Origin: Alistipes senegalensis
GTDB taxonomy: Bacteria; Bacillota; Clostridia; Oscillospirales; Ruminococcaceae
Length of the DNA stretch: 64,000 nucleotides
Direction: 5' to 3'
Assembly (NCBI GenBank): GCA_023665275.1
Contig: JAMPEF010000001.1
Span: 40,924-104,923, forward strand
How positions within the stretch are numbered: the stretch's first letter is position 1; each line of letters begins with the position of its first letter. The position numbers were made by a program, and so were the translations under genes. The notes under the pieces are model-generated. The model made no database searches, was not told the DNA's origin, and saw only the letters and a list, made by a program, of their open reading frames with translations. Of the stretch, positions 1 to 64,000 are shown piece after piece.

Positions 1-417
1 TCGCATTTTTAGCCGTTCAGCTAATCTGATAGATTTTGTATTTCTTGAATTTATTTCTGCAAATATGCGACGGACACCAAGAAATGAAAAAGCATATTTT
101 ATCATACCATATATACTTTCATAAGCATATCCTTTGCCCTGAAATTTACTATTAAAGGTATATCCTATCTCATAGTTACCAGAATCCTTATCAGAAAAAT
201 ATATTTTGCCGATAACTTTATTATCTAAGACAACAGCAAAAAATTCCTCACTTTTTGAGAAGTTTATTGCCTCCTGAATACAAGCCTCTTTTGTAAAAGT
301 TTCATAAGGTTCAAAATATGTAACTTCAGTATCTGTCAAAATATCAGCTAAATCTTCATAATCATCTGATATGAATTTTCTGATTTTCAAGCGTTCAGTT
401 GTAAATAATACAGACAT
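1..417 (-). CDS. GNAT-family N-acetyltransferase (RimJ/RimL-like); partial, C-terminus runs off the window start
   Basis: Hand translation of the minus strand from the ATG at 415-417 gives MSVLFTTERLKIRKFISDDYEDLADILTDTEVTYFEPYETFTKEACIQEAINFSKSEEFFAVVLDNKVIGKIYFSDKDSGNYEIGYTFNSKFQGKGYAYESIYGMIKYAFSFLGVRRIFAEINSRNTKSI. This shows a GNAT-like motif arrangement. The ORF is open to position 1. Confidence 0.55.
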   Translation of the reverse strand, partial: MSVLFTTERLKIRKFISDDYEDLADILTDTEVTYFEPYETFTKEACIQEAINFSKSEEFFAVVLDNKVIGKIYFSDKDSGNYEIGYTFNSKFQGKGYAYESIYGMIKYAFSFLGVRRIFAEINSRNTKSIRLAERLKMR

Positions 418-513
418 ATATACACCTCCGTAATTTCTAATTTATCCTGATTTTAAAGTACAACAGGCAGGAATTACCCTGCCCGTGCAAATTATTATAT
501 AAACCGGATTAAA

Positions 514-1743
514 TTACTTGTTGTTACGTTTCTGGTCGAGCTTAGCCTTAACGTGAATCGGAAGTCCAAAGAGGTTAATAAAGCCTGTAGCATCAGCCTG
601 ATTGTAAACTTCATCAGCGTCGAAAGTAGCAACTTCCTCATCATAGAGGGTGTACGGTGAAGTAACACCAGCATTAATGATATTGCCCTTGTAAAGTTTG
701 AGTTTAACATCACCTGTAACTGTCTTCTGTGTTTCAGTAACAAATGCACTCATAGCCTCACGGAGCGGTGTGAACCACTGACCATTATATACAATATCAG
801 CAAACTTTATGCTGAGATACTGTTTAACTCTTGCTGTTTCCTTGTCAAGACAGATAGTTTCAAGTACTTCATGTGCATGGTAGAGAATAGCACCACCGGG
901 AGTTTCATAAACACCTCTTGACTTCATGCCGACAAGACGGTTTTCAACAAGGTCTGCAAGTCCGATACCGTTTTCACCGCCAAGTTTATTAAGTGCGGTG
1001 ACAAGTTCAGTACCATTCATTTCCTTGCCATCGATAGCTGTCGGAACACCCTTTTCAAAGTGAATTGTTACGTATGTGGGCTTGTCCGGTGCATCAATAG
1101 GTGAAACACCTAATTCAAGGAAGCCTTCCTTTTCGTACTGTGGTTCATTTGCAGGGTCTTCAAGGTCAAGACCTTCATGTGAGAGATGCCAGATATTCTT
1201 ATCCTTTGAATAATTTGTCTCTCTGTTAATCTTAAGCGGGATTTCATGTGCCTCTGCATAGTCAATTTCTTCGTCTCTTGACTTGATATCCCATTCTCTC
1301 CACGGTGCAATGATAGCCATATCCGGAGCAAATGCCTTTATAGCAAGTTCAAAACGTACCTGGTCGTTGCCCTTACCTGTACAGCCATGACAGATAGCAT
1401 CTGCACCCTCTGCTATGGCGATTTCTGCAATTTTCTTTGCAATAATCGGACGTGCAAATGATGTACCGAGTAAATATCTGTTTTCATAGACTGCACCAGC
1501 CTGAACAGTCGGGAAAACATAATCCTGTATAAATTCTTCCTTTAAGTCAAGAACGATAAGTTTTGAAGCACCTGTCTTCTTAGCCTTTTCGTCGAGACCA
1601 TCAAGTTCTGTACCCTGTCCGACATCAGCAGATACAGCGATAACCTCACAGTTATTATAATTTTCCTTGAGCCACGGAATGATGATTGATGTATCAAGTC
1701 CGCCGGAATAAGCAAGAACGACTTTTTTAATTTCCTTAGCCAT
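514..1743 (-). CDS. argG: Argininosuccinate synthase
   Basis: 409 aa. N-terminus [19 protein letters not shown] is the PP-loop ATPase motif of ArgG. GGAGG RBS upstream. Full-length type-1 ArgG. Confidence 0.93.
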
Positions 1744-1966
1744 TTTAAAAACCTCCTAAAAAATATTCAATAAATATATTATACACTTATTCACGACAAT
1801 GTCAAGTAGTTTTGGATAAATATTCATTTTTTCAAAAAATATTCACATTGTAGCGCATATTATTCGAAAATTAAAAATTATTACATAATTATTTGGAAAA
1901 TGTCACATTAAAACATATTCTGTTTTGTGAATTTCTACAATTTTTAATAGATTATTTTTATTTTAC

Positions 1967-1995
1967 TTGATATTTTCTGTTTTTAATGCTATAAT
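1967..1995 (+). promoter_or_regulatory. Sigma-A type promoter for ldh (TTGATA-17 bp-TATAAT)
   Basis: Sequence read: TTGATA at 1967-1972, a 17-nt spacer, TATAAT at 1990-1995. This lies about 60 nt upstream of the ldh start codon. Confidence 0.5.
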
Positions 1996-2055
1996 AGATT
2001 TATGTATAAATTCGTATCATGCATACGAAAAATTTTTATGGAGGATATTAAACCA

Positions 2056-3006
2056 ATGAAAGATAATAAAGGTAGTAAAATTTCCGTTCTTGGTGCTGGC
2101 AATGTAGGCGCAACTATTGCTTACACATTTGCAGTACATGGCACTTGCTCCGATGTCGTTCTTGTTGACATCAATGAAGCAAAAGCAAAGGGAGAAGCTA
2201 TGGATATTCGCCATGGTATCTCTTTCGCACACAATCTCGAAATCACCGACGGTACATACGACGATATCGCCGGTTCTGATATCGTTGTTGTTACTCTCGG
2301 TATGGGAAGAAAACCTGGTCAGTCAAGACTTGACCTTATGCAGAACAATGTAAATATCATTAAGCAGGTTATGCCTAATGTCGCTAAAATTGCACCTGAT
2401 GCAATTTATGTTGTAGTAAGCAATCCTGTTGATATTCTTACATACGCTATCTTACAGTGTACAGACCTTAAACCCTCACAGGTTATCGGTTCGGGAACTA
2501 TTCTCGACAGCGCACGTCTCCGCTCAGATATTGCCGAAAAGGCTTGCATAAGTCCGAAGAGCATTCATGCGTATATGTTCGGCGAACATGGCGATACTTC
2601 TTTTGTACCGTGGTCGACAACAAATATCGGTGGTATGAATATGTTCGATTACTGGAAGTCAACAGGTCGTTCACTCGAAGAACTCAATACAGACGAAATT
2701 GAAAACAATGTCCGTATAGCCGGCGGTGAGGTTATCAAGAGAAAAGGCGCTACTTTCTATGCTATCGCACTTTCTGTAAACAAGATATGTGAAACTATTA
2801 TCCGTAATGCAAACAATATCCTTACTGTTTCCACACTTACAAACGGCAGATATGGTATCGATGATGTATGTCTTTCACTCCCTTGTGTTGTTAACGGTCA
2901 CGGTATTGTGGGCGAAGTAAATCCGCCTCTCCTTGATGAAGAACTTGAAAAACTCCGCAAGAGTGCAGACACATTAAAACAGTTTATCGCACAGATTAAT
3001 TTCTGA
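2056..3006 (+). CDS. ldh: L-lactate dehydrogenase
   Basis: KISVLGAGNVGATIAYTFA Rossmann motif, DVVLVDINEAKAKGEAMDIRHG, and overall LDH/MDH-family length. Start chosen at MKDNKG (2056), preceded by GGAGGA. The ORF-track start at 2002 is probably an N-terminal over-extension. Confidence 0.85.
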   Translation: MKDNKGSKISVLGAGNVGATIAYTFAVHGTCSDVVLVDINEAKAKGEAMDIRHGISFAHNLEITDGTYDDIAGSDIVVVTLGMGRKPGQSRLDLMQNNVNIIKQVMPNVAKIAPDAIYVVVSNPVDILTYAILQCTDLKPSQVIGSGTILDSARLRSDIAEKACISPKSIHAYMFGEHGDTSFVPWSTTNIGGMNMFDYWKSTGRSLEELNTDEIENNVRIAGGEVIKRKGATFYAIALSVNKICETIIRNANNILTVSTLTNGRYGIDDVCLSLPCVVNGHGIVGEVNPPLLDEELEKLRKSADTLKQFIAQINF

Positions 3007-3020
3007 AAATAACCACAGCA

Positions 3021-3064
3021 CAGCGGAAAACCGTTTAAAATACGGTTTTTCGCTGTTATTTTTA
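3021..3064 (+). terminator. Rho-independent terminator after ldh
   Basis: Hairpin cagcggaaaaccg / cggtttttcgctg with one mismatch, followed by a T-run. Confidence 0.5.
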
Positions 3065-3083
3065 AGAAAGGAAGTTATTACCA

Positions 3084-4259
3084 ATGAATTATGCTGAAGA
3101 ATCTCTTAAAAAACACTATGAATGGAAAGGCAAAGTAGAAGTTATATGCCGTGCGCCCCTCGAAACTACAGAGGATTTGTCACTTGCATATACCCCCGGA
3201 GTTGCTCAGCCTTGCCTTGAAATTCAGAAAGATGTACTCAAAAGTTATGACCTTACACGCCGTTCAAATCTCGTTGCAGTCGTGACGGACGGTACAGCCG
3301 TACTTGGTCTCGGCGACATAGGTCCGGAAGCTGGTATGCCCGTTATGGAGGGCAAATGCGCTTTATTTAAGGCTTTCGGTGACGTTGATGCAATACCGTT
3401 ATGCATACGCTCAAAATCGGTAGACGATATTGTAAATACTGTCAGACTGCTTGCGGGTTCTTTCGGTGGCGTTAATCTGGAAGATATTTCCGCACCACGT
3501 TGCTTTGAAATCGAAAAGAAATTGAAGGAATGTTGTGATATTCCGATTTTCCATGACGACCAGCATGGAACAGCTGTAGTTACTCTCGCCGCTATGTTAA
3601 ATGCTCTGAAACTTACAGGAAAACACATCGACGATATACGTGTTGTGACAAGCGGAGCAGGTGCGGCAGGTATTGCAATAATCAGACTTTTAATTTCAAT
3701 GGGTCTGAAAGATGTTGTACTTTGTGACCGCAAAGGTGCAATATACAAGGGACGTACTGAAGATATGAATCCCGTCAAGGAAGCAATGGCAGAAATTACT
3801 AATCAGCAAATGCGGAAAGGTACTCTCGCTGAAGTCATAAAGGGGGCAGACGTCTTTATAGGTGTATCCGCTCCGAACTGTCTTACTAAAGAAATGGTAA
3901 AGTCTATGGCTGAAAACCCGATTATTTTCCCTATGGCTAATCCTACTCCGGAAATTATGCCAGAAGATGCTATTGAAGCAGGTGCGGCTGTGGTCGGTAC
4001 GGGCAGAAGCGATTATCCTAATCAGATTAATAACGTTCTCGCTTTCCCCGGAATCTTCCGTGGTGCGCTTGACGTTCGTGCAAGCGATATAAACGACGCT
4101 ATGAAAATTGCTGCCGCTAAAGCTATCGCATCTTTCGTGACCGATGACAAACTCGCTGCGGATTATATTATACCAAGCGTTCTTGACAAATCAGTTGCAA
4201 AGGCTGTAGCCGAAGCCGTTGCACAAGCCGCCCGTGATACAGGCGTTGCACGTATATAA
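3084..4259 (+). CDS. NAD(P)-dependent malic enzyme (short, about 390-aa form)
   Basis: N-terminus EESLKKHYEWKGKVEVICRAPLETTEDLSLAYTPGVA and VTDGTAVLGLGDIGPEAGMPVMEGKCALFK are malic-enzyme signatures. 391 aa. Confidence 0.85.
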   Translation: MNYAEESLKKHYEWKGKVEVICRAPLETTEDLSLAYTPGVAQPCLEIQKDVLKSYDLTRRSNLVAVVTDGTAVLGLGDIGPEAGMPVMEGKCALFKAFGDVDAIPLCIRSKSVDDIVNTVRLLAGSFGGVNLEDISAPRCFEIEKKLKECCDIPIFHDDQHGTAVVTLAAMLNALKLTGKHIDDIRVVTSGAGAAGIAIIRLLISMGLKDVVLCDRKGAIYKGRTEDMNPVKEAMAEITNQQMRKGTLAEVIKGADVFIGVSAPNCLTKEMVKSMAENPIIFPMANPTPEIMPEDAIEAGAAVVGTGRSDYPNQINNVLAFPGIFRGALDVRASDINDAMKIAAAKAIASFVTDDKLAADYIIPSVLDKSVAKAVAEAVAQAARDTGVARI

Positions 4260-4273
4260 TTATAATTAATATT

Positions 4274-4308
4274 CCGGACAGTCATATAAAAGACTGTCCG
4301 GATTTTAC
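4274..4308 (+). terminator. Rho-independent terminator after malic enzyme gene
   Basis: Perfect hairpin tccggacagtc-atataaaa-gactgtccgga followed by TTTT. Confidence 0.5.
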
Positions 4309-4322
4309 AGGAGGAGTTTTTT

Positions 4323-5510
4323 ATGAACCTTAATGATACCCCGTCCGGTGAAAGAGTTCATATTGGTTTTTTCGGAAAAAGAAACGTCGGAAAATCAAGT
4401 CTTGTCAATGCCGTGACAGGTCAGGAACTTTCTGTAGTATCTGATATAAAAGGTACTACTACAGACCCCGTATCAAAAGCTATGGAATTACTGCCACTCG
4501 GTGCGGTTGTGATTACTGATACCGCTGGTTATGACGATTCCGGAAAACTCGGTGAAATGCGTGTCCGGAAAACAAGACAGATTCTTAACAAAACTGATAT
4601 AGCTGTACTCGTCGTGGACAGCACAACAGGTATTTCCGATTCCGACAATGAACTTATTGAACTATTTAAAAATAAAAATATTCCGTATCTAATCGCCTAC
4701 AATAAATCCGATATTAAAAATGTTCCACGTGGAACAAATGAAATTTCCGTCAGTGCTGTGAATAAACATAACATTCATGAACTGAAAGAAAAAATAGCAA
4801 AACTTTATATTTCTGAAAATAAAAAATTTATCGTCAGAGATTTGATAAATCCGGAAGATGTTATTATACTTGTCACTCCGATAGACGCCGCCGCACCTAA
4901 AGGTCGTTTAATTCTGCCACAACAACAGACTATCCGTGATATTCTTGACTCCGATGCTATGGCTATCGTAACAAAAGAATTTCAGTTAGCTAAAACTCTT
5001 GAAAAATTCCCCACACCGAAAATGGTCATAACAGATAGTCAGGTATTCGGTTACGTCAGCAATATAGTTCCGGAAAATATCCCGCTTACATCGTTTTCCA
5101 TTCTGATGGCTCGTTACAAAGGATTCCTTGAAACAGCCGTAAAAGGTGCGTCGTCTATCCGGAATCTATGTGACGGTGATAAAGTTCTTATCTCTGAAGG
5201 CTGTACGCATCACAGGCAATGCGGTGACATCGGCAGTATTAAACTACCTGCTCTTCTGAAAAAATTTACAGGAAAAATTTTAAATATAGAATTATCCTCC
5301 GGAAGAGATTTTCCTGAAGATTTATCGGAATATAAATTAATTATCCATTGCGGTGGCTGTATGCTTAATCAACGTGAAGTGTCTTTCCGTATGAAATCTG
5401 CTACTGACCAGAACATACCATTTACAAATTACGGAATTGCTATAGCTCTTATGAACGGCATTTTAAAAAGAAGTATTGAAATTTTTCCCGATATGGTGAA
5501 TCTGATATGA
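4323..5510 (+). CDS. hydF: [FeFe]-hydrogenase H-cluster maturation GTPase HydF
   Basis: GFFGKRNVGKSSLVNAVTG P-loop, DTAG, and NKSD GTPase motifs. About 395 aa with a Cys-containing C-terminal domain (CTHHRQCGD ... HCGGC) typical of HydF. Contains an intragenic parS-like palindrome at 4721-4736. Confidence 0.8.
   Translation: MNLNDTPSGERVHIGFFGKRNVGKSSLVNAVTGQELSVVSDIKGTTTDPVSKAMELLPLGAVVITDTAGYDDSGKLGEMRVRKTRQILNKTDIAVLVVDSTTGISDSDNELIELFKNKNIPYLIAYNKSDIKNVPRGTNEISVSAVNKHNIHELKEKIAKLYISENKKFIVRDLINPEDVIILVTPIDAAAPKGRLILPQQQTIRDILDSDAMAIVTKEFQLAKTLEKFPTPKMVITDSQVFGYVSNIVPENIPLTSFSILMARYKGFLETAVKGASSIRNLCDGDKVLISEGCTHHRQCGDIGSIKLPALLKKFTGKILNIELSSGRDFPEDLSEYKLIIHCGGCMLNQREVSFRMKSATDQNIPFTNYGIAIALMNGILKRSIEIFPDMVNLI
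4721..4736. promoter_or_regulatory. Intragenic parS-like perfect palindrome TGTTCCACGTGGAACA inside hydF (encodes NVPRGT)
   Basis: Exact 16-mer identical to the array repeat core. Flanks AA..AA give 18/20 of the 20-mer AATGTTCCACGTGGAACATT. Confidence 0.5.
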
Positions 5511-5896
5511 AAAAACGTATTCCATATATAACAGGATTTCTTATCCTCCTGATTGTTGAGGTTTTAATAGCACTTTTTATCTCCGGCGGATTTATCAGAA
5601 ATTATATGGGCGATGTCATTGTAGTATGGGTCGTCTACTGTTTTGTGAAGATATTTCTTGTAAAATCTAACTCTTATCTGACTGCTATCGGTGTGATGTT
5701 TTTCGCCTTTATTGTGGAGTTTCTGCAATATATCCATATAGTTGATATACTCGGTCTCGGGAATATTACATTTTTCCGTGTACTTATCGGGACAAGCTTT
5801 TCTGTCATCGATTTGCTCTGCTATTCTGTCGGAACTGCTATGACTATTATTTTAATATTTCTGCAATCAAAATTAAAAAAACATTTTATTCCCTGA
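5507..5896 (+). CDS. Small polytopic membrane protein (DUF2809-like)
   Basis: 129 aa, highly hydrophobic. ATGA overlap with the hydF stop. Family assignment by resemblance only. Confidence 0.45.
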   Translation: MKKRIPYITGFLILLIVEVLIALFISGGFIRNYMGDVIVVWVVYCFVKIFLVKSNSYLTAIGVMFFAFIVEFLQYIHIVDILGLGNITFFRVLIGTSFSVIDLLCYSVGTAMTIILIFLQSKLKKHFIP

Positions 5897-5963
5897 TAGA
5901 ATATAATAAATAAATCCGTTAATAATAGTATCAGAAAAAATTTCAACACAGGGAGTGAATATT

Positions 5964-6314
5964 ATGTCTGTAAAACGGGGAGAAATTTATTATGCTGACC
6001 TTAGTCCAGTTGTTGGCTCGGAACAGGGTGGTATAAGACCAGTACTTATTGTTCAGAACGATATCGGAAACAAACACAGTCCGACTGTTATTGCGGCTGC
6101 TATAACAAGTCAACGTGATAAGACACATCTTCCGACACATATTGAAGTACAAGCGGATAAGTGTGGTCTTGCAAAAGATAGTATCGTTCTTCTTGAACAA
6201 ATACGCACTTTAGACAAAAAACGTCTTAAGGATAAAATGGGTGAACTTGACCTCGGTGCAATGAACAAGGTTAATACAGCACTTTCAATAAGTTTCGGTC
6301 TTGGAATAACATAA
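5964..6314 (+). CDS. mazF: MazF/PemK/EndoA-family mRNA interferase toxin
   Basis: [50 protein letters not shown] is a near-canonical MazF/NdoA sequence. GGGAG RBS 7 nt upstream. No antitoxin ORF upstream (only 67 bp of spacer). Confidence 0.85.
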
Positions 6315-6317
6315 AGA

Positions 6318-6347
6318 AAGTCCCTTTTTTATAAGGGACTTTTTTTA
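6318..6347 (+). terminator. Rho-independent terminator after mazF
   Basis: aagtccctt-ttttata-agggactt followed by TTTTTTT. Confidence 0.7.
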
Positions 6348-6414
6348 TGCATATTTGTCCGTGTGTTTTCATATTCTGTAATGACAAAACAACAACATCT
6401 GAAAGGGTGATATT

Positions 6415-9036
6415 ATGGGTCTTACAGAAAAAGAAGCATCGGCAAGGCTTAAGGAAGACGGCAAAAACGTCCTTGACGGCGGAAAAAAAACTAATCCGGT
6501 GGCAATATTCTTTAATCAGTTCAAGGACGTTATGGTTATGATTTTACTGGGTGCTACTGTCATATCAGTTCTTCTTGGTGAAATCTCCGACGCTGTGACT
6601 ATAATTCTTATAGTTCTGCTTAACTCTATACTCGGATTTATTCAGGAATACAGAACGGAACATACTTTAGAGGCTCTTAAATCAATGACTTCTCCTACAG
6701 CTAAATGTTACCGTGATGGAGTTCTTAAGGAAATTGACGCCTCGGAACTCGTCGTCGATGATGTGATAGAAGTTGAGGCAGGCGACAGAATACCTGCCGA
6801 CTGTGTTATATTGAAGTCTTTCGGATTTTTTGCAGATGAAGCTATGCTTACCGGAGAATCGGAGGCTGTCGCAAAAATAGCAGGTCTTACAAATGATAAC
6901 GATAATTCTCTGAACAAGGATAATATTGTTTATTGTGGAACATCTGCTACTAAAGGCGTATGTCGTGCAAGGGTAATCGCTACCGGAAAACGTACTCAAA
7001 TGGGCAGAATCTCTGAAATGCTGACCGATATTGACAAGGAAATGACACCTCTGCAAAAACGTCTTGCAGAACTCGGAAAAGTTGTCGCCGTAATATGTCT
7101 CGTAGTATGCGTTGCTGTTTTCGTCGCCGGCGTTCTGCGTGGTGAAGATGTTTTTGAAATGCTTATGACAGGCATTACCATAGCAATAGCTGCTATTCCT
7201 GAAGGTCTTCCGGCAACTGTTACTATTGCACTTGCTCTAGCTGTAAATCGTATGCTGAAACAAAAAGCTCTTGTGAATAAACTTCACAGTGTAGAAACTC
7301 TTGGTTGCGCATCGGTGATATGCTCCGACAAAACAGGTACTATAACTGAAAATAAAATGACTGTTACTGAAATAAGTACGATTGGAGAGAGTTATTATTT
7401 CAGTGGTATGGGCTATCGCATAAATGGAGGTCTTACAAAAGGCAAGGAAAATATCTCGGTAAATCCACAAAATGAAAAATCACTTATGGAAGCGTTAAGG
7501 TGCGGTGTGATATGCTCGACTGCTACAATAAGTACGCTGAAACAAACTAAAAGTCGCAGTCGTGGAAATCTTACCGGAAAAGGTGAATGGCAAGTAACCG
7601 GTGACCCTACAGAAATAGCTTTACTTATCGCCGCCGCAAAAGCTGGTATAACTAAAGAAGCTCTTGAAATGAATTTCCGCAAACTTGATGAATATCCCTT
7701 TGACAGCGAAACACGTTTTATGGCTGTACATTGTTCTGTAAACTCCGAAAAAAGAATTTATTTCAAGGGTGCAGAAGAAGTTATCGTACCACGTTGTACA
7801 CAGTATATGGACGAATCGGGGGAAATAAAAACTTTAACTCCGAAAATACTCCGTGAAATCTCTGAAAAGGTAATAGAAATGTCCGACAAGGCCTTAAGAG
7901 TTCTTGCACTGGCTTACTGCATATCTGATACCTTAGACCCACAAAAAACTAATCTTGTATTTCTTGGACTTTCCGGCATGATTGACCCACCTCGTGAAGA
8001 GGCTAAAACCGCTATACGAAAATGTTCCAATGCCTCAATAAAAACAGTAATGATTACCGGCGACCACATAAATACAGCTGTGGCAGTCGCAAAAAAAGCT
8101 GGTCTCCTTAAAGGCGGTAAGGCTATGACCGGTGCTGAACTTGACCGCCTGACCGATACGGAACTTGACAGGGAAATACATAAATATACTGTCTTTGCAA
8201 GAGTAGAACCAGTTCATAAATTAAGAATCGTAAGAAGTTTTAAACGTCGTGGGGAAATTGTCACAATGACCGGCGACGGTGTAAATGACGCTCCGGCTAT
8301 AAAAGAAGCTGACGTCGGTGTGGCTATGGGAGTTACCGGTACAGACGTTACAAAACAAGCCGCTGACGTTATACTCCTTGATGACAATTTAGCAACTCTT
8401 GTAAATGCTGTAGAACAGGGTCGATGTGTTTACTCAAATATAAGAAAGTTTGTCAGGTATTTATTATCATGTAATATAGGTGAAGTCCTTACAATGTTTT
8501 TAGGAATTTTAATGGGTATGCCTATTATATTACTTCCGGTACAAATACTTCTTGTAAATCTTGTAACAGATGGTCTGCCAGCTATTGCACTTGGTCTTGA
8601 ACCTCCTGAAGATGATATAATGACAAAACCACCACGAAAATCTACAGAAGGTTTCTTCTCAGATGGTCTTATGGGAAAAATTATTTTCCGTGGTGTATTT
8701 ATAGGACTTTCAACGCTTGCATCATTTGCAGTAACATTGCGTACAGGCGGAACGATAGAGGCCGGACGTACAGCAGCTTTGATTACTCTTGTAATGTCTC
8801 AACTTATACACGTTTTTGAATGCAAATCTGAAACAAAATCAATTTTTAAAATAAAATTTTTCAATAATGTTAAACTTGTACTCGCTGTGCTTGTATCTCT
8901 CGGAGCGCTGGCTGTAGCTGTAATGTTTCCGCCATTACAGGCTGTCTTTGAAACTGTAACACTTACTTCACATCAACTTCTTATTGCATTGGGATTCAGT
9001 GTCGCAATTCCTGTTATAAGCGCAATTTTTCAATAA
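6415..9036 (+). CDS. Calcium-translocating P-type ATPase (P2A/P2B type)
   Basis: 873 aa. CSDKTGTITEN phosphorylation motif, TGDGVNDAPAIKEADVG, TGES, PEGLPA motifs. About 10 TM segments. Confidence 0.85.
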   Translation: MGLTEKEASARLKEDGKNVLDGGKKTNPVAIFFNQFKDVMVMILLGATVISVLLGEISDAVTIILIVLLNSILGFIQEYRTEHTLEALKSMTSPTAKCYRDGVLKEIDASELVVDDVIEVEAGDRIPADCVILKSFGFFADEAMLTGESEAVAKIAGLTNDNDNSLNKDNIVYCGTSATKGVCRARVIATGKRTQMGRISEMLTDIDKEMTPLQKRLAELGKVVAVICLVVCVAVFVAGVLRGEDVFEMLMTGITIAIAAIPEGLPATVTIALALAVNRMLKQKALVNKLHSVETLGCASVICSDKTGTITENKMTVTEISTIGESYYFSGMGYRINGGLTKGKENISVNPQNEKSLMEALRCGVICSTATISTLKQTKSRSRGNLTGKGEWQVTGDPTEIALLIAAAKAGITKEALEMNFRKLDEYPFDSETRFMAVHCSVNSEKRIYFKGAEEVIVPRCTQYMDESGEIKTLTPKILREISEKVIEMSDKALRVLALAYCISDTLDPQKTNLVFLGLSGMIDPPREEAKTAIRKCSNASIKTVMITGDHINTAVAVAKKAGLLKGGKAMTGAELDRLTDTELDREIHKYTVFARVEPVHKLRIVRSFKRRGEIVTMTGDGVNDAPAIKEADVGVAMGVTGTDVTKQAADVILLDDNLATLVNAVEQGRCVYSNIRKFVRYLLSCNIGEVLTMFLGILMGMPIILLPVQILLVNLVTDGLPAIALGLEPPEDDIMTKPPRKSTEGFFSDGLMGKIIFRGVFIGLSTLASFAVTLRTGGTIEAGRTAALITLVMSQLIHVFECKSETKSIFKIKFFNNVKLVLAVLVSLGALAVAVMFPPLQAVFETVTLTSHQLLIALGFSVAIPVISAIFQ

Positions 9037-9049
9037 TATAATTTCTGTG

Positions 9050-9300
9050 TAAATTGTTCCATGTGGAACATTTTGTGTTTGTCGGTGCGGATTGTTCCAC
9101 GTGGAACATTTTGTGTTCGTTGGTGCGGATTGTTCCACGTGGAACATTTTGTGTTTGTCGGTGAGGATTGTTCCACGTGGAACATTTTATGTTTGTCGGT
9201 GAGGATTGTTCCACGTGGGACATTTTGTGTTTGTCGGTGCGGATTGTTCTACGTGGAACATTTTGTGTTCGTTGGTGCGGATTGTTCCACGTGGAACATT
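9050..9300. repeat. Tandem array 1: 7 copies of parS-like palindrome TGTTCCACGTGGAACA, period about 38 bp
   Basis: 16-mers start at 9056, 9094, 9132, 9170, 9208, 9246, 9284. Four are perfect. Three carry single central changes: CATGTG, CACGTGGG, TACGTG. Spacer GTGTTYGTYGGTGMGGAT is homogeneous. ORF-track ORFs 9014..9349 and 9061..9324 are repeat artefacts. Confidence 0.9.
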
Positions 9301-9354
9301 TTAAAATTTCCAGTAATATTATAAAATCTCCGTGAAATAATATTATCAAGCAAA

Positions 9355-9374
9355 TTGTTCCACGTGGAACATTA
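9355..9374. promoter_or_regulatory. Solitary parS-like palindrome immediately upstream of the spoVAD RBS
   Basis: ATTGTTCCACGTGGAACATT at 9355-9374. The spoVAD GGGAGG RBS starts 3 nt later. Confidence 0.55.
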
Positions 9375-9387
9375 AGGGAGGTTTTTT

Positions 9388-10398
9388 ATGGCTGAATACA
9401 TTTCACAGGGAGTTTTCATAATTTCAGATACAGTAAAAATTGAAAGTTATGCATCGGTAGTAGGTTCTAAAGAGGGTGAAGGAAACTTAGGAAAGTATTT
9501 CGACGAAATAATAGAAGACAGTCATTTTGGTAAAAGTTCGTGGGAAAAAGCAGAGAGCCGTTTTCAGCTTGAGGCTGTAAGCCTTGCGATACGCAAAGCA
9601 GGAATAACCAAAGAAGATATTGATATTATATGTTCCGGAGACTTGATTAATCAGTGTATCGGTTCGACTTATGGCTTGCGTGAACTGGAGATACCATTTC
9701 TAGGACTATACGGAGCTTGCTCTACTATGGCTGAAGGATTGCTTATATCATCACTGCTTACAGATAATAAAGTGGCAAAACGTGCTGTAGCAGTTACATC
9801 ATCGCATTTTTCGACAGCTGAAAGACAATTCAGATTTCCATTGTCATACGGCGGACAGCGTACACCTACTGCACAATGGACTTGCACAGCATCGGGTGCG
9901 GTGGTACTTTCCGACACCAACGGCACTATAAAAGTAGTAGGTGGCTGTATCGGAAGAATTACCGATATGGGAATAAATGATATAAATAATATGGGTAGTG
10001 CTATGGCTCCTGCTGCCGCTGGAACTATTCAGCGTTACCTTAATGCAACCGGAACTAATCCAGAAGATTATGACTTTATAGTTACCGGAGATTTAGGCAT
10101 GGTAGGCAGCAGACTACTGATTGAATTTTTACAGAAACAAGATATTGATATTTCTGTACAGCATCAGGATTGTGGTTGTCTGATTTTCGACAGCGAAAAA
10201 CAGGATACACATTGTGGTGGTTCGGGTTGTGGTTGTAGTGCAAGTGTCTTATGTGGATATTTTCTGCCTATGCTTGAAAACGGCACAGCTAAAAACATAC
10301 TGTTTATTGCAACAGGTGCATTGATGTCGCCCATGTCGCTACAGCAGGGTGAATCAATTCCGACAATTGCACATCTTGTACATTTAAGAAAGGACTGA
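9388..10398 (+). CDS. spoVAD: Stage V sporulation protein AD
   Basis: 336 aa. Collinear similarity to B. subtilis SpoVAD (thiolase-like fold): GACSTM, SSHFSTAERQFRFP, GSAMAPAAA, and the C-terminal SIPTIAH. Confidence 0.9.
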   Translation: MAEYISQGVFIISDTVKIESYASVVGSKEGEGNLGKYFDEIIEDSHFGKSSWEKAESRFQLEAVSLAIRKAGITKEDIDIICSGDLINQCIGSTYGLRELEIPFLGLYGACSTMAEGLLISSLLTDNKVAKRAVAVTSSHFSTAERQFRFPLSYGGQRTPTAQWTCTASGAVVLSDTNGTIKVVGGCIGRITDMGINDINNMGSAMAPAAAGTIQRYLNATGTNPEDYDFIVTGDLGMVGSRLLIEFLQKQDIDISVQHQDCGCLIFDSEKQDTHCGGSGCGCSASVLCGYFLPMLENGTAKNILFIATGALMSPMSLQQGESIPTIAHLVHLRKD

Positions 10399-10403
10399 AA
10401 AAA

Positions 10404-10769
10404 ATGATATTATGGGATTTGATAAAAGCTTTTCTGATAGGTGGTATCATATGTGCTATAGGACAGCTTTTAATTGACTATACAAAACTAACTCCGGCAA
10501 GAATACTTACAAGTTTTGTTGTTGCCGGAGTAGCGCTTTCCGCACTTGGAATATACAAACCACTTGTTGAATTTGCCGGAGCAGGTGCGTCCGTACCGCT
10601 TACGGGTTTCGGAAATCTTTTAGCGGAAGGTGTCCGAAAAGCCATTGACCGTGATGGTTTTTTAGGTGTATTTACCGGAGGACTTACGTCAGCGGCAGCC
10701 GGCGTGACTGTCGCATTACTTGCCGGACTTTCAGCGTCGGCGGTTTTCAAACAGAAAGACAAGAGTTAA
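10404..10769 (+). CDS. spoVAE: Stage V sporulation protein AE (SpoVAEb-type)
   Basis: 121 aa. IGGIICAIGQLLIDYTKLTPA and FAGAGASVPLTGFGN match the SpoVAC/SpoVAEb family. Length and N-terminus are closest to SpoVAEb. Confidence 0.75.
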   Translation: MILWDLIKAFLIGGIICAIGQLLIDYTKLTPARILTSFVVAGVALSALGIYKPLVEFAGAGASVPLTGFGNLLAEGVRKAIDRDGFLGVFTGGLTSAAAGVTVALLAGLSASAVFKQKDKS

Positions 10770-10770
10770 T

Positions 10771-10810
10771 TAAAAAAAGGCATTTCCGGTGCGGAAGTGC
10801 CTTCAATTTA
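10771..10810. terminator. Bidirectional hairpin terminator between spoVAE and the convergent lipoprotein gene
   Basis: aaggcatttccg-gtg-cggaagtgcctt, flanked by an A-run on one side and a T-rich run on the other. Confidence 0.5.
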
Positions 10811-11443
10811 TTTATTTATTTTTTCTGTCCAGTCAGTGTAAAGATGATTATTTCTTACAAGACTAAGTGCAGAAAGTGCATTTTCGTCATACGTCTTGTA
10901 TGATATACACTGATTTGCTCCGGTATTCATAATCCTGAACCAATTTCTTTTATCGTCTGGAATACAACAACTGTAATCATAATAAATGCTTTCAATAACA
11001 TCGGGTTCACACCCATCATCACGCAGACGGTCATAATCTTTGGCATCATAATTTATTCCGGAAATATATTCAGATAACTTTTGTGTATCTTCTGGAGAAA
11101 AATTTCCGATATTTTCGAGATGATCAGCAATTTCCCACGCAGACTCGTCATGACCGGAAAATTTCTTCACAAAATCATAATTATCGTCCCTGTAATTACT
11201 GTCCATAGTCCAGACAGTGCCGTCACTAAGTACCACAAAATAATACATAATATCTGTATCTGTATATTTTTCTTCCTGATAATTATGAAGAATAGTCACA
11301 AAAAACAGAACTTTATCCATATTACTTTCCGCTGAAATTTCCGGAGTGATTTCTTTTGTCGTATTTCCACAGGCTGTAAACATCATCATAACAAAAATCA
11401 GGAAAATATTTAATATTTTTCTGAACTTACACGCCATAGACAT
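10808..11443 (-). CDS. Putative lipoprotein (unknown function)
   Basis: N-terminal KFRK, hydrophobic run, FTAC lipobox. 211 aa. Overlaps the upstream ORF by about 34 nt, suggesting an operon. Confidence 0.55.
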   Translation of the reverse strand: MSMACKFRKILNIFLIFVMMMFTACGNTTKEITPEISAESNMDKVLFFVTILHNYQEEKYTDTDIMYYFVVLSDGTVWTMDSNYRDDNYDFVKKFSGHDESAWEIADHLENIGNFSPEDTQKLSEYISGINYDAKDYDRLRDDGCEPDVIESIYYDYSCCIPDDKRNWFRIMNTGANQCISYKTYDENALSALSLVRNNHLYTDWTEKINK

Positions 11444-11901
11444 TCACCGTCTTCACAGTTTACAACAACCCAGTCAAATTTTTTTGACATAATATAGAAA
11501 TCTGTTACAAAATATATTTCTGAAAAAGCCATCAATATTTCAGAAATTTCGCCCTCATATACCCATCCGTCTGCAACAATACCGAAATATTTTTTATTGT
11601 CTGAATAATCCGGAATAAGACTTTTTATTGAATTAATATCAGTGTCATCATAGTGTAAGCGTATTGTATCAGATGTCTTAAGATTTTTGCGAAAATTAAG
11701 CCATGCATATGACAAATCAATTTTTTCAGGTTCAAAATACCTTATATTCTTATCATACTCAAAAAATGTATAGTAAAATTTACGTATAATATTTTCATAT
11801 GAAAGTTTTGATACTTCATGAAACTTTGAACGGTCAATATTTTCTTCTTTTATAGTATTTTCAATTTCATTTCTTACTCTGTAACGTTCCTTTTGTGTCA
11901 T
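11410..11901 (-). CDS. Hypothetical cytoplasmic protein (start uncertain; the ORF track begins at a TTG at 11976)
   Basis: Long ORF with no recognisable motifs. Candidate ATG starts at 11961, 11949, 11910, 11901, none with a strong RBS. Confidence 0.4.
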   Translation of the reverse strand: MTQKERYRVRNEIENTIKEENIDRSKFHEVSKLSYENIIRKFYYTFFEYDKNIRYFEPEKIDLSYAWLNFRKNLKTSDTIRLHYDDTDINSIKSLIPDYSDNKKYFGIVADGWVYEGEISEILMAFSEIYFVTDFYIMSKKFDWVVVNCEDGECLWRVSSEKY

Positions 11902-12098
11902 ATGTAACCCCATTTGATTTAGTTTCCTTATTGTAAAATTTTCTATCATTATAACATACATAAAATCAGAAGTCAAGAAAAAATAAATATGTTATCTGTA
12001 TTTTAATATCAATATTGTACTATTACAACAGTTTATCCGATATAAATAATCATTATTTTATAATTTCCTACAAAAATAAATTTTTTTCGGTTTTTCTA

Positions 12099-12127
12099 TT
12101 GACTTTTTCAGAAACACGTGCTATAAT
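12099..12127 (+). promoter_or_regulatory. Consensus-like sigma-A promoter for the tRNA-Met-tRNA-Glu operon (TTGACT-17-TATAAT)
   Basis: TTGACT at 12099-12104, 17-nt spacer, TATAAT at 12122-12127. About 40 nt upstream of the tRNA 5' end. Confidence 0.55.
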
Positions 12128-12167
12128 AATAAAGTCGTAAGGCAGTAATAGCAACGACGTCAAATAT

Positions 12168-12244
12168 GGCGGCATAGCTCAGTTGGCTAGAGTACTCGGT
12201 TCATACCCGATTGGTCGTTGGTTCAAATCCTACTGCCGCTACCA
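12168..12244 (+). tRNA. tRNA-Met (anticodon CAT); could alternatively be tRNA-Ile2 (lysidine) or initiator
   Basis: Cloverleaf folded by hand: acceptor GGCGGCA/TGCCGCT, D-arm GCTCAGTTGGCTAGAGT, anticodon loop TTCATAC, T-arm GGTTCAAATCC, encoded CCA. Confidence 0.75.
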
Positions 12245-12252
12245 TTTAACAA

Positions 12253-12324
12253 GGCCCGTTGGTCAAGCGGTTAAGACATCGCCCTTTCACGGCGGAATCA
12301 TGGGTTCGATTCCCGTACGGGTCA
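12253..12324 (+). tRNA. tRNA-Glu (anticodon TTC)
   Basis: GGCCCGTTGGTCAAGCGGTTAAGACATCGCCCTTTCACGGCGG...GGGTTCGATTCCCGTACGGGTCA. Anticodon loop CTTTCAC. Typical tRNA-Glu sequence. ORF-track ORFs 12183..12371 and the 5' part of 12259..12840 are artefacts over these tRNAs. Confidence 0.85.
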
Positions 12325-12332
12325 CTTCAAAA

Positions 12333-12368
12333 ATCCACAAACTTAATGGTTTGTGGATTTTATTTTTA
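12333..12368 (+). terminator. Rho-independent terminator after the tRNA pair
   Basis: Perfect 10-bp stem atccacaaac/gtttgtggat with a 6-nt loop, followed by TTTTATTTTTAT. Confidence 0.7.
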
Positions 12369-12390
12369 TAAAATTTATAGAGGTAAAACA

Positions 12391-12840
12391 ATGGGACATG
12401 GTTATTGTTTTGATTGCAAAAAATGTCACTATGAATACGATGTATGTGTGGGTTCTTGTATGTTATTTTCTTATACATACAAGCAGATTGTAAATGAAAT
12501 AAAAAACGGTGTACATGGAAATAACTGGAAATATGTTTTTTCAAGTCGAAATGATATGGTTGTAAATGCTACAAAATATCTGTATATCTGCCAATGTGGT
12601 AACTGGTCAGTCGAACCTTCCCTTTCACTGTATGCCCCCAAAAATTCTAATAAACTCACTAAAACATATGTCATGGAATATGATTTAAAATCTGATTATT
12701 ATTGTATCATAAATTATATTCATATATGCAAAAAATGTGGTGCGGAAATGTATAAAACAGATATTACACATAAAACACTGCTCCCCTGCCCCAAATGTAA
12801 CAATATAAATCAGACATCAGGCATTATCAACTGGGATTAG
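12391..12840 (+). CDS. Cysteine-rich hypothetical protein with multiple CxxC pairs (putative zinc-ribbon protein)
   Basis: 149 aa from MGHGYCFDCKKCHYEY. Further pairs CQCGNW, CKKCGAE, CPKCNN. RBS AGAGGT 7 nt upstream. No family recognised. Confidence 0.55.
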   Translation: MGHGYCFDCKKCHYEYDVCVGSCMLFSYTYKQIVNEIKNGVHGNNWKYVFSSRNDMVVNATKYLYICQCGNWSVEPSLSLYAPKNSNKLTKTYVMEYDLKSDYYCIINYIHICKKCGAEMYKTDITHKTLLPCPKCNNINQTSGIINWD

Positions 12841-12904
12841 AATATTGACTTTAATTAAAGCAACTGTTATAACAAATTATAAAATAGTAATAAGGAGTTT
12901 TATA

Positions 12905-13939
12905 ATGAATATGCTTGACAAATACAAAGGTTGTCTTATCGGAGGTGCCGTCGGAGACGCACTCGGATATATTGTGGAATTTTTTCCTGAAAAGAAAATT
13001 TTCGGTCATTATGGTGAAAATGGTATAATAGAATACGAACTCAGAAATAACAAGGCAATTATATCAGATGATACTCAAATGACGCTTTTTACTGCAAACG
13101 GTCTTTTACTTGGTGCAAAAGACGGGTCATACATTCACTCAATATACGATTGTTATAAAGAATGGTTTGTAACTCAAAACTGTGAGTACAAAATAAAATT
13201 AAAATACCGTTCATGGCTTGTGGACATTCCGGAATTATGGGAACGACGTGCGCCAGGCTTTACGTGTATTAGTGCTATTTCTTCTGGTAAAATGGGTTCT
13301 GTAAGAAATCCCATAAACGACAGTAAAGGTTGTGGCGGTGTAATGCGTGTTGCACCTATTGGACTTTTCTTTAAGGATATAAGCAAAATATCACAAACTG
13401 ATATGATTGCAGCGGAAGCCTCTGCCATTACTCACGGTCACGAACTCGGCTATATACCATCTGCATGTTTCGTACATATTATAAACCTTATTTCACATAG
13501 TGATATTCCACTTAAAGATGCAGTTTCTGAAAGCATTTCCCATACAAAAAAACTTTTTAAAAATTGCAAACATATAGATTATTTCTGTCAACTTATGAAT
13601 AAAGCCTTGAAACTTTCCAGACAAAATATCAATGACCTTGACGCAATTCATGAACTTGGTGAAGGCTGGGTTGCAGAAGAAACTCTTTCTATAGCAGTTT
13701 ATTGTGCCTTGAAGTATGAAAATAACTTTGAAAAAGCTATTATTACATCTGTAAACCACAACGGCGACAGCGATTCTACTGGTGCAGTAACTGGAAATAT
13801 ACTCGGTTCTTATCTCGGAATGAATGCTATTCCTGAAAAATTCCTTGAAAATCTTGAAATTAAAGATGTTATTTCTGAAATTGCCTGTGACCTTTATAAT
13901 TATACACCCGAAAATATAAACCCTAAATATCTAAAATAA
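12905..13939 (+). CDS. ADP-ribosylglycohydrolase family protein (DraG/ARH-like)
   Basis: MNMLDKYKGCLIGGAVGDALGYIVEF and DDTQMTLFTANGLL are ARH-family N-terminal signatures. C-terminal Asp-rich NHNGDSDSTGAVTGNILG (metal site). TAAGGAG RBS. Confidence 0.8.
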   Translation: MNMLDKYKGCLIGGAVGDALGYIVEFFPEKKIFGHYGENGIIEYELRNNKAIISDDTQMTLFTANGLLLGAKDGSYIHSIYDCYKEWFVTQNCEYKIKLKYRSWLVDIPELWERRAPGFTCISAISSGKMGSVRNPINDSKGCGGVMRVAPIGLFFKDISKISQTDMIAAEASAITHGHELGYIPSACFVHIINLISHSDIPLKDAVSESISHTKKLFKNCKHIDYFCQLMNKALKLSRQNINDLDAIHELGEGWVAEETLSIAVYCALKYENNFEKAIITSVNHNGDSDSTGAVTGNILGSYLGMNAIPEKFLENLEIKDVISEIACDLYNYTPENINPKYLK

Positions 13940-13940
13940 A

Positions 13941-14288
13941 AATGTTCCACGTGGAACATTTTCAGGTTTTATACAAGCTGATTGTTCCACGTGGAACATT
14001 TTTCAAGTTTCGTACAAGCTGATTGTTCTACGTGGAACATTTTTCAAGTTTCGTACAGACCGATTGTTCCATGTGGAACATTTTTCAAGTTTCATACAGA
14101 CTGATTGTTCCACGTGGAACATTTTTCAAGTTTCGTACAGACCAATTGTTCCATGTGGAACATTTTTCAAGTTTCATACAGACTGATTGTTCCACGTGGA
14201 ACATTTTTCAAGTTTCGTACAGACTGATTGTTCCGCGTGGAACATTTTTCAAGTTTCGTACAAACCGATTGTTCCATGTGGAACATTT
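13941..14288. repeat. Tandem array 2: 9 copies of parS-like palindrome, period 41 bp
   Basis: 16-mers start at 13943, 13983, 14024, 14065, 14106, 14147, 14188, 14229, 14270. Four are perfect. The others have single central changes (TACGTG, CATGTG x3, CGCGTG). Spacer TTTTCAAGTTTCRTACAGACYGAT. ORF 14023..14367 is an artefact. Confidence 0.9.
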
Positions 14289-14366
14289 TATTTTTTCATT
14301 ACGTAATGAAAGGAATATTATTTTATTTTCCGGCATATTATTCTATGATATTTTGGAGGTGATGTA

Positions 14367-16415
14367 ATGGAAAACAATAAATATATTGTAGCACTTGCCG
14401 GAAATCCCAATGTTGGAAAGTCAACGGTATTTAATGCCCTAACAGGCATGAATCAGCATACTGGAAACTGGGCAGGGAAAACTGTTTCAAGTGCAGAAGG
14501 ATTCTTTGAATACAAAGATATGCATTTCACACTTGCGGATATTCCAGGAATGTATTCACTCCGCAACAGTTCCGCAGAAGAAACTACTGCAAGCGATTTC
14601 ATTTATTTTACGGAAACTGATGCTATTATTGTAGTATGTGATGCAACTTGTCTTGAAAGAAATCTAAATCTTGTCATACAAATAACAGAAGTATCTCCAA
14701 AAACTATAGTATGTGTAAATCTTCTTGACGAGGCGAGCGCAAAAGGCATAACCATAGACCTTGATTTATTAAGTCAGATTTTAGGCGTACACGTCGTGGG
14801 CATCACAGCACGTGACGGAAAAGGTCTTGACAAACTTCTTGAATGTCTTTACAACTGCATAAAAGAAGACGCATTACCAGTAAAGCTTCAACTTCCCCTG
14901 AATGACGACATAAAAAACGCCATAACAGATATTTCCCGTATAATAGAAAAAGATATACATAAACTTCCGCCGGAAACTGTCGCAATGCATATACTTGAAA
15001 ACAATACATCTTTCCTTGAAAAAACAGAAAAATATGAAAATATCCATTTTTCAGAGTTTCCGGAAATAGATAAAATAAAATATTCCATGCAAGAAAAAGG
15101 TTTCACGACAGAAAAAATATCTGACGAAATTATTTCCGCAACTATTAAAAAGGCTGCTGAAATTGTTGCAACAACTGTAAGTTATAAAAAATCCTCACCA
15201 TACGTCCGTGACCGTAAACTTGACAGAATATTTCTAAGCAGACGTGCAGGAATACCTGTAATGATTATTCTTTTCGGACTTATATTATGGATTACAATTG
15301 TCGGCGCTAACTATCCGTCGGATTTACTGGGAAAACTTCTTTTCGGACTTGGTGACATAATGTCTAAGGGACTTGCAAAAATAAACGCACCTGAATGGCT
15401 TGATGGTGTACTGATTCAGGGTATATATAAAGTTCTTGCATGGGTAGTATCCGTAATGCTGCCACCTATGGCGATATTTTTTCCTATGTTCACACTTCTG
15501 GAAGATTTAGGGTATCTGCCGAGAATAGCTTTCAATCTTGACCATTGTTTCCGATGTGCAAACGCTTGTGGAAAACAAGCCATAACTATGGCTATGGGAT
15601 TTGGTTGTAATGCTTGCGGAGTTACAGGGTGTCGGATTATAGATTCTCCACGTGAAAGACTTATTGCTATAATAACAAATAGTTTTGTTCCATGTAACGG
15701 ACGTTTTCCGACTATTATTATGATAATTACTATGTTTATTGTAATGTCCGGAAGTTTTCTGTCAACATTGATTCTGCTTGCTGTAATAATAGCCGGTGTT
15801 CTAATGACTCTTGTAATGTCGAAACTTCTTTCATGTACAATACTTAAAGGTGTGGCATCGTCGTTCACACTGGAGCTTCCACCATATCGTAAACCACAAT
15901 TCACAAAAGTACTTATACGTTCAATTTTCGACCGGACTATATTTGTACTTGCACGTGCATGTACTGCCGCTGCTCCGTGCGGACTTCTTATATGGATTTT
16001 TGCTAATGTCCATGTCGGAAATGGTACAATTCTATCTGTTGTTGCAGATTTCCTTAATCCTTTTGCCTGCCTTATGGGACTTGACGGTGTAATATTACTT
16101 GCCTTTATACTGGGATTTCCGGCAAATGAAATAGTATTCCCCATCATACTTATGACATATCTTGCACAGGGAAGCCTTGTCGAAATGTCAGATACTGTAC
16201 AGATTCATGAACTTCTAAAAGAACACGGCTGGAATATCACTACTGCCGTATGTATGATGATTTTCACACTTTTTCACTTTCCGTGTGCGACTACCTGTAT
16301 GACCATAAAAAAAGAAACAGGCAGTCTCAGATGGACTGCCCTAAGTTTTTTACTTCCTACCATTACAGGAATAGTTCTTTGTATGATTGTAAATGCTGTA
16401 AGTATGTTATTTTAG
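14367..16415 (+). CDS. feoB: Ferrous iron transport protein B
   Basis: 682 aa. N-terminal G-domain ALAGNPNVGKSTVFNALTG, followed by polytopic membrane domains with the GCNACG gate motif. No feoA ORF upstream; the repeat array sits there instead. Confidence 0.9.
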   Translation: MENNKYIVALAGNPNVGKSTVFNALTGMNQHTGNWAGKTVSSAEGFFEYKDMHFTLADIPGMYSLRNSSAEETTASDFIYFTETDAIIVVCDATCLERNLNLVIQITEVSPKTIVCVNLLDEASAKGITIDLDLLSQILGVHVVGITARDGKGLDKLLECLYNCIKEDALPVKLQLPLNDDIKNAITDISRIIEKDIHKLPPETVAMHILENNTSFLEKTEKYENIHFSEFPEIDKIKYSMQEKGFTTEKISDEIISATIKKAAEIVATTVSYKKSSPYVRDRKLDRIFLSRRAGIPVMIILFGLILWITIVGANYPSDLLGKLLFGLGDIMSKGLAKINAPEWLDGVLIQGIYKVLAWVVSVMLPPMAIFFPMFTLLEDLGYLPRIAFNLDHCFRCANACGKQAITMAMGFGCNACGVTGCRIIDSPRERLIAIITNSFVPCNGRFPTIIMIITMFIVMSGSFLSTLILLAVIIAGVLMTLVMSKLLSCTILKGVASSFTLELPPYRKPQFTKVLIRSIFDRTIFVLARACTAAAPCGLLIWIFANVHVGNGTILSVVADFLNPFACLMGLDGVILLAFILGFPANEIVFPIILMTYLAQGSLVEMSDTVQIHELLKEHGWNITTAVCMMIFTLFHFPCATTCMTIKKETGSLRWTALSFLLPTITGIVLCMIVNAVSMLF

Positions 16416-16996
16416 ACATCTCCGCCGTATGAACGTACTATAGCTGCAAGTCCGCCCTGATAGCCTGAACCTATTGCATTGAATTTCCATTCACCATTTC
16501 TGTTGTAGAACTCTGCAACAACAAGGGCTGTTTCTATGGAAAACTCTTCTTCAAGGTCAAATCTCAATATAGTATCTCCGGAAGTATCATCTTCATTCTT
16601 CATTTTCGCAACACGTATATATGCATTTGAAACCTGTCCGAAATTCTGGCGACGTTCTTCTGCTTCATGGATTGTTACACAGATAGCTATTTTCTTGATT
16701 TCCGGAGGAAGTTTAGCAAAGTCAATAATAATAACTTCGTCGTCACCCTCTCCGTCACCTGTGAGGTTGTCTCCGGTATGGATTACTGCTCCGTCACGTC
16801 CGCTGAGATTGTTATAAAAAACAAAATCTTCATCACGAAGAAGTTTCCCGTTTTCGCCGAGAAGAAATGCAGAAGCATCAAGGTCAAAATCATAACCGCC
16901 GTCATAACGGTTAGTATCCCAGCCAAGCCCTACAAGTGCAAGACGCATTGTCTCACCGAATGCATATCGCTGACCTTTCTGTAAATTGATTGCCAT
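16412..16996 (-). CDS. TerD-family stress/tellurium-resistance protein
   Basis: MAINLQKGQR start and GDNLTGDGEGDDEVI Ca-binding motif typical of TerD/TerE/YceD. 194 aa. AGGAGG RBS. Confidence 0.85.
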   Translation of the reverse strand: MAINLQKGQRYAFGETMRLALVGLGWDTNRYDGGYDFDLDASAFLLGENGKLLRDEDFVFYNNLSGRDGAVIHTGDNLTGDGEGDDEVIIIDFAKLPPEIKKIAICVTIHEAEERRQNFGQVSNAYIRVAKMKNEDDTSGDTILRFDLEEEFSIETALVVAEFYNRNGEWKFNAIGSGYQGGLAAIVRSYGGDV

Positions 16997-17063
16997 AAAT
17001 AAAAAACCTCCTTTTAAAAGAACGGAACAGCTATTTTTTTATATAAACTGTTCCGCATAAAAA

Positions 17064-17678
17064 TTATCTGTAAAGTGAAATAAGTGCATCTAAACGGCTT
17101 GCCTCTCTGACAGCCTGTCCTATAGCATTGAATTTCCATTCATTGCCCTTGCGGTAAATCTCACCGACAACAAGTCCGGTCATGTTGCTGTAGTTCTCAG
17201 AAAGATTAAACCGGCATATTTCCTGATTTTTTTCCATGTCAACAAGTCTTATAAACGCGTTTTCAATCATACCGAAATGCTGACCTCTTTTATTAGCATC
17301 ATATATGTTTACTGTAAACACAACCTTGTGTATATCCGATGGAAGACGGCTTATGTCAACCATAATCTGTTCATCATCGCCCTCGCCTGCTCCTGTGAGA
17401 TTATCACCCTGATGTATGATTGCACCGCTTGAATGTCTAAGATTCCCGAAATATACAACACTTGTTTTTGTGTCGGTGCTGATAATTTTTCCGTTTGCTC
17501 CGCAAAGTATAGCAGAAGCGTCACAGTCAATATCCTGCTGTGGTACTGAAAACAGGGTCTTGAAAAATCCACCGGACTGTTTCACCTCGTCCCAGCCAAG
17601 ACCGACCATAATTCTCTTAAGTCCGCCACCCTCTTTGCTGAGGTTGATTTTCTGACCTTTCTGAAGATTAATACTCAT
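17064..17678 (-). CDS. TerD-family protein (paralog)
   Basis: MSINLQKGQKINL and GDNLTGAGEGDDEQI. 204 aa. AAGGAGG RBS. 23 bp downstream of the ATPase stop. Confidence 0.85.
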   Translation of the reverse strand: MSINLQKGQKINLSKEGGGLKRIMVGLGWDEVKQSGGFFKTLFSVPQQDIDCDASAILCGANGKIISTDTKTSVVYFGNLRHSSGAIIHQGDNLTGAGEGDDEQIMVDISRLPSDIHKVVFTVNIYDANKRGQHFGMIENAFIRLVDMEKNQEICRFNLSENYSNMTGLVVGEIYRKGNEWKFNAIGQAVREASRLDALISLYR

Positions 17679-17701
17679 TTCTGATTTCCTCCTTCATTAT
17701 A

Positions 17702-20293
17702 TTATTTTTTAGTAGCTACCTTGCGTATCATGTCAATCGGAATAACCATGAATGCAAGTACAATACAGATTAACCATGTCTTTATATTAAGTGGTTCAAC
17801 GCTAAGGAACTCACCACCAAACGTTACAAATACAAACTGTATCAGTAGCAATGCACCCATTACAATAAGGAAATTTTTATTTCTGCCTAAATGTTCAAAT
17901 ACGTTGATTTTTTCTGTACGTGCATTGAAACCATTAAATGTGATAGCCATCATGAACGTTGCAAAAAGTGCTGAACACAGATACGTATCGTCTACATCAC
18001 CAAAAATGTCACGCAGTGCCGGAACAAAACGTATACAGAGACAAAGTGCTGTAATATAAAGTCCGCTGATTACAAACTGCATCATCATTGACTTGCTGAC
18101 AATACTTTCATTACGTGGAATAGGTCTGTCTTTCATGTACTCCTTAAGCGCCGGCTCACTACCAAATGCAATAGCAGCGAGCGTATCCATAGCGAGATTT
18201 ACGAGAAGTAACTGAATAACTGTCATCATTGTAGGCTCACCAAGAAGCGGACCTATGAAACATGTCAGAACTGCCGCAACATTTACTGTAAGCTGGAATA
18301 TAAGGAACTTTCTTATACCTTTAAACATTGTACGTCCGTAAAGAATGGCTTTCGCAATTGAAGAGAAGTTATCATCAAGAATAGTTATATCGCCTGCCTC
18401 TTTAGCAACTTCCGTACCACTACCCATAGCAAATCCGACATCTGCTTTTTTAAGTGCCGGAGAATCGTTTACACCGTCGCCTGTCATACCTACTACGTAA
18501 TCAAGTTCCTGTGCGCAACGTACAAGACGACTCTTGTCAGTCGGCAACGCACGGGCAACAACTCTTAAATTAGGAATAACTTTTTTAAGTTCTTCGTCTG
18601 TCTTTTCATTAAGTTCAGCAGAAGTAAGTGCAACATCTTCCGGATTTCTGATAAGTCCTGCTTCCTTTGCAATAGCAACAGCAGTTTCCTTACGGTCGCC
18701 GGTAACCATTACAACCTGAATGCCGGCGTTCTGAACTTCCTTGATAGCATCAACCGCCTCTTTACGTACATTGTCTCTAATACAAAGAATACATACAAGC
18801 GTAAGGTCACCTTCATCACTGACACCATCACGCTTTGCAACGGCAAGAAGTCGCATTGAACGTCCTGCCTGTTCATCGATATATTTTGTTATTTCCTTGT
18901 GATTATTGAGAACGTTTATATTTCCGTTAGCGTCAACATACTGTGTACATCTCACAAGAAGTTTTTCAGGTGCACCCTTTACGTAAGTATAACTTGCACC
19001 ATTTCTTGAAATAGTAACACTGGACATCTTTTGTGTAGAATTGAATGGATTGAAGTTTGTAGCCTCGTCCTTGTTGATTTTGTTTTCTGCCTTGGCATCA
19101 ATCAGGAAATTCATTAAAGCACGGTCAGTACTATTACCACCGATAACGTTTCCATCACTTGCGGCGGCACTGTTATTAACGCCAGCACCTACAACAATAT
19201 CATCTATGAACTTTTCCGATGTATCAGAAAGTTTTGAAAATTTCTTTACATCACCTGTGATAAATTCAACTACTGAAAGTTTACCCTCTGTGATAGTACC
19301 TGTCTTGTCGCTATAAAGAAGGCTGAGACTTCCAGCAGTTTCAAGACCGTTTATCTTTCTTACAAGTACGTTGTCTTTTGACATCTTAAGGCTCTGGAAT
19401 GAAAGCAGTATAGATGTAAGCATCGGAAGACCTTCCGGAACTGCACATACTATGATAGTAACCGCTACTGTGATAGCATTCATTATAACCTTAATCCAGC
19501 CTATTGCAGAATCAGGTGCACCGTCGCCGATAACAGTCTGTAATATAGTACAGATGATAATTGCAACAGCTCCGATATATCCAAACATTGAAATCTGTTT
19601 TGCAAGTTTGGAAAGTTTAACCTGTAAAGGAGTTTCACGTGTATCTTCCTGAACTTCAAGGGCAAGCTCACCGAAAAGCGTCTTATCACCAACAACTTTT
19701 ACTTCCATATAAGCCTCACCACCGCATACGACTGTACCACGATAAGCATAATGTTTATTGAGCAGGTCTTTTATGTCGTATTTTTCGCCGGAATTTACAG
19801 GATGTTTTTCTGCCTCTTCGGTTTCGCCGTTTAGTGCCGCCTGGTCTACTTTTACTTCACCCTCGACAATTTCGCCATCTGCTGCAATTTTGTCGCCTGC
19901 CTGAAGATAGATAATATCCCCTACAACAACTTCGCTGACATGGATTTCACAAAGCTTGCCATCACGGATAACTTTAGCCATTTCCTTGGATTCTTCTTCT
20001 TCTTTGAGTGCAGAGGCTTTATTTTCCTGTTTATGTTCGCTGATTGAGGAAACACCATTTGCAATTAGTATCGCAATAAGAACACCAACCGGCTCGAACC
20101 ACTCCGCCTGACCCATAAAACATAATACAACCTGTACTACAAGTGCAACGATAAGAATCATAATCATAGGGTCTTTAAAACCTTCAAGAATTTTTTTCCA
20201 TAATGGGTCGGGGGGAATCTGAGTAAGATTATTGTCGCCATGTTTTTTACGACTTTCTTCAACCTCTTTTTTTGACAGTCCATTAAGATTCAT
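17702..20293 (-). CDS. Calcium-translocating P-type ATPase (second copy in window)
   Basis: DKTGTITEG, TGDGVNDSPALKKADVG, PEGLP. Start taken at MNLNG (ATG 20293, AAGGAG RBS) rather than the ORF-track start at 20428. Confidence 0.85.
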   Translation of the reverse strand: MNLNGLSKKEVEESRKKHGDNNLTQIPPDPLWKKILEGFKDPMIMILIVALVVQVVLCFMGQAEWFEPVGVLIAILIANGVSSISEHKQENKASALKEEEESKEMAKVIRDGKLCEIHVSEVVVGDIIYLQAGDKIAADGEIVEGEVKVDQAALNGETEEAEKHPVNSGEKYDIKDLLNKHYAYRGTVVCGGEAYMEVKVVGDKTLFGELALEVQEDTRETPLQVKLSKLAKQISMFGYIGAVAIIICTILQTVIGDGAPDSAIGWIKVIMNAITVAVTIIVCAVPEGLPMLTSILLSFQSLKMSKDNVLVRKINGLETAGSLSLLYSDKTGTITEGKLSVVEFITGDVKKFSKLSDTSEKFIDDIVVGAGVNNSAAASDGNVIGGNSTDRALMNFLIDAKAENKINKDEATNFNPFNSTQKMSSVTISRNGASYTYVKGAPEKLLVRCTQYVDANGNINVLNNHKEITKYIDEQAGRSMRLLAVAKRDGVSDEGDLTLVCILCIRDNVRKEAVDAIKEVQNAGIQVVMVTGDRKETAVAIAKEAGLIRNPEDVALTSAELNEKTDEELKKVIPNLRVVARALPTDKSRLVRCAQELDYVVGMTGDGVNDSPALKKADVGFAMGSGTEVAKEAGDITILDDNFSSIAKAILYGRTMFKGIRKFLIFQLTVNVAAVLTCFIGPLLGEPTMMTVIQLLLVNLAMDTLAAIAFGSEPALKEYMKDRPIPRNESIVSKSMMMQFVISGLYITALCLCIRFVPALRDIFGDVDDTYLCSALFATFMMAITFNGFNARTEKINVFEHLGRNKNFLIVMGALLLIQFVFVTFGGEFLSVEPLNIKTWLICIVLAFMVIPIDMIRKVATKK

Positions 20294-20557
20294 AGACATA
20301 TCTCCTTCTTTTGAATATATTTTTTCAGGTGCGCAAAAGCACACACTTATAGTTAATATTATACATTCCGGAGGGGCATTTGTCAATATCCGGAAACTGA
20401 AAATGTCGTAATTTAGCGAACCAAACAAATTATTATTATTCTATTTGTGAAAATTAACGTCACCTGAATTTTCATGACATACATATAATTGACTGCACTA
20501 AAAACAATATTCATATAATGCCATATCATGCCACAAAAAAGGATTATGATGTTACAG

Positions 20558-20577
20558 AATGTTCCACATGGAACATT
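20558..20577. promoter_or_regulatory. Degenerate parS-like site (AATGTTCCACATGGAACATT) in the shared upstream region of the ATPase operon and fprA
   Basis: One central transition (CACGTG to CACATG) breaks the palindrome. Confidence 0.4.
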
Positions 20578-20742
20578 TTCATTGTGGTAATTTTTTGTGG
20601 AAAATCAACATAAAAAATCTTATGGAAATATTCAGCGTTATTTATAATTCAGACATAAAAAATTTCCTGAAAAAGTCTTTTTTTCCGTGACGGAATATGT
20701 TATAATAGAAGTATTCCAAATATGAAAAGAGGTATTTTAATT

Positions 20743-21897
20743 ATGCATATCACAGATGATATTTTCAATGTCGGCGTCAACGCCCATAATGTTGACTTAT
20801 TCGAGGGACAGTATATCGTCCCTAACGGCATGGCTTATCACTCGTATGTAATCATGGACGAAAAAATAGCTGTACTTGATACGGTTGATGCGAATTTCTC
20901 TGACGAATGGCTCGCCAATATAAGAGAAGTTCTTGACGGACGTAATCCGGACTATCTGATAGTACAACACATGGAGTGTGACCACTCTGCAAACATAATG
21001 AACTTTATGAAAGAATTTCCGGAGACAACTATTGTCGGAAATGCAAAGACTTTCACAATGCTTGCAAACTTCTTTGAAGATACAGCAGAACTAAAAAAAC
21101 TTGTCGTAAAGGAAAATGATACACTTTCACTCGGAAAACATATACTTAATTTTGTATTCGCACCTATGGTACACTGGCCAGAAGTAATGTTCACTTACGA
21201 CAGCACCGAAAAAGTTCTTTTTTCAGCCGACGCTTTCGGAAAATTCGGGGCATCGGACGTTGAGGAAGACTGGGCTTGTGAGGCAAGACGTTATTATTTC
21301 GGAATTGTCGGAAAATACGGCGCACAAGTACAAACAGTTCTGAAAAAAGCCTCTGGACTGGATATACATATAATATGTCCGCTTCATGGAGTTGTGCTGA
21401 CAGAAAATCTCTCCTACTATCTCGGACTTTATAATACATGGTCTTCATACGAAGTTGAGAGTGACGGCGTAATGATTGCTTATACTTCCGTTTACGGAAA
21501 TACCAAGAAAGCCTGTGAAATTCTTGCGGACAAACTCACGGAAAAAGGCTGTAAGAAAGTTGTTCTGTGTGACCTTGCCCGTGAGGATATGGCAGAAGCT
21601 GTAGAAGACGCTTTCAGATACGGAAAAATTGTCCTTGCCTCTCCGACTTATAACGCTGATGTCTTCCCTTTCATGAAACACTTCATTCTTGCACTGACTG
21701 AAAGAAATTTCCAGAACCGCACAATAGGTATTATTGAAAACGGTTCGTGGGCTGTTACCGCCGGAAAAGTAATGCATGATATGCTGGCAAAATCAAAAAA
21801 CATCACATGGCTTGAAAATACTGTAAGCATAAAATCTGCTGTAAAATCTGAAAATCTGATACAGATTAAAAATATGTCTGAAGAATTAATGAAATAA
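20743..21897 (+). CDS. Flavodiiron protein (FprA-like A-type flavoprotein; metallo-beta-lactamase fold plus flavodoxin domain)
   Basis: HMECDHS diiron-ligand motif in the N-terminal lactamase-like domain. C-terminal flavodoxin-like domain (SVYGNTKKACE). About 385 aa. Confidence 0.8.
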   Translation: MHITDDIFNVGVNAHNVDLFEGQYIVPNGMAYHSYVIMDEKIAVLDTVDANFSDEWLANIREVLDGRNPDYLIVQHMECDHSANIMNFMKEFPETTIVGNAKTFTMLANFFEDTAELKKLVVKENDTLSLGKHILNFVFAPMVHWPEVMFTYDSTEKVLFSADAFGKFGASDVEEDWACEARRYYFGIVGKYGAQVQTVLKKASGLDIHIICPLHGVVLTENLSYYLGLYNTWSSYEVESDGVMIAYTSVYGNTKKACEILADKLTEKGCKKVVLCDLAREDMAEAVEDAFRYGKIVLASPTYNADVFPFMKHFILALTERNFQNRTIGIIENGSWAVTAGKVMHDMLAKSKNITWLENTVSIKSAVKSENLIQIKNMSEELMK

Positions 21898-21910
21898 TTT
21901 TTTGATGCTG

Positions 21911-21930
21911 AATGTTCCACGTGGAACATT
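21911..21930. promoter_or_regulatory. Solitary perfect 20-bp palindrome AATGTTCCACGTGGAACATT (parS-like) 13 bp after the fprA stop
   Basis: Exact 20-mer that is its own reverse complement. Confidence 0.55.
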
Positions 21931-21988
21931 TTCGGGAATGCATTAAAAACCGTCTGAAAAGTCATAATATCAGAAAGGAGGGCTTTTT

Positions 21989-22192
21989 ATGAAAATAACA
22001 TTAAATCCCGATAAAGAAGTAGTCGAAAAAATAAAAGAGGGTCTGAAACTGAAAGACGGTTACTGTCCGTGCCGCATTCCCCGTACACCAGAAAATAAAT
22101 GCATGTGCAAAGAGTTCAGGGAACAGATTGCAGACCCGAATTTTGAGGGATTCTGTCACTGCATGCTTTACTACAAATCAAAGGAGGAATAA
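21989..22192 (+). CDS. Ferredoxin-thioredoxin-reductase catalytic-subunit-like protein (FTR-like)
   Basis: 67 aa with CPC(R)...CMC...CHC motifs characteristic of the FTR catalytic subunit fold. AAGGAGGG RBS. Directly precedes trxA. Confidence 0.6.
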   Translation: MKITLNPDKEVVEKIKEGLKLKDGYCPCRIPRTPENKCMCKEFREQIADPNFEGFCHCMLYYKSKEE

Positions 22193-22197
22193 TTTTA

Positions 22198-22505
22198 TGG
22201 AAATCACTATCACTAAGGAAAATTTCGATGATGAAGTACGAAATTATAAGGGAACTGTCCTGCTGGATTTCTGGGCTGACTGGTGCGGACCTTGTATGAT
22301 GCTTTCACCGGCTATCTCGAAAATCGCCACTGAACTTGCCGGAAAAGTTAAAGTCGGAAAAGTTAATGTTGATGAACAGCCGGAACTTTCCGCAGCTTTC
22401 AGAGTGGAAAGTATTCCGTTACTTGTTGTCGTGAAAGACGGCGTTATACAAAAGCAATCTGTCGGAGTTATTCCAGAAAATCAGATACTCGAAATGCTTA
22501 AATAA
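22198..22505 (+). CDS. trxA: Thioredoxin
   Basis: WCGPC active site. 102 aa. AAGGAGG RBS. The ORF-track start at 22128 is over-extended. Confidence 0.9.
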
Positions 22506-22510
22506 AAAAA

Positions 22511-22548
22511 AGTCACGAAGGAAAAATTTTCTTCGTGACTTTTTTGTT
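22511..22548 (+). terminator. Rho-independent terminator after trxA
   Basis: agtcacgaaggaaaa/ttttccttcgtgact hairpin followed by TTTTTGTTT. Confidence 0.7.
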
Positions 22549-22593
22549 TACCAAAAACGAAATCCCACATAATATATAGTGAGGTGATTATTT

Positions 22594-22704
22594 ATGCTGA
22601 ATTTTCTTTTAGGTTCATTTTTCGGTGGTACTGTAGGAATGTTTGCAATGTGTCTGTGTACCGCCGCAAAGAATGCAGATGATTTTTTTGACTCCGAAAA
22701 ATAA
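22594..22704 (+). CDS. Possible small hydrophobic protein (36 aa; below the ORF-track cutoff)
   Basis: GAGGTGA RBS 7 nt upstream of the ATG. MLNFLLGSFFGGTVGMFAMCLCTAAKNADDFFDSEK. Sits between the trxA terminator and the convergent serS stop. Confidence 0.25.
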   Translation: MLNFLLGSFFGGTVGMFAMCLCTAAKNADDFFDSEK

Positions 22705-23997
22705 TTATTTCTTAACCGGAACTGCTATAACGTCCTTACGCATATAGTGACGGAGTGCCTCCGGAATTCTTATACTGCCATCTTCGTTGATGTTGTTTTC
22801 AAGGAATGCTATTAACATTCTCGGCGGTGCTACAACGGTATTATTGAGGGTATGTGCAAAATATTTGTTTCCTTCATCTGTCTTTACTCTTATTCCAAGA
22901 CGGCGAGCCTGTGCGTCACCAAGATTTGAACAGCTTCCGACTTCAAAATATTTCTGCTGTCTTGGTGACCACGCTTCAACGTCGATACTCTTGACTTTAA
23001 GGTCTGCCAAATCACCCGAACAACATTCAAGAGTACGGACAGGAATGTCAAGTGTACGGAAAAATTCAACTGTATAACTGTAGAGTTTATGAAACCAGTT
23101 CATACTTTCCTCCGGTTTGCAGACAACAACCATTTCCTGTTTCTCAAACTGGTGTATTCTGTAAACTCCCCTTTCCTCAATTCCACGTGAGCCGACTTCC
23201 TTACGGAAGCACGGTGAATAGCTTGTGAGAGCTTTCGGAAGTTCTTCTTCGGGAATGATATTATCAATAAATTTGCCAATCATGGAGTGTTCACTTGTAC
23301 CGATTAAATAAAGGTCTTCGCCTTCAATCTTGTACATCATGTTGCCCATTTCCTCAAAGCTCATTACACCAGTAACAACATCACTTCTAATCATAAAAGG
23401 CGGAATATAATATGTAAAACCTTTGTCAATCATGAAATCCCTTGCATAAGAAAGTATACACGACTGTAACTGTGCAATATCTCCGCAGAGATAATAAAAA
23501 CCACTGCCACTTGTCTTTCTTGAACTGTTAAGGTCAATACCGTTTAATTTTTCCATGATGTCGACATGGTGCGGAACTTCAAAATCAGGTACTGCCGGTT
23601 CGCCGAATTTTTCAACTTCAACGTTTTCACTGTCGTCCTTGCCAATCGGGACACTTTCGTCAATGATATTCGGGATAACAAGCATAATTTCATGAATATC
23701 AGCTTCCAACTTAACTTCAAGTTCTTCCATCTCTGTAAGCTTTTCACCGATTTCAATAACTTCCGCCTTTACTTTTTCAGCTTCGTCTTTCTGACCCTTA
23801 GCCATTAAACCGCCAATTTGCTTGCTCTTTACCTTACGCTGATTTCTCAGACTGTCACATTCAACTTTCGTTGCCCTGTACTGCCTGTCCAGTTCAACAA
23901 CCTTGTCTACAAGTTCAAGTTTTTCGTCCTGAAATTTCTTTTTAATGTTTTCCTTTACAATTTCCGGATTTGTACGGATTAATTTAATATCAATCAT
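22705..23997 (-). CDS. serS: Seryl-tRNA synthetase
   Basis: 430 aa. N-terminal coiled coil MIDIKLIRTNPE. Class II motifs (FRKE, GSRG). Confidence 0.95.
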   Translation of the reverse strand: MIDIKLIRTNPEIVKENIKKKFQDEKLELVDKVVELDRQYRATKVECDSLRNQRKVKSKQIGGLMAKGQKDEAEKVKAEVIEIGEKLTEMEELEVKLEADIHEIMLVIPNIIDESVPIGKDDSENVEVEKFGEPAVPDFEVPHHVDIMEKLNGIDLNSSRKTSGSGFYYLCGDIAQLQSCILSYARDFMIDKGFTYYIPPFMIRSDVVTGVMSFEEMGNMMYKIEGEDLYLIGTSEHSMIGKFIDNIIPEEELPKALTSYSPCFRKEVGSRGIEERGVYRIHQFEKQEMVVVCKPEESMNWFHKLYSYTVEFFRTLDIPVRTLECCSGDLADLKVKSIDVEAWSPRQQKYFEVGSCSNLGDAQARRLGIRVKTDEGNKYFAHTLNNTVVAPPRMLIAFLENNINEDGSIRIPEALRHYMRKDVIAVPVKK

Positions 23998-24012
23998 TTA
24001 TAAATACTCCTT

Positions 24013-24864
24013 TTATTCATAGTCCTTTGCGAGTTTTTCAGCAATTGTTTTCAAATCGTCCTTATCATAAAATTCAAGGACGAGCGAACCTTTTTCTCCG
24101 CTATGTTTCACCTTGACTTTACGTCCGAGACGCATATTTAATGCAATTTCCATTTCAGCAAAATAATTGTCGGCCATATCCCGTTCATGTTCTTTCTGAA
24201 ATGCATTGTCTCTTTTATGTATTTCATTTTCAAGCTGACGTACAGTCATTTTACCGTCGGAAGCCCTTTCAGCAAGTTCAGTAAGAAATTTTACATCTTC
24301 AATCACTGCAAGCAGTGCTTTTGCATGACCAATCGACAGACTGCCTGTTTCAAGCATATATAGCACCGTATCCGGAAGTGAAAGTATTCTTACAGCATTT
24401 GCAATTGCAGACCTTGAACGCCCTACCATTTTTGCGATTTGTTCCTGTGTCATTCCGTATTTTTCAATAAGGTCACAGTAACCGTTAGCTTCTTCAACCG
24501 GATTAAGATTCTCTCTTTGAAGATTTTCTATAACTGCAATCTGCATAGCCTGTATATCGGAAAGTTCACGTATATTAACCGGTACTTCATCAAGACCGAG
24601 CATTCTTGCGGCTCTCCAGCGTCTTTCGCCGGCGACAATCTGATAACCACCAATCGACAAAGGTCTGACAAGTATCGGCTGTAACATACCATGTTCACGG
24701 ATAGACGCCGCAAGAGACGTTATTGCCTCTTCACTGAAAACTTTTCGTGGTTGGTCACGATTAGGTTCTATTTCAGAAGTCCTTAATGTTTTTTTTACTT
24801 GTATTTCGCTTGTATTGTCACTGAAAAGACTATCAAGCCCAGCACCAAGCCCACCTATAGCCAT
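24013..24864 (-). CDS. spo0J: Chromosome partitioning protein ParB/Spo0J
   Basis: 283 aa. GERRWRAA ParB box. HTH MTQEQIAKMVGRSRSAIAN. Genomic context soj-spo0J. Confidence 0.9.
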   Translation of the reverse strand: MAIGGLGAGLDSLFSDNTSEIQVKKTLRTSEIEPNRDQPRKVFSEEAITSLAASIREHGMLQPILVRPLSIGGYQIVAGERRWRAARMLGLDEVPVNIRELSDIQAMQIAVIENLQRENLNPVEEANGYCDLIEKYGMTQEQIAKMVGRSRSAIANAVRILSLPDTVLYMLETGSLSIGHAKALLAVIEDVKFLTELAERASDGKMTVRQLENEIHKRDNAFQKEHERDMADNYFAEMEIALNMRLGRKVKVKHSGEKGSLVLEFYDKDDLKTIAEKLAKDYE

Positions 24865-24884
24865 ATTTCAACCTCTTTTCCGGA

Positions 24885-25694
24885 TTATTTCTTGTTGAAT
24901 GAAAAAATTCCCCTGAGTTTTTTCTTCGGGAGTTCGAGAGGCTCACCGAGAAGTTCATGTCCAAGAAGTTCATAAGCCTCCGCACCCTTTGAAGACTTGT
25001 CATAATACATAACAGGCTTGCCATGACTTGGTGCTTCTGAAAGACGTACATTTCTTGGTATCTTTGTTTTGAAAATTTTATCAGGGAAATACTTTTCCAC
25101 TTCTGCAACTACATCATTGGCGACATTAAGTCTTCCATCAAACATAGTGAAAACAATTCCCTCAATATTAAGTACGGGATTATAATTCGTCTTAACAATC
25201 TTTATCGTATTGACAAGCTGTGAAAGTCCTTCCAGTGCGAAAAACTCTGCAAGCATCGGGACTATCACCGTATCACATGCAACGAGTGCATTTATTGTGA
25301 TAAGACCAAGTGCCGGTGGACAGTCAATAAATATATAATCATAGTCTTCACGACAAGTAAGCGTCTGCATTTTTAGACGTTTCATTCTGTTCTCAAAGTT
25401 TATAAGTTCTATTTCGCAACCGGCAAGAGATTCTGTAGCCGGAACTATTGATACATTGCTGAAATCAGTTCCTATAACAGCATCCTGAATCCTTATTTTA
25501 CCAGTCAAGACATCATATGTCGAGGCACTGGCGGACTTTTTCTTAACCCCAAAAGCAGTAGTAGTATTGCCTTGCGGGTCTGAATCAATACAAAGAACCT
25601 TAAATCCCCTTGAACCAAGATAAGCAGCAAGATTTACGGCTGTAGTAGATTTTCCGACGCCGCCTTTTTGATTTGCCACTGCAATTATTTTGCC
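24885..25694 (-). CDS. soj: Chromosome partitioning ATPase ParA/Soj
   Basis: MGKIIAVANQKGGVGKSTT deviant Walker A. Start set at MGKII (25694). The ORF-track start at 25715 is over-extended. Confidence 0.9.
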   Translation of the reverse strand, partial: GKIIAVANQKGGVGKSTTAVNLAAYLGSRGFKVLCIDSDPQGNTTTAFGVKKKSASASTYDVLTGKIRIQDAVIGTDFSNVSIVPATESLAGCEIELINFENRMKRLKMQTLTCREDYDYIFIDCPPALGLITINALVACDTVIVPMLAEFFALEGLSQLVNTIKIVKTNYNPVLNIEGIVFTMFDGRLNVANDVVAEVEKYFPDKIFKTKIPRNVRLSEAPSHGKPVMYYDKSSKGAEAYELLGHELLGEPLELPKKKLRGIFSFNKK

Positions 25695-25788
25695 CATGGT
25701 ATTCATTCCTTTCATTTTTTATATTTAATATTATAGCACCTTTTAAACGCTTTGTAAATAGTAGTTGTACAATTTTTATACTTATCCG

Positions 25789-26270
25789 AATGTTCCACGT
25801 GGAACATTTTCATGGCACAGACTTTTTATTCTTAATTGTTCCACGTGGAACATTTTTCATGCACAGACTTTTTATTCTTAATTGTTCCACGTGGAACATT
25901 TTCATGGCACAGACTTTTTATTCTTAATTGTTCCACGTGGAACATTTTCATGGCACAGACTTTTTATTCTTAATTGTTCCACGTGGAACATTTTTCATGA
26001 CACAGACTTTTTATTTCTGATTGTTCCACGTGGAACATTTTTCATGCACAGACTTTTTATTCTTAATTGTTCCACGTGGAACATTTTCATGGCACAGACT
26101 TTTTATTCTTAATTGTTCCACGTGGAACATTTTCATGGCACAGACTTTTTATTCTTAATTGTTCCACGTGGAACATTTTTCATGACACAGACTTTTTATT
26201 TCTGATTGTTCCACGTGGAACATTTTCATGACACAGACTTTTTATTCTTAATTGTTCCACGTGGAACATT
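25789..26270. repeat. Tandem array 3: 11 perfect copies of parS-like palindrome, period about 46 bp, filling the soj-noc intergenic region
   Basis: 16-mers start at 25791, 25837, 25883, 25928, 25974, 26021, 26067, 26113, 26159, 26206, 26252. All are exact TGTTCCACGTGGAACA. Spacer TTTTCATGRCACAGACTTTTTATTYYTRAT. ORFs 25673..25927 and 25882..26112 are artefacts. Confidence 0.9.
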
Positions 26271-26311
26271 AAAAAAGTCCCACATGAAAAGACTTCATGC
26301 GGAACTTTTTA

Positions 26312-27127
26312 TCATTTTGCTTTCTGAACAGGGATTCTAATTCGATATTCTATGTAGTCATGATGCTGAATTTTCTGTGAATCTGCCGGAATACCAGCCA
26401 ACTGCATCGTTTCCACGGTCTTATTTATGGTATTAATAAATATTTTCACATTCTGAAAAACTTTTGAACGTTTTTTATAGTTTGTCTTTTCACGTTGAGA
26501 GCCGATAAAATCCTCAATAAGTTTTTCAGTACGTTCAACATTAAGATTATCCTTGACGATTTTTTCAAGGATAACAAGTCTGTCTGGTGGACTTGCCAGT
26601 TTAAGTAAAGCTCTTGCATGACGTTCAGTAAGTCCAAACTTTCCTATTAGTTCACGTTCTTCAGGAGTAAGACGCAGAAGACGTAATTTATTGGCTATAG
26701 TACTTTGTGCCTTACCGAGTTTAGCGGCTGCATCTTCCTGTGTCAAGCCATAATATGTAATAAGTCTTTCGATAGCCGCCGCCTCGTCAAAGAAAGATAA
26801 GTCCTGACATTTAATATTTTCGACAAGCGCAATAATAGCAGAATCCCTGTCATTGACTTCATGTATGATACACGGAACTGATTTCAGCCCACATATTTCA
26901 GCAGCCTTTAGATATTTTTCACCTTTAATAAGTTCAAAAACCTCACCGCATCTTTTCACGATCAACGGCTGTAAAACACCGTTTTTCATGACTGATTCTG
27001 CAAGTACTGAAATTTCCGTATCCTGAAAATCCGGATTCGGTTTATTCTGGTCAAGAACAATCATATTTATATCAATCTCAACCACTTTACTGATGAGTTT
27101 TTCTTTTGTAAAATTTAAAAGTGCCAT
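26312..27127 (-). CDS. noc: Nucleoid occlusion protein / second ParB-family paralog
   Basis: 271 aa ParB-like. HTH LTQEDAAAKLGKAQSTIANKLRLL. Position between rsmG and soj matches noc synteny in Firmicutes. Confidence 0.7.
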   Translation of the reverse strand: MALLNFTKEKLISKVVEIDINMIVLDQNKPNPDFQDTEISVLAESVMKNGVLQPLIVKRCGEVFELIKGEKYLKAAEICGLKSVPCIIHEVNDRDSAIIALVENIKCQDLSFFDEAAAIERLITYYGLTQEDAAAKLGKAQSTIANKLRLLRLTPEERELIGKFGLTERHARALLKLASPPDRLVILEKIVKDNLNVERTEKLIEDFIGSQREKTNYKKRSKVFQNVKIFINTINKTVETMQLAGIPADSQKIQHHDYIEYRIRIPVQKAK

Positions 27128-27261
27128 TATTTTTACCTCATATAAATACTCGGGAATTTTTCCCTGTAAAAATATTCTAACACTTACGGGAAATATTTAC
27201 CACACAAAAAAAGCGTCCTGTTTCGACAGACCGACGCTTTTCATGACAATATACAATATAA

Positions 27262-27966
27262 TCAAAGAGATTTCTTTTTTATCTGACTGCTGTTTCTGGG
27301 ATATTTTGTCGGAGTATGCGATATTTTTTTTACAATAACTATTTTTCGGTCATCATCGGAGACATCATAAATAAATTCTTCTGTAATTTTTCCGCCGGAA
27401 AGTTCAATAGCATTATTTCCACCGGAAATATTTTCAGAAAGCCCCTTCATAGCCACAAACACACCACCTATCCGGACAAAAGGCAGACATATTTCACTCA
27501 GAACGGACATATTAGCCACTGCTCTTGCGCACGATATATCAAACTTTTCACGATAATCAGATTTTTTCCCGATAATTTCCGCTCTGTCATGTATGAACTC
27601 CGCCTCAATGCCGAGTTTTTCACATAATATTTTCAGAAAAGTTATGCGTTTGTTCAGACTGTCCAGCAAAGTTATTTTTATATCCGGTCTGAAAAGTTTC
27701 AGCGGTACAGAAGGAAACCCCGCACCTGTTCCGACGTCAATAAGACTTGCATTTTCAGGAATTTCAGCGTACTTGTCAATAAGAACGCTGTCAATGAAAT
27801 GTTTATGAAGAATTTCAACAGGTTCTGTTATTGCTGTAAGATTAACATTTTTATTGTACTCAACAAGAAAATCCGCATATAAATCAAGTTTGTTATATAT
27901 ATTCTCCGGAAGTTCAATGTCATATTGCTGGAAACATTCTCTACAGAAAGCGTATTCAGGAAGCAT
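27262..27966 (-). CDS. rsmG: 16S rRNA (guanine527-N7)-methyltransferase
   Basis: SAM-binding IDVGTGAGFP. Start at MLPEY (27966) with a GGAGGAA RBS, 2 nt after the mnmG stop. The ORF-track start at 27999 is over-extended. Confidence 0.9.
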   Translation of the reverse strand: MLPEYAFCRECFQQYDIELPENIYNKLDLYADFLVEYNKNVNLTAITEPVEILHKHFIDSVLIDKYAEIPENASLIDVGTGAGFPSVPLKLFRPDIKITLLDSLNKRITFLKILCEKLGIEAEFIHDRAEIIGKKSDYREKFDISCARAVANMSVLSEICLPFVRIGGVFVAMKGLSENISGGNNAIELSGGKITEEFIYDVSDDDRKIVIVKKISHTPTKYPRNSSQIKKKSL

Positions 27967-27968
27967 TT

Positions 27969-29849
27969 TTATTGTTCCTCCGTTCTGTGTTGCAGCCATA
28001 CATCAAGAAGTGATATGTCTGCCGGAGAAACTCCGGAAATTCTTGAAGCCTGTCCGAGAGAAGATGGCTGTATTTTGTTAAGTTTTTCAATAGCCTCAAG
28101 TCTAAGACCGTATATACCATCATAAGAGAAATTTTCCGGTAATTTTTTTGATTCGTGCTTTCTCATCTGTTCAATCTGTGCGAGCTGTTTTGAAATATAT
28201 CCTTCATATTTAATCTGAAGTTCCACCTGTTCGGTGATTTCGTCGGAGAGTTCAGGTCTGTCGGGGTCAAAAGGAGCGAGCGACTTATAACTTATTTTCG
28301 GACGGCGTATCAGGTCAGCGAGTTTGCAGCCAGTCGAAAGAGAAGAAGTGCCTGTTTTTTCAAGAAAATGATTAATTTTATCTGTCGGAGAGACATTCAA
28401 TGTATTTACACGTTTTATTTCAGTATTTACTTTTTCTATTTTGTCGATAAGCCTTTTATAACGTTTTTCGCTGATAAGACCGACTTTATATCCTATCGGA
28501 GTAAGCCTCTGGTCTGCATTGTCCTGACGGAGTACAAGACGATATTCACTTCTTGATGTCATCATTCTGTAGGGGTCAGAACAGCCTTTAGTCACCAGGT
28601 CATCAACAAGAGTACCAATATATGAACTTGCCCTGTCAAGTAACATAGGTTCACGATTTTTTATTTTAAGAGCGGCATTAATGCCGGCAACTATTCCTTG
28701 TGCGGCAGCCTCTTCATAGCCGGAACTTCCGTTAAACTGTCCCGCACCATATAGACCTTTTATTTTCCTGAATTCCAATGTATCCGAAAGTTGTGTAGGG
28801 TCACAACAGTCATACTCTATAGCATATGCCGGACGCATTATTTCAACGTCTTCTAAACCGTCAATAGTTCTCAGAAACGCAAGCTGAACATCTTCCGGCA
28901 ATGATGAAGACATACCTTGTAAATAATACTCTTCTGTAGATAGTCCCATAGGTTCAACAAAAAGCTGATGTCTTGGCTTTTCAGAAAATCTCACAATCTT
29001 ATCTTCTATAGACGGACAATAACGAGGACCAACACCCTCAATGCGCCCTGAATAAAGTGGTGAGCGGTCAAGATTTGACAGAATAACTTCATGGGTTTTG
29101 CTGTTGGTGTACGTCACATAACAACATACTTTATTTTCAAGACCTTCAACGGACGTCTCAAAAGAAAACGGTACAATATTTTCATCGCCGTCCTGACGTT
29201 CCATGAAATCAAAATTTATGCTTCTCCTGTTGACACGACATGGTGTACCAGTCTTGAAGCGTCGTAATTCAACGCCGTTTTGAATAAGACTTTGTGAAAG
29301 ATATTTACTTGGCAGTGCTGAATCAGGACCACTTTCATAGGAAACTTCACCAATATGAATTTTTCCCTTTAAATAAGTGCCCGTTGCAATTATTACAGCC
29401 TTGACAGAATATTCAGCTCCGAGAGATGTTACTACACCAGTAATTTTCCCGTTCTCAACGATTATTTCAGCTATTTCAGCCTGTTTCACATAAAGATTGC
29501 GTTGTTTTTCACAGACATTTTTCATATAGTCGTGATACATTACACGGTCAGCCTGTACTCTCAAACTATGTACCGCAGGACCTTTGCCTCGATTAAGCAT
29601 ACGGCTTTGTATGAAGCACTTATCAGCCGCCTTACCCATTTCACCGCCGAGTGCATCAATTTCCCTTACAAGATGTCCCTTTGCAGTCCCACCTATCGAC
29701 GGATTACATGGCATATTAGCTATCTGGTCAAGCGATATTGTAAACATAACCGTCCTGCAACCCAATCTTGCGGCGGCAAGAGCTGCCTCTACACCCGCAT
29801 GACCAGCCCCGACTACTGCAACATCAAAATTTCCCATTTTATATGACAT
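27969..29849 (-). CDS. mnmG: tRNA uridine 5-carboxymethylaminomethyl modification enzyme
   Basis: 626 aa. FDVAVVGAGHAGVEAALAAAR FAD motif. Full-length GidA. Confidence 0.95.
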   Translation of the reverse strand: MSYKMGNFDVAVVGAGHAGVEAALAAARLGCRTVMFTISLDQIANMPCNPSIGGTAKGHLVREIDALGGEMGKAADKCFIQSRMLNRGKGPAVHSLRVQADRVMYHDYMKNVCEKQRNLYVKQAEIAEIIVENGKITGVVTSLGAEYSVKAVIIATGTYLKGKIHIGEVSYESGPDSALPSKYLSQSLIQNGVELRRFKTGTPCRVNRRSINFDFMERQDGDENIVPFSFETSVEGLENKVCCYVTYTNSKTHEVILSNLDRSPLYSGRIEGVGPRYCPSIEDKIVRFSEKPRHQLFVEPMGLSTEEYYLQGMSSSLPEDVQLAFLRTIDGLEDVEIMRPAYAIEYDCCDPTQLSDTLEFRKIKGLYGAGQFNGSSGYEEAAAQGIVAGINAALKIKNREPMLLDRASSYIGTLVDDLVTKGCSDPYRMMTSRSEYRLVLRQDNADQRLTPIGYKVGLISEKRYKRLIDKIEKVNTEIKRVNTLNVSPTDKINHFLEKTGTSSLSTGCKLADLIRRPKISYKSLAPFDPDRPELSDEITEQVELQIKYEGYISKQLAQIEQMRKHESKKLPENFSYDGIYGLRLEAIEKLNKIQPSSLGQASRISGVSPADISLLDVWLQHRTEEQ

Positions 29850-29864
29850 TCAAAACACCTCCCG

Positions 29865-29884
29865 AATGTTCCACGTGGAACATT
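29865..29884. promoter_or_regulatory. Solitary perfect 20-bp parS-like palindrome in the 33-bp mnmE-mnmG spacer (overlaps the mnmE stop codon)
   Basis: AATGTTCCACGTGGAACATT exact. Confidence 0.55.
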
Positions 29885-31247
29885 ATTTACCGACACAGAA
29901 CCTTGAAAAGACCTCATCAACGACAGCGTCTGTAATCTTCTTGCCGGTAAGACTTAATAAATATTGTTCAGCCTCATCAATAAGAACGTTTACAGCGTCA
30001 AGAAGTTCTCCGTTTTCAAGAGCAGAAACAGCAGATTCAACACATATCAGTGCAGAATCTATGCACTTTTTCTGACGTTCATTCGCCACCGATGGTGCAG
30101 AAAATGTATTTTCATTTATCTGAAAAATATCCTCTATAGCCTCACGGAGTTTTTCAATACCTCTGTTTTCCTTTGCAGAAAGATATACAATATGCGGAAT
30201 ATACTTCCCTATTTCTTCCGGAATTTCCGGCAATATACCAATATCGCTTTTATTTATAACGGCTATAGCTTTTCTGCTGTCTATTTTACAAATAAGTTCC
30301 ATATCTTCTTGTGTAAGAGGAGAATTTCCGTCGAATACCGCTATAACAAGTTCTGATGAATAAATAAGTTTTTCCGCAATATTCACGCCTATTTCCTCTA
30401 TTATATCATCTGTCTGACGTATTCCGGCAGTATCTGAAAGCCTGAGAACTATATCACCAATCTTCACGGATTCTTCAACAACATCTCTTGTTGTTCCCGC
30501 AATATCCGTTACAATACTTCTTTCACAACCGCTGAGACAGTTGAAAAGAGTTGACTTTCCCACGTTTGGTCGCCCTACTATTGCCGCAGAGACTCCCTCA
30601 CGTATAATGCGACCACTGTCGTAATTCTCAATAAGCGAAGACAGTTCTTTCCGTACTTCCATAAGTTCACGGTGTAAATTTTCCGGCTCAACTTCCGGTA
30701 TATCATCTTCCGGATAGTCCGCCCATGCCGCAAGGTCTCCAAGGATTTTCATTAGTTTTCCGGAACATTTTTCCGCTTTCCTGAACGCAGCGCCCTCACG
30801 GAGATTTTCCGCCATACGAAGTTCACGCTCACCCTTAGCGGAAATTATATCCATGACGGCTTCAGCTTGCGTGAGGTCAAGTTTTCCATTAAGATAAGCT
30901 CTTTTCGTAAACTCTCCTGCTTCTGCATTTTCCGCACCGTTTTTAAGGATTGTGCGGAGAATGCGCCTTGTAACGTATATTCCCCCATGACATGAAATTT
31001 CTGCCACGTCCTCACCTGTATAGCTGTGCGGCGCACGGAATACAGTTAATATGCAGTCGTCGAGACGTTCATCGTTATCGTGTGCAGTTCCGTAACAGCA
31101 CGTATATCCCGACATTTCGGATATAATCTTATTTCCTGCCGGTACGAATACTTTTTCTGCAATTTTAAGAGCGTTATCTCCGGAAATTCTTATTACAGCT
31201 ATACCACCGGTGGCATCGGGTGTTGAAACTGCTGCTATCGTTGACAA
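29883..31247 (-). CDS. mnmE: tRNA modification GTPase
   Basis: G-domain GRPNVGKSTLFN and C-terminal CVGK. The ORF-track start (31256) is a GTG abutting the AGGAG RBS. A TTG at 31247 has 8-nt spacing and is more plausible. Start is non-ATG either way. Confidence 0.9.
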   Translation of the reverse strand: MSTIAAVSTPDATGGIAVIRISGDNALKIAEKVFVPAGNKIISEMSGYTCCYGTAHDNDERLDDCILTVFRAPHSYTGEDVAEISCHGGIYVTRRILRTILKNGAENAEAGEFTKRAYLNGKLDLTQAEAVMDIISAKGERELRMAENLREGAAFRKAEKCSGKLMKILGDLAAWADYPEDDIPEVEPENLHRELMEVRKELSSLIENYDSGRIIREGVSAAIVGRPNVGKSTLFNCLSGCERSIVTDIAGTTRDVVEESVKIGDIVLRLSDTAGIRQTDDIIEEIGVNIAEKLIYSSELVIAVFDGNSPLTQEDMELICKIDSRKAIAVINKSDIGILPEIPEEIGKYIPHIVYLSAKENRGIEKLREAIEDIFQINENTFSAPSVANERQKKCIDSALICVESAVSALENGELLDAVNVLIDEAEQYLLSLTGKKITDAVVDEVFSRFCVGK

Positions 31248-31271
31248 AAAAATCACTCCTGAAAAAAATAA

Positions 31272-32438
31272 TCAGATTTCTATTTTGCCGTAAAGTCCGC
31301 CCTCAATAGCGTCTTCCGGCTTTGGTCTTTTGTAATCCTTTTCAAAACTCGTCGAAATATCCACTTTTTTTCTTTCAAAGTTTCCCTTTTCATGATTCTT
31401 CGGACGGTTATTCTGACGACGTTCATTTTTCTGTCCGTCGTAACGTTTTTTACCGTTATTACGATTATTTCTGTTGTTTTTTCTAGGATTATCCGATGTT
31501 ATTATTATCTTTCTGTATGGCTCTTCACCCACTGAATGCGATGATACACCATCTATCTTTGATATTGCCGAATGAATAACTCTTCTTTCGTATGGGTTCA
31601 TAGGTTCAAGTGGCTGTGGACGTCCTGAACGGAGTACACTTTTTGACACTTTCACTGCAAGCTGTTCAAGAGTTTCTCTTCTCTTCTGACGGTAATTAAG
31701 ACAATCAAGTGTTATTCTGAAATAATCCTTATCGCCCTTATTTGCTATAATGGAGCAAAGATACTGCATTGAATCAAGCGTTTCACCACGTCTGCCTATT
31801 ATAGTACCATTATTTGCACTTTTTATGTCTATAACTGCACTTTTTTCATTCTGATATACAGTAAATTCCGCCTCAACGTTCATTGCTCTGAGCATACTTG
31901 TTATATAGTCGATAGCAAGTTTAACTTTTTCATGCATAAGCGCCTTATCTTCAATCAGAGTTAAATTTTCTGTAGAATATTCATTGTCATCTTCCGGAAT
32001 GTCTTCAATTTCCGCCGGAGTTTCAGCCTTTTCTTCCGGAATATCTATCGGTTCTTCTTTCACTGCCGGAACTTCTTCAATTACTTCTTCAACTGGTTTT
32101 TCTTCTGGAATTTCTACCGGTTCTTCTATTGTTTCATGAACCTCTTCCGTAACTTCCTCTATAATCTCTTCAACTGTTTCTTCTGCTGGTTCTTCAATCT
32201 TTTCCGGAACTTTTTCAACTACCTTAACAGTTTTTTCCGGCTGTACGTCAGATTTTTCTTTCCTGACTTTTTCCACATATGTTGCCTTTACTCTTGCGTC
32301 CTTTGCTCCGAGTCCGAAAAGACCCTTTTTAGCCTCTTCAACCACTTCAAACTTTATTTCGTTTATATTTCTGCCGAATTTTGCGGCGGCGAGCTTTTTA
32401 GCCTCCTCAACCGTCTTTGCAGTAAAAATTTCAGTCAT
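31272..32438 (-). CDS. jag: Jag/KhpB (EloR) RNA-binding protein with a long Glu/Pro-rich linker
   Basis: N-terminal Jag_N, E-rich low-complexity linker, C-terminal KH (IIGRRGETLDSMQYL) and R3H (ERRVIHSAI) domains. Start at MTEIF (32438) preceded by GGAGGT. Confidence 0.85.
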   Translation of the reverse strand: MTEIFTAKTVEEAKKLAAAKFGRNINEIKFEVVEEAKKGLFGLGAKDARVKATYVEKVRKEKSDVQPEKTVKVVEKVPEKIEEPAEETVEEIIEEVTEEVHETIEEPVEIPEEKPVEEVIEEVPAVKEEPIDIPEEKAETPAEIEDIPEDDNEYSTENLTLIEDKALMHEKVKLAIDYITSMLRAMNVEAEFTVYQNEKSAVIDIKSANNGTIIGRRGETLDSMQYLCSIIANKGDKDYFRITLDCLNYRQKRRETLEQLAVKVSKSVLRSGRPQPLEPMNPYERRVIHSAISKIDGVSSHSVGEEPYRKIIITSDNPRKNNRNNRNNGKKRYDGQKNERRQNNRPKNHEKGNFERKKVDISTSFEKDYKRPKPEDAIEGGLYGKIEI

Positions 32439-32461
32439 ATTCATACCTCCATAAAGGATTT

Positions 32462-33604
32462 TCAATCATCATCATTATCGTTTTCGTTGTATTCTTCACC
32501 ATATTTTTCTGCCATACGCTTGCGTGCTTCGTTAAGTTTATCACGGTTCTGTTTATTCATTTCCGACCGTGAAGCCTTACTCTTTCCGGAACTGTTTCCG
32601 CCGCCGTTCTGCTGACGTTCAAGTTCTGCCTGTTGTTCAAGCATTCTCTGCATGAAAGTCTTTTTTTCCGGATGTTTTTCAGCATAAATACGGGCTTTTT
32701 CCTTTTCTTTTTCGTTTATTTTTTCTGTACGTTCAGGGGTGAAATATATATTAAGTCCTAAATTTATCAGGAACGAAAAAAGTGAACTCCATATCCAGTA
32801 GAAGCCTATACCAGCCGGCAGTGCAAATGCCCATACTACCGACATTACTGGCATTAAGTACATCATAAGTGCCATACAGCCACCGCCGGACTGCATTTCC
32901 GGATTTACTTTCTTTTGGTGAATCTGGCTGTATATTGATTGTACCAGCTGTGCAAGTCCTGCAAGGAATGGTATACAGAAAAGTATTATTGATTCTGTAT
33001 TCCATACTTCAGGGTGAAATTCCGGAATTTTTCCCAGATTTGCCCCGAAAACAGTATAGTGTGAACTGAACTCTGAAACCCTTGTCATGAAGTTTTCAGC
33101 AAGTCCACTGAATTTATCGGCTTGTTTGTCAAGCTGTTCCATGATAGTAAGTTCACTTCTCAGATTATTGAAATTACCGACATTATTTCCGGCAAGTTCC
33201 GCCGCTATATCAAATGCCGCCTGACGTATATTTTTTGATATATGCAGAATATGTGTTACAGGCTTGTATACAACATCAATTACACCGAAAAGCAGCAACA
33301 TCTGTACCAGTGCCGGCATACATGAAGCCATAGGGTTTATACCCTCCTGCTGATACAGTTTCTGCTGTTCCTGCTGAAGCCTTTCCGGATTGCTTGCGTA
33401 ACTTTTCCGGAGTTTTTCCATTTTCGGATTAAGTAACTGCATACGTGCGGAGTTTTTCTGTGTATGATAGTTCACCGGAAAAAGCAGAAGTTTTGTCACT
33501 ACTGTAAATATAATTATTGCCATTGCATAGTTATTGCAGAGCGAATAAATCAGATACATCAGATACCCGAAAGGGATTCCGATAATGTCATAAAGTGAAT
33601 TCAA
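32462..33604 (-). CDS. yidC: Membrane protein insertase YidC/SpoIIIJ
   Basis: 380 aa. NYAMAIIIFTVVTKLLLFP TM1. Conserved YidC core. C-terminal basic tail. Confidence 0.9.
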   Translation of the reverse strand: MNSLYDIIGIPFGYLMYLIYSLCNNYAMAIIIFTVVTKLLLFPVNYHTQKNSARMQLLNPKMEKLRKSYASNPERLQQEQQKLYQQEGINPMASCMPALVQMLLLFGVIDVVYKPVTHILHISKNIRQAAFDIAAELAGNNVGNFNNLRSELTIMEQLDKQADKFSGLAENFMTRVSEFSSHYTVFGANLGKIPEFHPEVWNTESIILFCIPFLAGLAQLVQSIYSQIHQKKVNPEMQSGGGCMALMMYLMPVMSVVWAFALPAGIGFYWIWSSLFSFLINLGLNIYFTPERTEKINEKEKEKARIYAEKHPEKKTFMQRMLEQQAELERQQNGGGNSSGKSKASRSEMNKQNRDKLNEARKRMAEKYGEEYNENDNDDD

Positions 33605-33617
33605 TTTCTAATACCTC

Positions 33618-33914
33618 TCAGTTTTGGTTGTCTTTATCTTCATTATGCTGATTACAGCAGTCGCATGAAGTATGGTCATATTTTTTTATGCGGAACGTAA
33701 ATTTTTCCGGCACATAGTCTATGCCACCCATAGACCACGGATTACAGCGCATAAGACGCCATACGGTAAGCAGTATACCCCTGAATGCCCCGAAGCGTTC
33801 TATAGCTGTGAGGGCGTATGTACTGCACGTCGGATAATATTTACAACATGGCGGAAAAAGCGGTGATATGAACCCCCTGTAGAACTTTACAAGCAGAATA
33901 AGCAGATGTTTCAT
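33618..33914 (-). CDS. yidD: Membrane protein insertion efficiency factor YidD
   Basis: [23 protein letters not shown] hallmark sequence. Confidence 0.85.
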
Positions 33915-34279
33915 TTTTTCTTCTTTTCACCGGAAAATTTTTCATATATTTTAATTATTTCCGGCACTCCGTATTTTTCCATGTATGCGCAGTAATCCTG
34001 TGATTTCACTTCACATAGCGGACTTCTTGCGACAATTACTATATCCACACCGACGGGTAGTTTTATTTCTGCATTACGGTAAGCAAGCCGTATAAGACGT
34101 TTTGCCCTGTTGCGATGGACTGCATTTCCTATCTTCTTGCTTGCGGTTATACCGAGGCGGTTAAACGGTCTGCCATTCGGTCTCACGTATATAACCGAGT
34201 ACTTACAGGTTGTAAATTTTCCCTTTTTGTAAAGGGTTAAAAAGTCTCTGTTATCATTAAGGATTTCTGTATAAAGCAT
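33911..34279 (-). CDS. rnpA: RNase P protein component
   Basis: 122 aa. RNR motif [14 protein letters not shown]. Position between rpmH and yidD. Confidence 0.85.
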
Positions 34280-34381
34280 AATAATAATACCTCAAAAGCG
34301 GAATTTCTGCACGCCGCCGGAAAAACAAGGGGGGTCATTAACAAAAAAGACCACAAAAAAAGATTTTTGTGGTCAGCCCCG

Positions 34382-34516
34382 TCAGTGAGTTAATCTTGCT
34401 CTGCCCTTAGTTCTTCTGCGAGCCAAAACCTTTCTGCCGTTCTTTGTAGCCATTCTCTTCATGAAGCCATGCTCCTTCTTTCTATGGAGCTTTTTCGGCT
34501 GATATGTTCTTTTCAT
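34382..34516 (-). CDS. rpmH: 50S ribosomal protein L34
   Basis: [44 protein letters not shown] (44 aa) with a GGAGG RBS. The ORF-track entry 34382..34618 is an N-terminal over-extension. Confidence 0.9.
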
Positions 34517-34897
34517 ATTCAGTTCCTCCTCTCTCTGAAATGTATATGAACCTCCGGAACTTCCGGCCAGTCCTGAATGCAAACACAAGCAATGCGGACA
34601 AACCGGCATTGCACCCAATTATTATATAACAAAAAAGATGACATGTCAAGCAGTTTAAGAAATTTTTTTCAGATTTTTATATATTTTTATATTTTTTAAC
34701 TTTAAACATTAAAATTATTTATTATATTCTCCGAAGAAAAAATAGTAAAATTTTGATATAATATATTTTTTAAAATAATTTTTTTAAATTTTAAAAAATC
34801 ACATTATTTTCATTTAATTTAAATATTTTATCCGTCATTTTGTTTAAAAATATGCTGTATTTTAACAAAAATTTTTCAATTTTTTTTGAAAAAAGCC

Positions 34898-34926
34898 TTG
34901 ATTTTTTTTGCCATATATGGTATAAT
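34898..34926 (+). promoter_or_regulatory. dnaA promoter (TTGATT-17-TATAAT)
   Basis: TTGATT at 34898-34903, 17-nt spacer, TATAAT at 34921-34926. About 145 nt upstream of the dnaA ATG, inside the AT-rich rpmH-dnaA oriC-type spacer. Confidence 0.5.
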
Positions 34927-35072
34927 ATTTACAGGAAAGAATTGCTTTTTTTATTGTTTCCTACCGGAACTGAATACAGGTCAGCCGGAGCGGAAAAATA
35001 TACATGAAAACTGTATTTTTTTACGTCTTACCCGGAACAGCTCCGGAAATATCATTAATACGGAGGGAAAAT

Positions 35073-36431
35073 ATGAAATCAACGGAATCATTTGAGGAAG
35101 TCTTTGAAAATGTAAAAGAATACTGCCTTGAAAATAACAAGATTCCCGCAATTGGTCTGAATACATGGATAGCCCCCTTAAGACCTGTAAGCCTTGAGGG
35201 CACAGAGGCACGTTTTAAAATTCAAACGGCGTTTCAACGTGACCTCGTAAAAGAAACTTACGGCAAAATACTTAAAGATGCTTTAAAAGTCATTCTCGGC
35301 TATGAAGTGGAAATGATTATTGATGTTGAACCAAGAAACGCACAGGCTGTTTCTATGAATTTTTATGACCCTGAAAGCAAAAATTCTGAATTTTCAAAAT
35401 ATGAATATACGTTTGATACATTCGTGGAGGGTCGTTCAAATGAATTTGCAGTAGCCTGTTGTAAATCTGTGGCAAAAAACTGCGGTGAAACGCCTGTCCC
35501 TGAATATAATCCGCTGTTTATATATGGTGCTTCAGGTATGGGAAAAACTCACCTTATAACCGCAATTTTAAATGCAGTCCGTGAAAAACACCCTGAATTT
35601 AAAATAATCTACATGACCAGTGAAAATTTTGGAAATGAATTTGTAAAGGCACTTACCGCCAAACGTATGGCGGATTTTCATGAAAAATACCGCTCAACTG
35701 ACTTATTTATTATTGAAGATATACAGTTCTTTATCGGAAAAGAACGAATGCAGGAAGAACTCTTTCATACATTCCATAAACTGCATCAGGAGTGCAAGCA
35801 GATTATAATGACATCTGATAAAGCACCGAAAGAACTGCAAAATCTTGATATACGTCTTTTGACAAGACTTGAAGGCGGTCTTATAGCTGACGTTTCCGCA
35901 CCTGACTATGAAACAAGACTCGCTATAATCAACAGAAAATCAGAACTGCTTGACCTTAAACTTTCCATAGAAGTGGCGGAATTTATAGCAAACCGTCTGA
36001 AATCCAACATAAGACAACTGGAAGGCGCTGTTATGCGCCTGAAAGCACTGAATCACTTCTCCGGAAGTCCCATAACCATATCAATGGCACAGGGAGTTAT
36101 TCGGGACGTTCTAACAAATGAACAGCCAACACCAATAACGGTTGAAAAGATAATTACGGAAGTTTCAGGGGTTTACGGCGTATCTCCGGACGATTTGCGC
36201 TCAAATAAGCGTGCGTCGCAAGTTTCAATAGCAAGAAAAGTGGCTATATATATAATCCGTGCGATAACACAAATGCCACTTGCCGCCATAGGTGAGGAAT
36301 TTGGCGGAAGAGACCACTCAACTATTGTATATTCCATAACAAGCATTACCGAATCTATGAAAAAAGACCCTAATCTTAATAATCTTGTGACAAATATAAT
36401 CAATAACATAAAAGAAAAAAGTAAACTATAG
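35073..36431 (+). CDS. dnaA: Chromosomal replication initiator protein DnaA
   Basis: AAA+ Walker A GASGMGKTHL. C-terminal DNA-binding domain VAIYIIRAITQMPLAAIGEEFGGRDHSTIVYS. Start at MKSTESF (GGAGGG RBS). The ORF-track start at 35004 is over-extended. Confidence 0.95.
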   Translation: MKSTESFEEVFENVKEYCLENNKIPAIGLNTWIAPLRPVSLEGTEARFKIQTAFQRDLVKETYGKILKDALKVILGYEVEMIIDVEPRNAQAVSMNFYDPESKNSEFSKYEYTFDTFVEGRSNEFAVACCKSVAKNCGETPVPEYNPLFIYGASGMGKTHLITAILNAVREKHPEFKIIYMTSENFGNEFVKALTAKRMADFHEKYRSTDLFIIEDIQFFIGKERMQEELFHTFHKLHQECKQIIMTSDKAPKELQNLDIRLLTRLEGGLIADVSAPDYETRLAIINRKSELLDLKLSIEVAEFIANRLKSNIRQLEGAVMRLKALNHFSGSPITISMAQGVIRDVLTNEQPTPITVEKIITEVSGVYGVSPDDLRSNKRASQVSIARKVAIYIIRAITQMPLAAIGEEFGGRDHSTIVYSITSITESMKKDPNLNNLVTNIINNIKEKSKL

Positions 36432-38525
36432 TTCGAAATATGAACACTGAAATCCTGCAAGGAAAATTTTTCACCGGAAAACAATGCATTTATTTTAATA
36501 ATATAGCAAATAATATAATATCTAATATAATATTTAGTGCTTAAACTTTTATTTAAGATATATCTTAATCTTATTTTTTAAATAATATCTTTTATAAGGT
36601 TTGTGCAAATTTACCAAATGGCATTTTTGGCAAAATCGAAAATTTCTGTTAACCATATGCAACATTTTGTAAATAAATTGTAAATAATTATAATTTTTAT
36701 TTAAGTTACAAAAAATTAATACGAATTTTTTTTGTGTACTTTTACTAAAAATTTTTGATGTTTTTATAAAAATAACCTGTTTTTACAAGCTTGTGTAAAT
36801 CTGAATAACGATTTATGCAAAAGAAAATACATAATTTTTATAGATTTATTTTTAACTATTAAACAGATATATTTTATATATTTAATATTTTTTAGGCTTA
36901 AAACAGAAATAAATCAGCAGTAATAAGTTTTAATTAATTATTTTTTGTTTATATTTATGAATTGGATATAATTTTTAATATTTAAAAAACTTGGGTATAC
37001 AATTTGACGGAAAAAATCAGCATTGGCTTCCGGAAAAAATGAAAGTTTGTTCTTAAATTTCTTTAAGAAGTTCCCATCTGGAGTGAAAAAAGTGTGAATT
37101 TGGCTTTTTTTAAAAAATATTGCTATTTTCAATAAAAAATATAACATAACTGTATTTTCCGACAGAAACCGAGAATTTCAAGCAGATTTTAAAATTCTCA
37201 GTAAATATAATAACTCTCAAATTTCCTTTAAAACTGGCATTTATTCAAGATAAATTCATATAAATATACAACAGTCTATTTATTAATAAATTATTAATTG
37301 CCGGCTTTACTCTACAGAAAAACCACAAAATTTTCTGAAAGTTCAAAAAACTTAAATAAAAAGTTTTAATTTATTTTTTTGAAATCCAGTTTTTGAAGTA
37401 AAAAAATTACAATTTTATGGAAATCCTAAAAAATTTACCTTGATTTTTTAGCTGTTTACATGGAAAAAATAATTTATTAAAACTTTAATTTAAGTAAATA
37501 ATTTTCCAATTGTTAACCATAGTTAACATATGAACAAATTATTAAGGGTTCAGATGAACCGATTTGGAATTGTTATTTATTTTAATTTTTATTTTTTATG
37601 ACTTTATTATTAAATTTTTATTTATTTTTAGTTAATTTATAAAAAATATAAATAAATTATCCCATTAAAAATCACTAAATATAGCTACAAAAAATAAGTA
37701 AATAAATATAACTTTCTTTTTATGATGATTTAGTGTTTAAATTGTGAAATTATCAATTATGAACTAAATATGTATTTTTTATGAACAATTGCCGTAACGA
37801 AAAATAGCCAAAAAATCGATATCAACTACCTCTTAAATGCCGTTTTTGTGTAATAAATCACGAAAAAACGTTACATGGCAATATGCACAAACAACTTTTG
37901 TGAAAATTAAATTTTAGGCTTAATATAGCGGTTTTTTAAGATACAATATTTTTAAAGAGTACTTTTGTTCTCTGAAAAACGTTGTTTTATAACGATTTTC
38001 GGCATAAACGAATATTCTTTAAAATTTTTAATATTTAAAAAATACCGTTCATAATTTAGACATAATCAGAATATACGTTCTGTTTTGGTCGGAAAAAGAT
38101 AAAAAATTCATGTTATCCCTCGCCTGTTTTTGCCTAAATATAGGTAAAATCAGGTAGACATTGAACGAAATAACAATATACCAAAAGTTTTCAACAAAAA
38201 GAACGTAAGTTCTCAAAATTTTGTTAGATTAATGTTTGCTTTTTGATTTTCACAGTTCCAACACAAAACATGTTTCACTATCAACAGTTTATCAACATTA
38301 ATTTTGTTGAATTATCTATACAAAATATAGCCGTAAAACAAAACTTTCAACTTTTTATTCTCACTTAATTAAGAGTACTAATTTATTATTTATTTATTAT
38401 TTACGCGCCGCTAAAAAAATTCTGAAAAACAAAAAATTTGCAATTCTTGATTTTCAGAATCAAAAAATCAAAAAAAAATTATTATCAATTGTTACCAAAT
38501 TATGAATACAGGAGGAATTTTCAAA
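36432..38525. other. About 2.1-kb ORF-free, extremely AT-rich dnaA-dnaN spacer (putative extended oriC / DNA-unwinding region)
   Basis: No ORF of 60 aa or more apart from an RBS-less 69-aa antisense ORF. Only degenerate DnaA-box-like 9-mers found by eye (TTATCAACA about 38290, TTATCCCTC about 38113). GTTAAC inverted repeat at 37511-37528. Confidence 0.4.
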
Positions 38526-39626
38526 ATGAAATTCATTTGTAACAAATCAGAACTTTGTGAAGCTATCAGCAATGTTTCAAGAGCTGTATCTCCAAAGTCA
38601 GCTATTCCAGCACTTGAAGGAATTAAAGTCAAAGTTTCACCAAACGAAATTGAACTTATAGGATATAATCTTGAAATGGGTATCCGTACGGCTATTAATT
38701 CCATAACAGAAGATTCAGGAGAGTTTGTCGTAAGTGCAAGACTATTCAATGAATTTACAAAACGTATGTCAGGTGACGAAATTAATTTTGAGGTTAATGA
38801 AAATCTTGTAATCAATATTTCATGCAGTTCTACAGAATGTAGTTTTTCTGCAATGTCAGCAGAAGAATATCCGGACTTACCAGCAGTAGATTCTGAAAAT
38901 ACTTTCACTGTAAAAAATTCAGTTCTGAAATCCATGATTAATCAGACAAGTTATGCGGCATCTCTTAATGAAAGCAAACCAATTCTTACAGGCGAATTAT
39001 TCGACATTGCAGATGAAAAATTCAATATGGTTGCAATTGATGGTTTCAGACTTGCAATAAGAAGTGAAACTATAAATAATTCCGGAAAATATCAGTTTGT
39101 AGTTCCTAAAAAAGCTCTGCTTGAATTATCTTCCCTTATAAAAGATGACAGTGACTGCATTATTCATACAAACGAAAGACACATAATATTTGAAACAGGA
39201 AATGTATTCATAATTTCAAGACTTTTAGAAGGAACTTTCCATAAATATAAATTAAGTATACCTGCCGACCACAAAACAGAAATTATTATCAGTAAACGTG
39301 AATTTCTTACAGGTCTGGAAAGATGTTCACTGATTATTGATGAAAAAAATAAAACTCCCATTCACTGTGAGGCTGGTAAAGGTTTCGTAAATCTTAACTG
39401 CAAAACCGGAATAGGAAAAATAAGCGATTCAATAAAAGCTGACATTACAGGTGAAAATGTTATTATCGGATTTAACCATAAACTTATGGCTGATGCTGTA
39501 CGTGCAGCTGATGGTGATAAAATCCGCATACTTTTTAATGGCTCAAAAAAAGTTATAGAAATTCTTCCGCTTGAAAGTGAAAGCTTTATATTTCTCGTTA
39601 TGCCCATAAACCTCAAGAATTATTAA
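38526..39626 (+). CDS. dnaN: DNA polymerase III beta sliding clamp
   Basis: MKFICNKSELCEAISNVSRAV is a typical DnaN N-terminus. 366 aa. GGAGGA RBS. Confidence 0.9.
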   Translation: MKFICNKSELCEAISNVSRAVSPKSAIPALEGIKVKVSPNEIELIGYNLEMGIRTAINSITEDSGEFVVSARLFNEFTKRMSGDEINFEVNENLVINISCSSTECSFSAMSAEEYPDLPAVDSENTFTVKNSVLKSMINQTSYAASLNESKPILTGELFDIADEKFNMVAIDGFRLAIRSETINNSGKYQFVVPKKALLELSSLIKDDSDCIIHTNERHIIFETGNVFIISRLLEGTFHKYKLSIPADHKTEIIISKREFLTGLERCSLIIDEKNKTPIHCEAGKGFVNLNCKTGIGKISDSIKADITGENVIIGFNHKLMADAVRAADGDKIRILFNGSKKVIEILPLESESFIFLVMPINLKNY

Positions 39627-39787
39627 TCTGTTCTTCCAAAACAAGCAGAATACTAGATACAGAAGTAATAATGAAAAATACGGTATTCTGCTTGCTTTTT
39701 ACTGAATTTTATGATATAATTTATTTATGGCTTTAAAAAGCTGTGAATCATAAAAAATCGTTTTTAAAGACGTGAAAGGTTAATATA

Positions 39788-39997
39788 ATGGCAGAAAAAA
39801 TCAAAATAAAAACTGAATTTATCAAGCTGGAAGCATTAATGAAATATGCATCACTTGTAAATTCAGGTGGTGAGGCTAAAATGCTTATTCAGGATGGACA
39901 GGTTTCCGTAAATGATGAAGTATGCACTATGCGAGGTAAAAAAATACGTTCCGGAGATAAAGTCTCTTTCAATAAAAAAGAGGTAGTTGTGGAGTGA
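39788..39997 (+). CDS. yaaA: S4-domain RNA-binding protein YaaA
   Basis: 69 aa. Conserved dnaN-yaaA-recF synteny. S4-like [14 protein letters not shown]. Confidence 0.8.
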
Positions 39998-41112
39998 TTA
40001 TCACTTACGCTGGAATTGAAGGTTTCCGGAATCTTTCCAGAATAGAAATAAATCCCGACCCGAAATATAATATTATCTCCGGACTAAATGCACAGGGAAA
40101 AACCAATCTTCTTGAGGCTTTATGGATTATGTCAGGTTGTAAAAGTTTCAGGTCTTCCCGTGAAAAAGATTATATTTCACTCTACGGAAATAAAATGATT
40201 GCTGAAATCAGTATTCTTGACAATATCCGTGAACACAAAATACGTACTGAAATTTCACGTGGAAACAACATAAAAAACATAACTCTTAACGGCGTGAAAC
40301 AAAAAGGTTCTAAATCTCTTTTTGATGTCTTCCGGTGCATTGCATTCATACCCGATGATGTGGATATCATTAAAGGTTCGCCCGAAAAAAGAAGAAATTT
40401 CATAGATATGGCGTCTTCTCAGTTAAACCCATCATCTGTTCTGCACCTTAACCGCCATAACAGAATTATAAATCAGCGCAATGCTCTGCTGAAAGAAATC
40501 ATGAATGGCAGTACAAAACCCGATATTCTCAGAACTATAGACAGACAAACCGCCGAAGAAGGTGCTTTTATTTCTTATATGCGTCATGATTACGTCGAAA
40601 GAATAAACCATATATGTGGTGATTTATATCGTACTCTTTCCGGTGGAAATGAAAATCTTGAACTTGAATATAAATCAAACGTCTATAAGCCAGAAAACTT
40701 TAAAAAGCCTTTAAATTCTGAATCCGCTGAAATTTATTTCAGAAAATTACAGGAAACTTCAAGTTATGACATCAAAACAGGTACTACACATATGGGCGTA
40801 AACCGTGACGAAATTCTGATAAAAATAAATGGTCTGAGTGCAAAAGAATACGCATCACAAGGACAGATAAAAAGCACTGCACTTGTAATGAAACTTGCAC
40901 AGGCGGAAATTTTCATGGAAAAATCAGACGATTCACCGGTCATTTTCCTTGATGACGTCATGGGTGAACTCGACGAAAAAAGACAGAAATTTATTTTTGA
41001 TATTATCCGTAATATGCAGGTTTTTATTACCACGTGTAACGAAAGTTCATTACTTCCGGAAATAAAAGGAAAAATTTTTCATATACACGACGGAAAACTT
41101 ACCGAAGAATAA
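39994..41112 (+). CDS. recF: DNA replication and repair protein RecF
   Basis: [13 protein letters not shown] Walker A. Signature and Walker B ([11 protein letters not shown]). 372 aa. Confidence 0.9.
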
Positions 41113-41278
41113 TTTATAATATCCTAAAACCCTCAGGAGAACGACAGAGGCTTTCTATGCGTTTCCGTTGAATTAGTAGTATAGTTTGACCTTGAAAGCA
41201 CACAACGTCGAATACGGGCACTACAGAACGTTTTGAAAGACATTGTGTTTTTAAAAATAAATTTCGGGAGGCTGAAAA

Positions 41279-41527
41279 ATGTATCTTCACATAGGGAATA
41301 ATTATTCCGTGAATCCTTATGATGTTGTCGGGATATTTGACATAGAAAACACTACAACAGGTAAATTTACAAAGAAATTTCTTGAACGTGCTGAAAAAAA
41401 TCACTTGTGCATATATGCGACTTACGAAATGCCAAAAAGTTTCATTGTAACCGTAAAAAACGGTATGGAAAAAGTCTATATTTCACAATTATCAGCGTAT
41501 ACCCTGAAAAAACGTCTGAATGGGTAA
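41279..41527 (+). CDS. remB: DUF370/RemB (YaaB)-like small protein
   Basis: 82 aa between recF and gyrB, as in B. subtilis. GGGAGG RBS. Confidence 0.65.
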   Translation: MYLHIGNNYSVNPYDVVGIFDIENTTTGKFTKKFLERAEKNHLCIYATYEMPKSFIVTVKNGMEKVYISQLSAYTLKKRLNG

Positions 41528-41599
41528 ATTATAAACAGAAAAATATGACAGAAACTTTCTTGACGGAATCGGTTAATTTTGAAAATCGGAGGTAAATTC

Positions 41600-43522
41600 A
41601 TGAGTATACAAAACAACAATTACGACGAAAACGACATACAAGTTTTAGAGGGTCTGGAAGCTGTAAGAAAACGTCCGGCAATGTATATAGGCTCTACCGG
41701 TGAGGGTGGTTTACATCACCTTGTATATGAAATTGTCGACAACTCAATTGACGAATCTTTAGCCGGTTTCTGCACGGAAATAAACGTTGAACTGCTTAAA
41801 GGTGACGTAATCCGTGTGTCAGATAACGGGCGTGGTATTCCTACAGGTATTCACCAGAAAGAAGGCATTTCAGCGGCAACGGTAGTGTATACGGTACTTC
41901 ATGCAGGCGGAAAATTCGGCGGTGGTGGCTATAAAGTTTCCGGCGGACTTCATGGTGTAGGTGCATCAGCTGTAAATGCTCTTTCAGAATGGCTTGAATT
42001 AACTGTCTATGATGGTAAAAATATATGGTTTCAGAAATTTGAAAGGGGAAATTATTCCGAACCTATAAAAATTATCGGAAAAACTGAAAAAACCGGAACT
42101 ACTGTAATGTTTAAAGCTGACAATGAAATTTTTGAAACTACAGTATATAACCGTGAAACACTCCTGAAAAGATTACGTGAACAGGCTTTCTTGAACGCAG
42201 GTTTAAAAATTAATTTCACGGATTCACGACATGAAAATATATTTTCAGAAACAATGCATTACGAGGGCGGAATAAAACAATTTGTTGAACATATCCACAA
42301 GGTCAGAGGACTTGAAAGCCTTTCCGGAAACGTTATTTATTTTTCCGGAAATTACGGAGATATGACTGCTGAAATAGCGTTCCAGTACAATGACGGCTAC
42401 AATGAATTAATCTTATCTTTTGCGAATAATATTCATACAAAAGACGGTGGCTCACATGAAACCGGTTTCAAAAATGCACTGACAAAAGTTGTAAATGAAT
42501 ACGGAAGAAAAATGGGTCTTCTGAAAGAAAAGGAAAAACTCGGCGGTGATGATATCCGTGAGGGACTGACTGCAATTATTTCTGTAAAATTAACTGAATG
42601 TGAATTTGAATCACAGACAAAAGTGCGTTTAGGAAATCCTGAAGTAAAGCCATTTATAGAAAAATTAGTACAGGAAAAATTAATGAATTTCCTTGAAGAA
42701 AATCCGGAAATTGCCAAAATGATTTTTGAAAAAAGTCTCTCTGCACTGAAAGCCCGTGAGGCTGCACGTCGTGCAAGAGAAGCCGAAAGAAATAAAAACG
42801 CTTTCGGAAAAACTGCAATGCCTGAAAAATTAGCGGACTGTTCAGAACGTGACAACCGTTATACAGAAATCTATATTGTTGAGGGAGATTCCGCCGGAGG
42901 TTCAGCAAAACAGGGACGTGACAGACGTTATCAGGCTATACTTTCATTGTGGGGAAAAATGCTTAACGTCGAAAAAGCAAGAATTGATAAAATTTACGGA
43001 AATGATAAATTATCGCCGGTAGTTTCCGCACTTGGAACGGGTATCGGTGAGGATTTCAACATTGAAAAGTTACGTTACGGAAAAGTTATCATCATGGCTG
43101 ATGCCGACGTTGACGGAATGCACATAAGGGCATTGTTATTGACGTTCTTTTTCCGCTATATGCGACCATTAATCACAAACGGAAATATTTATATAGCACA
43201 GCCTCCGCTTTTCAGGGTTGAAAGAAATAAACAGATTCGCTATGCATTTTCCGACGAAGAAAGAGACCAGTTTATAAAAGAACTTTCGGAAGACGGAAAA
43301 TACAAGGTTGATATTCAAAGATACAAGGGTTTAGGTGAAATGAATCCAGAACAGTTATGGGAAACTACAATGAATCCGGAAACACGTACAATAGTTAAAA
43401 TTTCCATGGAAGATGCTTTAAAAGCTGACGAAATTTTTACCGTTCTTATGGGAGATAAAGTTGATTTAAGACGTAAATTTATAGAAGAAAATGCAAAATT
43501 TGTACAGGATTTGGATATATGA
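41600..43522 (+). CDS. gyrB: DNA gyrase subunit B
   Basis: YDENDIQVLEGLEAVRKRPAMYIGS N-terminus. GHKL ATPase and TOPRIM (EGDSAGGSAKQGRDR) motifs. Start at MSIQ (41600, GGAGGT RBS). Confidence 0.95.
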   Translation: MSIQNNNYDENDIQVLEGLEAVRKRPAMYIGSTGEGGLHHLVYEIVDNSIDESLAGFCTEINVELLKGDVIRVSDNGRGIPTGIHQKEGISAATVVYTVLHAGGKFGGGGYKVSGGLHGVGASAVNALSEWLELTVYDGKNIWFQKFERGNYSEPIKIIGKTEKTGTTVMFKADNEIFETTVYNRETLLKRLREQAFLNAGLKINFTDSRHENIFSETMHYEGGIKQFVEHIHKVRGLESLSGNVIYFSGNYGDMTAEIAFQYNDGYNELILSFANNIHTKDGGSHETGFKNALTKVVNEYGRKMGLLKEKEKLGGDDIREGLTAIISVKLTECEFESQTKVRLGNPEVKPFIEKLVQEKLMNFLEENPEIAKMIFEKSLSALKAREAARRAREAERNKNAFGKTAMPEKLADCSERDNRYTEIYIVEGDSAGGSAKQGRDRRYQAILSLWGKMLNVEKARIDKIYGNDKLSPVVSALGTGIGEDFNIEKLRYGKVIIMADADVDGMHIRALLLTFFFRYMRPLITNGNIYIAQPPLFRVERNKQIRYAFSDEERDQFIKELSEDGKYKVDIQRYKGLGEMNPEQLWETTMNPETRTIVKISMEDALKADEIFTVLMGDKVDLRRKFIEENAKFVQDLDI

Positions 43523-44046
43523 CAGATAAATATTTATTTGAAAAAAATTATTCAGTTCCATTTGAAATTTTCCGTGATGGATATATTGAGTTTCAGAAAA
43601 AATTTGTATTTCCACAAGCAAACGTAACAGCGATTGCATTTCTGATTTTAGCAGGAGTTTTCATATTCGCCGTAATTGACGATAATTCACAGTATTTTGC
43701 ATATTTACTTATATTTGCAAGTCTTGCAATGGCTGTACGACAATGGTATAATCCACGTAAATTACGGGCAAATTTATTTGAAAGTTTTCATGAAACTGAA
43801 AATTCAGTATATAAAATTTCCGTCACTGAAAATTATGTTGACATTGCAACAGTTTCAACCGGTGAAAATTTCGAAAATGAAGAGGAAGACTTACCGGAAA
43901 AAAGCCGTATTCCTGTTGACGAAAATTTTTCAGTACTGGAATATGATAAATATTTTCTTATTTTTTCCGGAAAAATTATATTTTATATTATTCCGAAAGA
44001 AAATTTTTCTGAAAACGAAACCGGAATTTTAAGAAATCTAAAATAA
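43519..44046 (+). CDS. Hypothetical membrane protein between gyrB and gyrA (YcxB-like)
   Basis: 175 aa, two TM helices. ATGA overlap with the gyrB stop. Confidence 0.45.
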   Translation: MTDKYLFEKNYSVPFEIFRDGYIEFQKKFVFPQANVTAIAFLILAGVFIFAVIDDNSQYFAYLLIFASLAMAVRQWYNPRKLRANLFESFHETENSVYKISVTENYVDIATVSTGENFENEEEDLPEKSRIPVDENFSVLEYDKYFLIFSGKIIFYIIPKENFSENETGILRNLK

Positions 44047-44067
44047 TTTTACAGGAGGTAACAAATT

Positions 44068-46620
44068 TTGCTTTATAATGATAATTCAAAAGTAATCAAT
44101 ACGGAAATATGCGACGAAATGCAAAATTCTGTATTGAATTATGCAATGTCGGTAATTGTTTCAAGAGCGTTGCCAGACGTCAGGGATGGTTTGAAACCGG
44201 TACACAGAAGAATTTTATATACACTCCACGAAAACGGACTTACACCAGATAAGGCATACAGAAAATGCGCCGATACAGTCGGTGCGGTATTGGGTCGCTA
44301 TCACCCACACGGTGATACTTCTGTTTACGATGCACTTGTAAGACTTGCACAGGATTTCTCAATGCGCTATCCGCTTGTCGACGGTCACGGAAATTTCGGC
44401 TCTATTGATGGCGACGGTGCGGCAGCTTACCGTTATACAGAAGCAAAAATGTCCAAAATAACGCTTGATATGCTAACTGACATAAATAAAGATACTGTAG
44501 ATTTTGTATCAAATTATGACGACAGATTAAAAGAACCCGAAGTTTTACCATCACGTTTTCCGAATCTGCTGGTCAACGGTTCTGTAGGAATTGCCGTCGG
44601 TATGGCGACAAATATTCCACCACATAATTTAGGTGAGATTATTGACGGTCTTAAATTTTTAATTTATAATCCGGAATGTTCACTAGACGAACTAATGGAA
44701 TTTATCAAAGCGCCTGACTTCCCGACAGGTGGTATCATCATGGGAAAAGCCGGAATCCGTGCAGCATATGCTACAGGTCGTGGAAAAATAATTCTCCGTT
44801 CACGTACACATTTTGAAGAAATCAAAGGCAGAAACTGCATTATTATTGATGAAATTCCGTTCATGCTAAGAAAAGAAAGACTCCTTAAAAGCATAAATCA
44901 GCTTGTAAGGGACAAGAAAATAGAAGGTCTTTATGATTTGCGTGACGAATCCGACAAGGACGGAATGCGTGTTGTTATTGAACTCAAAAAAGATGCAGTA
45001 CCGGAAATTGTTTTAAATAAACTGTTTGCATTGACTCAGTTGCAGGATACAGTCGGAATTATTATGCTTGCCCTTGTCAACGGCGAACCAAAAATTTTAA
45101 CGCTCAAAGAAATGTTGCAGAATTATCTTGAATTTCAGGTTGAAGTAATTCAGAGACGTACAAGATTTGATTTGAAAAAAGCTCTTGAAAGGTCACATAT
45201 TTTACAGGGTTTTGTGCTTGCTTCCGACCATATAGATGAAGTAATTGAAATTCTCAAGAAAAGCGGTAATATTTCAGAAGGCAAGAAAAATATCATTGAA
45301 AGATTCAAAGATGTTGATATTTCGGCACTTCTTGACCATGAAAAATATGATTTCACAGGGCTACACGTTGAAAATCAAACAGGACTTTCCGACAGTCAGG
45401 CGGAAGCTATTGTACAGATGAAATTAGGCGCTCTTACCGGTCTTGAAAGACAGAAAATTACTGACGAACTTTACGGATTACTTACTAAAATTTCAGATTT
45501 TGAAGACATCTTAAACGATATAAACAGAGTATATGAAATTATTATAAATGACCTTGATAATATCAGAAAAAAATTCAATGATAAGAGGCGTACAGATGTT
45601 GAATCGGTCAGCGGTGAAGTCGATATTGAAGACTTAATTCCGCATGAAGATTGTGTTGTTACGCTCACAAATAACGGATATATCAAGAGAATGCCCGTCG
45701 CCGAATACAAAACACAGAAACGTGGTGGACGTGGTATTACAGGCATGAAACAGCGTGAAGAAGATTTCGTTGAAGAAATGTTTGTATGCGGAAGTCATGA
45801 CAATATTTTATTTATTTCAAATTTCGGAATTATGTATAAATTAAAATGTTATGAAGTTCCGGATGGTACAAAGGCATCACGTGGATTTAATTTAATAAAT
45901 CTGCTTTCACTTGAATCTGGTGAAAAAATTACGGCAATGATAAAAACAACTGATTTCAGTGAATATAAATTCATAACAATTGTTACAAGAAACGGCAAAA
46001 TCAAGCGTACAAATCTTTCACTTTACAGAAACGTTAGTAAACGTGGATTACGTGCAATAGGTCTTGACGATGGCGATGAAATAGCAGGTGTACGCCTTAC
46101 CGACGGCAATGCACAGATTTTTGTTGCAACACACGATGGTATGCTTATACGCATTGAAGAATCAAAAGGACGCTCTATGTCACGTACAGCGCACGGCGTG
46201 AAAGTAATTAAATTGCGTAAGGGTGATTACGTTGTAGGCATTGCCCGTATGCGTGAGGGTGCATCTCTGCTGACTGTAACGGAAAACGGTTACGGTAAAC
46301 GTACAGAAATTTCAAATTATCGCATTCAGAACAGAGGTGGTTATGGTCTGAAAAATTACCGTGTTGACGAAATCCGTGGACATGTATGCGGAATAAAAAT
46401 CGTCGACGAAACGGACGATATTATTATGGTTTCAAGCGACGGAATTATTATCAGGATTCTTGCAAGCGATATAAGAATTATGGGTCAGTATGCAAAGGGA
46501 GTCCGTGTGATGAGAGTACGTGATGGCGCAAAAGTTGTAGCTTTCACCCGTGCCGAACATGACGAAAATGTAGAAACTGAAAAGGTTGAACAGAATGAAA
46601 TTACTGAAAATGAAGAATAA
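44068..46620 (+). CDS. gyrA: DNA gyrase subunit A
   Basis: 850 aa. Active-site region AAAYRYTEAKM (catalytic Tyr). GyrA-box-containing C-terminal beta-pinwheel. Confidence 0.95.
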   Translation: MLYNDNSKVINTEICDEMQNSVLNYAMSVIVSRALPDVRDGLKPVHRRILYTLHENGLTPDKAYRKCADTVGAVLGRYHPHGDTSVYDALVRLAQDFSMRYPLVDGHGNFGSIDGDGAAAYRYTEAKMSKITLDMLTDINKDTVDFVSNYDDRLKEPEVLPSRFPNLLVNGSVGIAVGMATNIPPHNLGEIIDGLKFLIYNPECSLDELMEFIKAPDFPTGGIIMGKAGIRAAYATGRGKIILRSRTHFEEIKGRNCIIIDEIPFMLRKERLLKSINQLVRDKKIEGLYDLRDESDKDGMRVVIELKKDAVPEIVLNKLFALTQLQDTVGIIMLALVNGEPKILTLKEMLQNYLEFQVEVIQRRTRFDLKKALERSHILQGFVLASDHIDEVIEILKKSGNISEGKKNIIERFKDVDISALLDHEKYDFTGLHVENQTGLSDSQAEAIVQMKLGALTGLERQKITDELYGLLTKISDFEDILNDINRVYEIIINDLDNIRKKFNDKRRTDVESVSGEVDIEDLIPHEDCVVTLTNNGYIKRMPVAEYKTQKRGGRGITGMKQREEDFVEEMFVCGSHDNILFISNFGIMYKLKCYEVPDGTKASRGFNLINLLSLESGEKITAMIKTTDFSEYKFITIVTRNGKIKRTNLSLYRNVSKRGLRAIGLDDGDEIAGVRLTDGNAQIFVATHDGMLIRIEESKGRSMSRTAHGVKVIKLRKGDYVVGIARMREGASLLTVTENGYGKRTEISNYRIQNRGGYGLKNYRVDEIRGHVCGIKIVDETDDIIMVSSDGIIIRILASDIRIMGQYAKGVRVMRVRDGAKVVAFTRAEHDENVETEKVEQNEITENEE

Positions 46621-47428
46621 TTTTCTGAAATTATTTCTTGTTTTATCTGCCGGATATATTTTTGTGGAAAATAGATTCATGCTGAAAACACGACATGAAT
46701 TTTCCGTAAAAAATAAAAAAAATGATATAAAGATTGCACATATTTCAGACGTGCATAAAAGCAGATTCGGGGAGAATAATTCCCGAATCTGTCGCATTTT
46801 AGAGCGTGAAAAATCTGACATTATTTTCATTACCGGAGACCTTGTTTCACGGACAGAAAATAATTTTTCAGGAATAAAAATCTTCCTTGAAAATTTAAAT
46901 AAAATTGCTCCGGTATTTTTGATTTACGGAAATCATGAACAATCTTTACCTGAAAATTTCCGGAATGAATTTATTGAAATTATAAAAAATTCCGGCGGAA
47001 TTTTACTTGAAAACAAATCCGTTAATTTAAAAATAAATGGCAGAAATTTAAATATATACGGTCTGAAAGAAAATTATAAAGTCTATAAAAATTGTGAAAC
47101 TTACAGAAATCTTGAAAAAATAACGCCGACAATTCTTAAAAATCTTTTAGGGAAATCACCGGAAAATAAAACAACAATTCTGCTTGCACATAATCCTCTT
47201 TTTGCGGAGGCTTATGCAGAATGGGGTGCAGATTATACTTTTTCCGGACATATTCACGGCGGACTTATAAGAATTTTAGGCAAGGGGATTTTATCACCAG
47301 AAAGAAAACTATTTCCGGAATATTCAAAAGGAATTTATAAAATAGGGAAAATGAAATTATGCGTTTCCGGTGGACTGGGAAAATTCAGAGTTTTCAATCC
47401 ACCTGAAATTGTATTTTACAGAATATAA
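46595..47428 (+). CDS. Membrane-anchored metallophosphoesterase (calcineurin-like)
   Basis: HISDVH, GDLV, GNHE, and HGG motifs. N-terminal TM/signal. Start ambiguous (46595, 46610, 46679); overlaps the gyrA 3' end. Confidence 0.7.
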   Translation: MKLLKMKNNFLKLFLVLSAGYIFVENRFMLKTRHEFSVKNKKNDIKIAHISDVHKSRFGENNSRICRILEREKSDIIFITGDLVSRTENNFSGIKIFLENLNKIAPVFLIYGNHEQSLPENFRNEFIEIIKNSGGILLENKSVNLKINGRNLNIYGLKENYKVYKNCETYRNLEKITPTILKNLLGKSPENKTTILLAHNPLFAEAYAEWGADYTFSGHIHGGLIRILGKGILSPERKLFPEYSKGIYKIGKMKLCVSGGLGKFRVFNPPEIVFYRI

Positions 47429-47440
47429 TTTACATAAATT

Positions 47441-48061
47441 CTATAAAAAAATCGCAAAAATAATTAATAAAACTCCGCCAGCCCACGAAAAATCATATTT
47501 AAATTCAGATAATTTTTTTCCGGTAAAATTTCCTGAATTTATTGAAACAATTCCGGCAATAAATGTAAATACAAAAGCTGGAAAAGGTTTTATTCCGGCA
47601 AAACCGCTGCTTATTCCCGTTGCCGCCGAATCAAGCGAACTTGCAAGCGCAAGGGCAGCGGCTTCCGTCGCTGAAAGAATTTTTGAATTATCAAAATCCG
47701 CCGTTGTTTCATCAAGATATAATTTCATTACAATTCCATATTTTCCGGAACGGACAGAAAGTTCACCCTTTTCGGAAATATGATTTGTAATGCTTTTTAG
47801 AATGCTCCTGAAAATTGTCATTATACCGATTAAAATTATTATAATTTTTCCGGAAATACTGCATACTTCCGGTGGCAGAAATCCGGATATAAAGTCCGAA
47901 AATTTCAGCGATATTCCGAGCGTTGCGGCACTTATGAAACTTATTACTGACATAGAAAAAAATGGTATTTTTATACCACTGTTACAGTAAGTCACTGCCA
48001 CAAGGTATGTATCTAAACTTACAATTATTGCAAGAAAAATTTCAGCGTACAATTTCATCAC
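47441..48061 (-). CDS. ytaF: Sporulation membrane protein YtaF-like (MntP-family fold)
   Basis: 206 aa polytopic membrane protein with DUF204-type duplicated halves. Confidence 0.6.
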   Translation of the reverse strand: MMKLYAEIFLAIIVSLDTYLVAVTYCNSGIKIPFFSMSVISFISAATLGISLKFSDFISGFLPPEVCSISGKIIIILIGIMTIFRSILKSITNHISEKGELSVRSGKYGIVMKLYLDETTADFDNSKILSATEAAALALASSLDSAATGISSGFAGIKPFPAFVFTFIAGIVSINSGNFTGKKLSEFKYDFSWAGGVLLIIFAIFL

Positions 48062-48124
48062 CTCCGGTATATAATATGCATAAAGTTACTGAGACGTCAA
48101 AAAAATAAAACGAGGTAATCTATT

Positions 48125-48673
48125 ATGTACGAACTTATAAATAATAAATACATTAAAATAAAAGAATATAAAGGTCAGCGTGTTGTGACCTTTAAGGATA
48201 TTGATACCGTCCACGAGAGACCCGACGGAACGGCAAAAAGAAATTTTAACGAACATAAACAGTATTTTATAGAGGGACTGGATTACTTCAAAGTTAAGGT
48301 TTCAGAGGTCAGTACGAATTTCGTGCCGACCTCCACAAAAGGCTATAATCCACATGCTGACATAATTCTGCTTACTGAATCCGGCTACCTAATGATTGTA
48401 AAATCTTTTACTGACGACCTTGCGTGGAGCGTCCAAAGAATGTTAGTCAATGCTTACTTTCGTTCACAGCAGAAGCAGTCAACGGAAAAGTAATCTGGTA
48501 TAACAAAAATCGATATTATCGAAGGTATAAAATACTTCTGTGAACAGCATACTAAAAATTATTTGTATATTAATAGGAAAATCGACAATCTCATTGAAGA
48601 GAATCGCAGGCTTAGAGAAGAAAATATAAAGTATAAACTGATACTACAGAAATTCTATGAAAAATTTTTGTGA
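48125..48673 (+). pseudogene. ORF6N/KilA-N-like (phage antirepressor-type) gene interrupted by an in-frame TAA at 48491-48493
   Basis: The reading frame continues in the same frame after the stop (SGITKIDIIEGIKYFCEQHTKNYLYINRKIDNLIEENRRLREENIKYKLILQKFYEKFL). It stays collinear with the intact paralog at 58199..58777, where Tyr occupies the stop position (EKY vs EK*). Confidence 0.6.
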
Positions 48674-48776
48674 AAACTGCGCATGATATAGTACTATATT
48701 TTTGTGCGTTGTGACCGTGGAATTTTACCGGAAAATATGTTATAATTAATACATAAAGTTCAAGGGAGGCTCTGAA

Positions 48777-49271
48777 ATGTACAATGTAAATGATGTCGTT
48801 GTTTACGGCTCTAATGGTGTATGCACGGTAATATCTGTTGAAGAACGTGATTTCAGCGGTGAAAGTGTAGAATATTATGTTCTCCGTCCTGTAAATAATT
48901 CTAAAAATACTTTCTATGTACCAGTATCAAATACTTTCCTTACCGGAAAAATGCACCATATTTGCACAAAAAAGCAAATAAAAAATCTTATTGAAGTGAT
49001 GTCTGATGAATGTTGTATATGGATTGACAATGAATTACGGCGCAAGGAAGAATACCGCAAAATTATTGACATTGGTGACCGTCTGCAACTGGTTAGACTG
49101 ATAAAAACTCTTTATATCAAAAGCAGTGAATTAAAAGGACAGCATAAAAAATTACATTCCGCCGACGAAAAGTTTTTCAGGGAGGCTGAAAATATTCTGT
49201 ATGAAGAATTTGCATATTCCCTTGGAATCCCCCGTGATTCAGTCGTTGAATATATAAAGAATCATATATAA
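48777..49271 (+). CDS. CarD/CdnL/TRCF-family RNA polymerase-binding regulator
   Basis: MYNVNDVVVYGSNGVCTVISVEE is a Tudor-like RNAP-interacting domain typical of CarD_CdnL_TRCF. 164 aa. Confidence 0.7.
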   Translation: MYNVNDVVVYGSNGVCTVISVEERDFSGESVEYYVLRPVNNSKNTFYVPVSNTFLTGKMHHICTKKQIKNLIEVMSDECCIWIDNELRRKEEYRKIIDIGDRLQLVRLIKTLYIKSSELKGQHKKLHSADEKFFREAENILYEEFAYSLGIPRDSVVEYIKNHI

Positions 49272-49415
49272 TAATTTTTCCCGTTTTTTCAGAAACGGGA
49301 AATTTTTGTTATTAAATTTTAAAAATTAATATATATTTTACAATATTATTTTTTTAAATTATATTGACTTTTATAAAAAGTTATTATATAATAAATATAA
49401 AGAGGAGGTGTTCTT

Positions 49416-49907
49416 ATGTATACTAAATCTAAAATAATGTTAGGATGCGTCGTTTTAGCTGGAGTAATCTGTACATCATCTTTTTTATCGTATGCTCAAA
49501 ATGACGATACAGCAGTTACCGGAACAGCGGCTGAAAATCCTGATTATGAAGAGATGTTAGCTCCTTATGAAAACGTTTTCAATGAATTTAACAATTCACA
49601 TGGTACAAATTATGGATTCATGACGGACGAACAGTTGGAAAGGTTCGGAAAATCACGTGAAGAGTACCAGAAGGAAATGGTTGAAGAATACGCAAGTATG
49701 ACCCCAGAAGAATTTGAACAATTTTTAGATGAGACGTATTCAGAAGACCAGAAATTCTTGTCGGAAATGGAGGCATATTCCAAAGAACAGAAATTATCTC
49801 CGGAAAATCTGCCGTACTACCAGAAAGAAGAATCTGAAATTGAAAAGGAGACAATATGCGTTTCAATTAAAGATAATTCTTATGGTGTTCACTATCTCAA
49901 AGACTAA
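49416..49907 (+). CDS. Secreted acidic protein (signal peptide), unknown function
   Basis: Signal peptide MYTKSKIMLGCVVLAGVICTSSFLSYA. AGGAGG RBS. Shares an N-terminal module (E..FN..G..Y...T.EQLER.G.S.EE) with the next gene. Confidence 0.55.
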   Translation: MYTKSKIMLGCVVLAGVICTSSFLSYAQNDDTAVTGTAAENPDYEEMLAPYENVFNEFNNSHGTNYGFMTDEQLERFGKSREEYQKEMVEEYASMTPEEFEQFLDETYSEDQKFLSEMEAYSKEQKLSPENLPYYQKEESEIEKETICVSIKDNSYGVHYLKD

Positions 49908-49930
49908 AAATAATAATGGAGGTTTGATGA

Positions 49931-50632
49931 GTGAAAAAGAATAAGTTTATTGCTGTATTACTTGCAGCCACAATGTCAATTCCAACAGCTACTTCATATC
50001 TTGCTGTAGCTGCTGAAGACCCATTAAGCAATTATGCAGAAATTGTATCAGAATTCAATAAAGAATATGGTACTTCCTATCAAATTGCTACACCTGAACA
50101 GCTTGAAAGGATAGGAGAAAGCACTGAAGAAATAGTGGATTTATTCAATGAAATGAATGAAGAAGAGTTTTGGAATTATCTTTATGATGCATATTCTATG
50201 GATTTAGCAGACGATTCAGATGAAACCTCAATTTCATTTAATGAAATGAATTCTGCAAATATTGAATTTTCTTTAAATTCTATAAACCCTTCAGTTGATA
50301 CACAAGCTACCTATACAGGAACACAGCATTTTTATTATCGTGGTTCTGATGCACAAAGTTTATATATAACAGCAACGTGGTCATATGGTGACGGATATTA
50401 TCGCTATAGTCCTTATTTACAAGGTAGTGGTTATACAAAAACAGAAGGTAGTTATCCATATTATGCTGCATACAATTTAAGTGCTACAACCCAGAATGCT
50501 TCTCGAGAAATGGCTTGTTCGTTTACTTGTGATAAATATATTGGTAACGGAATAACAGATATAACTGTTTACACAGTCAATGTAACTTTTACTGCTGGCG
50601 GCGGCGACGTTTGGCGTGCTGTTAGTATATAA
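49931..50632 (+). CDS. Secreted protein, paralogous N-terminal module plus Tyr/Gly-rich C-terminal domain
   Basis: GTG start with a GGAGGT RBS. Signal peptide. C-terminal about 110 aa rich in Y/G/T with two Cys (CSFTC). Confidence 0.5.
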   Translation: MKKNKFIAVLLAATMSIPTATSYLAVAAEDPLSNYAEIVSEFNKEYGTSYQIATPEQLERIGESTEEIVDLFNEMNEEEFWNYLYDAYSMDLADDSDETSISFNEMNSANIEFSLNSINPSVDTQATYTGTQHFYYRGSDAQSLYITATWSYGDGYYRYSPYLQGSGYTKTEGSYPYYAAYNLSATTQNASREMACSFTCDKYIGNGITDITVYTVNVTFTAGGGDVWRAVSI

Positions 50633-50743
50633 ATCTATAAAATATGATGCGGAATTATTAATTTTAATTCCGCATTTTTGATTATGAATCACAAATCATA
50701 TTCACTGTTCTTTCGAATAGTGAATTTTTTTTGTAAATTCATA

Positions 50744-50772
50744 TTGCATTTGCTCTCTTTTTGTGGTATGAT
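50744..50772 (+). promoter_or_regulatory. carB promoter (TTGCAT-17-TGgTATGAT, extended -10)
   Basis: TTGCAT at 50744-50749, 17-nt spacer, TATGAT at 50767-50772 with an upstream TG. Confidence 0.5.
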
Positions 50773-50821
50773 ATATGTTAAGAATGCCATAAGGCAAATT
50801 TTTATGTTAGGAGTAATTACC

Positions 50822-54040
<3,219 letters not shown>

Positions 54041-54056
54041 ATTCTGAAATTAAAAT

Positions 54057-54096
54057 TTCCTGTTATTTCCTGAAAAAATAACAGGGAATTTTTTTA
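54057..54096 (+). terminator. Rho-independent terminator after carB
   Basis: ttcctgttatt/aataacaggga hairpin followed by ATTTTTTT. Confidence 0.65.
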
Positions 54097-54227
54097 AGCA
54101 AAAAAGTTATATAAGGCAAAAAAAACCATAAAAAAACAAAAATTCAGGGCATAAACGGGATTTTTCAGTAAACAATAAACTTACACTGCCGAAATAGCAG
54201 TGATTTGATGTAAAGGACTGATTTTGT

Positions 54228-54620
54228 TTGAAAAAGACTTTATTTACCTGTACTGTAATGCTTACGTGCATGGCTTTTGTTTCGTGCGGAAACAACGATA
54301 ATATGGATTCTTCCATTGATAATGAAACGTATGTCACGGAATACACTACCAGACAAAAACATACAGACGATGACCGCTATTATGATGATGAACACTATGA
54401 AACTGATGACAACGGTAATGTTGATACGAAAGGGAGTTCTGATTCCGTTAAAGACCACGCACACGACGCTGTGGACGGCGTAGAGAATGCAGGTGAAAGC
54501 ATAGTGGACGGTGTAGGCGATGCCGCAGGTGACATCATAGACGGCGCAGGAGATGCTGCTGACGACATCATAGACGGGCTGGACGGTGAAACAACTACTG
54601 AAATTACAAGTGAACAATAA
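54228..54620 (+). CDS. Acidic lipoprotein with DxxGDxIDG repeats
   Basis: Apparent TTG start. Lipobox FVSCG. Asp-rich repeats (DGVGDAAGDIIDGAGDAADDIIDG) suggest Ca-binding-like repeats. Confidence 0.5.
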   Translation: MKKTLFTCTVMLTCMAFVSCGNNDNMDSSIDNETYVTEYTTRQKHTDDDRYYDDEHYETDDNGNVDTKGSSDSVKDHAHDAVDGVENAGESIVDGVGDAAGDIIDGAGDAADDIIDGLDGETTTEITSEQ

Positions 54621-54666
54621 TATAAAAAAGGAACTGTATTAATAAAAATACAGTTCCTTTTTTAAT
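54621..54666. terminator. Bidirectional terminator between the lipoprotein gene and the convergent ABC ATPase gene
   Basis: aaggaactgtatt-aataaaa-atacagttcctt, flanked by A-run and T-run. Confidence 0.6.
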
Positions 54667-54697
54667 AAAAGATGTAAATGAAGATTAAAAAATCAAA

Positions 54698-55825
54698 TCA
54701 GTTTACAATAGTTTCTTCTGTTTCCTTGTCGAAGATATGGATTCTGTTCGGGTCGAGTGCAACCTGAATTGTATCGCCTGAACGTACAGTAGAGCGTGAG
54801 CTTACACGTGCAGTAAGCGGAATGCCTTCACAGTTAAGATAGAGATAAATTTCAGCACCCATCATTTCAGTGATTTCAACCTGACATTCAATAACACCGG
54901 TTGTAGCATTTGAGAGATACATTTCTTCGTCGTGGAGATTCTCCGGACGGATACCGAGTGTAATTTCCTTGCCGACATAGTTCTGAAGTTTTGAATTAAC
55001 CTTTGATTCAGGTACGATAATTTCAAACTTTCTCTTAGCTGAACCAAATTCAACTATGAATTGGTCATATTCTCTTTCATACTTAAGTGTAGCATCAACG
55101 AAATTCATTGTAGGAGAGCCAAGGAAGCCCGCAACGAATTTATTAGCTGGTTCGTCGTACATTTTCTGTGGTGTGTCAATCTGCATAACCCAGCCGTCTT
55201 TCATACAAACGATTCTGTCGCCCATAGTCATAGCTTCTGTCTGGTCATGGGTAACGTAAATGAAAGTTGTTCCGAGCTGCTTATGGATTTTAGAGATTTC
55301 AGTTCTCATCTGACCACGGAGCTTAGCGTCGAGGTTTGAAAGAGGTTCGTCGAGTAAGAATACTTTAGGAGAACGCACGATAGCACGACCGAGTGCCACA
55401 CGCTGACACTGACCACCGGACATAGCACGGGGCTTTCTGTCAAGGAGGTGTGAGAGGTCAAGGATTTTAGCGGCTTCATTAACTTTTCTTTCGATTTCGT
55501 CCTTAGGAACTTTACGGAGCTTAAGACCGAAAGCCATGTTTTCAAAAACGGTCATATGCGGATAGAGCGCATAGTTCTGGAAAACCATTGCAATATCTCT
55601 GTCCTTAGGAGCGATGTCGTTTACAAGACGGTCACCGATGTAGAGTTCACCTTCTGAGATTTCCTCAAGACCTGCAATCATACGAAGAGTTGTTGACTTA
55701 CCACAGCCGGAAGGACCAACGAAAACGATAAACTCCTTGTCTCTTATGTCGAAAGTTGTGCTGTGGACAGCCTCGACATTACCAGGGTAAATTTTCTTTA
55801 TTTGTTTAAGGCTAAGACCTGCCAT
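54698..55825 (-). CDS. msmX: Sugar ABC transporter ATP-binding protein (MsmX/MalK/UgpC family), orphan
   Basis: GPSGCGKST Walker A, LSGGQ signature, DEPLSNLD Walker B, C-terminal TOBE-like domain. No adjacent permease or SBP genes. Confidence 0.85.
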
Positions 55826-55935
55826 TTAAATATTCCTCCAATACAAATTTTTCTTCCGGCACAAAAATGAAATACCGGCTATAATAATATAATAACAGAT
55901 TTCTGAAAATTTTTCAAGATGTCAAATTGCCGAAG

Positions 55936-56721
55936 TTATGACCGATTGTTTATTAATTTTGCCGAAAAATCACCTTGAAAATTCCTGATTAAAAGGTCAA
56001 AATCCGGCTCTGAAAACAGACTTTCAACATTTTTGTGCAATAATTCCATATGTTCGCCTAACCCCAGTTTTTCGGGGAGAACCAGTCCGCCGACCGAAAT
56101 TCTTATTAAAACATCTACATGATTTCCGGCGGCTGAAAACATTCTTTTTACCTGATGATATTTGCCCTCGTGGAGCTTGATAAAAGCCAGTTTATCGGAT
56201 AATTCTGCTACTTTTACGTCTGCTGGCAGACACTGGTAACCGTCAGCTAATTTTAAACCATTTTTGAATAAGTTAATATATTCACTTTTAAAGGGACTGG
56301 CAAGTTTCACAATATAGATTTTAGACACGTGTCGTGTGGGGGAAAGAATACGGTGGGCAAGTTCTCCGTCATTTGTAATAAGAAGGAGTCCAAGGGAATC
56401 CTTGTCAAGCCGTCCGGCAGGAAACATATCTTTAGTGCGGAGGCTTTCGGGCAGAAGATGCATAACACTTGTGCCGTCGCTGTCGGAAGTTGAGGAGACA
56501 TAGCCAGCCGGTTTATTTAGGATAATATACCTGAATTTCTGATTTCTTATTTCGTTTCCGTCAACGATAACATGAACAGTATCGGGATTTATTTTCATAT
56601 CAGATTTTTTAATAATAATTCCGTCAGCGGCGACAAGTTTTCTGCTGACAAGATTCTTGATTTCACTGCGTGAATATTCAGACCGTTCAGAAATAAAACG
56701 GTCAATTCTAATTAAAGACAT
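55936..56721 (-). CDS. Pseudouridine synthase (RsuA/RluB family) with N-terminal S4 domain
   Basis: MSLIRIDRFISE S4. Catalytic GRLDKDSLGLLLITNDG. Start at 56721 (GGTGA RBS). ORF track over-extended. Confidence 0.8.
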   Translation of the reverse strand: MSLIRIDRFISERSEYSRSEIKNLVSRKLVAADGIIIKKSDMKINPDTVHVIVDGNEIRNQKFRYIILNKPAGYVSSTSDSDGTSVMHLLPESLRTKDMFPAGRLDKDSLGLLLITNDGELAHRILSPTRHVSKIYIVKLASPFKSEYINLFKNGLKLADGYQCLPADVKVAELSDKLAFIKLHEGKYHQVKRMFSAAGNHVDVLIRISVGGLVLPEKLGLGEHMELLHKNVESLFSEPDFDLLIRNFQGDFSAKLINNRS

Positions 56722-56777
56722 ACTTTTCACCTGCCTTGAATATATTTTTGATAATAGAACTTTCGGGGGGAATTTAC

Positions 56778-57209
56778 ATGAAAAAGAAAATATTTTTTCT
56801 TGCACTTGTTGCAATAATAATTTATGCGTTTATTTTTTTTACTGCTGAAAAAAGCGAAAATAATTCAGAAAATAATATGAAGTCAGAAATACCCGCAAAA
56901 ACAGCCGCCGAAAGAATAAATTATTTTTCAATGCACGGCTGGGAAGTTGAAGAAATTTCCGGAAAAAATATAATTATTCCGTCAGAGTTTTCCGGTGAAT
57001 ATGAAAAGTATGCAGAAATTCAGGACAAACAGGGTTTACCGCTAAGGGAATGTGCCGGAAAAAATGGGTTTCTTTACGTTTATGAAGTACGTAATTACAG
57101 TCCGGAAAATATGAAAATGTGTGCTGAATTAATTACTTGTGAAGATAAAATAGCAGCCTCGCTTGTTTACAGCGAGGACGGTGTAAGTGTACATATTCCC
57201 GTAAATTAA
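56778..57209 (+). CDS. DUF4830-like membrane-anchored protein
   Basis: N-terminal TM anchor. 143 aa. Family assigned by resemblance only. Confidence 0.45.
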   Translation: MKKKIFFLALVAIIIYAFIFFTAEKSENNSENNMKSEIPAKTAAERINYFSMHGWEVEEISGKNIIIPSEFSGEYEKYAEIQDKQGLPLRECAGKNGFLYVYEVRNYSPENMKMCAELITCEDKIAASLVYSEDGVSVHIPVN

Positions 57210-57234
57210 ACCGGAAATATCAACGGATATTGAT

Positions 57235-57612
57235 TTAAAATATATTCAGTAAATCTCCAATAAACGGAAGTTTTAAAGCCTTTCCCTTATATGCACCATA
57301 TGCAAGGGCAATTGAAACAAGAACCTGTACAATACCGATTAATATTCTTGCAATACCACCGAAAAATGGAATAATTCCGATAATTTTAATAATAATATCA
57401 AGTACGATTGAAACAATAAACCATGTCAGTTGCTGGTTTGCATGGAATTTGCAGAATACAGAATTTTTATCAGCAATAACAGGAAGAAAGAAAAGCACCG
57501 GAATAAGATACGGAAGTACAGCCGCAACGCTGTTTTTCTGAATGTCATTGCTGTTAAAACGGCATTCTGTTTCCTTATCATTGAAATTTTCAAGAATATT
57601 ATCAATATTCAT
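57235..57612 (-). CDS. DUF4870-like small membrane protein
   Basis: 125 aa with two TM helices. Motif KFHANQQL typical of the family. Confidence 0.5.
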   Translation of the reverse strand: MNIDNILENFNDKETECRFNSNDIQKNSVAAVLPYLIPVLFFLPVIADKNSVFCKFHANQQLTWFIVSIVLDIIIKIIGIIPFFGGIARILIGIVQVLVSIALAYGAYKGKALKLPFIGDLLNIF

Positions 57613-57615
57613 AAA

Positions 57616-58065
57616 TCAATCTCCTTTTTTAAATTCACCTATAGTTGCAACAAAACTTTCAATATCTGTGAAATCATTATATACAGACGCAAAACGTATA
57701 TATGAAACCGGGTCAATTTCCCTTAATTTTTCAAGAATAATTTCGCCTATTTCCCGTGAAAGTGCAACGGTTTTAAGGGCATTTGCGTAATAATTTTCAA
57801 TATAATCTGCAATTCCTGAGACCTGTTCAATAGTTACAGGTCTTTTTTTAATTGCGGTAAAAATTCCTTTTATAAGTTTGTTACGGTCAAAATTTTCATA
57901 AGTTCCGTCTCTTTTTTCCACCATAAGTAAAGGAATTTCAACGACTTCATAAGTAGTAAATCTGCCCTTACATTTAAGGCATTCTCTGCGACGACGGATT
58001 TTTTCGTCCGCCGGTCTTGAATCGGTAACTTTTGAGTCATCAAATCCACAAAAAGGACATTTCAT
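57616..58065 (-). CDS. nrdR: Transcriptional repressor NrdR
   Basis: MKCPFCGFDDSKVTDSRP ... CLKC zinc ribbon plus ATP-cone. 149 aa. ORF-track start over-extended. Confidence 0.9.
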   Translation of the reverse strand: MKCPFCGFDDSKVTDSRPADEKIRRRRECLKCKGRFTTYEVVEIPLLMVEKRDGTYENFDRNKLIKGIFTAIKKRPVTIEQVSGIADYIENYYANALKTVALSREIGEIILEKLREIDPVSYIRFASVYNDFTDIESFVATIGEFKKGD

Positions 58066-58198
58066 ATTTTCTCTGCCTCTTTTCTGCAAAATTGAACTTA
58101 TTTCCATAATGGAAAAAGTTATATAAATTATAGCATATATTATAATTAAAGTCAAGAAAATATGACAAAAAAATTCTTATATTCATAAAACAAGAAAA

Positions 58199-58777
58199 TT
58201 AATTTTTTATTTCCTCAATTTCTATTTTACGTTCAGCAATTTCATTAAAAAGTTGTTGTAATATTAATTTATACTTTATGTTTTCTTTGGTAAGACTGTT
58301 TATTTTTTTATTAAGATTATCAATCTTCTTATTGAAATATAAATCACGTTCAGTGTTTTGTTCACAGAAAAATTTTATACCTTCAACAATATCGGATTTT
58401 GTCATACTGGCGTACTTTTCCGGTGATTGTTGTTGCTTTAATTGGAAGTAAGTGTTGACTAACATTCTTTGCACACTCCATGCGAGGTCATCTTTAAAAG
58501 ATTTGACAATCATGAGATAACCGGATTCAGTTACAAGTATTACTTCCTCAGGTGTTCCGCCTTGTGGTCTTATTATACCAAGCGTCCGAATTTCGGACGG
58601 CTGGTTTATAATGAAGAAATCCTTACCCTCTATGAAGTGTTCTTTATTATCATTGAAGCGCTTTCTGGCTGTACCGTCTAGTCTTTCGTGGACGGTATCA
58701 ATATCCTTGAAAGTTACAACACGCTGACCATTATATTCTTTTATTTTTATATATTTGTTATTTATAAGTTCATACAT
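58199..58777 (-). CDS. ORF6N/KilA-N-like (phage antirepressor-type) protein, intact paralog with C-terminal coiled coil
   Basis: 192 aa. N-terminal 55 aa nearly identical to the protein at 48125 (MYELINNKYIKIKEY.GQRVVTFKDIDTVHER). C-terminus DNLNKKINSLTKENIKYKLILQQL. Confidence 0.6.
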   Translation of the reverse strand: MYELINNKYIKIKEYNGQRVVTFKDIDTVHERLDGTARKRFNDNKEHFIEGKDFFIINQPSEIRTLGIIRPQGGTPEEVILVTESGYLMIVKSFKDDLAWSVQRMLVNTYFQLKQQQSPEKYASMTKSDIVEGIKFFCEQNTERDLYFNKKIDNLNKKINSLTKENIKYKLILQQLFNEIAERKIEIEEIKN

Positions 58778-58999
58778 AATAAATTTCCTACGAATTTCTA
58801 GTATAGCTTTATTATATCATATAAAATTATAAAAGTAAACTATTCTTTAATAATATATGTCCGTCACTGACGTACAAGCGTATTCACCAAAAATACATAA
58901 TACATTTTCTGAAATTTGGCTTTTCTATCAATTGATTTCCGGCGGAAAATGGAATATAATATTTATTGGTGAATTTATATAAAAGGAATGGTATTTTTT

Positions 59000-60340
59000 A
59001 TGGCTAATAAAGTAGTTAAATTCGGCGGAAGCAGTCTCGCTGACGCCAATCAGTTCAGAAAAGTTGCAGATATAATTAAAAGCGACGACAACAGAAAATA
59101 TGTTGTGCCATCAGCTCCTGGTAAGCGTTTTTCTGGGGACATAAAAATAACTGATATGCTTTACAGATGTTGCGAACTCGCCGGAAGCGGTATGGATTTT
59201 TCAGAGGATTTCCAGACCATAAAAGACCGCTACAACGGTATCATATCGGAACTTGGTATAAATATGTCTCTTGATGATGAATTTGAATCTATTGTCAGGG
59301 AATTAAAGGCACGTCCAGCTAAAGATTTTGCAGCAAGTCGTGGTGAATATCTCAATGGTAAAGTCCTTGCGGCATATCTTGGTTTTAATTTCGTTGACGC
59401 CGCCGATGTCATTATTTTCAACAACAAGGGCGTACTTATGCTTGATGATACTGTAAAAGCTGTCCGCAAAAGATTAAAGAATCTTGATAACGCCGTAATC
59501 CCCGGATTTTACGGACGTACCACAGAGGGTTATGTAAAGACTTTTTCCCGTGGTGGTTCAGATGTTACGGGTTCTATAATCGCAAACGCCGTAAGGGCTG
59601 AAATTTACGAAAACTGGACGGACGTTTCAGGTTTTCTTGTTGCAGACCCACGAATAGTTGAAAATCCTGATGTCATTGAAGTAATAACTTACCGTGAACT
59701 CCGTGAGCTTGCCTATATGGGTGCATCTGTACTCCATGAGGACGCTATTTTCCCTGTACGTTCCGCCGGAATACCAATTAATATAAGAAACACCAACCGT
59801 CCGGAAGATGCCGGTACTATGATAGTTTCCGATGATTTCGATTTCAGTCGTGAAAGTCTTAACCATACAATTACGGGTATCGCCGGACGTAAGGGCTTCA
59901 GCACTATAAATATTGAAAAAGCCATGATGAACAGTGAAACAGGTTTCGGAATGAAAGTTTTAAAGGTTCTTTTTGATAATGGGCTTTCATTTGAGCATAT
60001 GCCCTCTGGTATTGATACTATGAGTATAACTGTTGACAGTTCAAAATTAAACCCCGTGCGTGAAAAAGTAATAGCAGAAATCAGAAAAGAAGTAAATCCC
60101 GACCACATAGAAATTGAGGACGGAATAGCATTACTTGCTATTGTGGGACGTCGTATGAAAAACACAAGAGGTACTGTTGCGCGAATTTTTGCCTCAATGG
60201 CACACGCAAGAATAAATGTCAAGATGATTGACCAAGGTTCAAGCGAACTTAATGTTATTATCGGTGTAAGCGAACATGATTTATCCGAAGCTATCCGCAG
60301 AATTTACGATATGTTTATAAATTCCGAAAAATCTTTATAA
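59000..60340 (+). CDS. Aspartate kinase
   Basis: VVKFGGSSLADA and the amino-acid-kinase fold. C-terminal ACT domains. About 446 aa. Confidence 0.9.
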   Translation: MANKVVKFGGSSLADANQFRKVADIIKSDDNRKYVVPSAPGKRFSGDIKITDMLYRCCELAGSGMDFSEDFQTIKDRYNGIISELGINMSLDDEFESIVRELKARPAKDFAASRGEYLNGKVLAAYLGFNFVDAADVIIFNNKGVLMLDDTVKAVRKRLKNLDNAVIPGFYGRTTEGYVKTFSRGGSDVTGSIIANAVRAEIYENWTDVSGFLVADPRIVENPDVIEVITYRELRELAYMGASVLHEDAIFPVRSAGIPINIRNTNRPEDAGTMIVSDDFDFSRESLNHTITGIAGRKGFSTINIEKAMMNSETGFGMKVLKVLFDNGLSFEHMPSGIDTMSITVDSSKLNPVREKVIAEIRKEVNPDHIEIEDGIALLAIVGRRMKNTRGTVARIFASMAHARINVKMIDQGSSELNVIIGVSEHDLSEAIRRIYDMFINSEKSL

Positions 60341-60354
60341 TTTAATAATAAAAT

Positions 60355-60390
60355 TTCCCTTGTCCGTAAAATGACAGGGGAATTTTTTTG
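60355..60390. terminator. Terminator hairpin after aspartate kinase (shared with the convergent gene)
   Basis: ttcccttgtc-cgtaaaat-gacaggggaa followed by TTTTTTT. Confidence 0.55.
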
Positions 60391-60882
60391 TTAGTATGAA
60401 TTGGATATCCTGAATTTCCATTCAAAAGCCTGTGGGTTTTCATTAAGATTTTTCCAGTCATTTTCGTCGGGAATACACTTTCTTATTTCATTCAAAATAA
60501 ATGTATTAGTATGTTTTATACATTCCAATCCCCATATAAAACGCCTTAATTTCCATGCATTTTCAACGTTTGACATTTCCCGTGCCATACTGTCAGACCA
60601 TTTATATTCACTTTCAGGAACAAATGAATTTTCCAACAGATAGCCATATATTTCATGCAATGCGTTTTCCGGAAATGGTATTTCAAAATCTTTACTTGTA
60701 TATTTCTGTCCGGAATACTTGTTTGCAATTTCAATAAGACCATCCCGTATATATTCAAAGCTCCATGTACACCAATAACATATTTCAATATAATTATCCT
60801 CAAAAAAATCATAATCCCTGCTGATAAGACGACCAGTTTTTTTTTCAGTAATTTTTGTTTCAATGTATAAGTCTAAACTCAT
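60391..60882 (-). CDS. Hypothetical Trp/Cys-containing cytoplasmic protein (immunity-protein-like; no family recognised)
   Basis: 163 aa. AGGTGA RBS. Confidence 0.5.
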   Translation of the reverse strand: MSLDLYIETKITEKKTGRLISRDYDFFEDNYIEICYWCTWSFEYIRDGLIEIANKYSGQKYTSKDFEIPFPENALHEIYGYLLENSFVPESEYKWSDSMAREMSNVENAWKLRRFIWGLECIKHTNTFILNEIRKCIPDENDWKNLNENPQAFEWKFRISNSY

Positions 60883-60945
60883 ATTTTCACCTGCTTTCGT
60901 GCCTATTTTAATTATTTGTTTATTTGCATAAATCAGAATTTATGA

Positions 60946-61335
60946 TTATAATGCTTTCTTCAAATCGGATACATAAAGTGCCTGCTGTTTTTTTAGAAAT
61001 AACTTTATAAAAGGCTTCATTATCAGTTTCTTTGGAGTTATATCTTCTATAAATTCGATTTCAGTATCACCATTATGTGAGGAAAAAATACCCGTCCAAT
61101 GCCCTTTCATATTATCATTTTCCATATCAAATTCCCATCGCTTATAAGGCTTAGTTATTGTAATTGTGAAAGTGGTTGCATATCCATTTTTTGTATACTC
61201 AATAAACTGGTTATCACTGATAATATCTATATTGCTTAAATCACTTCGCCATTGAAAATTTTCTAAAGATGTGATAACATTCCACACATCTTTTATATTG
61301 TTATGCAAAACTGCCTTGATACTTGAAACTGCCAT
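60946..61335 (-). CDS. SRPBCC-fold (START/Bet v1-like) hypothetical protein
   Basis: 129 aa. AGGAG RBS. Fold assignment by resemblance only. Confidence 0.45.
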   Translation of the reverse strand: MAVSSIKAVLHNNIKDVWNVITSLENFQWRSDLSNIDIISDNQFIEYTKNGYATTFTITITKPYKRWEFDMENDNMKGHWTGIFSSHNGDTEIEFIEDITPKKLIMKPFIKLFLKKQQALYVSDLKKAL

Positions 61336-61493
61336 AATTAATACTCCTATAATTTCCTATTATTTTACTAATATTTTACATAAAAAAACTGTTATGTCAA
61401 TAGAAACGCCATAGTATTTCAGTCTTATAATCAAAAATACTATGGCTAAAAATTTCTATACGAGTATCAACATTAATGTCCGTCCCGTTATTA

Positions 61494-63440
61494 TTATCTT
61501 ACTTTTTTAGCAATATCGTCAATCAGTTTCATAACTAAATCATTCTGTGACATTGAGCCTAAATCACCCTCACGTCTTGAACGTACCGAAACAGTACCGT
61601 TTTCAACTTCCTTGTCGCCGACAGTAAGCATAATCGGAAGTTTTTCCACAGTTGCGGAGCGTATCTTGTAGCCGACTTTTTCCGCTCTGTCGTCGATAGT
61701 AGCACGTATTCCGACAGCCTCAAGTTTTGCGAGTACTTCATTGCAGTATTCAAGATGTCTGTCTGCAACCGGAATAATTCTCACCTGCTCCGGAGCCAGC
61801 CACAGTGGTAATGCACCTGCATATTTTTCAATCATATAGGCAAGAGTTCTCTCATAACAACCAAGCGACGTCCTGTGTATGATATACGGACGCTTTTTAG
61901 TGCCGTCAACATCGACGTATTCCATGCCAAATTTTTCAGCAAGAAGCATATCAATCTGAATTGTAACAAGCGTATCTTCCTTGCCGTAAACGTTCTTGTA
62001 CTGAATGTCAAGTTTAGGACCATAGAAAGCCGCCTCATCAATACCTATTTCGTACTCAACACCGAGGTGGTCAAGGATTTTAGTCATAACAGCCTGTGCT
62101 TCCTCCCACTGTTCAGCAGTACCTTCATACTTGTTTTTAGGATTGGACGGGTCCCACTGTGAGAATCTGAAAGTACAGTCTTCAAGCAGTCCTACTGTTT
62201 CAAGCATCTCTTTTGCAAGCTCAAGACAATCTTTAAATTCTTTTTCCGTTTGGTCTGGACGGAGTATAATATGTCCCTCTGATATTGTAAATTGTCTTAC
62301 TCTTATAAGACCGTGCATTTCACCGGAATCTTCTTTCCGGAAAAGTGTTGAAGTTTCGCCAAGTCGCATAGGTAAATCACGGTAAGAACGCTGTCTGTTC
62401 AGGAATACCTGATACTGAAACGGACAGGTCATCGGACGGAGTGCAAAACATTCTTTAGTTTCGTCGTGTGGGTCGCCGAGAATGAACATTCCGTCAAGAT
62501 AGTGATCCCAGTGACCAGAAATTTTATATAACTCACGTTTTGCGAGATAAGGTGTTTTTGTGAGTAAATAGCCGTGTTTCTGTTCAACGTCCTCAACCCA
62601 GCGTTGCAAAGTCTGGATAACTCTTGCACCTTTCGGAAGAATAATCGGGAGTCCCTGACCGATACAATCAACAGTTGTGAAGTATTCAAGTTCACGACCA
62701 AGTTTATTATGGTCACGGAGTTTAGCTTCTTCACGCTGTTTAATGTCTGCTTCAAGTTCTGCGTTTTTAGGGTATGCAACGGCATAAACTCTTGAAAGCA
62801 TCTTATTCTTTTCCGAACCTCTCCAGTAAGCACCCGTGCATGAAAGCAGTTTGAATGCTTTGACCGGTGCGGTAGTCATAAGGTGAGGACCGGCGCATAA
62901 ATCAATAAATTCACCCTGCTGATAGAATGAAATCGGTTCACCCTTACCGGCGTGTTCTTCACAGAGTTCAACTTTATATGGTTCGTTGATTTCCTTGAGT
63001 TTAACAATAGCGTCTTCCGGTGAAAGTTCAAACTGTTCCAGTTTAAGACCTTCTTTGACGATTTTTTTCATTTCTGCCTCGATTTTTTCGAGTTCCTCTT
63101 GTGTGAACGGCTTTTCAAGGTCAAAATCATAGTAGAAGCCGTTATCAATTGCCGGACCTATAGCAAGTTTTGCGTCGGGATAAAGTCTTTTTACAGCCTG
63201 TGCAAGAATGTGAGACGCCGTATGCCAGAAAGTTTTTTTACCGTCCATGCTGTCGAAAGTACATACTTCAAAATCACAATCGCTGTCAATGATAGTTCTT
63301 AAATCCTTGACTTCACTGTTGATTTTAACACAGCAGGAGGCTTTATAAAGTCCCATACCAATGTCCTTTATAATTTCGTAAGCCGGTACGGAATTTTCAA
63401 TTTCTCTTATACTACCGTCTTTGAGAGTTAATTTAATCAT
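61494..63440 (-). CDS. thrS: Threonyl-tRNA synthetase
   Basis: 648 aa. TGS, editing, class II catalytic (HRTSLG... motifs) and anticodon-binding domains. AAGGAG RBS. Confidence 0.95.
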   Translation of the reverse strand: MIKLTLKDGSIREIENSVPAYEIIKDIGMGLYKASCCVKINSEVKDLRTIIDSDCDFEVCTFDSMDGKKTFWHTASHILAQAVKRLYPDAKLAIGPAIDNGFYYDFDLEKPFTQEELEKIEAEMKKIVKEGLKLEQFELSPEDAIVKLKEINEPYKVELCEEHAGKGEPISFYQQGEFIDLCAGPHLMTTAPVKAFKLLSCTGAYWRGSEKNKMLSRVYAVAYPKNAELEADIKQREEAKLRDHNKLGRELEYFTTVDCIGQGLPIILPKGARVIQTLQRWVEDVEQKHGYLLTKTPYLAKRELYKISGHWDHYLDGMFILGDPHDETKECFALRPMTCPFQYQVFLNRQRSYRDLPMRLGETSTLFRKEDSGEMHGLIRVRQFTISEGHIILRPDQTEKEFKDCLELAKEMLETVGLLEDCTFRFSQWDPSNPKNKYEGTAEQWEEAQAVMTKILDHLGVEYEIGIDEAAFYGPKLDIQYKNVYGKEDTLVTIQIDMLLAEKFGMEYVDVDGTKKRPYIIHRTSLGCYERTLAYMIEKYAGALPLWLAPEQVRIIPVADRHLEYCNEVLAKLEAVGIRATIDDRAEKVGYKIRSATVEKLPIMLTVGDKEVENGTVSVRSRREGDLGSMSQNDLVMKLIDDIAKKVR

Positions 63441-63455
63441 GATTTTTTTCTCCTT

Positions 63456-63833
63456 TTAGTTTAATTTTCCTGTCACTTCAATGCCGTTATCGTATCCGAG
63501 TTCCATAGAAAGCGGTACAAGATAACCGTCTGTGCTGTCCACATTGAAACATACTACAACGCCGTCTTCATCGATATCGACGTATGCGCCGGTAATCTGA
63601 ATACATTCCGCAAGAAGTTCAGCCGTACCGCTGTAGTAGCCATCATCGGTTATAATTTCGGCGATTTTTTTCTTGTTGCGGTTGAGTTTGTCAAGTTTCT
63701 GTGCTATTTCGCTGAAATTATCCATGATTTCGGATTCTTCTTCAACGTAAAAACGCACAATGACGTTACGTTCCCAAAGTTTATAGGTGATTTCAAAAGC
63801 CTCTTCCTTTTCGTTGTACTTAATCTGTCCCAT
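63456..63833 (-). CDS. Hypothetical acidic protein co-transcribed upstream of thrS
   Basis: AGGAG RBS 9 nt upstream of the ATG at 63833. 125 aa. Sits between the T-box leader and thrS. Confidence 0.5.
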   Translation of the reverse strand: MGQIKYNEKEEAFEITYKLWERNVIVRFYVEEESEIMDNFSEIAQKLDKLNRNKKKIAEIITDDGYYSGTAELLAECIQITGAYVDIDEDGVVVCFNVDSTDGYLVPLSMELGYDNGIEVTGKLN

Positions 63834-63842
63834 AAAATTCAA

Positions 63843-64000
63843 CTCCTTTTTGATAATAATAAAAGTCCCCCATACCGAAAAGGCACAAGGGACGACTAAA
63901 AAACCGTGATTCCACCCTGATTCACATAGAAAAAATAACTATGTCTCATTGTCTCTATAACGGGAGATACCGGCGTTTATTGGACGCACTCCGAGGTGGT
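63843..64000 (-). ncRNA. T-box riboswitch leader (partial, extends past window end)
   Basis: Minus-strand read: AATCAGGGTGGAATCACGG (plus 63905-63923) matches the T-box consensus AGGGTGGNACCGCG region. Followed by a terminator hairpin (gtccc...gggac + TTTT, plus 63861-63896) just upstream of the 63833 ORF. Confidence 0.5.

Follow-up and report, generated by a model that had tools for sequence, protein, structure and literature searches.

Why should a bacterial chromosome carry its parS sites in the form in which a plasmid carries its centromere? In the textbook picture, plasmid centromeres are tandem repeats, whereas chromosomal parS sites (reportedly surveyed by Livny et al. in 2007) are few, and are either scattered or loosely clustered. 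In the window, i.e., the whole 64-kb stretch of DNA that was analysed, 27 of 32 parS-like sites belong to three tandem arrays of short period. The question is what these arrays are, how they arose, and whether their number of copies matters.

The parS Sites and Their Neighbourhood

A search of the window for the 16-bp palindrome TGTTCCACGTGGAACA, allowing up to two mismatches, found 23 exact copies and nine copies with one mismatch, compared with 0.01 sites expected by chance (100 dinucleotide shuffles). The palindrome is one base away from the Bacillus subtilis spo0J site and fits tGTTNCACGTGNAACa, all 16 of its positions agreeing with the parS consensus. The sites are laid out as three intergenic arrays (7 × 38, 9 × 41 and 11 × 46 bp) and five single sites (Table 1), only one of which, at 4721, is intragenic. 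Tandem Repeats Finder delimits the arrays as 9053–9302 (period 38, 6.6 copies), 13943–14289 (period 41, 8.5 copies) and 25791–26270 (period 46, 10.4 copies). Together with the site counts, this confirms the total, the copy numbers and the periods given in the first-pass annotation of this DNA.

The sites span 4.7–29.9 kb of the window. None was found between 30 and 64 kb, so all of them lie on one side (the left) of dnaA/oriC, at distances of 5–30 kb from dnaA and from the GC-skew minimum. The position of oriC rests on the gene order (rnpA-rpmH/dnaA-dnaN-recF-gyrBA), on the GC-skew minimum, which falls in the dnaA–dnaN region, and on the AT-rich spacer, since a search for DnaA boxes (TTATCCACA) gave neither enrichment nor a cluster.

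Table 1. Positions of the parS sites and of neighbouring features in the window.
Feature	Position	Strand	Description
Solitary parS, exact	4721..4736	.	Inside hydF coding sequence; also in L225
Array 1	9055..9298	.	7 parS (4 exact, 3 one-mismatch), 38-bp period; between Ca-ATPase gene (ends 9036) and spoVAD
Solitary parS, exact	9356..9371	.	16 bp 5′ of spoVAD start codon, directly before its ribosome-binding site
Array 2	13943..14285	.	9 parS (4 exact, 5 one-mismatch), 41-bp period; between DraG-like ADP-ribosylglycohydrolase gene (ends 13939) and feoB (starts 14367)
Solitary parS, one mismatch (CACATG)	20560..20575	.	Intergenic
Solitary parS, exact	21913..21928	.	16 bp past flavoprotein (ODP) gene
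parB/spo0J	24013..24864	-	GERRWRA CTP-binding box; specificity residues R/A/S/G (parS type); N-terminal motif GLGAGL
soj/parA	24885..25715	-	ParA-family ATPase
soj-spo0J promoter	25730..25758	-	TTTACA-17-TATAAT, extended TG; conserved in relatives
Array 3	25791..26268	.	11 exact parS, 46/47-bp period; between noc terminator and soj promoter
noc terminator	26277..26310	-	Hairpin, then T run; read from sequence
Noc-like ParB paralog	26312..27127	-	Specificity residues Q/K/R/R (NBS type); degenerate N-terminal box GEKYLKA
Solitary parS, exact	29867..29882	.	mnmE-mnmG spacer; same position kept in most relatives
dnaA and inferred oriC region	35004..38501	+	dnaA (35004-36431), then 2-kb spacer of about 25% GC before dnaN

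The gene products encoded beside array 3 bear on which protein would bind the sites. The R, A, S and G of ParB fall at positions equivalent to 173, 179, 184 and 201 of the Caulobacter protein, i.e., parS-specific contact residues and a CTP-binding box are encoded adjacent to the sites. The residues equivalent to R173 and G201 are invariant among ParB orthologs and specify parS (PMC7383237). With a canonical ParB (GERRWRA box, R..G residues) and a Noc-like paralog of the NBS type (QKRR), binding of ParB at the arrays is a well-supported reading of the sequence. The earlier view, in which the motif is a chromosomal-type parS that neighbours soj-spo0J and a Noc-type paralog, is supported.

Array 3 begins 33 bp upstream of the −35 hexamer of the soj promoter. 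The true start of soj is probably a few codons inside the open reading frame, because the genes of relatives encode 270 amino acids. The arms of the noc terminator look like a split parS (GTTCCGCATGAA...TTCATGTGGGAC), and the spacer of array 3 resembles one of these arms.

Structure and Variation of the Arrays

The arrays are not simple runs of identical units. The spacer of array 1 is TTTTGTGTTTGTCGGTGCGGAT, and its types occur in the order a b c d a b; array 2 contains a higher-order repeat of two units (82 bp); and the order in array 3, a b a a c b a a c d, is that of a duplicated four-unit block (185 bp). Each array thus contains higher-order block duplications, in which mutated cores and their spacers were copied together. 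Spacers are 88–93% identical within an array. Between the three arrays they are 47–62% identical, compared with 50–53% in shuffled controls, so that a common origin of the three spacers received no significant support. This argues that the amplifications were independent, and it upholds the statement of the first-pass annotation that each array has a spacer of its own.

The palindrome had also been described as invariant, and its invariance as an argument for selection. The description holds for array 3, in which 11 of 11 cores are exact, but not overall: nine of the 32 sites are mismatched (3/7 in array 1, 5/9 in array 2, 0/11 in array 3 and one solitary site), every mismatch being a transition. 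In arrays 1 and 2, half of the cores (8/16) are mutated, five of these at the central CG, and the cores are as variable as the spacers (3/16 variable columns versus 4/22 and approximately 5/25, respectively). Thus, the argument fails for these two arrays, and selection on single copies is not evident in them. The contrast within array 3 (0/16 variable core columns versus 7/31 spacer columns) is only suggestive of selection. An array folded as single-stranded DNA is strongly self-complementary (z = −14), which says nothing about function.

Copy Number and Turnover in Relatives

Upstream of soj, parS is present in all of 58 Ruminococcus metagenome relatives: one site in 8, two in 36, three in 10, four in 3 and five in 1. 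Hence, 50 of the 58 have more than one site upstream of the conserved soj promoter. The mnmE–mnmG site is also widely kept at its syntenic position, and the sites are confined to an origin-proximal domain (within the 64-kb window and 20-kb pieces of relatives). When the positions syntenic to the arrays were inspected, as had been proposed, single sites or doublets were found: two sites at the array-3 position in L121, two or one at the array-2 position in L222/L223, and none or one at the array-1 position in these same two relatives.

Copy number likewise differs across strains. In L221, which is about 97% identical to this genome, array 2 has five copies instead of nine, and array 3 has 10–11 copies with a strain-specific spacer. 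Array-3 spacers are 93% and 91% identical within the two strains, compared with 79% between them; array 3 of L221 has been homogenised separately. A sister lineage (L122, L226 and L228) has an array of four, five or at least nine copies, with a period of 46 bp, at the position of the single site 21913, and arrays of 51–52-bp units at its noc–soj locus. Unit length in relatives ranges from 24 to 55 bp without helical phasing, and this speaks against a higher-order complex of precise construction; the differences in copy number between near-identical strains imply that no particular number is required. Judging from how copy number and spacers differ among relatives, the arrays probably arose by local amplification in tandem and turn over rapidly.

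Over window positions 404–12220, which include the seven-copy array 1, the independent public contig L225 (GCA_023666785.1) matches this DNA with 100% identity. The short-read contigs of relatives often break at arrays (L123, L226), and those of L122 have N gaps there.

Comparison with Known Centromeres

The system resembles ParABS of B. subtilis (Spo0J/parS) in kind: the palindrome belongs to the same 16-bp family, the sites are origin-proximal and beside soj-spo0J, and ParB is a canonical CTP-box protein with parS-type residues. It differs in the gathering of most sites into short-period tandem arrays. In Myxococcus xanthus, 22 parS are packed into about 3 kb, 4 kb upstream of parA; their consensus is TGTTCCACGTGGAACG, to which M. 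xanthus ParB binds in vitro (PMC3899335). TGTTCCACGTGGAACA differs from this consensus by one terminal base, and in both cases many nearly identical sites are packed near parAB and the origin. However, M. xanthus has a single cluster with a mean spacing of about 140 bp, whereas here, in a Firmicute, head-to-tail units of 38–46 bp form three separate arrays, the copy number of which is documented to differ from strain to strain.

In geometry, the arrays match sopC of the F plasmid, which has 12 units of 43 bp, every one of them containing a 16-bp inverted repeat; centromeres of this type consist of 3–17 tandem direct repeats of about 43 bp, a ParB-family protein binds their inverted repeats, and some of their cores are degenerate (PMC3177203). 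The likeness to sopC noted at the outset is supported, in that a 16-bp palindrome recurs head-to-tail every 38, 41 or 46 bp. The sopC type has the binding sequence TGGGACCACGGTCCCA, is found only in enterobacterial plasmids, occupies a single locus and conserves a unit of 43–45 bp. The present arrays have the chromosomal parS sequence, occupy several loci among housekeeping genes at the origin, are free in unit length at homologous loci in relatives, and a BLAST search of array 3 against the PLSDB plasmids gave no match.

A scan of a genome collection with a triple-parS pattern found three or more tandem parS in at least 120 species-level genomes. Among the 120 matches listed, which do not include this genome, 79 have ParA/ParB within the 8-kb piece (median distance 139 bp), and 106 have three copies, the largest number being seven. 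These loci have the same architecture at low copy number, compared with 7, 9 and 11 here. Scanning viral contigs yielded 15 triple-parS stretches, one of them with a detectable Soj/ParB homolog. The exceptionality implied by the first-pass annotation was therefore overstated, given these genomes, in which the sites are mostly right beside parAB, and the dense cluster of M. xanthus.

What the Arrays May Be and How They May Have Arisen

The reading to which we assign a probability of roughly 0.8 is that the arrays are chromosomal parS clusters, i.e., sites for CTP-dependent clamp loading of ParB (Spo0J), which would have arisen by local tandem amplification of parS together with its flanking spacer. 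The ancestral state of the clade would have been two or three parS directly 5′ of the soj-spo0J promoter, with single sites scattered in nearby intergenic spacers. Three of those positions would then have grown to 7, 9 and 11 copies in this lineage through slippage or unequal recombination, blocks of two and of four units being duplicated as well, with copy number continuing to change and units being homogenised within each strain. If each good copy loads ParB independently, the loading rate and the local density of ParB would rise, and the result would be a stronger partition and SMC-loading complex about 10–28 kb to the left of oriC. Array 3 would, in addition, bring ParB to the immediate upstream side of the promoter that drives the operon encoding it. 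The 32 sites would by estimate hold few dimers relative to the ParB pool of the cell, and the idea of a ParB sink is weak. For B. subtilis ParB in vitro, the force of condensation grows with the number of parS, as seen at 7, 13 and 26 sites (PMC8299390).

The arrays may instead be neutral minisatellites, i.e., unstable tandem repeats that grow out of palindromic parS through slippage or template switching, to which ParB may bind but in which the extra copies have no selected function. This is possible, though clearly less probable. Close relatives and loci vary in the presence and size of arrays, in arrays 1 and 2 the cores decay at the same pace as the spacers, and mutated cores were co-duplicated, unit length is not conserved, and the strong single-strand self-complementarity would favour slippage. 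Against this, the cores of array 3 have remained perfect while its spacers diverged, arrays were born repeatedly at parS at four different loci of the species complex, and multiple copies upstream of soj occur in most relatives and recur beside parAB in many phyla, which suggests that more than one site is favoured there.

The remaining readings are less probable still. It is unlikely that the arrays are transcriptional elements, in which parS followed by TTTT forms a small terminator (hairpin plus U run) and ParB-bound arrays act as roadblocks, insulating or terminating neighbouring operons or regulating soj-spo0J. A terminator scan does flag 9 of 11 array-3 units on the + strand (0.5 expected), arrays 1 and 2 and site 21913 begin 4–19 bp past + strand genes, array 3 adjoins the soj promoter, and the noc terminator is itself parS-like; however, the stem has just 6 bp with three G–C pairs, the genes flanking array 3 are on the other strand from its T run, noc already possesses a terminator, a single one would suffice in place of 7–11 copies, and none needs 16-bp identity to parS. 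Binding mainly by the Noc-like paralog or by a CACGTG-binding regulator is very improbable: a second ParB-family gene is immediately beside array 3 and CACGTG is within the core of the site, but the Q/K/R/R residues specify NBS, the sites carry the bases specific to parS at every position rather than those of NBS, and a search of the window for the NBS palindrome ATTTCCCGGGAAAT found one match compared with 0.44 expected, i.e., no enrichment. Least credible is that the arrays were created by misassembly or are of foreign origin (a plasmid centromere that integrated, a CRISPR-like array or a REP/MITE family), despite the repeat-spacer appearance and the broken contigs of relatives. Array 1 recurs unchanged in the independent contig, homologous arrays occur in several assemblies, and the genes nearby, which serve housekeeping or sporulation, keep the order that they have in relatives. 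A CRISPR array is ruled out because spacers are alike within an array, and there is no cas among the flanking genes; a dispersed mobile family is ruled out because spacers differ between arrays, being not significantly more alike than shuffled sequences.

Returning to the reading as parS clusters for ParB loading, the additional copies may be under selection or may simply be tolerated. A wider proposal, which is speculative and rather doubtful, is that the centromere of this Ruminococcus group is satellite-like: parS would seed arrays that expand, contract and homogenise at four or more loci, and copy number would evolve fast and so tune ParB loading, SMC recruitment and soj-spo0J autoregulation. 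This might compensate for an unusual ParB, in which the N-terminal ParA-contact motif (GLGAGL) is without the usual basic residue.

Significance

The arrays of this rumen Ruminococcus take to an extreme, and in a fast-evolving form, an arrangement that is already known and widespread. Together with the triplets beside parAB in at least 120 species, they show that chromosomes, too, use tandem parS. Such arrays break short-read assemblies at the origin region. Within one gut/rumen clade, copy number turns over fast between strains, and at the same position different strains provide a natural series of 1, 2, 3, 5, 9 and 11 sites. This series could be used to probe how the number of parS relates to ParB loading, the size of the partition complex, SMC loading and expression of the par operon.

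parS Arrays Beside the Replication Origin

When the window was scanned with TGTTNCACGTGNAACA, allowing up to two mismatches, 32 parS sites were found, compared with 0.01 expected from dinucleotide-preserving shuffles, and no site has more than one mismatch. Twenty-three are exact copies of TGTTCCACGTGGAACA. The observation of three tandem arrays is confirmed: the motif scan and Tandem Repeats Finder returned the same site counts, periods and coordinates as the first-pass annotation. The palindrome, claimed there to be invariant, is not. Single transitions occur in nine of the 32 sites, i.e., in three of seven cores in array 1, five of nine in array 2, none of 11 in array 3, and in one solitary site. 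In five of the nine variant cores the central CG is altered (C-to-T or G-to-A, changing CACGTG to CATGTG or CACATG), a CpG-transition pattern that methylated-cytosine deamination would produce.

The window covers the region around the replication origin of an anaerobic, spore-forming Firmicute, with the top ParB and FeoB matches coming from Ruminococcus sp. and R. flavefaciens MAGs of rumen or gut. Besides spo0J and the Noc-like paralog, the minus strand holds soj, rsmG, mnmG, mnmE, jag, yidC, and rnpA; on the plus strand, dnaA is followed on its 3′ side by a spacer of 2 kb with about 25% GC, then by dnaN, recF, gyrB, and gyrA. The cumulative GC-skew minimum lies at 34–38 kb of the window. The arrays are all on one side of the inferred oriC, about 10, 21, and 26 kb away, and the scan (up to two mismatches) found no parS at 30–64 kb of the window. 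The dnaA–dnaN spacer contains small tandem repeats, and a search of it for E. coli-type DnaA boxes (TTATCCACA, up to one mismatch) found no cluster.

Positions of features in the window (arrays delimited with Tandem Repeats Finder)
Feature	Position	Strand	Details
Array 1	9053-9302		period 38, 7 sites; flanked by Ca-ATPase gene and spoVAD
Array 2	13943-14289		period 41, 9 sites; flanked by DraG-like gene and feoB
Array 3	25791-26270		period 46, 11 sites; flanked by noc and soj
Solitary parS (n=5)	4721, 9356, 20560, 21913, 29867		4721 within hydF; 20560 with variant core
spo0J (ParB)	24013-24864	-	
noc terminator hairpin	26277-26310	-	
Noc-like paralog	26312-27127	-	
dnaA	35004-36431	+	
dnaA–dnaN spacer	36432-38501		
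Small tandem repeats	36540-36591, 37568-37643		

Small accessory genes lie amid core genes near the arrays (about 5955–6314 and 10808–11976) and encode a PemK-family toxin and Imm51/DUF6756 immunity-like proteins, as seen across the window, two related loci (L222 and L223), and a public contig (L225). In L222 and L223 the interval from spoVAE to the DraG-like gene contains a GH9 cellulase gene; in the window this interval holds no ORF of GH9 cellulase size.

Tandem Amplification at Pre-existing Sites

Relatives were collected via ParB and FeoB homologs and by a metagenome scan. In all 58 metagenomic relatives (ParB 54–74% identical) the noc–soj spacer holds parS, and these sites directly precede a conserved promoter, TATTTACA...TGATATAAT; one site is present in 8, two in 36, three in 10, four in 3, and five in 1. 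The sites are 24–53 bp apart and have no preferred phase; this absence of a conserved spacing or phase speaks against a multi-dimer structure with an exact geometry. Closer to the window, a locus with ParB 88% identical (L121) has two parS, 41 bp apart, compared with 11 in array 3. A sister lineage (L122, L226, and L228; ParB 90–92% identical) has 51–52-bp units at noc–soj, in 5 to at least 8 copies, and, at the position of the window's single site 21913, a second array made of 46-bp units in 4, 5, or at least 9 copies. L222 and L223 carry 0 or 1 parS at the position of array 1 and 2 or 1 at that of array 2. Single sites or doublets at the syntenic positions, looked for in one of the checks proposed in the first-pass annotation, are present in relatives such as L121, L222, and L223. 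Short-read contigs or scaffolds of L122, L226, and three further loci (L123, L227, and L229) end or have N gaps exactly at parS arrays, so copy numbers from such assemblies are lower bounds.

A near-conspecific locus, L221 (about 97% nucleotide identity to the window over 12.3 kb), shows that copy number also differs between strains: its array 2 has five units of the same spacer family, compared with nine in the window, and its array 3 has 10–11 units. Array-3 spacers are 91% identical within L221 and 93% within the window, but 79% between the two; such likeness within and unlikeness between strains is the signature of concerted evolution, as had been proposed.

The order of spacer variants shows block duplications. 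In array 3 it is a b a a c b a a c d, which reveals a duplicated 185-bp block; in array 1 it is a b c d a b, again a duplicated block; and array 2 has a two-unit, 82-bp period. Mutated cores have been duplicated together with their own spacers. Spacers are the same within each array and different between arrays, and no significant similarity was found when those of arrays 1, 2, and 3 were compared. Taken with the copy numbers in relatives, the block duplications and unlike spacers show independent, local, and ongoing tandem amplification at pre-existing parS, at no fewer than four loci in this species complex.

Likeness between the noc terminator and parS was compared in the window, L121, L122, L228, and a further locus, L126. 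In the window the terminator hairpin is made of parS-like half-sites, GTTCCACATGAA...TTCATGTGGAAC, and the array-3 spacer resembles one arm of this split parS-like palindrome; in L121 a parS arm forms the terminator stem. The array-3 units, like those of the L126 array, resemble copies of parS joined to one terminator arm.

Predicted Binding and Mechanism

A canonical ParB is encoded 1 kb from array 3; it has the GERRWRA box and carries R, A, S, and G at the equivalents of Caulobacter R173, T179, A184, and G201; R173 and G201 contact parS and are invariant in ParB orthologs [Jalal et al., PMC7383237]. This protein is the predicted binder of the array sites. M. xanthus ParB binds the consensus TGTTCCACGTGGAACG in vitro (PMC3899335), which is one terminal base apart from the parS of the window. 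The Noc-like paralog has Q, K, R, and R at the specificity positions, where Noc has Q/K/K/R and prefers NBS (PMC7383237), and is predicted from these residues not to bind the array sites; a search of the window showed no enrichment of NBS-like motifs. Its NCBIfam Noc score is 251 bits, under the cut-off of 315, and its N-terminal box is GEKYLKA in place of the CTP-binding motif GERRWRA, so that CTP binding of the B. subtilis Noc kind may be absent.

The N-terminal motif of ParB is GLGAGL, and its first 23 residues lack Lys and Arg. Model ParBs have LG(R/K)GL at this motif, the basic residue of which stimulates the ParA ATPase. GLGAGL is common to 99 of the 120 closest ParB homologs; in the others that position is S, L, or T.

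In ParABS systems, ParB dimers with bound CTP form closed clamps at parS and then slide away, making room for replacements; this builds up a zone rich in ParB, which ParA moves and which loads SMC. Each intact parS copy could act as an independent ParB loading gate, in which case 7–11 adjacent gates would raise ParB flux and local density. The condensation force measured in vitro with B. subtilis ParB grows with the number of parS (7, 13, and 26 sites; PMC8299390). The soj promoter is near consensus, and array 3 starts 33 bp upstream of its -35 hexamer, a position that makes autoregulation of soj–spo0J by this array plausible.

Selection and Alternative Explanations

The first-pass annotation argued for selection on the palindrome from a contrast between core and spacer. 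In arrays 1 and 2 this argument fails: three of 16 core columns vary, compared with four of 22 spacer columns in array 1 and about five of 25 in array 2. In array 3 no core column and seven of 31 spacer columns vary, but given the block duplications this contrast is no more than suggestive. Constraint does seem to apply to having more than one parS upstream of soj, as 50 of the 58 relatives do. The suggested ParB sink is weak, because 32 sites would, by estimate, occupy only a minor part of a typical ParB pool. The earlier interpretation is supported in part; the invariant palindrome, and the selection drawn from it for arrays 1 and 2, are not supported.

The main alternative is neutral minisatellite expansion at palindromic sites, which would account for how the extra copies arose and why they persist, and which does not conflict with ParB binding. 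For a terminator or insulator role, a terminator scan flags parS+TTTT hairpins, but the stems are weak, those of array 3 are on the wrong strand, and copy number is left unexplained. That Noc or another factor binds the palindrome is contradicted by the specificity residues. An assembly artefact, integrated plasmid, CRISPR, or MITE is excluded by independent assemblies, synteny, the spacer pattern, and the lack of a plasmid match: L225 (GCA_023666785.1) is 100% identical to positions 404–12220, array 1 included, and a search of PLSDB plasmids with array 3 gave no match.

A Widespread Arrangement

One genome per species was scanned for three parS with 15–45-bp spacers, yielding at least 120 loci from many phyla; those listed include Collinsella (3 × 39 bp), Lachnospiraceae, Streptococcus, Acidobacteriota, Cupriavidus, Streptomyces, and Parcubacteria. 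Among the 120 matches listed, 106 have three copies, nine have four, four have five, and one has seven, and a ParA or ParB homolog lies within the 8-kb piece in 79 (median distance 139 bp). Among these matches, dozens of Collinsella genomes share the 3 × 39-bp triplet, an uncultured Bacilli locus (L040) has seven copies with a 55-bp period, and a Parcubacteria locus (L014) has three separate triplets. Three or more tandem chromosomal-type parS also occur in 15 IMG/VR contigs (L206–L220); in only one of them was a Soj/ParB homolog detected nearby.

“Tandem parS sequences” beside parAB have been described in Caulobacter (PMC4368675), and 22 parS in 3 kb in M. xanthus (PMC3899335); a literature search turned up no publication that deals with parS in Ruminococcus or with natural parS arrays of this type on chromosomes. 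The window is thus the largest example, among the matches listed, of a widespread, little-noticed arrangement rather than a new type of element. Its main value lies in a natural copy-number series and in evidence that a bacterial chromosomal centromere turns over rapidly and in a concerted manner.

Follow-up and report, generated by a model that had tools for sequence, protein, structure and literature searches.

The tandem array that lies directly upstream of spoVAD in the DNA studied here is best explained as a lineage-specific amplification of parS, which would form part of a 32-site platform for ParB and which has not displaced spoVAC. To this explanation as a whole we attach a probability of about 0.78. 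The window, i.e., the complete stretch of 64,000 nucleotides that was analysed, represents the origin region of a Ruminococcus from the R. flavefaciens group; among named matches to its SpoVAD, the best comes from an R. flavefaciens MAG, with 90% identity, and an exact search of public assemblies for this SpoVAD gave no match. The features of the window around the array are:

6415 to 9036, plus strand: Ca2+-type P-type ATPase gene, with its functional end at 9022-9036 and a relic of the stop region at ~9303-9315
9055 to 9298, unstranded: array 1, seven parS palindromes TGTTCCACGTGGAACA with a 22-bp spacer TTTTGTGTTTGTCGGTGCGGAT
9299 to 9355, plus strand: relic of the ancestral ATPase 3′ end and the ATPase-spoVAD spacer, carrying a candidate promoter
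9356 to 9371, unstranded: parS copy 8, perfect and isolated, a ~20-bp insertion lying after the candidate −10 and ahead of the Shine-Dalgarno sequence
9376 to 10398, plus strand: Shine-Dalgarno sequence GGGAGG (9376-9381) and spoVAD (9388-10398)
10404 to 10769, plus strand: spoVAE (SpoVAEb type), 121 aa, followed by a terminator-like hairpin at 10777-10803

Array 1 was delimited by TRF at 9053-9302, with a period of 38 bp, 6.6 copies, 92% matches and a score of 430. A pattern search for TGTTCCACGTGGAACA with zero or one mismatch finds palindromes starting at 9055, 9093, 9131, 9169, 9207, 9245 and 9283, so that the spacing is exactly 38 bp across the seven copies. The seven plus one copies at a 38-bp period of the original prediction are thus borne out. 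The last palindrome had also been said to abut the spoVAD ribosome binding site at a distance of 3 nt; it does abut, and the gap is 4 nt, a trivial difference. Copy 8 ends at 9371 and is followed by TTAA, by the GGGAGG at 9376-9381 and by the spoVAD ATG at 9388. The spacer of unit 1 is the same as that of unit 5, and that of unit 2 the same as that of unit 6, giving a four-unit, 152-bp higher-order duplication. Within the window the spacer sequence is confined to array 1, and on this ground a foreign origin for it was rejected. Inside each of the arrays of the window the spacers are near-identical, which is not the pattern of a CRISPR.

The palindrome of array 1 appears from its sequence to be the canonical chromosomal parS, matching TGTTNCACGTGNAACA. 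With up to two mismatches allowed there are 32 such sites in the window, compared with 0.01 expected from 100 dinucleotide-preserving shuffles; 23 are perfect and nine have one mismatch, with none at two or three. All are located in the origin domain, at 4.7-29.9 kb in the window, on one side of dnaA and 5-30 kb to its left. Three periodic arrays of 7, 9 and 11 copies account for 27 of the 32, and there are four solo sites besides. The further features of this region are:

4721 to 4736, unstranded: solo parS, in frame within the hydF coding sequence
13943 to 14285, unstranded: array 2, nine parS with a 41-bp period, between an ADP-ribosylglycohydrolase gene and feoB
20560, 21913 and 29867: the other solo parS
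24013 to 24864, minus strand: parB, with a VAGERRWRAA CTP-binding box (GERRxRA), a presumed reader of the sites
24885 to 25715, minus strand: parA, neighbour of parB and likewise a presumed reader of the sites
25791 to 26268, unstranded: array 3, eleven perfect parS with a 46/47-bp period, between the noc-like gene and parA
26312 to 27127, minus strand: noc-like ParB paralog, whose best solved-structure matches are Noc proteins
35004 to 36431, plus strand: dnaA, the replication origin marker

TRF gives higher-order periods of 139 and 185 bp for array 3. Only this array abuts parA, arrays 1 and 2 being 10-16 kb from parAB. The cluster of rsmG, mnmG, mnmE and parAB lies at 24-31 kb in the window, and the minus-strand genes of the origin cluster are mnmE, mnmG, rsmG, the noc-like gene, parA, parB and serS.

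The window encodes both a ParA and a cognate ParB with a helix-turn-helix and the GERRxRA box. The ParB comprises ParB_N, HTH_ParB and ParB_C domains; its best solved-structure matches are Spo0J/ParB proteins, and its box aligns with that of Thermus Spo0J (1vz0, E 7.5e-53). The earlier identification of the array as ParB-binding parS therefore holds, given the canonical sequence together with parA and a parB bearing the box in the same window. The Noc-binding site (NBS) of B. subtilis is a ATTTCCCGGGAAAT-type palindrome; judged by the repeat sequence alone, the palindrome repeated here, TGTTCCACGTGGAACA, does not belong to that class.

We propose that array 1 would have entered the short spacer between the Ca2+-ATPase gene and spoVAD-spoVAE, about 26 kb from dnaA, and that arrays 1-3 and the four solo sites would together serve as a loading platform near the origin, with 32 sites for the ParB that the window encodes. 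On the model of ParB proteins already characterised, ParB-CTP dimers would load at each palindrome, close as clamps and slide onto the flanks, and the loaded ParB would form the partition complex upon which ParA and SMC act. The arrays would grow and shrink through unequal recombination or slippage, as suggested by the presence of 2-3 copies in relatives compared with 9-11 here, and by the higher-order periods, which are 152 bp in array 1 and 139/185 bp in array 3. The seven-copy block would stand upstream of the candidate promoter with copy 8 in the presumed 5′ leader, so that this promoter would be bracketed by parS. Any regulatory effect on spoVAD would be a side effect tolerated by the cell.

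Relatives that lack the array agree with the window in gene order. In L001 (90% SpoVAD identity), L007 and L008 (88%), and L002 and L003 (84%), as in the window, the order is hydF, DUF2809, PemK, Ca-ATPase, spoVAD, spoVAE. In these five the ATPase stop codon is separated from the spoVAD start by 54-56 bp, and in none of them does the intervening spacer contain an array, a parS or a spoVAC. More distant relatives (L004/5 and L234-240, with 76-77% SpoVAD identity) also have spoVAD-spoVAE with neither spoVAC nor parS at that place.

The segment 9299-9355 of the window is homologous to the 3′ end of the relatives' ATPase gene together with the spacer, as seen in an alignment with L001, L002, L006 and L007. 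At the junction the window reads AAAATTTCCAGTAATATTATAAAATCTCCGTGAAATAATAT and L001 reads GCAATTTTCCAGTGAATATTATAAAACCTCCGTGAAATAATAT. As the segment aligns with the ancestral gene end and spacer, we conclude that the insertion of array 1 took place where the ATPase gene ends, and that the stop region was duplicated. Copy 8 was inserted separately and cleanly, as ~20 bp between AAAT and the GGAGG of the Shine-Dalgarno sequence.

The only relative found to share the structure of array 1 is also the closest, L006, with 95% SpoVAD identity, in the form of a 1.6-kb public contig. This begins inside a parS repeat with a spacer resembling that of array 1, and the same relic comes next. A parS lies 4 nt ahead of CGGAGG, with the junction in the same position as in the window. 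The contig ends just past spoVAE, inside a tandem parS array of period 36 that is absent from the window. The spoVAD genes of the window and L006 are separated by dS ~1. Since the two nevertheless share their arrangement around array 1, that arrangement must be old, and the fact that array 1 units are still 92% alike despite this age argues for continuing homogenisation.

At the sites homologous to arrays 2 and 3, relatives have 2-3 closely spaced parS; in L001 the array-2 site has two, 40 bp apart. Arrays 2 and 3 are thus expansions of small ancestral clusters, while array 1 occupies a new site. The spacers of the three arrays are mutually unrelated, which indicates that each was amplified in place. 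The higher-order duplications in arrays 1 and 3 appear to be the signature of unequal exchange.

These properties have also to be considered in the light of a neutral origin. In several model species segregation needs just one parS (review PMC7022226), and 32 sites are thus present without obvious need. The arrays might be a neutral or selfish minisatellite, generated by slippage or unequal crossing-over at a palindromic site, or by a drive-like spread of parS; the extra copies, though perhaps bound by ParB, would then be of no benefit. This would be in keeping with the wide variation in copy number among relatives (0, 2-3, 7-11), with higher-order repeats that point to recent unequal exchange, and with the extra post-spoVAE array in L006 that is missing from the window. 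Moreover, mismatches in arrays 1 and 2 are not significantly fewer in the palindrome (3.4%) than in the spacer (5.2%, p = 0.39), and thus give no direct indication that sites inside the arrays are selected. However, the architecture has been long-lived, being common to the window and L006 at dS ~1, and single new perfect copies such as that in frame within hydF suggest selection or templated copying, not slippage alone. In addition, every site is origin-proximal, as functional centromeres would be. We consider a neutral or selfish origin unlikely.

The amplification of parS as a loading platform could be carried further. It is conceivable, though we would put it forward as speculation, that parS is actively proliferating in this Ruminococcus sub-lineage and being amplified into sopC-like minisatellites, in a bacterial 'centromere expansion'. 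Fresh perfect copies may then be represented by the in-frame site in hydF, the 20-bp patch in the spoVAD leader and the copies following spoVAE in L006. The driver may be selection for more ParB loading, or templated copying.

The relic between array 1 and copy 8 includes a candidate −35 element GTAATA (9313-9318), a 17-nt spacer and a candidate −10 element AATAATA (9336-9342). In the array-free relatives L001, L002 and L007 the motif TGAATA-N17-AATAATA is kept within the ~55-bp spacer while the 17 intervening bases vary, and the TGA of TGAATA is the stop codon of the ATPase gene. In both array-bearing genomes, i.e., the window and L006, the −35 is altered, with GTAATA in place of TGAATA. From its conservation in four distinct relatives we infer that the motif in 9299-9355 is a candidate forespore-type promoter. 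The TGAATA-N17-AATAATA of the relatives resembles GHATR-N17/18-CATnHTA, the forespore sigma-G type consensus, and it is on sigma-G that the spoVA operons of Bacillus and Clostridioides depend. The seven-copy block ends ~15 bp upstream of the candidate −35, and copy 8 would occupy about +5 to +20 of the leader, the transcription start being predicted at about 9349-9352. An explanation of copy 8 in terms of RNA structure was rejected: its hairpin leaves the Shine-Dalgarno sequence unpaired, and its stability is no better than that of shuffled sequences (z = 0.13).

Could the arrangement have been selected because ParB bound at parS, or sliding from it, represses, roadblocks or times the transcription of spoVAD-spoVAE? 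The placement of copy 8 between the candidate −10 and the Shine-Dalgarno sequence, and of the seven-copy block so close to the candidate −35, would suit such a role, and L006 keeps the same placement across dS ~1. There are also precedents. In P. aeruginosa the intergenic parS3 and parS4 lie directly upstream of genes, as do the sites here, and repress the neighbouring promoters (PMC5521831); in V. cholerae ParB acts on transcription (PMC4010829). Repression was measured in P. aeruginosa, however, whereas in the window it is a possibility, and in B. subtilis the loss of Spo0J leaves the expression of parS-adjacent genes unchanged (review PMC7022226). Furthermore, arrays 2 and 3 and the solo sites have been amplified likewise at unrelated genes, so that spoVAD is not special in this respect. 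The promoter is itself a candidate, and the parS hairpin leaves the Shine-Dalgarno sequence free and folds no better than shuffles.

The evolution of spoVAD also argues against selected repression. The dN/dS ratio is 0.03-0.08 in all pairs, including that of the window and L006 with dS ~1, and purifying selection on spoVAD has remained strong in the lineage that carries the array. Since this applies also between the two array-bearing genomes, insertion of the array did not inactivate the gene, and spoVAD has not been silenced to the point of decay. ParB may have some effect on the expression of spoVA; that the arrangement was selected for such an effect we regard as doubtful.

Another potential function for the repeats in this position is termination. 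The units could act as stacked weak intrinsic terminators or insulators, preventing read-through from the ATPase gene into spoVAD. A hairpin with a T-run is scored in five of the seven units of array 1 and at other parS copies, giving 11 scored sites in 8800-11000 where 1.5 are expected, and the 55-bp spacer of the relatives has no room for a terminator. Nevertheless, the stem is just 6 bp long with three G-C pairs, and the TTTT flank is present also at solo sites and after the parS of array 3, which has genes of the opposite strand on either side. As it is found after parS regardless of gene orientation, the T-run is evidently part of an extended palindrome, AATGTTCC..GGAACATT, and a role as terminators is very unlikely.

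The original prediction was that array 1 replaces the spoVAC expected upstream of spoVAD, or that it inserted into or displaced the 5′ part of the operon. SpoVAD scores 419.8 against the NCBIfam equivalog TIGR02845 (cutoff 411.8), and the 121-aa open reading frame scores 137.2 against that of SpoVAE, TIGR02839 (cutoff 131.1). The possibility that the latter is spoVAC was rejected, with 48 bits against TIGR02838 (cutoff 164). Adjacent spoVAD and spoVAEb equivalogs are thus present, and spoVAC is not found immediately upstream of spoVAD in the window or at the relatives' locus.

The textbook order in Bacillus and Clostridioides is C-D-E, and it is against this that a spoVAC appears to be missing. 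No spoVAC-like reading frame was found in any frame of the whole 64-kb window using SpoVAE and real SpoVAC queries, and no remnant of spoVAC in any frame of 8990-9400. The SpoVAC queries were real proteins bearing the annotation 'stage V sporulation protein AC', used in tblastn against the window and L001-L008, where they detected the SpoVAE paralog alone, with E ~1e-12; since they pick up the paralog at this level, a true spoVAC would have been found. The concern that an upstream spoVAC had simply been overlooked, raised at the outset, is thereby answered.

The absence of spoVAC at this position is, however, not peculiar to genomes with the array. Array-free relatives with SpoVAD identities of 65-90% have no spoVAC at the locus either, and in those whose ATPase gene directly adjoins spoVAD just 54-56 bp separate the two. 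Because they too lack the gene there, its absence predates the array. The metagenome scan covered 80 further loci with SpoVAD identities of 48-75%, and in none of the metagenome relatives at 65% or above is a spoVAC adjacent. At 61-63% identity a divergent spoVAC is found 0.4-1.2 kb upstream. Upstream flank of 1 kb or more is available for 68 related loci: the order is C-D in 19 of them, C is divergent in five, one has D-E-C, and in 43 there is no spoVAC upstream. The premise that the spoVA operon of Firmicutes runs C-D-Eb was therefore too strong.

Displacement or replacement of spoVAC by array 1 is highly improbable. The comparison of synteny in relatives contradicts it directly, as the order ATPase-spoVAD-spoVAE is kept without the array; what survives of the earlier suggestion is an insertion 5′ of spoVAD-spoVAE. 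That pair of genes behind the ATPase appears to be ancestral to the lineage, with spoVAC encoded elsewhere. In relation to the spoVA operon (spoVAC-spoVAD-spoVAEb) of Bacillus, Clostridioides and C. perfringens, the window shares an adjacent, intact spoVAD and spoVAE maintained by purifying selection; it differs, together with its relatives, in lacking an upstream spoVAC, the Ruminococcus relatives having D-E-C or a divergent or orphan C.

SpoVAC proteins annotated from Ruminococcus sp. MAGs do exist. The prevailing order around their genes is spoVAD-spoVAE-spoVAC, at times with rpsT and gpr between; elsewhere in the genus spoVAC comes after spoVAE (D-E-C), is divergent, or is an orphan beside thrS. 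No homologs of gpr or rpsT were found within the window. In one species (L221-L224) the orphan spoVAC is divergent from thrS, and a closely related thrS is present near the right end of the window:

61494 to 63440, minus strand: thrS, 82% identical to the thrS beside the orphan spoVAC in L221-L224

The last ~160 nt of the window align with the leader of the L221-L224 thrS, and the window ends inside this leader. Since this thrS matches that beside the orphan gene, we would hypothesise that the spoVAC of this genome may lie just past 64000. An Rfam search gave no T-box at the right end of the window, where the leader is cut off, and no sample overlap linked the L221-L224 contigs to a spoVAD-spoVAE locus from the same genome. 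In the accessible part of Galperin (2012), spoVAC is not listed among the genes missing from R. albus 7. Details of R. flavefaciens spoVA are given neither in the R. bromii sporulation paper nor in the Galperin 2022 preprint, and no papers linking R. flavefaciens with spoVA were found.

That array 1 is an assembly artefact or a protein-coding repeat can be dismissed, in spite of the tendency of tandem repeats to misassembly and of the 87-111 aa reading frames open through it on both strands: the units differ by variants that follow a higher-order pattern, 38 bp is not a multiple of 3, and the independent L006 dataset reproduces the junctions in a public contig that breaks inside the arrays, the shared junction showing that the array is not an artefact. 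The reading frames open through array 1 match no Pfam family and the repeat gives sub-threshold hairpin noise alone in Rfam, which led us to reject both a coding repeat and a known RNA family as the identity of array 1.

How unusual are these arrays? To our knowledge, the chromosomal parS of model organisms are dispersed singly over tens of kb; B. subtilis has ten Spo0J sites. With the parS of B. subtilis and other bacteria the window shares the TGTTNCACGTGNAACA palindrome, the proximity to the origin, and the adjacent parA and parB with a CTP-binding box. It differs from the singly dispersed sites of model organisms in having 27 of 32 in strictly periodic arrays of 7, 9 and 11.

We have scanned public genomes, using one genome per species and three parS spaced 16-44 bp apart, and this yielded at least 120 loci in many phyla; at least 120 species thus have three or more tandem parS. 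Among the 120 loci listed, the longest run is three copies in 103 and 4-6 in 15, and the longest of all are eight copies in one Lachnospiraceae MAG and ten in one Bacilli MAG, compared with 7, 9 and 11 in the window. Origin-cluster genes are present at 101 of the 120 loci listed, and a parA, parB or noc homolog within the 8-kb locus at 80. These run lengths and contexts indicate that small tandem clusters of parS beside parAB are common, and that the window is extreme.

The text-searchable literature yielded no account of natural tandem parS arrays of this type on a chromosome. The word 'tandem' is absent from a 2020 review of chromosomal ParB, and the mentions of a 'parS array' that were examined refer to an engineered construct. 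The nearest precedent found is that of M. xanthus, where 22 parS repeats occupy a stretch of 3.1 kb and are bound by ParB (PMC3899335). Both are dense, natural clusters of near-consensus sites near the origin, the M. xanthus sequence being TGTTCCACGTGGAACG and its binding by ParB having been demonstrated in vitro. The M. xanthus sites are spread over ~3.1 kb at an average separation of ~140 bp, whereas those of the window form three minisatellites with periods of 38-46 bp.

In architecture the closest match to the arrays is the sopC locus of the F plasmid, with 12 repeats of 43 bp, each containing one 16-bp inverted repeat (PMC3177203). In both cases there are direct repeats of ~40 bp, each with a single 16-bp palindrome as the site for a protein of the ParB family, in 7-12 copies; the periods in the window are 38, 41 and 46 bp, for 7, 9 and 11 copies, respectively. 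However, sopC is plasmid-borne, lies beside sopAB and has a sequence specific to SopB, while the arrays of the window are chromosomal and have the chromosomal parS consensus.

The conclusion that emerges for sporulation is that the missing upstream spoVAC reflects the gene order of the genus, and that no sporulation gene has been displaced. For chromosome segregation, we have a chromosome with three periodic parS arrays in the form of plasmid F sopC, whose recent gain or expansion is clear by comparison with sister genomes. If parS is indeed proliferating, a side effect would be a sporulation promoter bracketed by parS, with the expression of spoVAD-spoVAE coupled to the occupancy of ParB. The parS-bracketed spoVAD promoter would lend itself well to reporting how ParB affects transcription in a Firmicute, and the tandem arrays provide natural tests of how the number and spacing of sites affect the loading of ParB-CTP clamps, the size of the partition complex and the recruitment of SMC.

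We compared the parS sites of the window with those at the equivalent positions in its relatives. Two of the tandem arrays of this predicted ParB-binding palindrome, arrays 2 and 3, lie where the relatives carry just two or three close copies, and the closest relative found (L006) has an array of its own.

Window 13943-14285, array 2, nine copies of parS
Window 25791-26268, array 3, eleven copies of parS
L001 17384 and 17424; L004 2064 and 2092; L234 3177-3241, relatives' parS at the array-2 and array-3 sites
L006 1543-1616, additional tandem parS array directly 3′ of the spoVAE stop codon, period 36, spacer TTTCCGTCCAGCATTACGAT
Window 4721-4736, perfect parS inside hydF (4323-5510), in frame, in a variable linker

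The array following spoVAE is present in L006 and absent from the window, and both ends of the L006 contig break within parS arrays. In array 3 all copies are flawless and higher-order periods of 139 and 185 bp are seen, which together suggest that this array expanded very recently.

The site in hydF lies within coding sequence. The linker reads KNVPRGTN in the window, compared with KEIPCNEN, KEIKCNEN or KEIQCGEN in the relatives. Relative to L001, 11 of the 18 nucleotides of this stretch are changed with no insertion or deletion, and the codons on either side are nearly identical. The pattern suggests either selection for new parS sites or their templated copying.

Tandem parS of three or more copies was found by a contig scan in at least 120 species from many phyla. 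Among the matches listed (L009-L128) there are many Collinsella with a conserved parS triplet of 39-bp period; one Lachnospiraceae MAG (L033) carries an array of 8 copies, and one Bacilli MAG (L048) an array of 10. At most of these listed loci parA, parB or other origin-cluster genes are present. In the window itself there is no parS to the right of dnaA, where the gap before the next long open reading frame is presumably oriC.

Window 36432-38500, 2-kb gap that follows dnaA and contains no long ORF
Window 36540-36591 and 37568-37643, AT-rich tandem repeats within this gap

We also examined the arrangement of the spoVA genes. Other Ruminococcus MAGs (L209-L220, L225-L233) have spoVAC downstream, in the arrangement spoVAD-spoVAE-spoVAC, in contrast to the textbook order C-D-E; at some of these loci rpsT and gpr are interposed. 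In one species (L221-L224, 7651-10444), whose ThrS is 82% identical to that of the window, an orphan monocistronic spoVAC lies divergently about 400 bp past the thrS start. The right end of the window (61494-64000) contains thrS, and the window edge cuts the thrS leader. At two further loci (L138, L139) the translation of an extended ORF 5′ of a divergent spoVAC contains KMFHVKHS, the protein-level footprint of parS (TGTTTCACGTGAAACA), indicating that parS adjoins spoVA genes in further origin-proximal relatives.

Window 63456-63842, additional ORF of 128 aa between the thrS leader and thrS, with no Pfam match
Window 10808-12325; L001 11414-12950; L002 11535-16085; L003 11421-18699, island 3′ of spoVAE

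Comparison of the window with L001, L002, L003 and L007 shows that this island is variable. In the window, L001 and L007 it carries genes of the DUF6756/Imm51 type, whereas L002 has a CBASS system (SMODS, SAVED, E2) there and L003 an integrase with Mob; tRNA-Met and tRNA-Glu adjoin the island in the window.

On the 5′ side of spoVAD, the relatives' spacer contains CCTCCG about 25-65 nt before the CGGAGG Shine-Dalgarno sequence (L001 9960-9995; L006 about 50-135). Anti-Shine-Dalgarno pairing in read-through transcripts from the ATPase gene is possible; the predicted fold is a weak one that shuffled sequences match. That gene encodes a Ca2+-type P-type ATPase (window 6415-9036) linked to spoVAD-spoVAE (9388-10769), and the same linkage occurs throughout L001-L008 (including L004), L234-240 and L225-228. 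In these Ruminococcus relatives the ATPase gene is directly 5′ of spoVAD-spoVAE, separated from it by PemK alone, or within the same 12-kb cluster. Such consistent proximity hints at a functional coupling of the ATPase with Ca-DPA uptake.

Follow-up and report, generated by a model that had tools for sequence, protein, structure and literature searches.

In other bacteria feoA often lies 5′ of feoB, and the first-pass annotation of the DNA analysed here, a 64,000-nt stretch hereafter called the window, expected feoA directly upstream of the feoB gene at 14367..16415 (+ strand). The interval is occupied instead by palindromic direct repeats, which raises the questions of what these repeats are, which protein would act on them and how they came to stand in front of feoB. 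Tandem Repeats Finder delimited a tandem array at 13943–14289 (period 41 bp, 8.5 copies, 91% matches, score 554), and a motif search resolved it into nine copies of a 16-bp palindrome at 13943..14285 (array 2), starting at 13943, 13983, 14024, 14065, 14106, 14147, 14188, 14229 and 14270. The start-to-start distance was 40 bp once and 41 bp throughout thereafter, each 41-bp unit consisting of the palindrome and a 25-bp spacer. These results bore out the earlier description of nine 41-bp copies directly upstream of feoB; the array is genuine, and its palindromic units are akin to those of the other arrays of the window. Four of the nine palindromes read exactly TGTTCCACGTGGAACA, and the remaining five carried one transition each. 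All five had been described as changed in the central CG dinucleotide, but this was true of only three (CATG; copies at 14065, 14147 and 14270), the other two being C6>T at 14024 and A7>G at 14229. Units 4 and 6 were identical, a likeness that hints at a two-unit duplication. The array filled 343 of the 427 bp between the feoB start codon and the stop codon of an ADP-ribosylglycohydrolase (ARH) gene (12845..13939, + strand), which is located 3 bp before the first palindrome; the description of this interval as consisting solely of iterons was correct for these 343 bp, but not for the last 81 bp (14286–14366), which are unique sequence. An independent assembly (GCA_023666785.1), in which the FeoB and ParB proteins of the window were both present as exact matches, contained a contig 100% identical over array 2, including all nine copies. 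Its 22-kb contig ended at ~12271 in window coordinates, inside a tRNA-Glu gene; the tRNA-Met (CAT) and tRNA-Glu (TTC) genes of the window lie within 12168–12325. A CRISPR array was rejected as an explanation of the repeats, the spacers themselves being repeated within each array.

The palindrome of array 2 was compared with the chromosomal partition site parS. The general parS consensus is TGTTTCACGTGAAACA, the form TGTTNCACGTGNAACA has been used by others to locate parS, and the consensus of Myxococcus xanthus, TGTTCCACGTGGAACG, is bound by ParB in vitro. The sequence TGTTCCACGTGGAACA differs from the M. xanthus consensus at one base and falls within TGTTNCACGTGNAACA; judged by this match, the core of array 2 is a canonical chromosomal parS. 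A search for the motif allowing three mismatches returned 32 sites in the window against 0.29 expected, a number that no shuffle reached, and all 32 matches were within one mismatch (23 exactly TGTTCCACGTGGAACA and nine with one transition). All of them were located between 4721 and 29882, a span of ~25 kb that lies 5–30 kb from dnaA on its parAB side, with no site found on the other side of dnaA in the 34 kb searched. Altogether 27 of the 32 sites belonged to three head-to-tail arrays. Besides array 2, these were array 1 (9055..9298), located between spoVAD and a P-type ATPase gene and made of seven tandem parS that recur every 38 bp, and array 3 (25791..26268), with eleven consensus parS at a 46–47-bp period between a noc-like gene and parA. 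The remaining five sites were single. A consensus site at 9356..9371 followed array 1 by 58 bp, just upstream of the spoVAD ribosome-binding site; further consensus sites lay inside an ORF (4323–5510) at 4721..4736, after a flavodoxin/ODP gene at 21913..21928, and between mnmG and trmE at 29867..29882, and one site with a single mismatch (CACATGG) lay at 20560..20575.

The three arrays could not be traced to one another through their spacers. A shared origin was not supported by global alignment, with scores no better than those of shuffles (529, 1985 and 1996 of 2000 reached the observed value), and the spacers of arrays 2 and 3 had only TTTTTCA and ACAGACT in common locally. Across the window and six related loci (L123, L124, L126 and L130–L132), 22 of 79 parS sites were variant, and all 25 substitutions in them were transitions. 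After folding onto one half-site, 22 of the 25 were C>T, and 12 fell in the central CpG, a pattern suggesting that the variants arise by cytosine deamination, possibly at methylated ACGT or CpG.

The window is a chromosomal replication-origin region, as indicated by its gene order, its GC-skew minimum and a stretch of 25% GC. One strand carries the genes rnpA-yidC-jag-trmE-mnmG-rsmG-noc-like-parA-parB and the other dnaA-dnaN-gyrB-gyrA. Pfam recognised ParB, ParA, a second, Noc-like ParB protein and RsmG on the former strand and DnaA (35004–36431, +) and DnaN on the latter, with rnpA, yidD and rpmH between the RsmG-side genes and dnaA. The cumulative GC skew reached its minimum at ~34–39 kb, and the 25%-GC intergenic stretch (36.5–38.4 kb) separates dnaA from dnaN; together, the segment at 35004..39626 (+ strand) and the skew minimum mark the replication origin. 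Matches to the E. coli-type DnaA box TTATCCACA with up to one mismatch remained at chance level throughout the window, the surroundings of dnaA and of the 25%-GC stretch not excepted, so the position of oriC was taken from gene order and skew only. Array 2 lies ~21 kb from dnaA and array 3 directly upstream of parA, and most bacteria are known to cluster their parS within 5–40 kb. A search of the window against Rfam returned only the two tRNAs and no match for the arrays. The presence of an array in front of feoB is explained by its parS identity and by its setting in the origin region, neither of which the first-pass annotation had recognised.

The window also encodes a partition system that could act on these sites. 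The parB gene (spo0J; 24013..24864, − strand) specifies a protein with ParB_N, HTH_ParB and ParB_C domains and the CTP motif GERRWRAA, the predicted binder of all parS, and is accompanied by parA (soj; 24885..25715, − strand), coding for the partition ATPase. The ParB protein scored 185.6 against the NCBIfam model TIGR00180 (cut-off 58.45) and could be aligned over ~190–210 residues with the solved ParB chains of Thermus thermophilus and M. xanthus, and it matched those of Caulobacter crescentus and Bacillus subtilis over similar spans, the DNA-binding segment of B. subtilis Spo0J aligning at the residue level. Arg and Gly were assigned to the positions equivalent to R173 and G201, which set parS binders apart from Noc; these positions were placed by pattern against the alignments and the Caulobacter sequence. 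The ParB of the window is therefore predicted to be a cognate and apparently competent parS binder. A paralogue encoded between rsmG and array 3 (26312..27127, − strand) resembles Noc. It carries Q, K, R and R at the specificity positions, as do proteins of the Noc/NBS type, has a degenerate CTP box (GEKYLKAA instead of GERRxRA) and remained below the NCBIfam cut-off for Noc (251 versus 315 bits); the B. subtilis consensus for the Noc-binding site (NBS) was not enriched in the window. This paralogue is probably not the parS binder.

Comparison with related genomes, in which the closest FeoB homologues were annotated as Ruminococcus sp. or R. flavefaciens, revealed how array 2 grew. The ARH–feoB spacer contained no parS in L127 (FeoB 79% identical to that of the window), one in L124 (86%), two located 40 bp apart in L126, an R. 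flavefaciens metagenome-assembled genome (83%), five at 41-bp distances in L123 (98%) and nine in the window, and the spacers were homologous among the two-, five- and nine-copy forms, that of L126 matching the window unit. This series shows that array 2 expanded in situ: a single pre-existing parS was duplicated together with its spacer. The position of array 1 was occupied by a single site in L124 and was empty in L126 and L127. Upstream of parA, two sites were found in L130 and L132, eight in L131 (48–50-bp period), ten in L123 and eleven in the window, and array 3 counted seven copies in GCA_023666785.1 and ten in GCA_029060965.1. Single sites were kept in position in L123, L124, L126 and L130–L132, including the site at 20560, which has counterparts in relatives, and the site between mnmG and trmE, which is retained in L131 and L132; the equivalent of the single site at 21913 has expanded in L124 to three or more tandem units of 47 bp, at the end of the contig. 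Array 2 had been described as older or more decayed than array 3. Its units are indeed more diverged (91% versus 94–97% matches), but the wording is misleading, since the relatives reveal a recent expansion of the feoB-proximal array from one site and the parA-proximal cluster as the ancestral one; the uniformity of array 3 more likely reflects recent turnover.

The arrays also left traces in the assemblies. Array 3 differed between the window (11 units) and an otherwise 99.9%-identical assembly (seven units; L122 4782–5074), many close homologues of the Noc-like protein were found on contigs of only 1–2 kb, and the L124 contig ended inside a parS array (18451–18592). Short-read assemblies thus appear to collapse or break at parS arrays near the origin. 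In addition, the arrays generate spurious ORFs, at 9014–9349 (−), 13982–14367 (+) and 25649–26228 (+), with the recurring peptides MFHVEHF, CSTWNI and VPRGT (read as ‘MFHVEHF...’ or ‘VPRGTFF...’), which could be annotated as hypothetical proteins. It is easy to take such arrays for iterons, for CRISPR-like repeats or for what is left of a gene.

A natural control was provided by a relative lacking both parAB and the sites. On the metagenomic contig ERZ14208452 NODE_105 (ENA; L129 1–20807 and L133 1–22049; FeoB 83% identical), seen in three samples, parA and parB were cleanly deleted, the noc-like gene being followed by a remnant of the parA promoter and then by serS. No parS was detected at up to four mismatches over ~31 kb of syntenic sequence, and the sole trace of a site in the ARH–feoB spacer of this contig was a relic half-site, ACGTGGAA, with TTTTTTTCATTAC after it. 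The loss of the sites together with parAB argues that ParB maintains them, and it argues against binding by the Noc-like protein and against a role as terminators or as regulators of neighbouring genes. A ParB may be encoded elsewhere in the genome of this relative, which is represented by a metagenome-assembled contig.

To see how widespread closely spaced parS are, we looked for three parS located 31–61 bp apart in a collection that has a single genome for each GTDB species. Such triplets were present in at least 120 species-level genomes of Actinobacteria (Collinsella), Firmicutes, Proteobacteria, Bacteroidota, Acidobacteriota and other phyla, usually immediately upstream of parA. Among the 120 loci of 8 kb listed, ParA was encoded in 79, ParB in 72 and RsmG in 71; most of these 120 loci had three sites, with five or more in eight and eight or more in two. 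The largest arrays among the matches listed were those of L040 (10 × 55 bp) and L025 (8 × 46–47 bp). In these two loci, and in L113, L058 and L012, the spacers were homologous, identifying true tandem repeats, which the Collinsella triplet was not. In Collinsella species (L003, L005–L007 and ~50 further loci), three parS lay between rsmG and parA with a spacing of exactly 39 bp, the spacers being unrelated in L003, the locus read in detail; if the spacers of the other Collinsella loci are also unrelated, recent duplication would not account for the fixed 39-bp geometry. The survey suggests that tandem parS arrays are widespread but unremarked in Firmicutes genomes. A metagenome scan returned no match to the array 2 spacer and, for the triple-site pattern of the lineage, one unrelated short contig. 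A plasmid or phage origin of array 2 was rejected, as blastn found no match to it in PLSDB (72,556 plasmid records) or in the INPHARED phage collection.

We then return to the neighbours of array 2 and to the missing feoA. The expectation of feoA at this position was not borne out by the relatives: the ARH gene was directly followed by feoB in seven syntenic Ruminococcus loci (eight with the source assembly, L121), with a spacer of 90–264 bp, and FeoA-family genes were absent from the gene lists of the seven loci and of the source assembly. As the relatives have the ARH–feoB order without feoA, a feoA gene was never to be expected at the position of array 2. At E ≤ 0.01, neither the two longest reading frames crossing the array (83 and 114 aa) nor 19 further small ORFs in the window matched FeoA (PF04023), and FeoB itself, which lies outside the partition system, has no fused FeoA domain. 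The 114-aa ORF over array 2 (14023–14367) contains IVPRGTFFKFRTD twice and has no Pfam match; since a period of 41 bp is not divisible by three, this ORF is a repeat artefact, as had been proposed. A test for an iron-responsive promoter with a Fur box between array 2 and feoB had been suggested; no match to the 7-1-7 consensus TGATAATNATTATCA was present at up to three mismatches in 13,900–14,400, and the window-wide counts equalled chance expectation.

The unique segment between array 2 and feoB (14286..14366, + strand) is a promoter or leader segment of feoB. It includes a perfect 16-bp palindrome, TTCATTACGTAATGAA (14295–14310), which is unique in the window, is also present in L123 and is partly retained (TTCATTAC) in L133; it could act as a weak hairpin (−12.8 kcal/mol together with the last parS, z −1.8) or as an operator. 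Just upstream of the feoB ribosome-binding site lies a direct repeat, GGAATATTATT ... GGCATATTATT (14313–14344; GGMATATTATT twice), kept in L123, L124, L126 and L127 and represented by one copy in L133. This repeat, which differs from the Fur box consensus, is a candidate feoB promoter or operator. The last copy of array 2 ends 8 bp before the predicted −35 element of the only promoter-like site in front of feoB; therefore, occupancy of the array by ParB could modulate feoB transcription as a plausible side effect. At the other end, the first copy forms a 10–12-bp hairpin flanked by T runs on both strands, which folds at −12.6 to −13.4 kcal/mol (z about −4.7) on either strand, and would plausibly, again as a side effect, make a good bidirectional terminator for the ARH gene.

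Taken together, these results make it very probable that array 2 represents nine ParB-bound chromosomal parS forming part of a 32-site centromere zone of ~25 kb beside the replication origin of a rumen Ruminococcus of the R. flavefaciens group. Most likely, the array serves ParB as a loading platform and reached its size by tandem duplication, a reading in which the steps involving ParB, CTP, ParA and SMC are taken from established ParABS biology and the tandem growth from our comparison of relatives. By analogy, resident ParB dimers would recognise each 16-bp palindrome through their helix-turn-helix domain, and, on binding CTP, ParB would close to form a clamp able to move off parS and slide along the flanking DNA. 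As the clamp vacates parS, each additional site would serve as an independent loading point, and an array would multiply the local loading flux. The resulting ParB-dense domain would be moved by ParA and would recruit SMC. The arrays arose in place, by repeated duplication of the unit of site and spacer through slippage or unequal exchange, so that even close strains have different numbers of copies. On this reading, the location of array 2 next to feoB is incidental, because a permissive intergenic spacer there already contained a parS. The periods of the arrays (38, 41, 46, 48–50 and 55 bp) share no common helical phase, an observation more in keeping with loading sites that act independently than with a phased, cooperative structure.

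Other explanations of the array were weighed against this reading. The copies could be genuine parS of which those beyond the first add nothing, copy number drifting neutrally because a direct repeat of 38–46 bp is recombination-prone. Such drift would account for the differences between near-identical assemblies (11 versus 7 copies in array 3, 9 versus 5 in array 2), for the transitions accumulated by array 2 copies and for the expansion of different sites in different lineages, and it agrees with a 2020 review according to which a single parS is often sufficient for segregation. It accounts less well for growth to 7–11 copies that took place independently at least four times in the Ruminococcus group, or for the expansions in unrelated Firmicutes (the 10 × 55-bp and 8 × 46–47-bp arrays of L040 and L025, and those of L113 and L058). 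The cores of array 3 are perfect in all 11 copies, whereas its spacers vary, which suggests selection on the cores or very recent turnover, and all sites vanish when parAB is lost; we therefore regard neutral drift as possible but somewhat doubtful. That the palindromes serve as an operator or insulator, at which iron uptake is controlled by ParB in the role of a repressor or by a transcription factor, seems unlikely. The idea draws on the proximity of the last copy to the −35 element of feoB and on the ability of ParB-family proteins to silence genes flanking their sites, as described in the same review. However, the same palindrome is arrayed before spoVAD and parA and occurs singly beside unrelated genes, the interval has no Fur box, relatives with 0–2 sites keep the same promoter-proximal motifs of feoB, and the relative devoid of parAB retains feoB without any site.

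It is highly improbable that the repeats are REP- or MITE-like extragenic palindromes or terminator hairpins unrelated to partition, even though nine terminator-like matches were counted in the array 2 region against 0.5 expected, the first copy folds stably on both strands and the strong ARH terminator hairpin of L124, L126 and L127 is missing in the window. The internal copies form only weak hairpins (−7.1 kcal/mol, z −0.9), no Rfam family matched, and the motif, which within the window is confined to the origin-proximal 25 kb, is identical to parS, co-occurs with parAB across phyla and was lost together with parAB. There is equally little to recommend the Noc-like paralogue as the protein that binds the sites in place of ParB: its gene directly flanks the largest array and its product has a ParB-type helix-turn-helix domain, but its specificity residues are of the Noc/NBS type, those of the parS type (Arg and Gly) being found in ParB, and the relative that has the noc-like gene without parAB has no parS. 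Finally, the 114-aa ORF spanning array 2 and the frequent occurrence of feoA before feoB elsewhere might be read as signs of decayed feoA or other coding sequence, or the repeats might be an artefact of assembly. We give this next to no credence, given the period that is not a multiple of three, the lack of a Pfam match and of feoA in the seven syntenic loci and the source assembly, and the recovery of all nine copies base for base in an independent assembly.

The features of chromosomal parS that were borne out here are the palindrome, the location near the origin, the cognate ParB and ParA, and the evolutionary dependence on ParB. The sites share their 16-bp palindrome with the parS of B. 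subtilis spo0J (TGTTNCACGTGAAACA) and with the Pseudomonas/Myxococcus form (TGTTCCACGTGGAAC), and, like chromosomal parS in general, they are proximal to the origin and clustered within tens of kilobases, with parA and parB among them and with a ParB that has the CTP motif and parS-type recognition residues. In described chromosomes parS are dispersed single sites with unrelated flanks, whereas in the window 27 of 32 belong to arrays in which the spacers are repeated too, and the total of 32 exceeds the 20–23 given in the 2020 review as the upper range. The same review names the causes of variation in parS number and of parS clustering as open questions. For one lineage, our comparison points to in-place tandem duplication of site and spacer, with stages of 0, 1, 2, 5 and 9 copies preserved. 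A bolder reading is that tandem parS arrays are a fast-evolving, selectable control on centromere strength, in which gain and loss of units would tune the loading of ParB, and through it of SMC and ParA/Soj, at the origin, Ruminococcus lineages amplifying different sites independently and the arrays collapsing upon loss of parAB. We advance it as a speculation that we think rather less likely to hold than not by a wide measure; if true, the ParB-dense arrays at feoB, spoVAD and parA would couple the expression of these genes to ParB occupancy.

No account of tandem parS arrays occurring naturally on a chromosome was found in the open-access full-text literature searched. The densest chromosomal cluster found there is that of M. 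xanthus, with 22 parS in ~3 kb located ~4 kb upstream of parA. It resembles the window in its dense, near-identical parS, but forms one cluster with a mean spacing of ~140 bp, in contrast to the 38–46-bp periods and the three arrays located up to ~16 kb from parAB in the window, for which comparison documents a structure of tandem units and their stepwise growth. Short parS triplets, such as the three sites of Collinsella at 39-bp spacing, share both the motif and the preferred position of array 3 between rsmG/noc and parA, and, judging from the survey, a triplet upstream of parA is the ancestral state of array 3. They differ in having mostly three sites, arrays of at least eight units with homologous spacers being present in only two of the 120 loci listed. 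In architecture, the closest counterpart is sopC of plasmid F. There, a 43-bp unit is directly repeated 12 times, and every unit contains a 16-bp inverted repeat to which SopB binds; the arrays of the window, with 7–11 direct repeats of 38–46 bp and one 16-bp palindrome in each, are almost identical in this respect. However, sopC has its own motif and its own binder and forms one array on a plasmid, while the arrays of the window are chromosomal and combine chromosomal parS with a ParB of the chromosomal type; because motif and binder differ, the location is chromosomal and no plasmid matched, array 2 would work like sopC without belonging to the sopC family. From these comparisons, array 2 is best described as parS, an element of a known kind, whose tandem arrangement is unusual in being expanded and in evolving rapidly, and the sopC-like architecture known from plasmids recurs on chromosomes with chromosomal parS.

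Follow-up and report, generated by a model that had tools for sequence, protein, structure and literature searches.

Within the window, as we call the whole 64-kb stretch of DNA analyzed here, a dense array of short palindromes (array 3) sits among genes that follow one another on the minus strand in the order jag, mnmE, mnmG, rsmG, a noc-like gene, array 3, soj, spo0J, and serS. The dnaA gene starts at 35004, approximately 8.7–9 kb away from the array, and the cumulative GC skew is lowest at 36–38 kb, where GC content also drops to 25%. The classical gene order, the presence of dnaA, the skew minimum, and the low GC content therefore mark this part of the window as the origin region, and array 3 has the origin-proximal location expected of a chromosomal parS locus. 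Canonical DnaA boxes (TTATCCACA-type) were not enriched anywhere in the window, so we placed oriC from its context: it is probably the 2-kb gap between dnaA and a putative dnaN (36432–38501), which has ~25% GC and lies at the skew minimum. AT-rich tandem repeats are found inside this gap at 36540–36591 and 37568–37643.

The exact ParB and Noc-like proteins of this locus appear under three NCBI accessions, labeled as a Prevotella sp. MAG and as Alistipes senegalensis. Every homologue that we retrieved bears the name Ruminococcus sp. or Oscillospiraceae. Because spoVAD, the Firmicute origin synteny, and all of the homologues indicate Ruminococcus, the deposits probably carry incorrect taxon labels or stem from contaminated bins. 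We regard the organism as a Ruminococcus-type Clostridium.

The noc-like gene has its stop at 26312 and soj starts at 25715, which leaves a gap of 596 bp (25716–26311). Array 3 takes up 478 bp of this gap, from 25791 to 26268, and consists of 11 exact copies of the 16-mer TGTTCCACGTGGAACA, starting at 25791, 25837, 25883, 25929, 25975, 26022, 26068, 26114, 26160, 26207, and 26253. A preliminary description of this DNA had reported 11 mutation-free palindromes between a noc-type paralog and soj–spo0J; we found all 11 of 11 to be exact, and the gene identities agree with that placement. The array that it described is real, with a start at 25791 instead of 25789. Its nearly identical 46-bp units were also recovered as repeats, with the corrections that neighboring sites are either 46 or 47 bp apart and that the spacers come in four variants, ordered A B A A C B A A C D. 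It had further stated that the array fills the entire soj–noc gap, which does not hold since the array covers only 478 of the 596 bp; the rest contains the noc terminator (26272–26310) and the promoter and leader of soj.

Tandem Repeats Finder (TRF) assigned array 3 a period of 46 with 10.4 copies and 94% matches, plus two higher-order periods (139 and 185). The spacers have a mean pairwise identity of 0.93. Two adjoining four-unit blocks, which together span 25837–26206, are identical at 185/185 positions (25837–26021 and 26022–26206), and an exact repeat of 207 nt occurs within the array at a shift of 185. There were no differences in the cores (0/160), compared to 19/310 in the spacers, though these cells are not independent since variants were inherited via block duplication. 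In the other two arrays of the window, core conservation was not significantly above that of the spacers. The intact cores of array 3 suggest that selection or conversion has acted in their favor.

We considered other classes of repeat for array 3 and rejected them. A CRISPR array does not fit, given spacers that share 93% identity, a repeat of just 16 bp, and par genes and rsmG as neighbors. Mobile-element and coding readings were likewise rejected; the ORFs at 25673–25927 and 25882–26112 are translated repeats. The same is true of two ORFs that span the other arrays (9014–9349 and 14023–14367): all four have lengths of 76–114 aa, translate to repeats such as MFHVEHFHGTDFLFLIVPRGTF..., and are not genes. 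Separately, the noc terminator (region 26269–26315) has an arm (AAAAAGTCCCACATGAAAA, plus strand) that resembles the array 3 spacer (AAAAAGTCTGTGCCATGAAAA, minus strand). The founding unit of array 3 may have been a duplicated parS site plus part of the noc terminator.

The 16-mer is the fully palindromic form of the universal chromosomal parS site, TGTTNCACGTGNAACA, for which the B. subtilis consensus is TGTTCCACGTGAAACA (PMC7614844). The preliminary description had treated the palindrome as parS, and it matches the consensus exactly. Allowing up to one mismatch, the window contains 32 parS sites (23 exact and nine with one mismatch), compared to 0.01 expected from 100 dinucleotide-preserving shuffles of the window. 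All of them fall on one side of dnaA, the left, where they occupy 25 kb (4.7–29.9 kb). Three regular tandem arrays, each located in an intergenic gap, account for 27/32 sites, and the remaining five are single. Array 1 (9055–9371) has seven sites at 38-bp spacing (9055–9298), three of which carry one transition, plus one site at 9356; a Ca-ATPase gene and spoVAD border the gap that it fills. Array 2 (13943–14285) has nine sites spaced 40 or 41 bp apart, five of which carry one transition; its gap, likewise filled, separates an ADP-ribosylglycohydrolase gene from feoB, and the array is identical in a second assembly (L121, below). Three perfect single sites lie in the mnmE–mnmG gap (29867–29882), in an intergenic region (21913–21928), and within the hydF coding sequence (4721–4736), and a site with one mismatch (CACATG) lies in a divergent intergenic region (20560–20575). 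A scan of the window found no parS site within spo0J.

At all 32 sites, the 16-mer is preceded by A[A/T] and followed by TT, which extends to TTTT(T) in the arrays. The effective palindrome may therefore be approximately 20 bp long. In the 38-, 41-, and 46-bp arrays, successive sites are rotated by 223, 326, and 137 degrees, respectively. With no helical phase shared among the three arrays, no common phasing appears to be required, which fits sites that act independently. Each of the nine imperfect sites (9055, 9207, 9245, 14024, 14065, 14147, 14229, 14270, and 20560) is one transition away from the consensus, and five of these nine are changed at the central CpG (CACGTG to CATGTG or CACATG). 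Among the variants in arrays 1 and 2 are CATGTG and TCTACG. The CpG changes would fit the deamination of methylated cytosine.

The two genes that follow array 3 encode a chromosomal partition system. The product of soj (parA; 24885–25715, minus strand) is a Walker-type ParA ATPase with an AAA_31 domain and a KGGVGKS Walker box; public assemblies call its start at 25697 (270 aa), as opposed to the 276-aa ORF from 25715. The product of spo0J (parB; 24013–24864, minus strand) is a canonical chromosomal ParB with ParB_N, HTH_ParB, and ParB_C domains and the motif GERRWRAA. Its best PDB matches are Spo0J/ParB proteins. It scored 185.6 bits against TIGR00180, a generic chromosomal-type model with a cutoff of 58.45, and plasmid partition models scored far below their cutoffs. 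The locus thus encodes a cognate ParB for chromosomal parS, with a parS-type helix–turn–helix, a GERR box, and a ParA partner.

On the other side of array 3, the Noc-like ParB paralog (26312–27127, minus strand) has its best alignments with Noc of Geobacillus and B. subtilis (E ~1e-40) and a Noc-like C-terminus. R and G at the specificity positions are invariant in ParBs that bind parS, and four such positions switch a ParB from parS to the Noc-binding site, NBS (PMC7383237). The ParB recognition region, RSRSAIANAVRILSL...IGHAK, carries R and G at its specificity positions. The Noc-like helix, GKAQSTIANKLRLLRL...TERHARAL, equals that of B. subtilis and Geobacillus Noc save for one conservative change, and its four specificity residues are Q, K, R, and R. 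We therefore predict that array 3 is bound by ParB alone and that the Noc-like protein does not bind parS; the earlier suggestion that either paralog might bind is unlikely on these residues. We also rejected array 3 as a set of Noc-binding sites, given that its sequence is parS and differs from the NBS at the discriminating bases. Noc-binding sites (ATTTCCCGGGAAAT) showed no enrichment in the window, where one match with two mismatches was found compared to 0.44 expected.

The Noc-like protein has an unusual feature of its own: GEKYLKA stands in place of the GERRxRA box, at a position where 106/120 homologues have GERRLRA. The form GEK(Y/R)LKA is confined to the window and its few nearest relatives, and the N-terminus, MA(F/L)LNFTKEK, is conserved. 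The arginine box GERR binds CTP in both ParB and Noc. Since the Noc-like protein is without GERRLRA, CTP switching of Noc may be weakened in this lineage.

We next turn to the DNA that flanks the array. The only strong promoter-like site on the soj side of the gap is a putative soj–spo0J promoter (25730–25758, minus strand), TTTACA-17-TATAAT with a TG-extended -10, which is sigma-70-like and matches at 11/12 positions. Its -35 hexamer is 32 bp away from the nearest parS site, outside of the array, and a promoter scan found no promoter-like site inside the array. The preliminary description had proposed that the array covers this promoter; as the promoter (25758–25730) lies outside and its block is almost unchanged in all readable relatives, whether they have 0, 3, 7, or 10 parS sites, that claim is unsupported. 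The array could nevertheless serve mainly as an operator, in line with the autoregulation which that description had suggested, through which ParB represses or tunes soj–spo0J. The short distance of 32 bp to the -35 hexamer is consistent with such a role, as is the presence of arrays directly upstream of parA in many lineages, and ParB clamps sliding out of array 3 would cross the promoter, so that some autoregulation is possible. Several observations speak against it being the main role. No site in array 3 overlaps the transcription start or the -35 and -10 hexamers, the promoter is conserved at 0 to 10 parS sites, even in a lineage in which serS now follows it, and two arrays of the same build (1 and 2) lie far from the par genes. 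On balance, we consider an operator that acts mainly on this promoter to be unlikely.

On the noc side, an intrinsic terminator of the noc-like gene (26272–26310, minus strand) consists of a 17-bp stem (dG -21.3 kcal/mol) and the T-run after it, and it is conserved in relatives. The flanks of parS also lend each unit of the array a weak terminator-like look on the plus strand. The units might then be RNA hairpins that work as terminators or insulators: a pattern scan flagged nine units as terminator-like on the plus strand (a run of TTTT(T) comes after the palindrome), and plus-strand genes precede arrays 1 and 2 in that orientation. A unit hairpin, however, reaches only -7.1 kcal/mol compared to -21.3 kcal/mol for the noc terminator, the units of array 3 are antisense to noc and soj, and no Rfam family came near its gathering score, with sub-threshold eukaryotic miRNA matches being noise. 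The same low standing applies to an array bound by the Noc-like paralog, against which its NBS-type residues and the discriminating bases of parS argue. We regard hairpins and Noc binding, taken together, as highly improbable.

A comparison of the same locus in relatives revealed a wide range of copy numbers. The closest assembly (L121/L133; GCA_023666785.1) is 100% identical to the window over 11,145 nt (window positions 12271–23415) and has seven copies, lacking exactly one of the 185-bp blocks. The next (L153; GCA_029060965.1) is 96.0% identical over 6.8 kb and has 10 parS sites at 46 bp and, nearest the promoter, one further copy that has decayed; 4/10 of the cores are mutated. Beyond these, relatives are ordered by the identity of their Noc-like protein: at 91%, a contig that ends 12 bp past the first parS (L134); at 85%, seven perfect sites spaced 47 or 48 bp apart (L135); at 84%, a deletion of soj–spo0J with 0 parS in 6.8 kb (L124/L125); at 79%, three sites at 44 bp with the spacer in the opposite orientation (L136/L137); at 78%, parAB kept with 0 parS in 6.8 kb (L126–L131); and at 72%, three sites at 43 bp (L132). 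The single site in the mnmE–mnmG gap is kept in L121, L132, L136, and L153 and is absent in L126–L131 and L124/L125. Searches of metagenomes returned no matches to an array-specific 41-mer and no confirmed relatives of the Noc-like protein.

These comparisons bear on whether the 11 copies are real. Mis-assembly of a far shorter array would be in line with the 100% identity of the 185-bp blocks, with the seven copies in a near-identical assembly, and with the contig of L134 stopping 12 bp past the first parS. Yet that other assembly still has seven copies, the more distant L135 also has seven, and the 96%-identical L153 has 10+1 copies with the same period in diverged, unambiguous units. Collapse of the 207-nt repeat in a short-contig draft also explains seven versus 11 copies better than expansion does. 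The existence of array 3 as an artefact is excluded at the level of these assemblies, with which either seven or 11 copies remain compatible, and a true array far shorter than the assembled one is very unlikely. The seven copies in L121 reflect either a short-read collapse at the 207-nt exact repeat or a very recent duplication. The 10+1 copies in L153 indicate that approximately ten is a real state of this lineage.

The spacers revealed how the units change together. All of the spacers in L153 end in (G/A)ACCTGAAAA, whereas all of those in the window end in CATGAAAA(A). Spacers of the window array share an identity of 0.93 and those of the L153 array 0.91, compared to 0.79 between the two arrays, while their flanks are 96% identical. 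Such lineage-specific changes, fixed in all units, are the signature of concerted evolution. Recent amplification or homogenization had been proposed from the near identity of the units, and it is borne out by the identical 185-bp blocks, the difference of seven versus 11 copies between near-identical assemblies, and the fixed spacer changes in L153. Spacers of the window and L135 have an identity of 0.68, barely above the shuffled control (0.59 ± 0.06); common ancestry of the arrays is therefore clear only for L153.

The relatives also allowed us to ask whether parS sites and parAB are lost together. In L124/L125, where soj–spo0J is deleted, there are zero parS sites at up to two mismatches in 6.8 kb, including at the mnmE–mnmG position. 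This joint absence is consistent with parS depending on its ParB. L126–L131 are likewise without parS in the same 6.8 kb, and because they retain parAB, the absence in this interval is not specific to parAB loss. The gene order in L124/L125 (3808–4014) is noc, then the conserved soj promoter, then serS. Another rearrangement is found in L126 and L128–L131 (5623–5949), which have an extra 108-aa ORF after parB with matches to HTH_ParB and ParB_C, as if the 3' part of parB had been duplicated.

Tandem parS sites are not restricted to these relatives. We scanned one genome per species for three parS sites spaced 31–61 bp apart and obtained at least 120 stretches; the source genome of the window is not among the matches listed. 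Among the 120 matches listed, 79 have ParA or ParB in the same 8-kb block and 102 have just three copies, which places the window array at the upper end among them. Collinsella has the order rsmG, three parS at 39 bp, parA. Two Lachnospiraceae MAGs have arrays directly upstream of parA, with eight copies at 46/47 bp (L025) and seven at 47–50 bp (L113), and their spacers are unrelated to those of array 3. A Bacilli MAG (L040) has 10 copies at 55 bp. Tandem parS upstream of parA was also found in Rhodospirillales and others, again with unrelated spacers. Unrelated spacers across lineages indicate that the tandem parS architecture is recurrent and independent in origin. In addition, 15 IMG/VR contigs (L138–L152) carry 3–8 tandem chromosomal-type parS sites; among the stretches of these that we fetched, only that of L139 has a match to the window ParB, and in L138 and L148 both ends of the contig carry sites. 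The 15 contigs could be extrachromosomal elements that borrow the ParB of their host, or mis-binned chromosomal DNA.

The most serious alternative to a functional array is that of a neutral satellite, in which one parS site is functional, the extra copies arose from slippage or unequal exchange, and their multiplicity has no function. Copy numbers of 0, 3, 7, and 10–11 among close relatives that all keep parAB count in its favor, and the cores in arrays 1, 2, and L153 decay at approximately the rate of the spacers. A single parS is also sufficient for segregation in several model species (PMC8299390; PMC7333895), so extra copies may add nothing. On the other hand, one genome has three separate arrays, and the architecture upstream of parA has arisen independently in several phyla with unrelated spacers. 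The 11/11 perfect cores in array 3, surrounded by spacers that vary, also argue against neutrality, as does the loss of all parS where parAB was lost (a local observation, over 6.8 kb). Taking both sides into account, we find a neutral satellite doubtful, though it deserves the most attention of the alternatives.

We instead favor the interpretation, at a probability of roughly 0.8, that array 3 is a tandemly amplified chromosomal centromere block which would act as a multi-site loading platform for the adjacent ParB (Spo0J). It rests on the identity of the sites as parS, the adjacent ParB and ParA, the origin-proximal position, the turnover and concerted evolution of the array, and the co-loss of parS and parAB. 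Close relatives with intact parAB and 0 or 3 sites at the locus count against it. In vitro, condensation force and ParB loading increase with parS number (PMC8299390), and in B. subtilis, ParB foci form at engineered arrays of 16 parS copies (PMC7614844).

The loading platform would operate as follows. Each 16-bp palindrome would nucleate one ParB dimer. CTP binding would then shut the ParB clamp, which would leave parS and slide onto the flanking DNA. With 11 sites 46 bp apart that could be occupied independently, the loading flux should be higher than from one. Together, arrays 1–3 and the single sites could build a large and more stable ParB complex 7–32 kb to the left of the origin, which Soj/ParA would move and to which SMC would probably be recruited. 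Array length would change by slippage or unequal recombination between units, with homogenization in each lineage. ParB binding at array 3, a dose effect on loading, and the parts played by SMC and ParA are inferred.

We compared this locus with known systems. B. subtilis has about ten dispersed single parS sites, with the strongest one inside spo0J. Its Spo0J–parS system resembles array 3 in having the same 16-bp palindrome, an origin-proximal location, a cognate soj–spo0J, and an upstream noc paralog. It differs in that 27/32 sites here are in three tandem arrays and none are in spo0J, which makes the analogy drawn in the preliminary description, to the strongest B. subtilis parS, a loose one.

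In Myxococcus xanthus, 22 parS sites (consensus TGTTCCACGTGGAACG) lie within 3.1 kb beside parAB, and large ParB complexes form in vitro (PMC3899335). As in array 3, near-identical chromosomal parS sites are naturally packed close together next to parAB. Its mean spacing is approximately 140 bp, and it is not described as a regular satellite (PMC3899335). In contrast, the window arrays have a strict period of 38–47 bp, homogeneous spacers, block duplication, and concerted evolution between strains. The M. xanthus cluster is the nearest chromosomal precedent that we found.

The architecture itself is almost that of a plasmid locus. The F-plasmid sopC has 12 tandem 43-bp repeats, each of which contains a 16-bp inverted repeat bound by SopB. 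It is located on a plasmid, downstream of sopAB, and SopB belongs to a different ParB subfamily with a different site sequence. Array 3 and sopC share about a dozen direct repeats of approximately 43–46 bp, with one 16-bp palindrome in each, beside a partition operon. Array 3 differs from sopC by being chromosomal, by using the universal parS, and by lying upstream of parA. It thus has the repeat architecture of sopC (46/47 bp, 11 copies) with neither the plasmid location nor a SopB-type protein. By this analogy, array 3 would work like sopC, and it is not a member of the plasmid family.

Engineered arrays of the same parS site, with 16 copies in B. subtilis (PMC7614844) or as DNA substrates of 7–39 copies (PMC8299390), are synthetic, whereas array 3 is natural, origin-proximal, and evolving. 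On all features that sequence can address, array 3 belongs with the chromosomal ParABS centromeres. We found no description of natural, regular, concertedly evolving tandem chromosomal parS arrays in the literature, of which our coverage was incomplete.

The finding introduces no new mechanism or protein; array 3 is an unusually amplified and fast-evolving form of a well-known system. A 2020 review of ParABS puts the upper range at 20–23 parS sites in a genome; it asks why their number varies although one is enough, and what causes them to cluster (PMC7333895). Here, a single window has 32 sites, compared to that cited upper range for whole genomes. The relatives form a graded series of copy numbers at one locus, including the joint loss of parAB and parS, which makes the question of parS dose testable. 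Bacterial chromosomal centromeres can evolve in concert in the manner of satellite repeats. A bolder proposal, which we hold only tentatively and think improbable, is that a satellite-like "regional centromere" exists in this clade and in unrelated phyla, turns over at the level of species, and has a copy number that selection uses as a dial for ParB loading, with extrachromosomal elements that have no ParB of their own pirating the host-type arrays. If this were true, the copy-number dial might serve origin capture in sporulation or the balance of ParB dosage, and the Ruminococcus series, with 0, 3, 7, and 10–11 copies and a sister lineage without parAB, would be a natural experiment on parS number.
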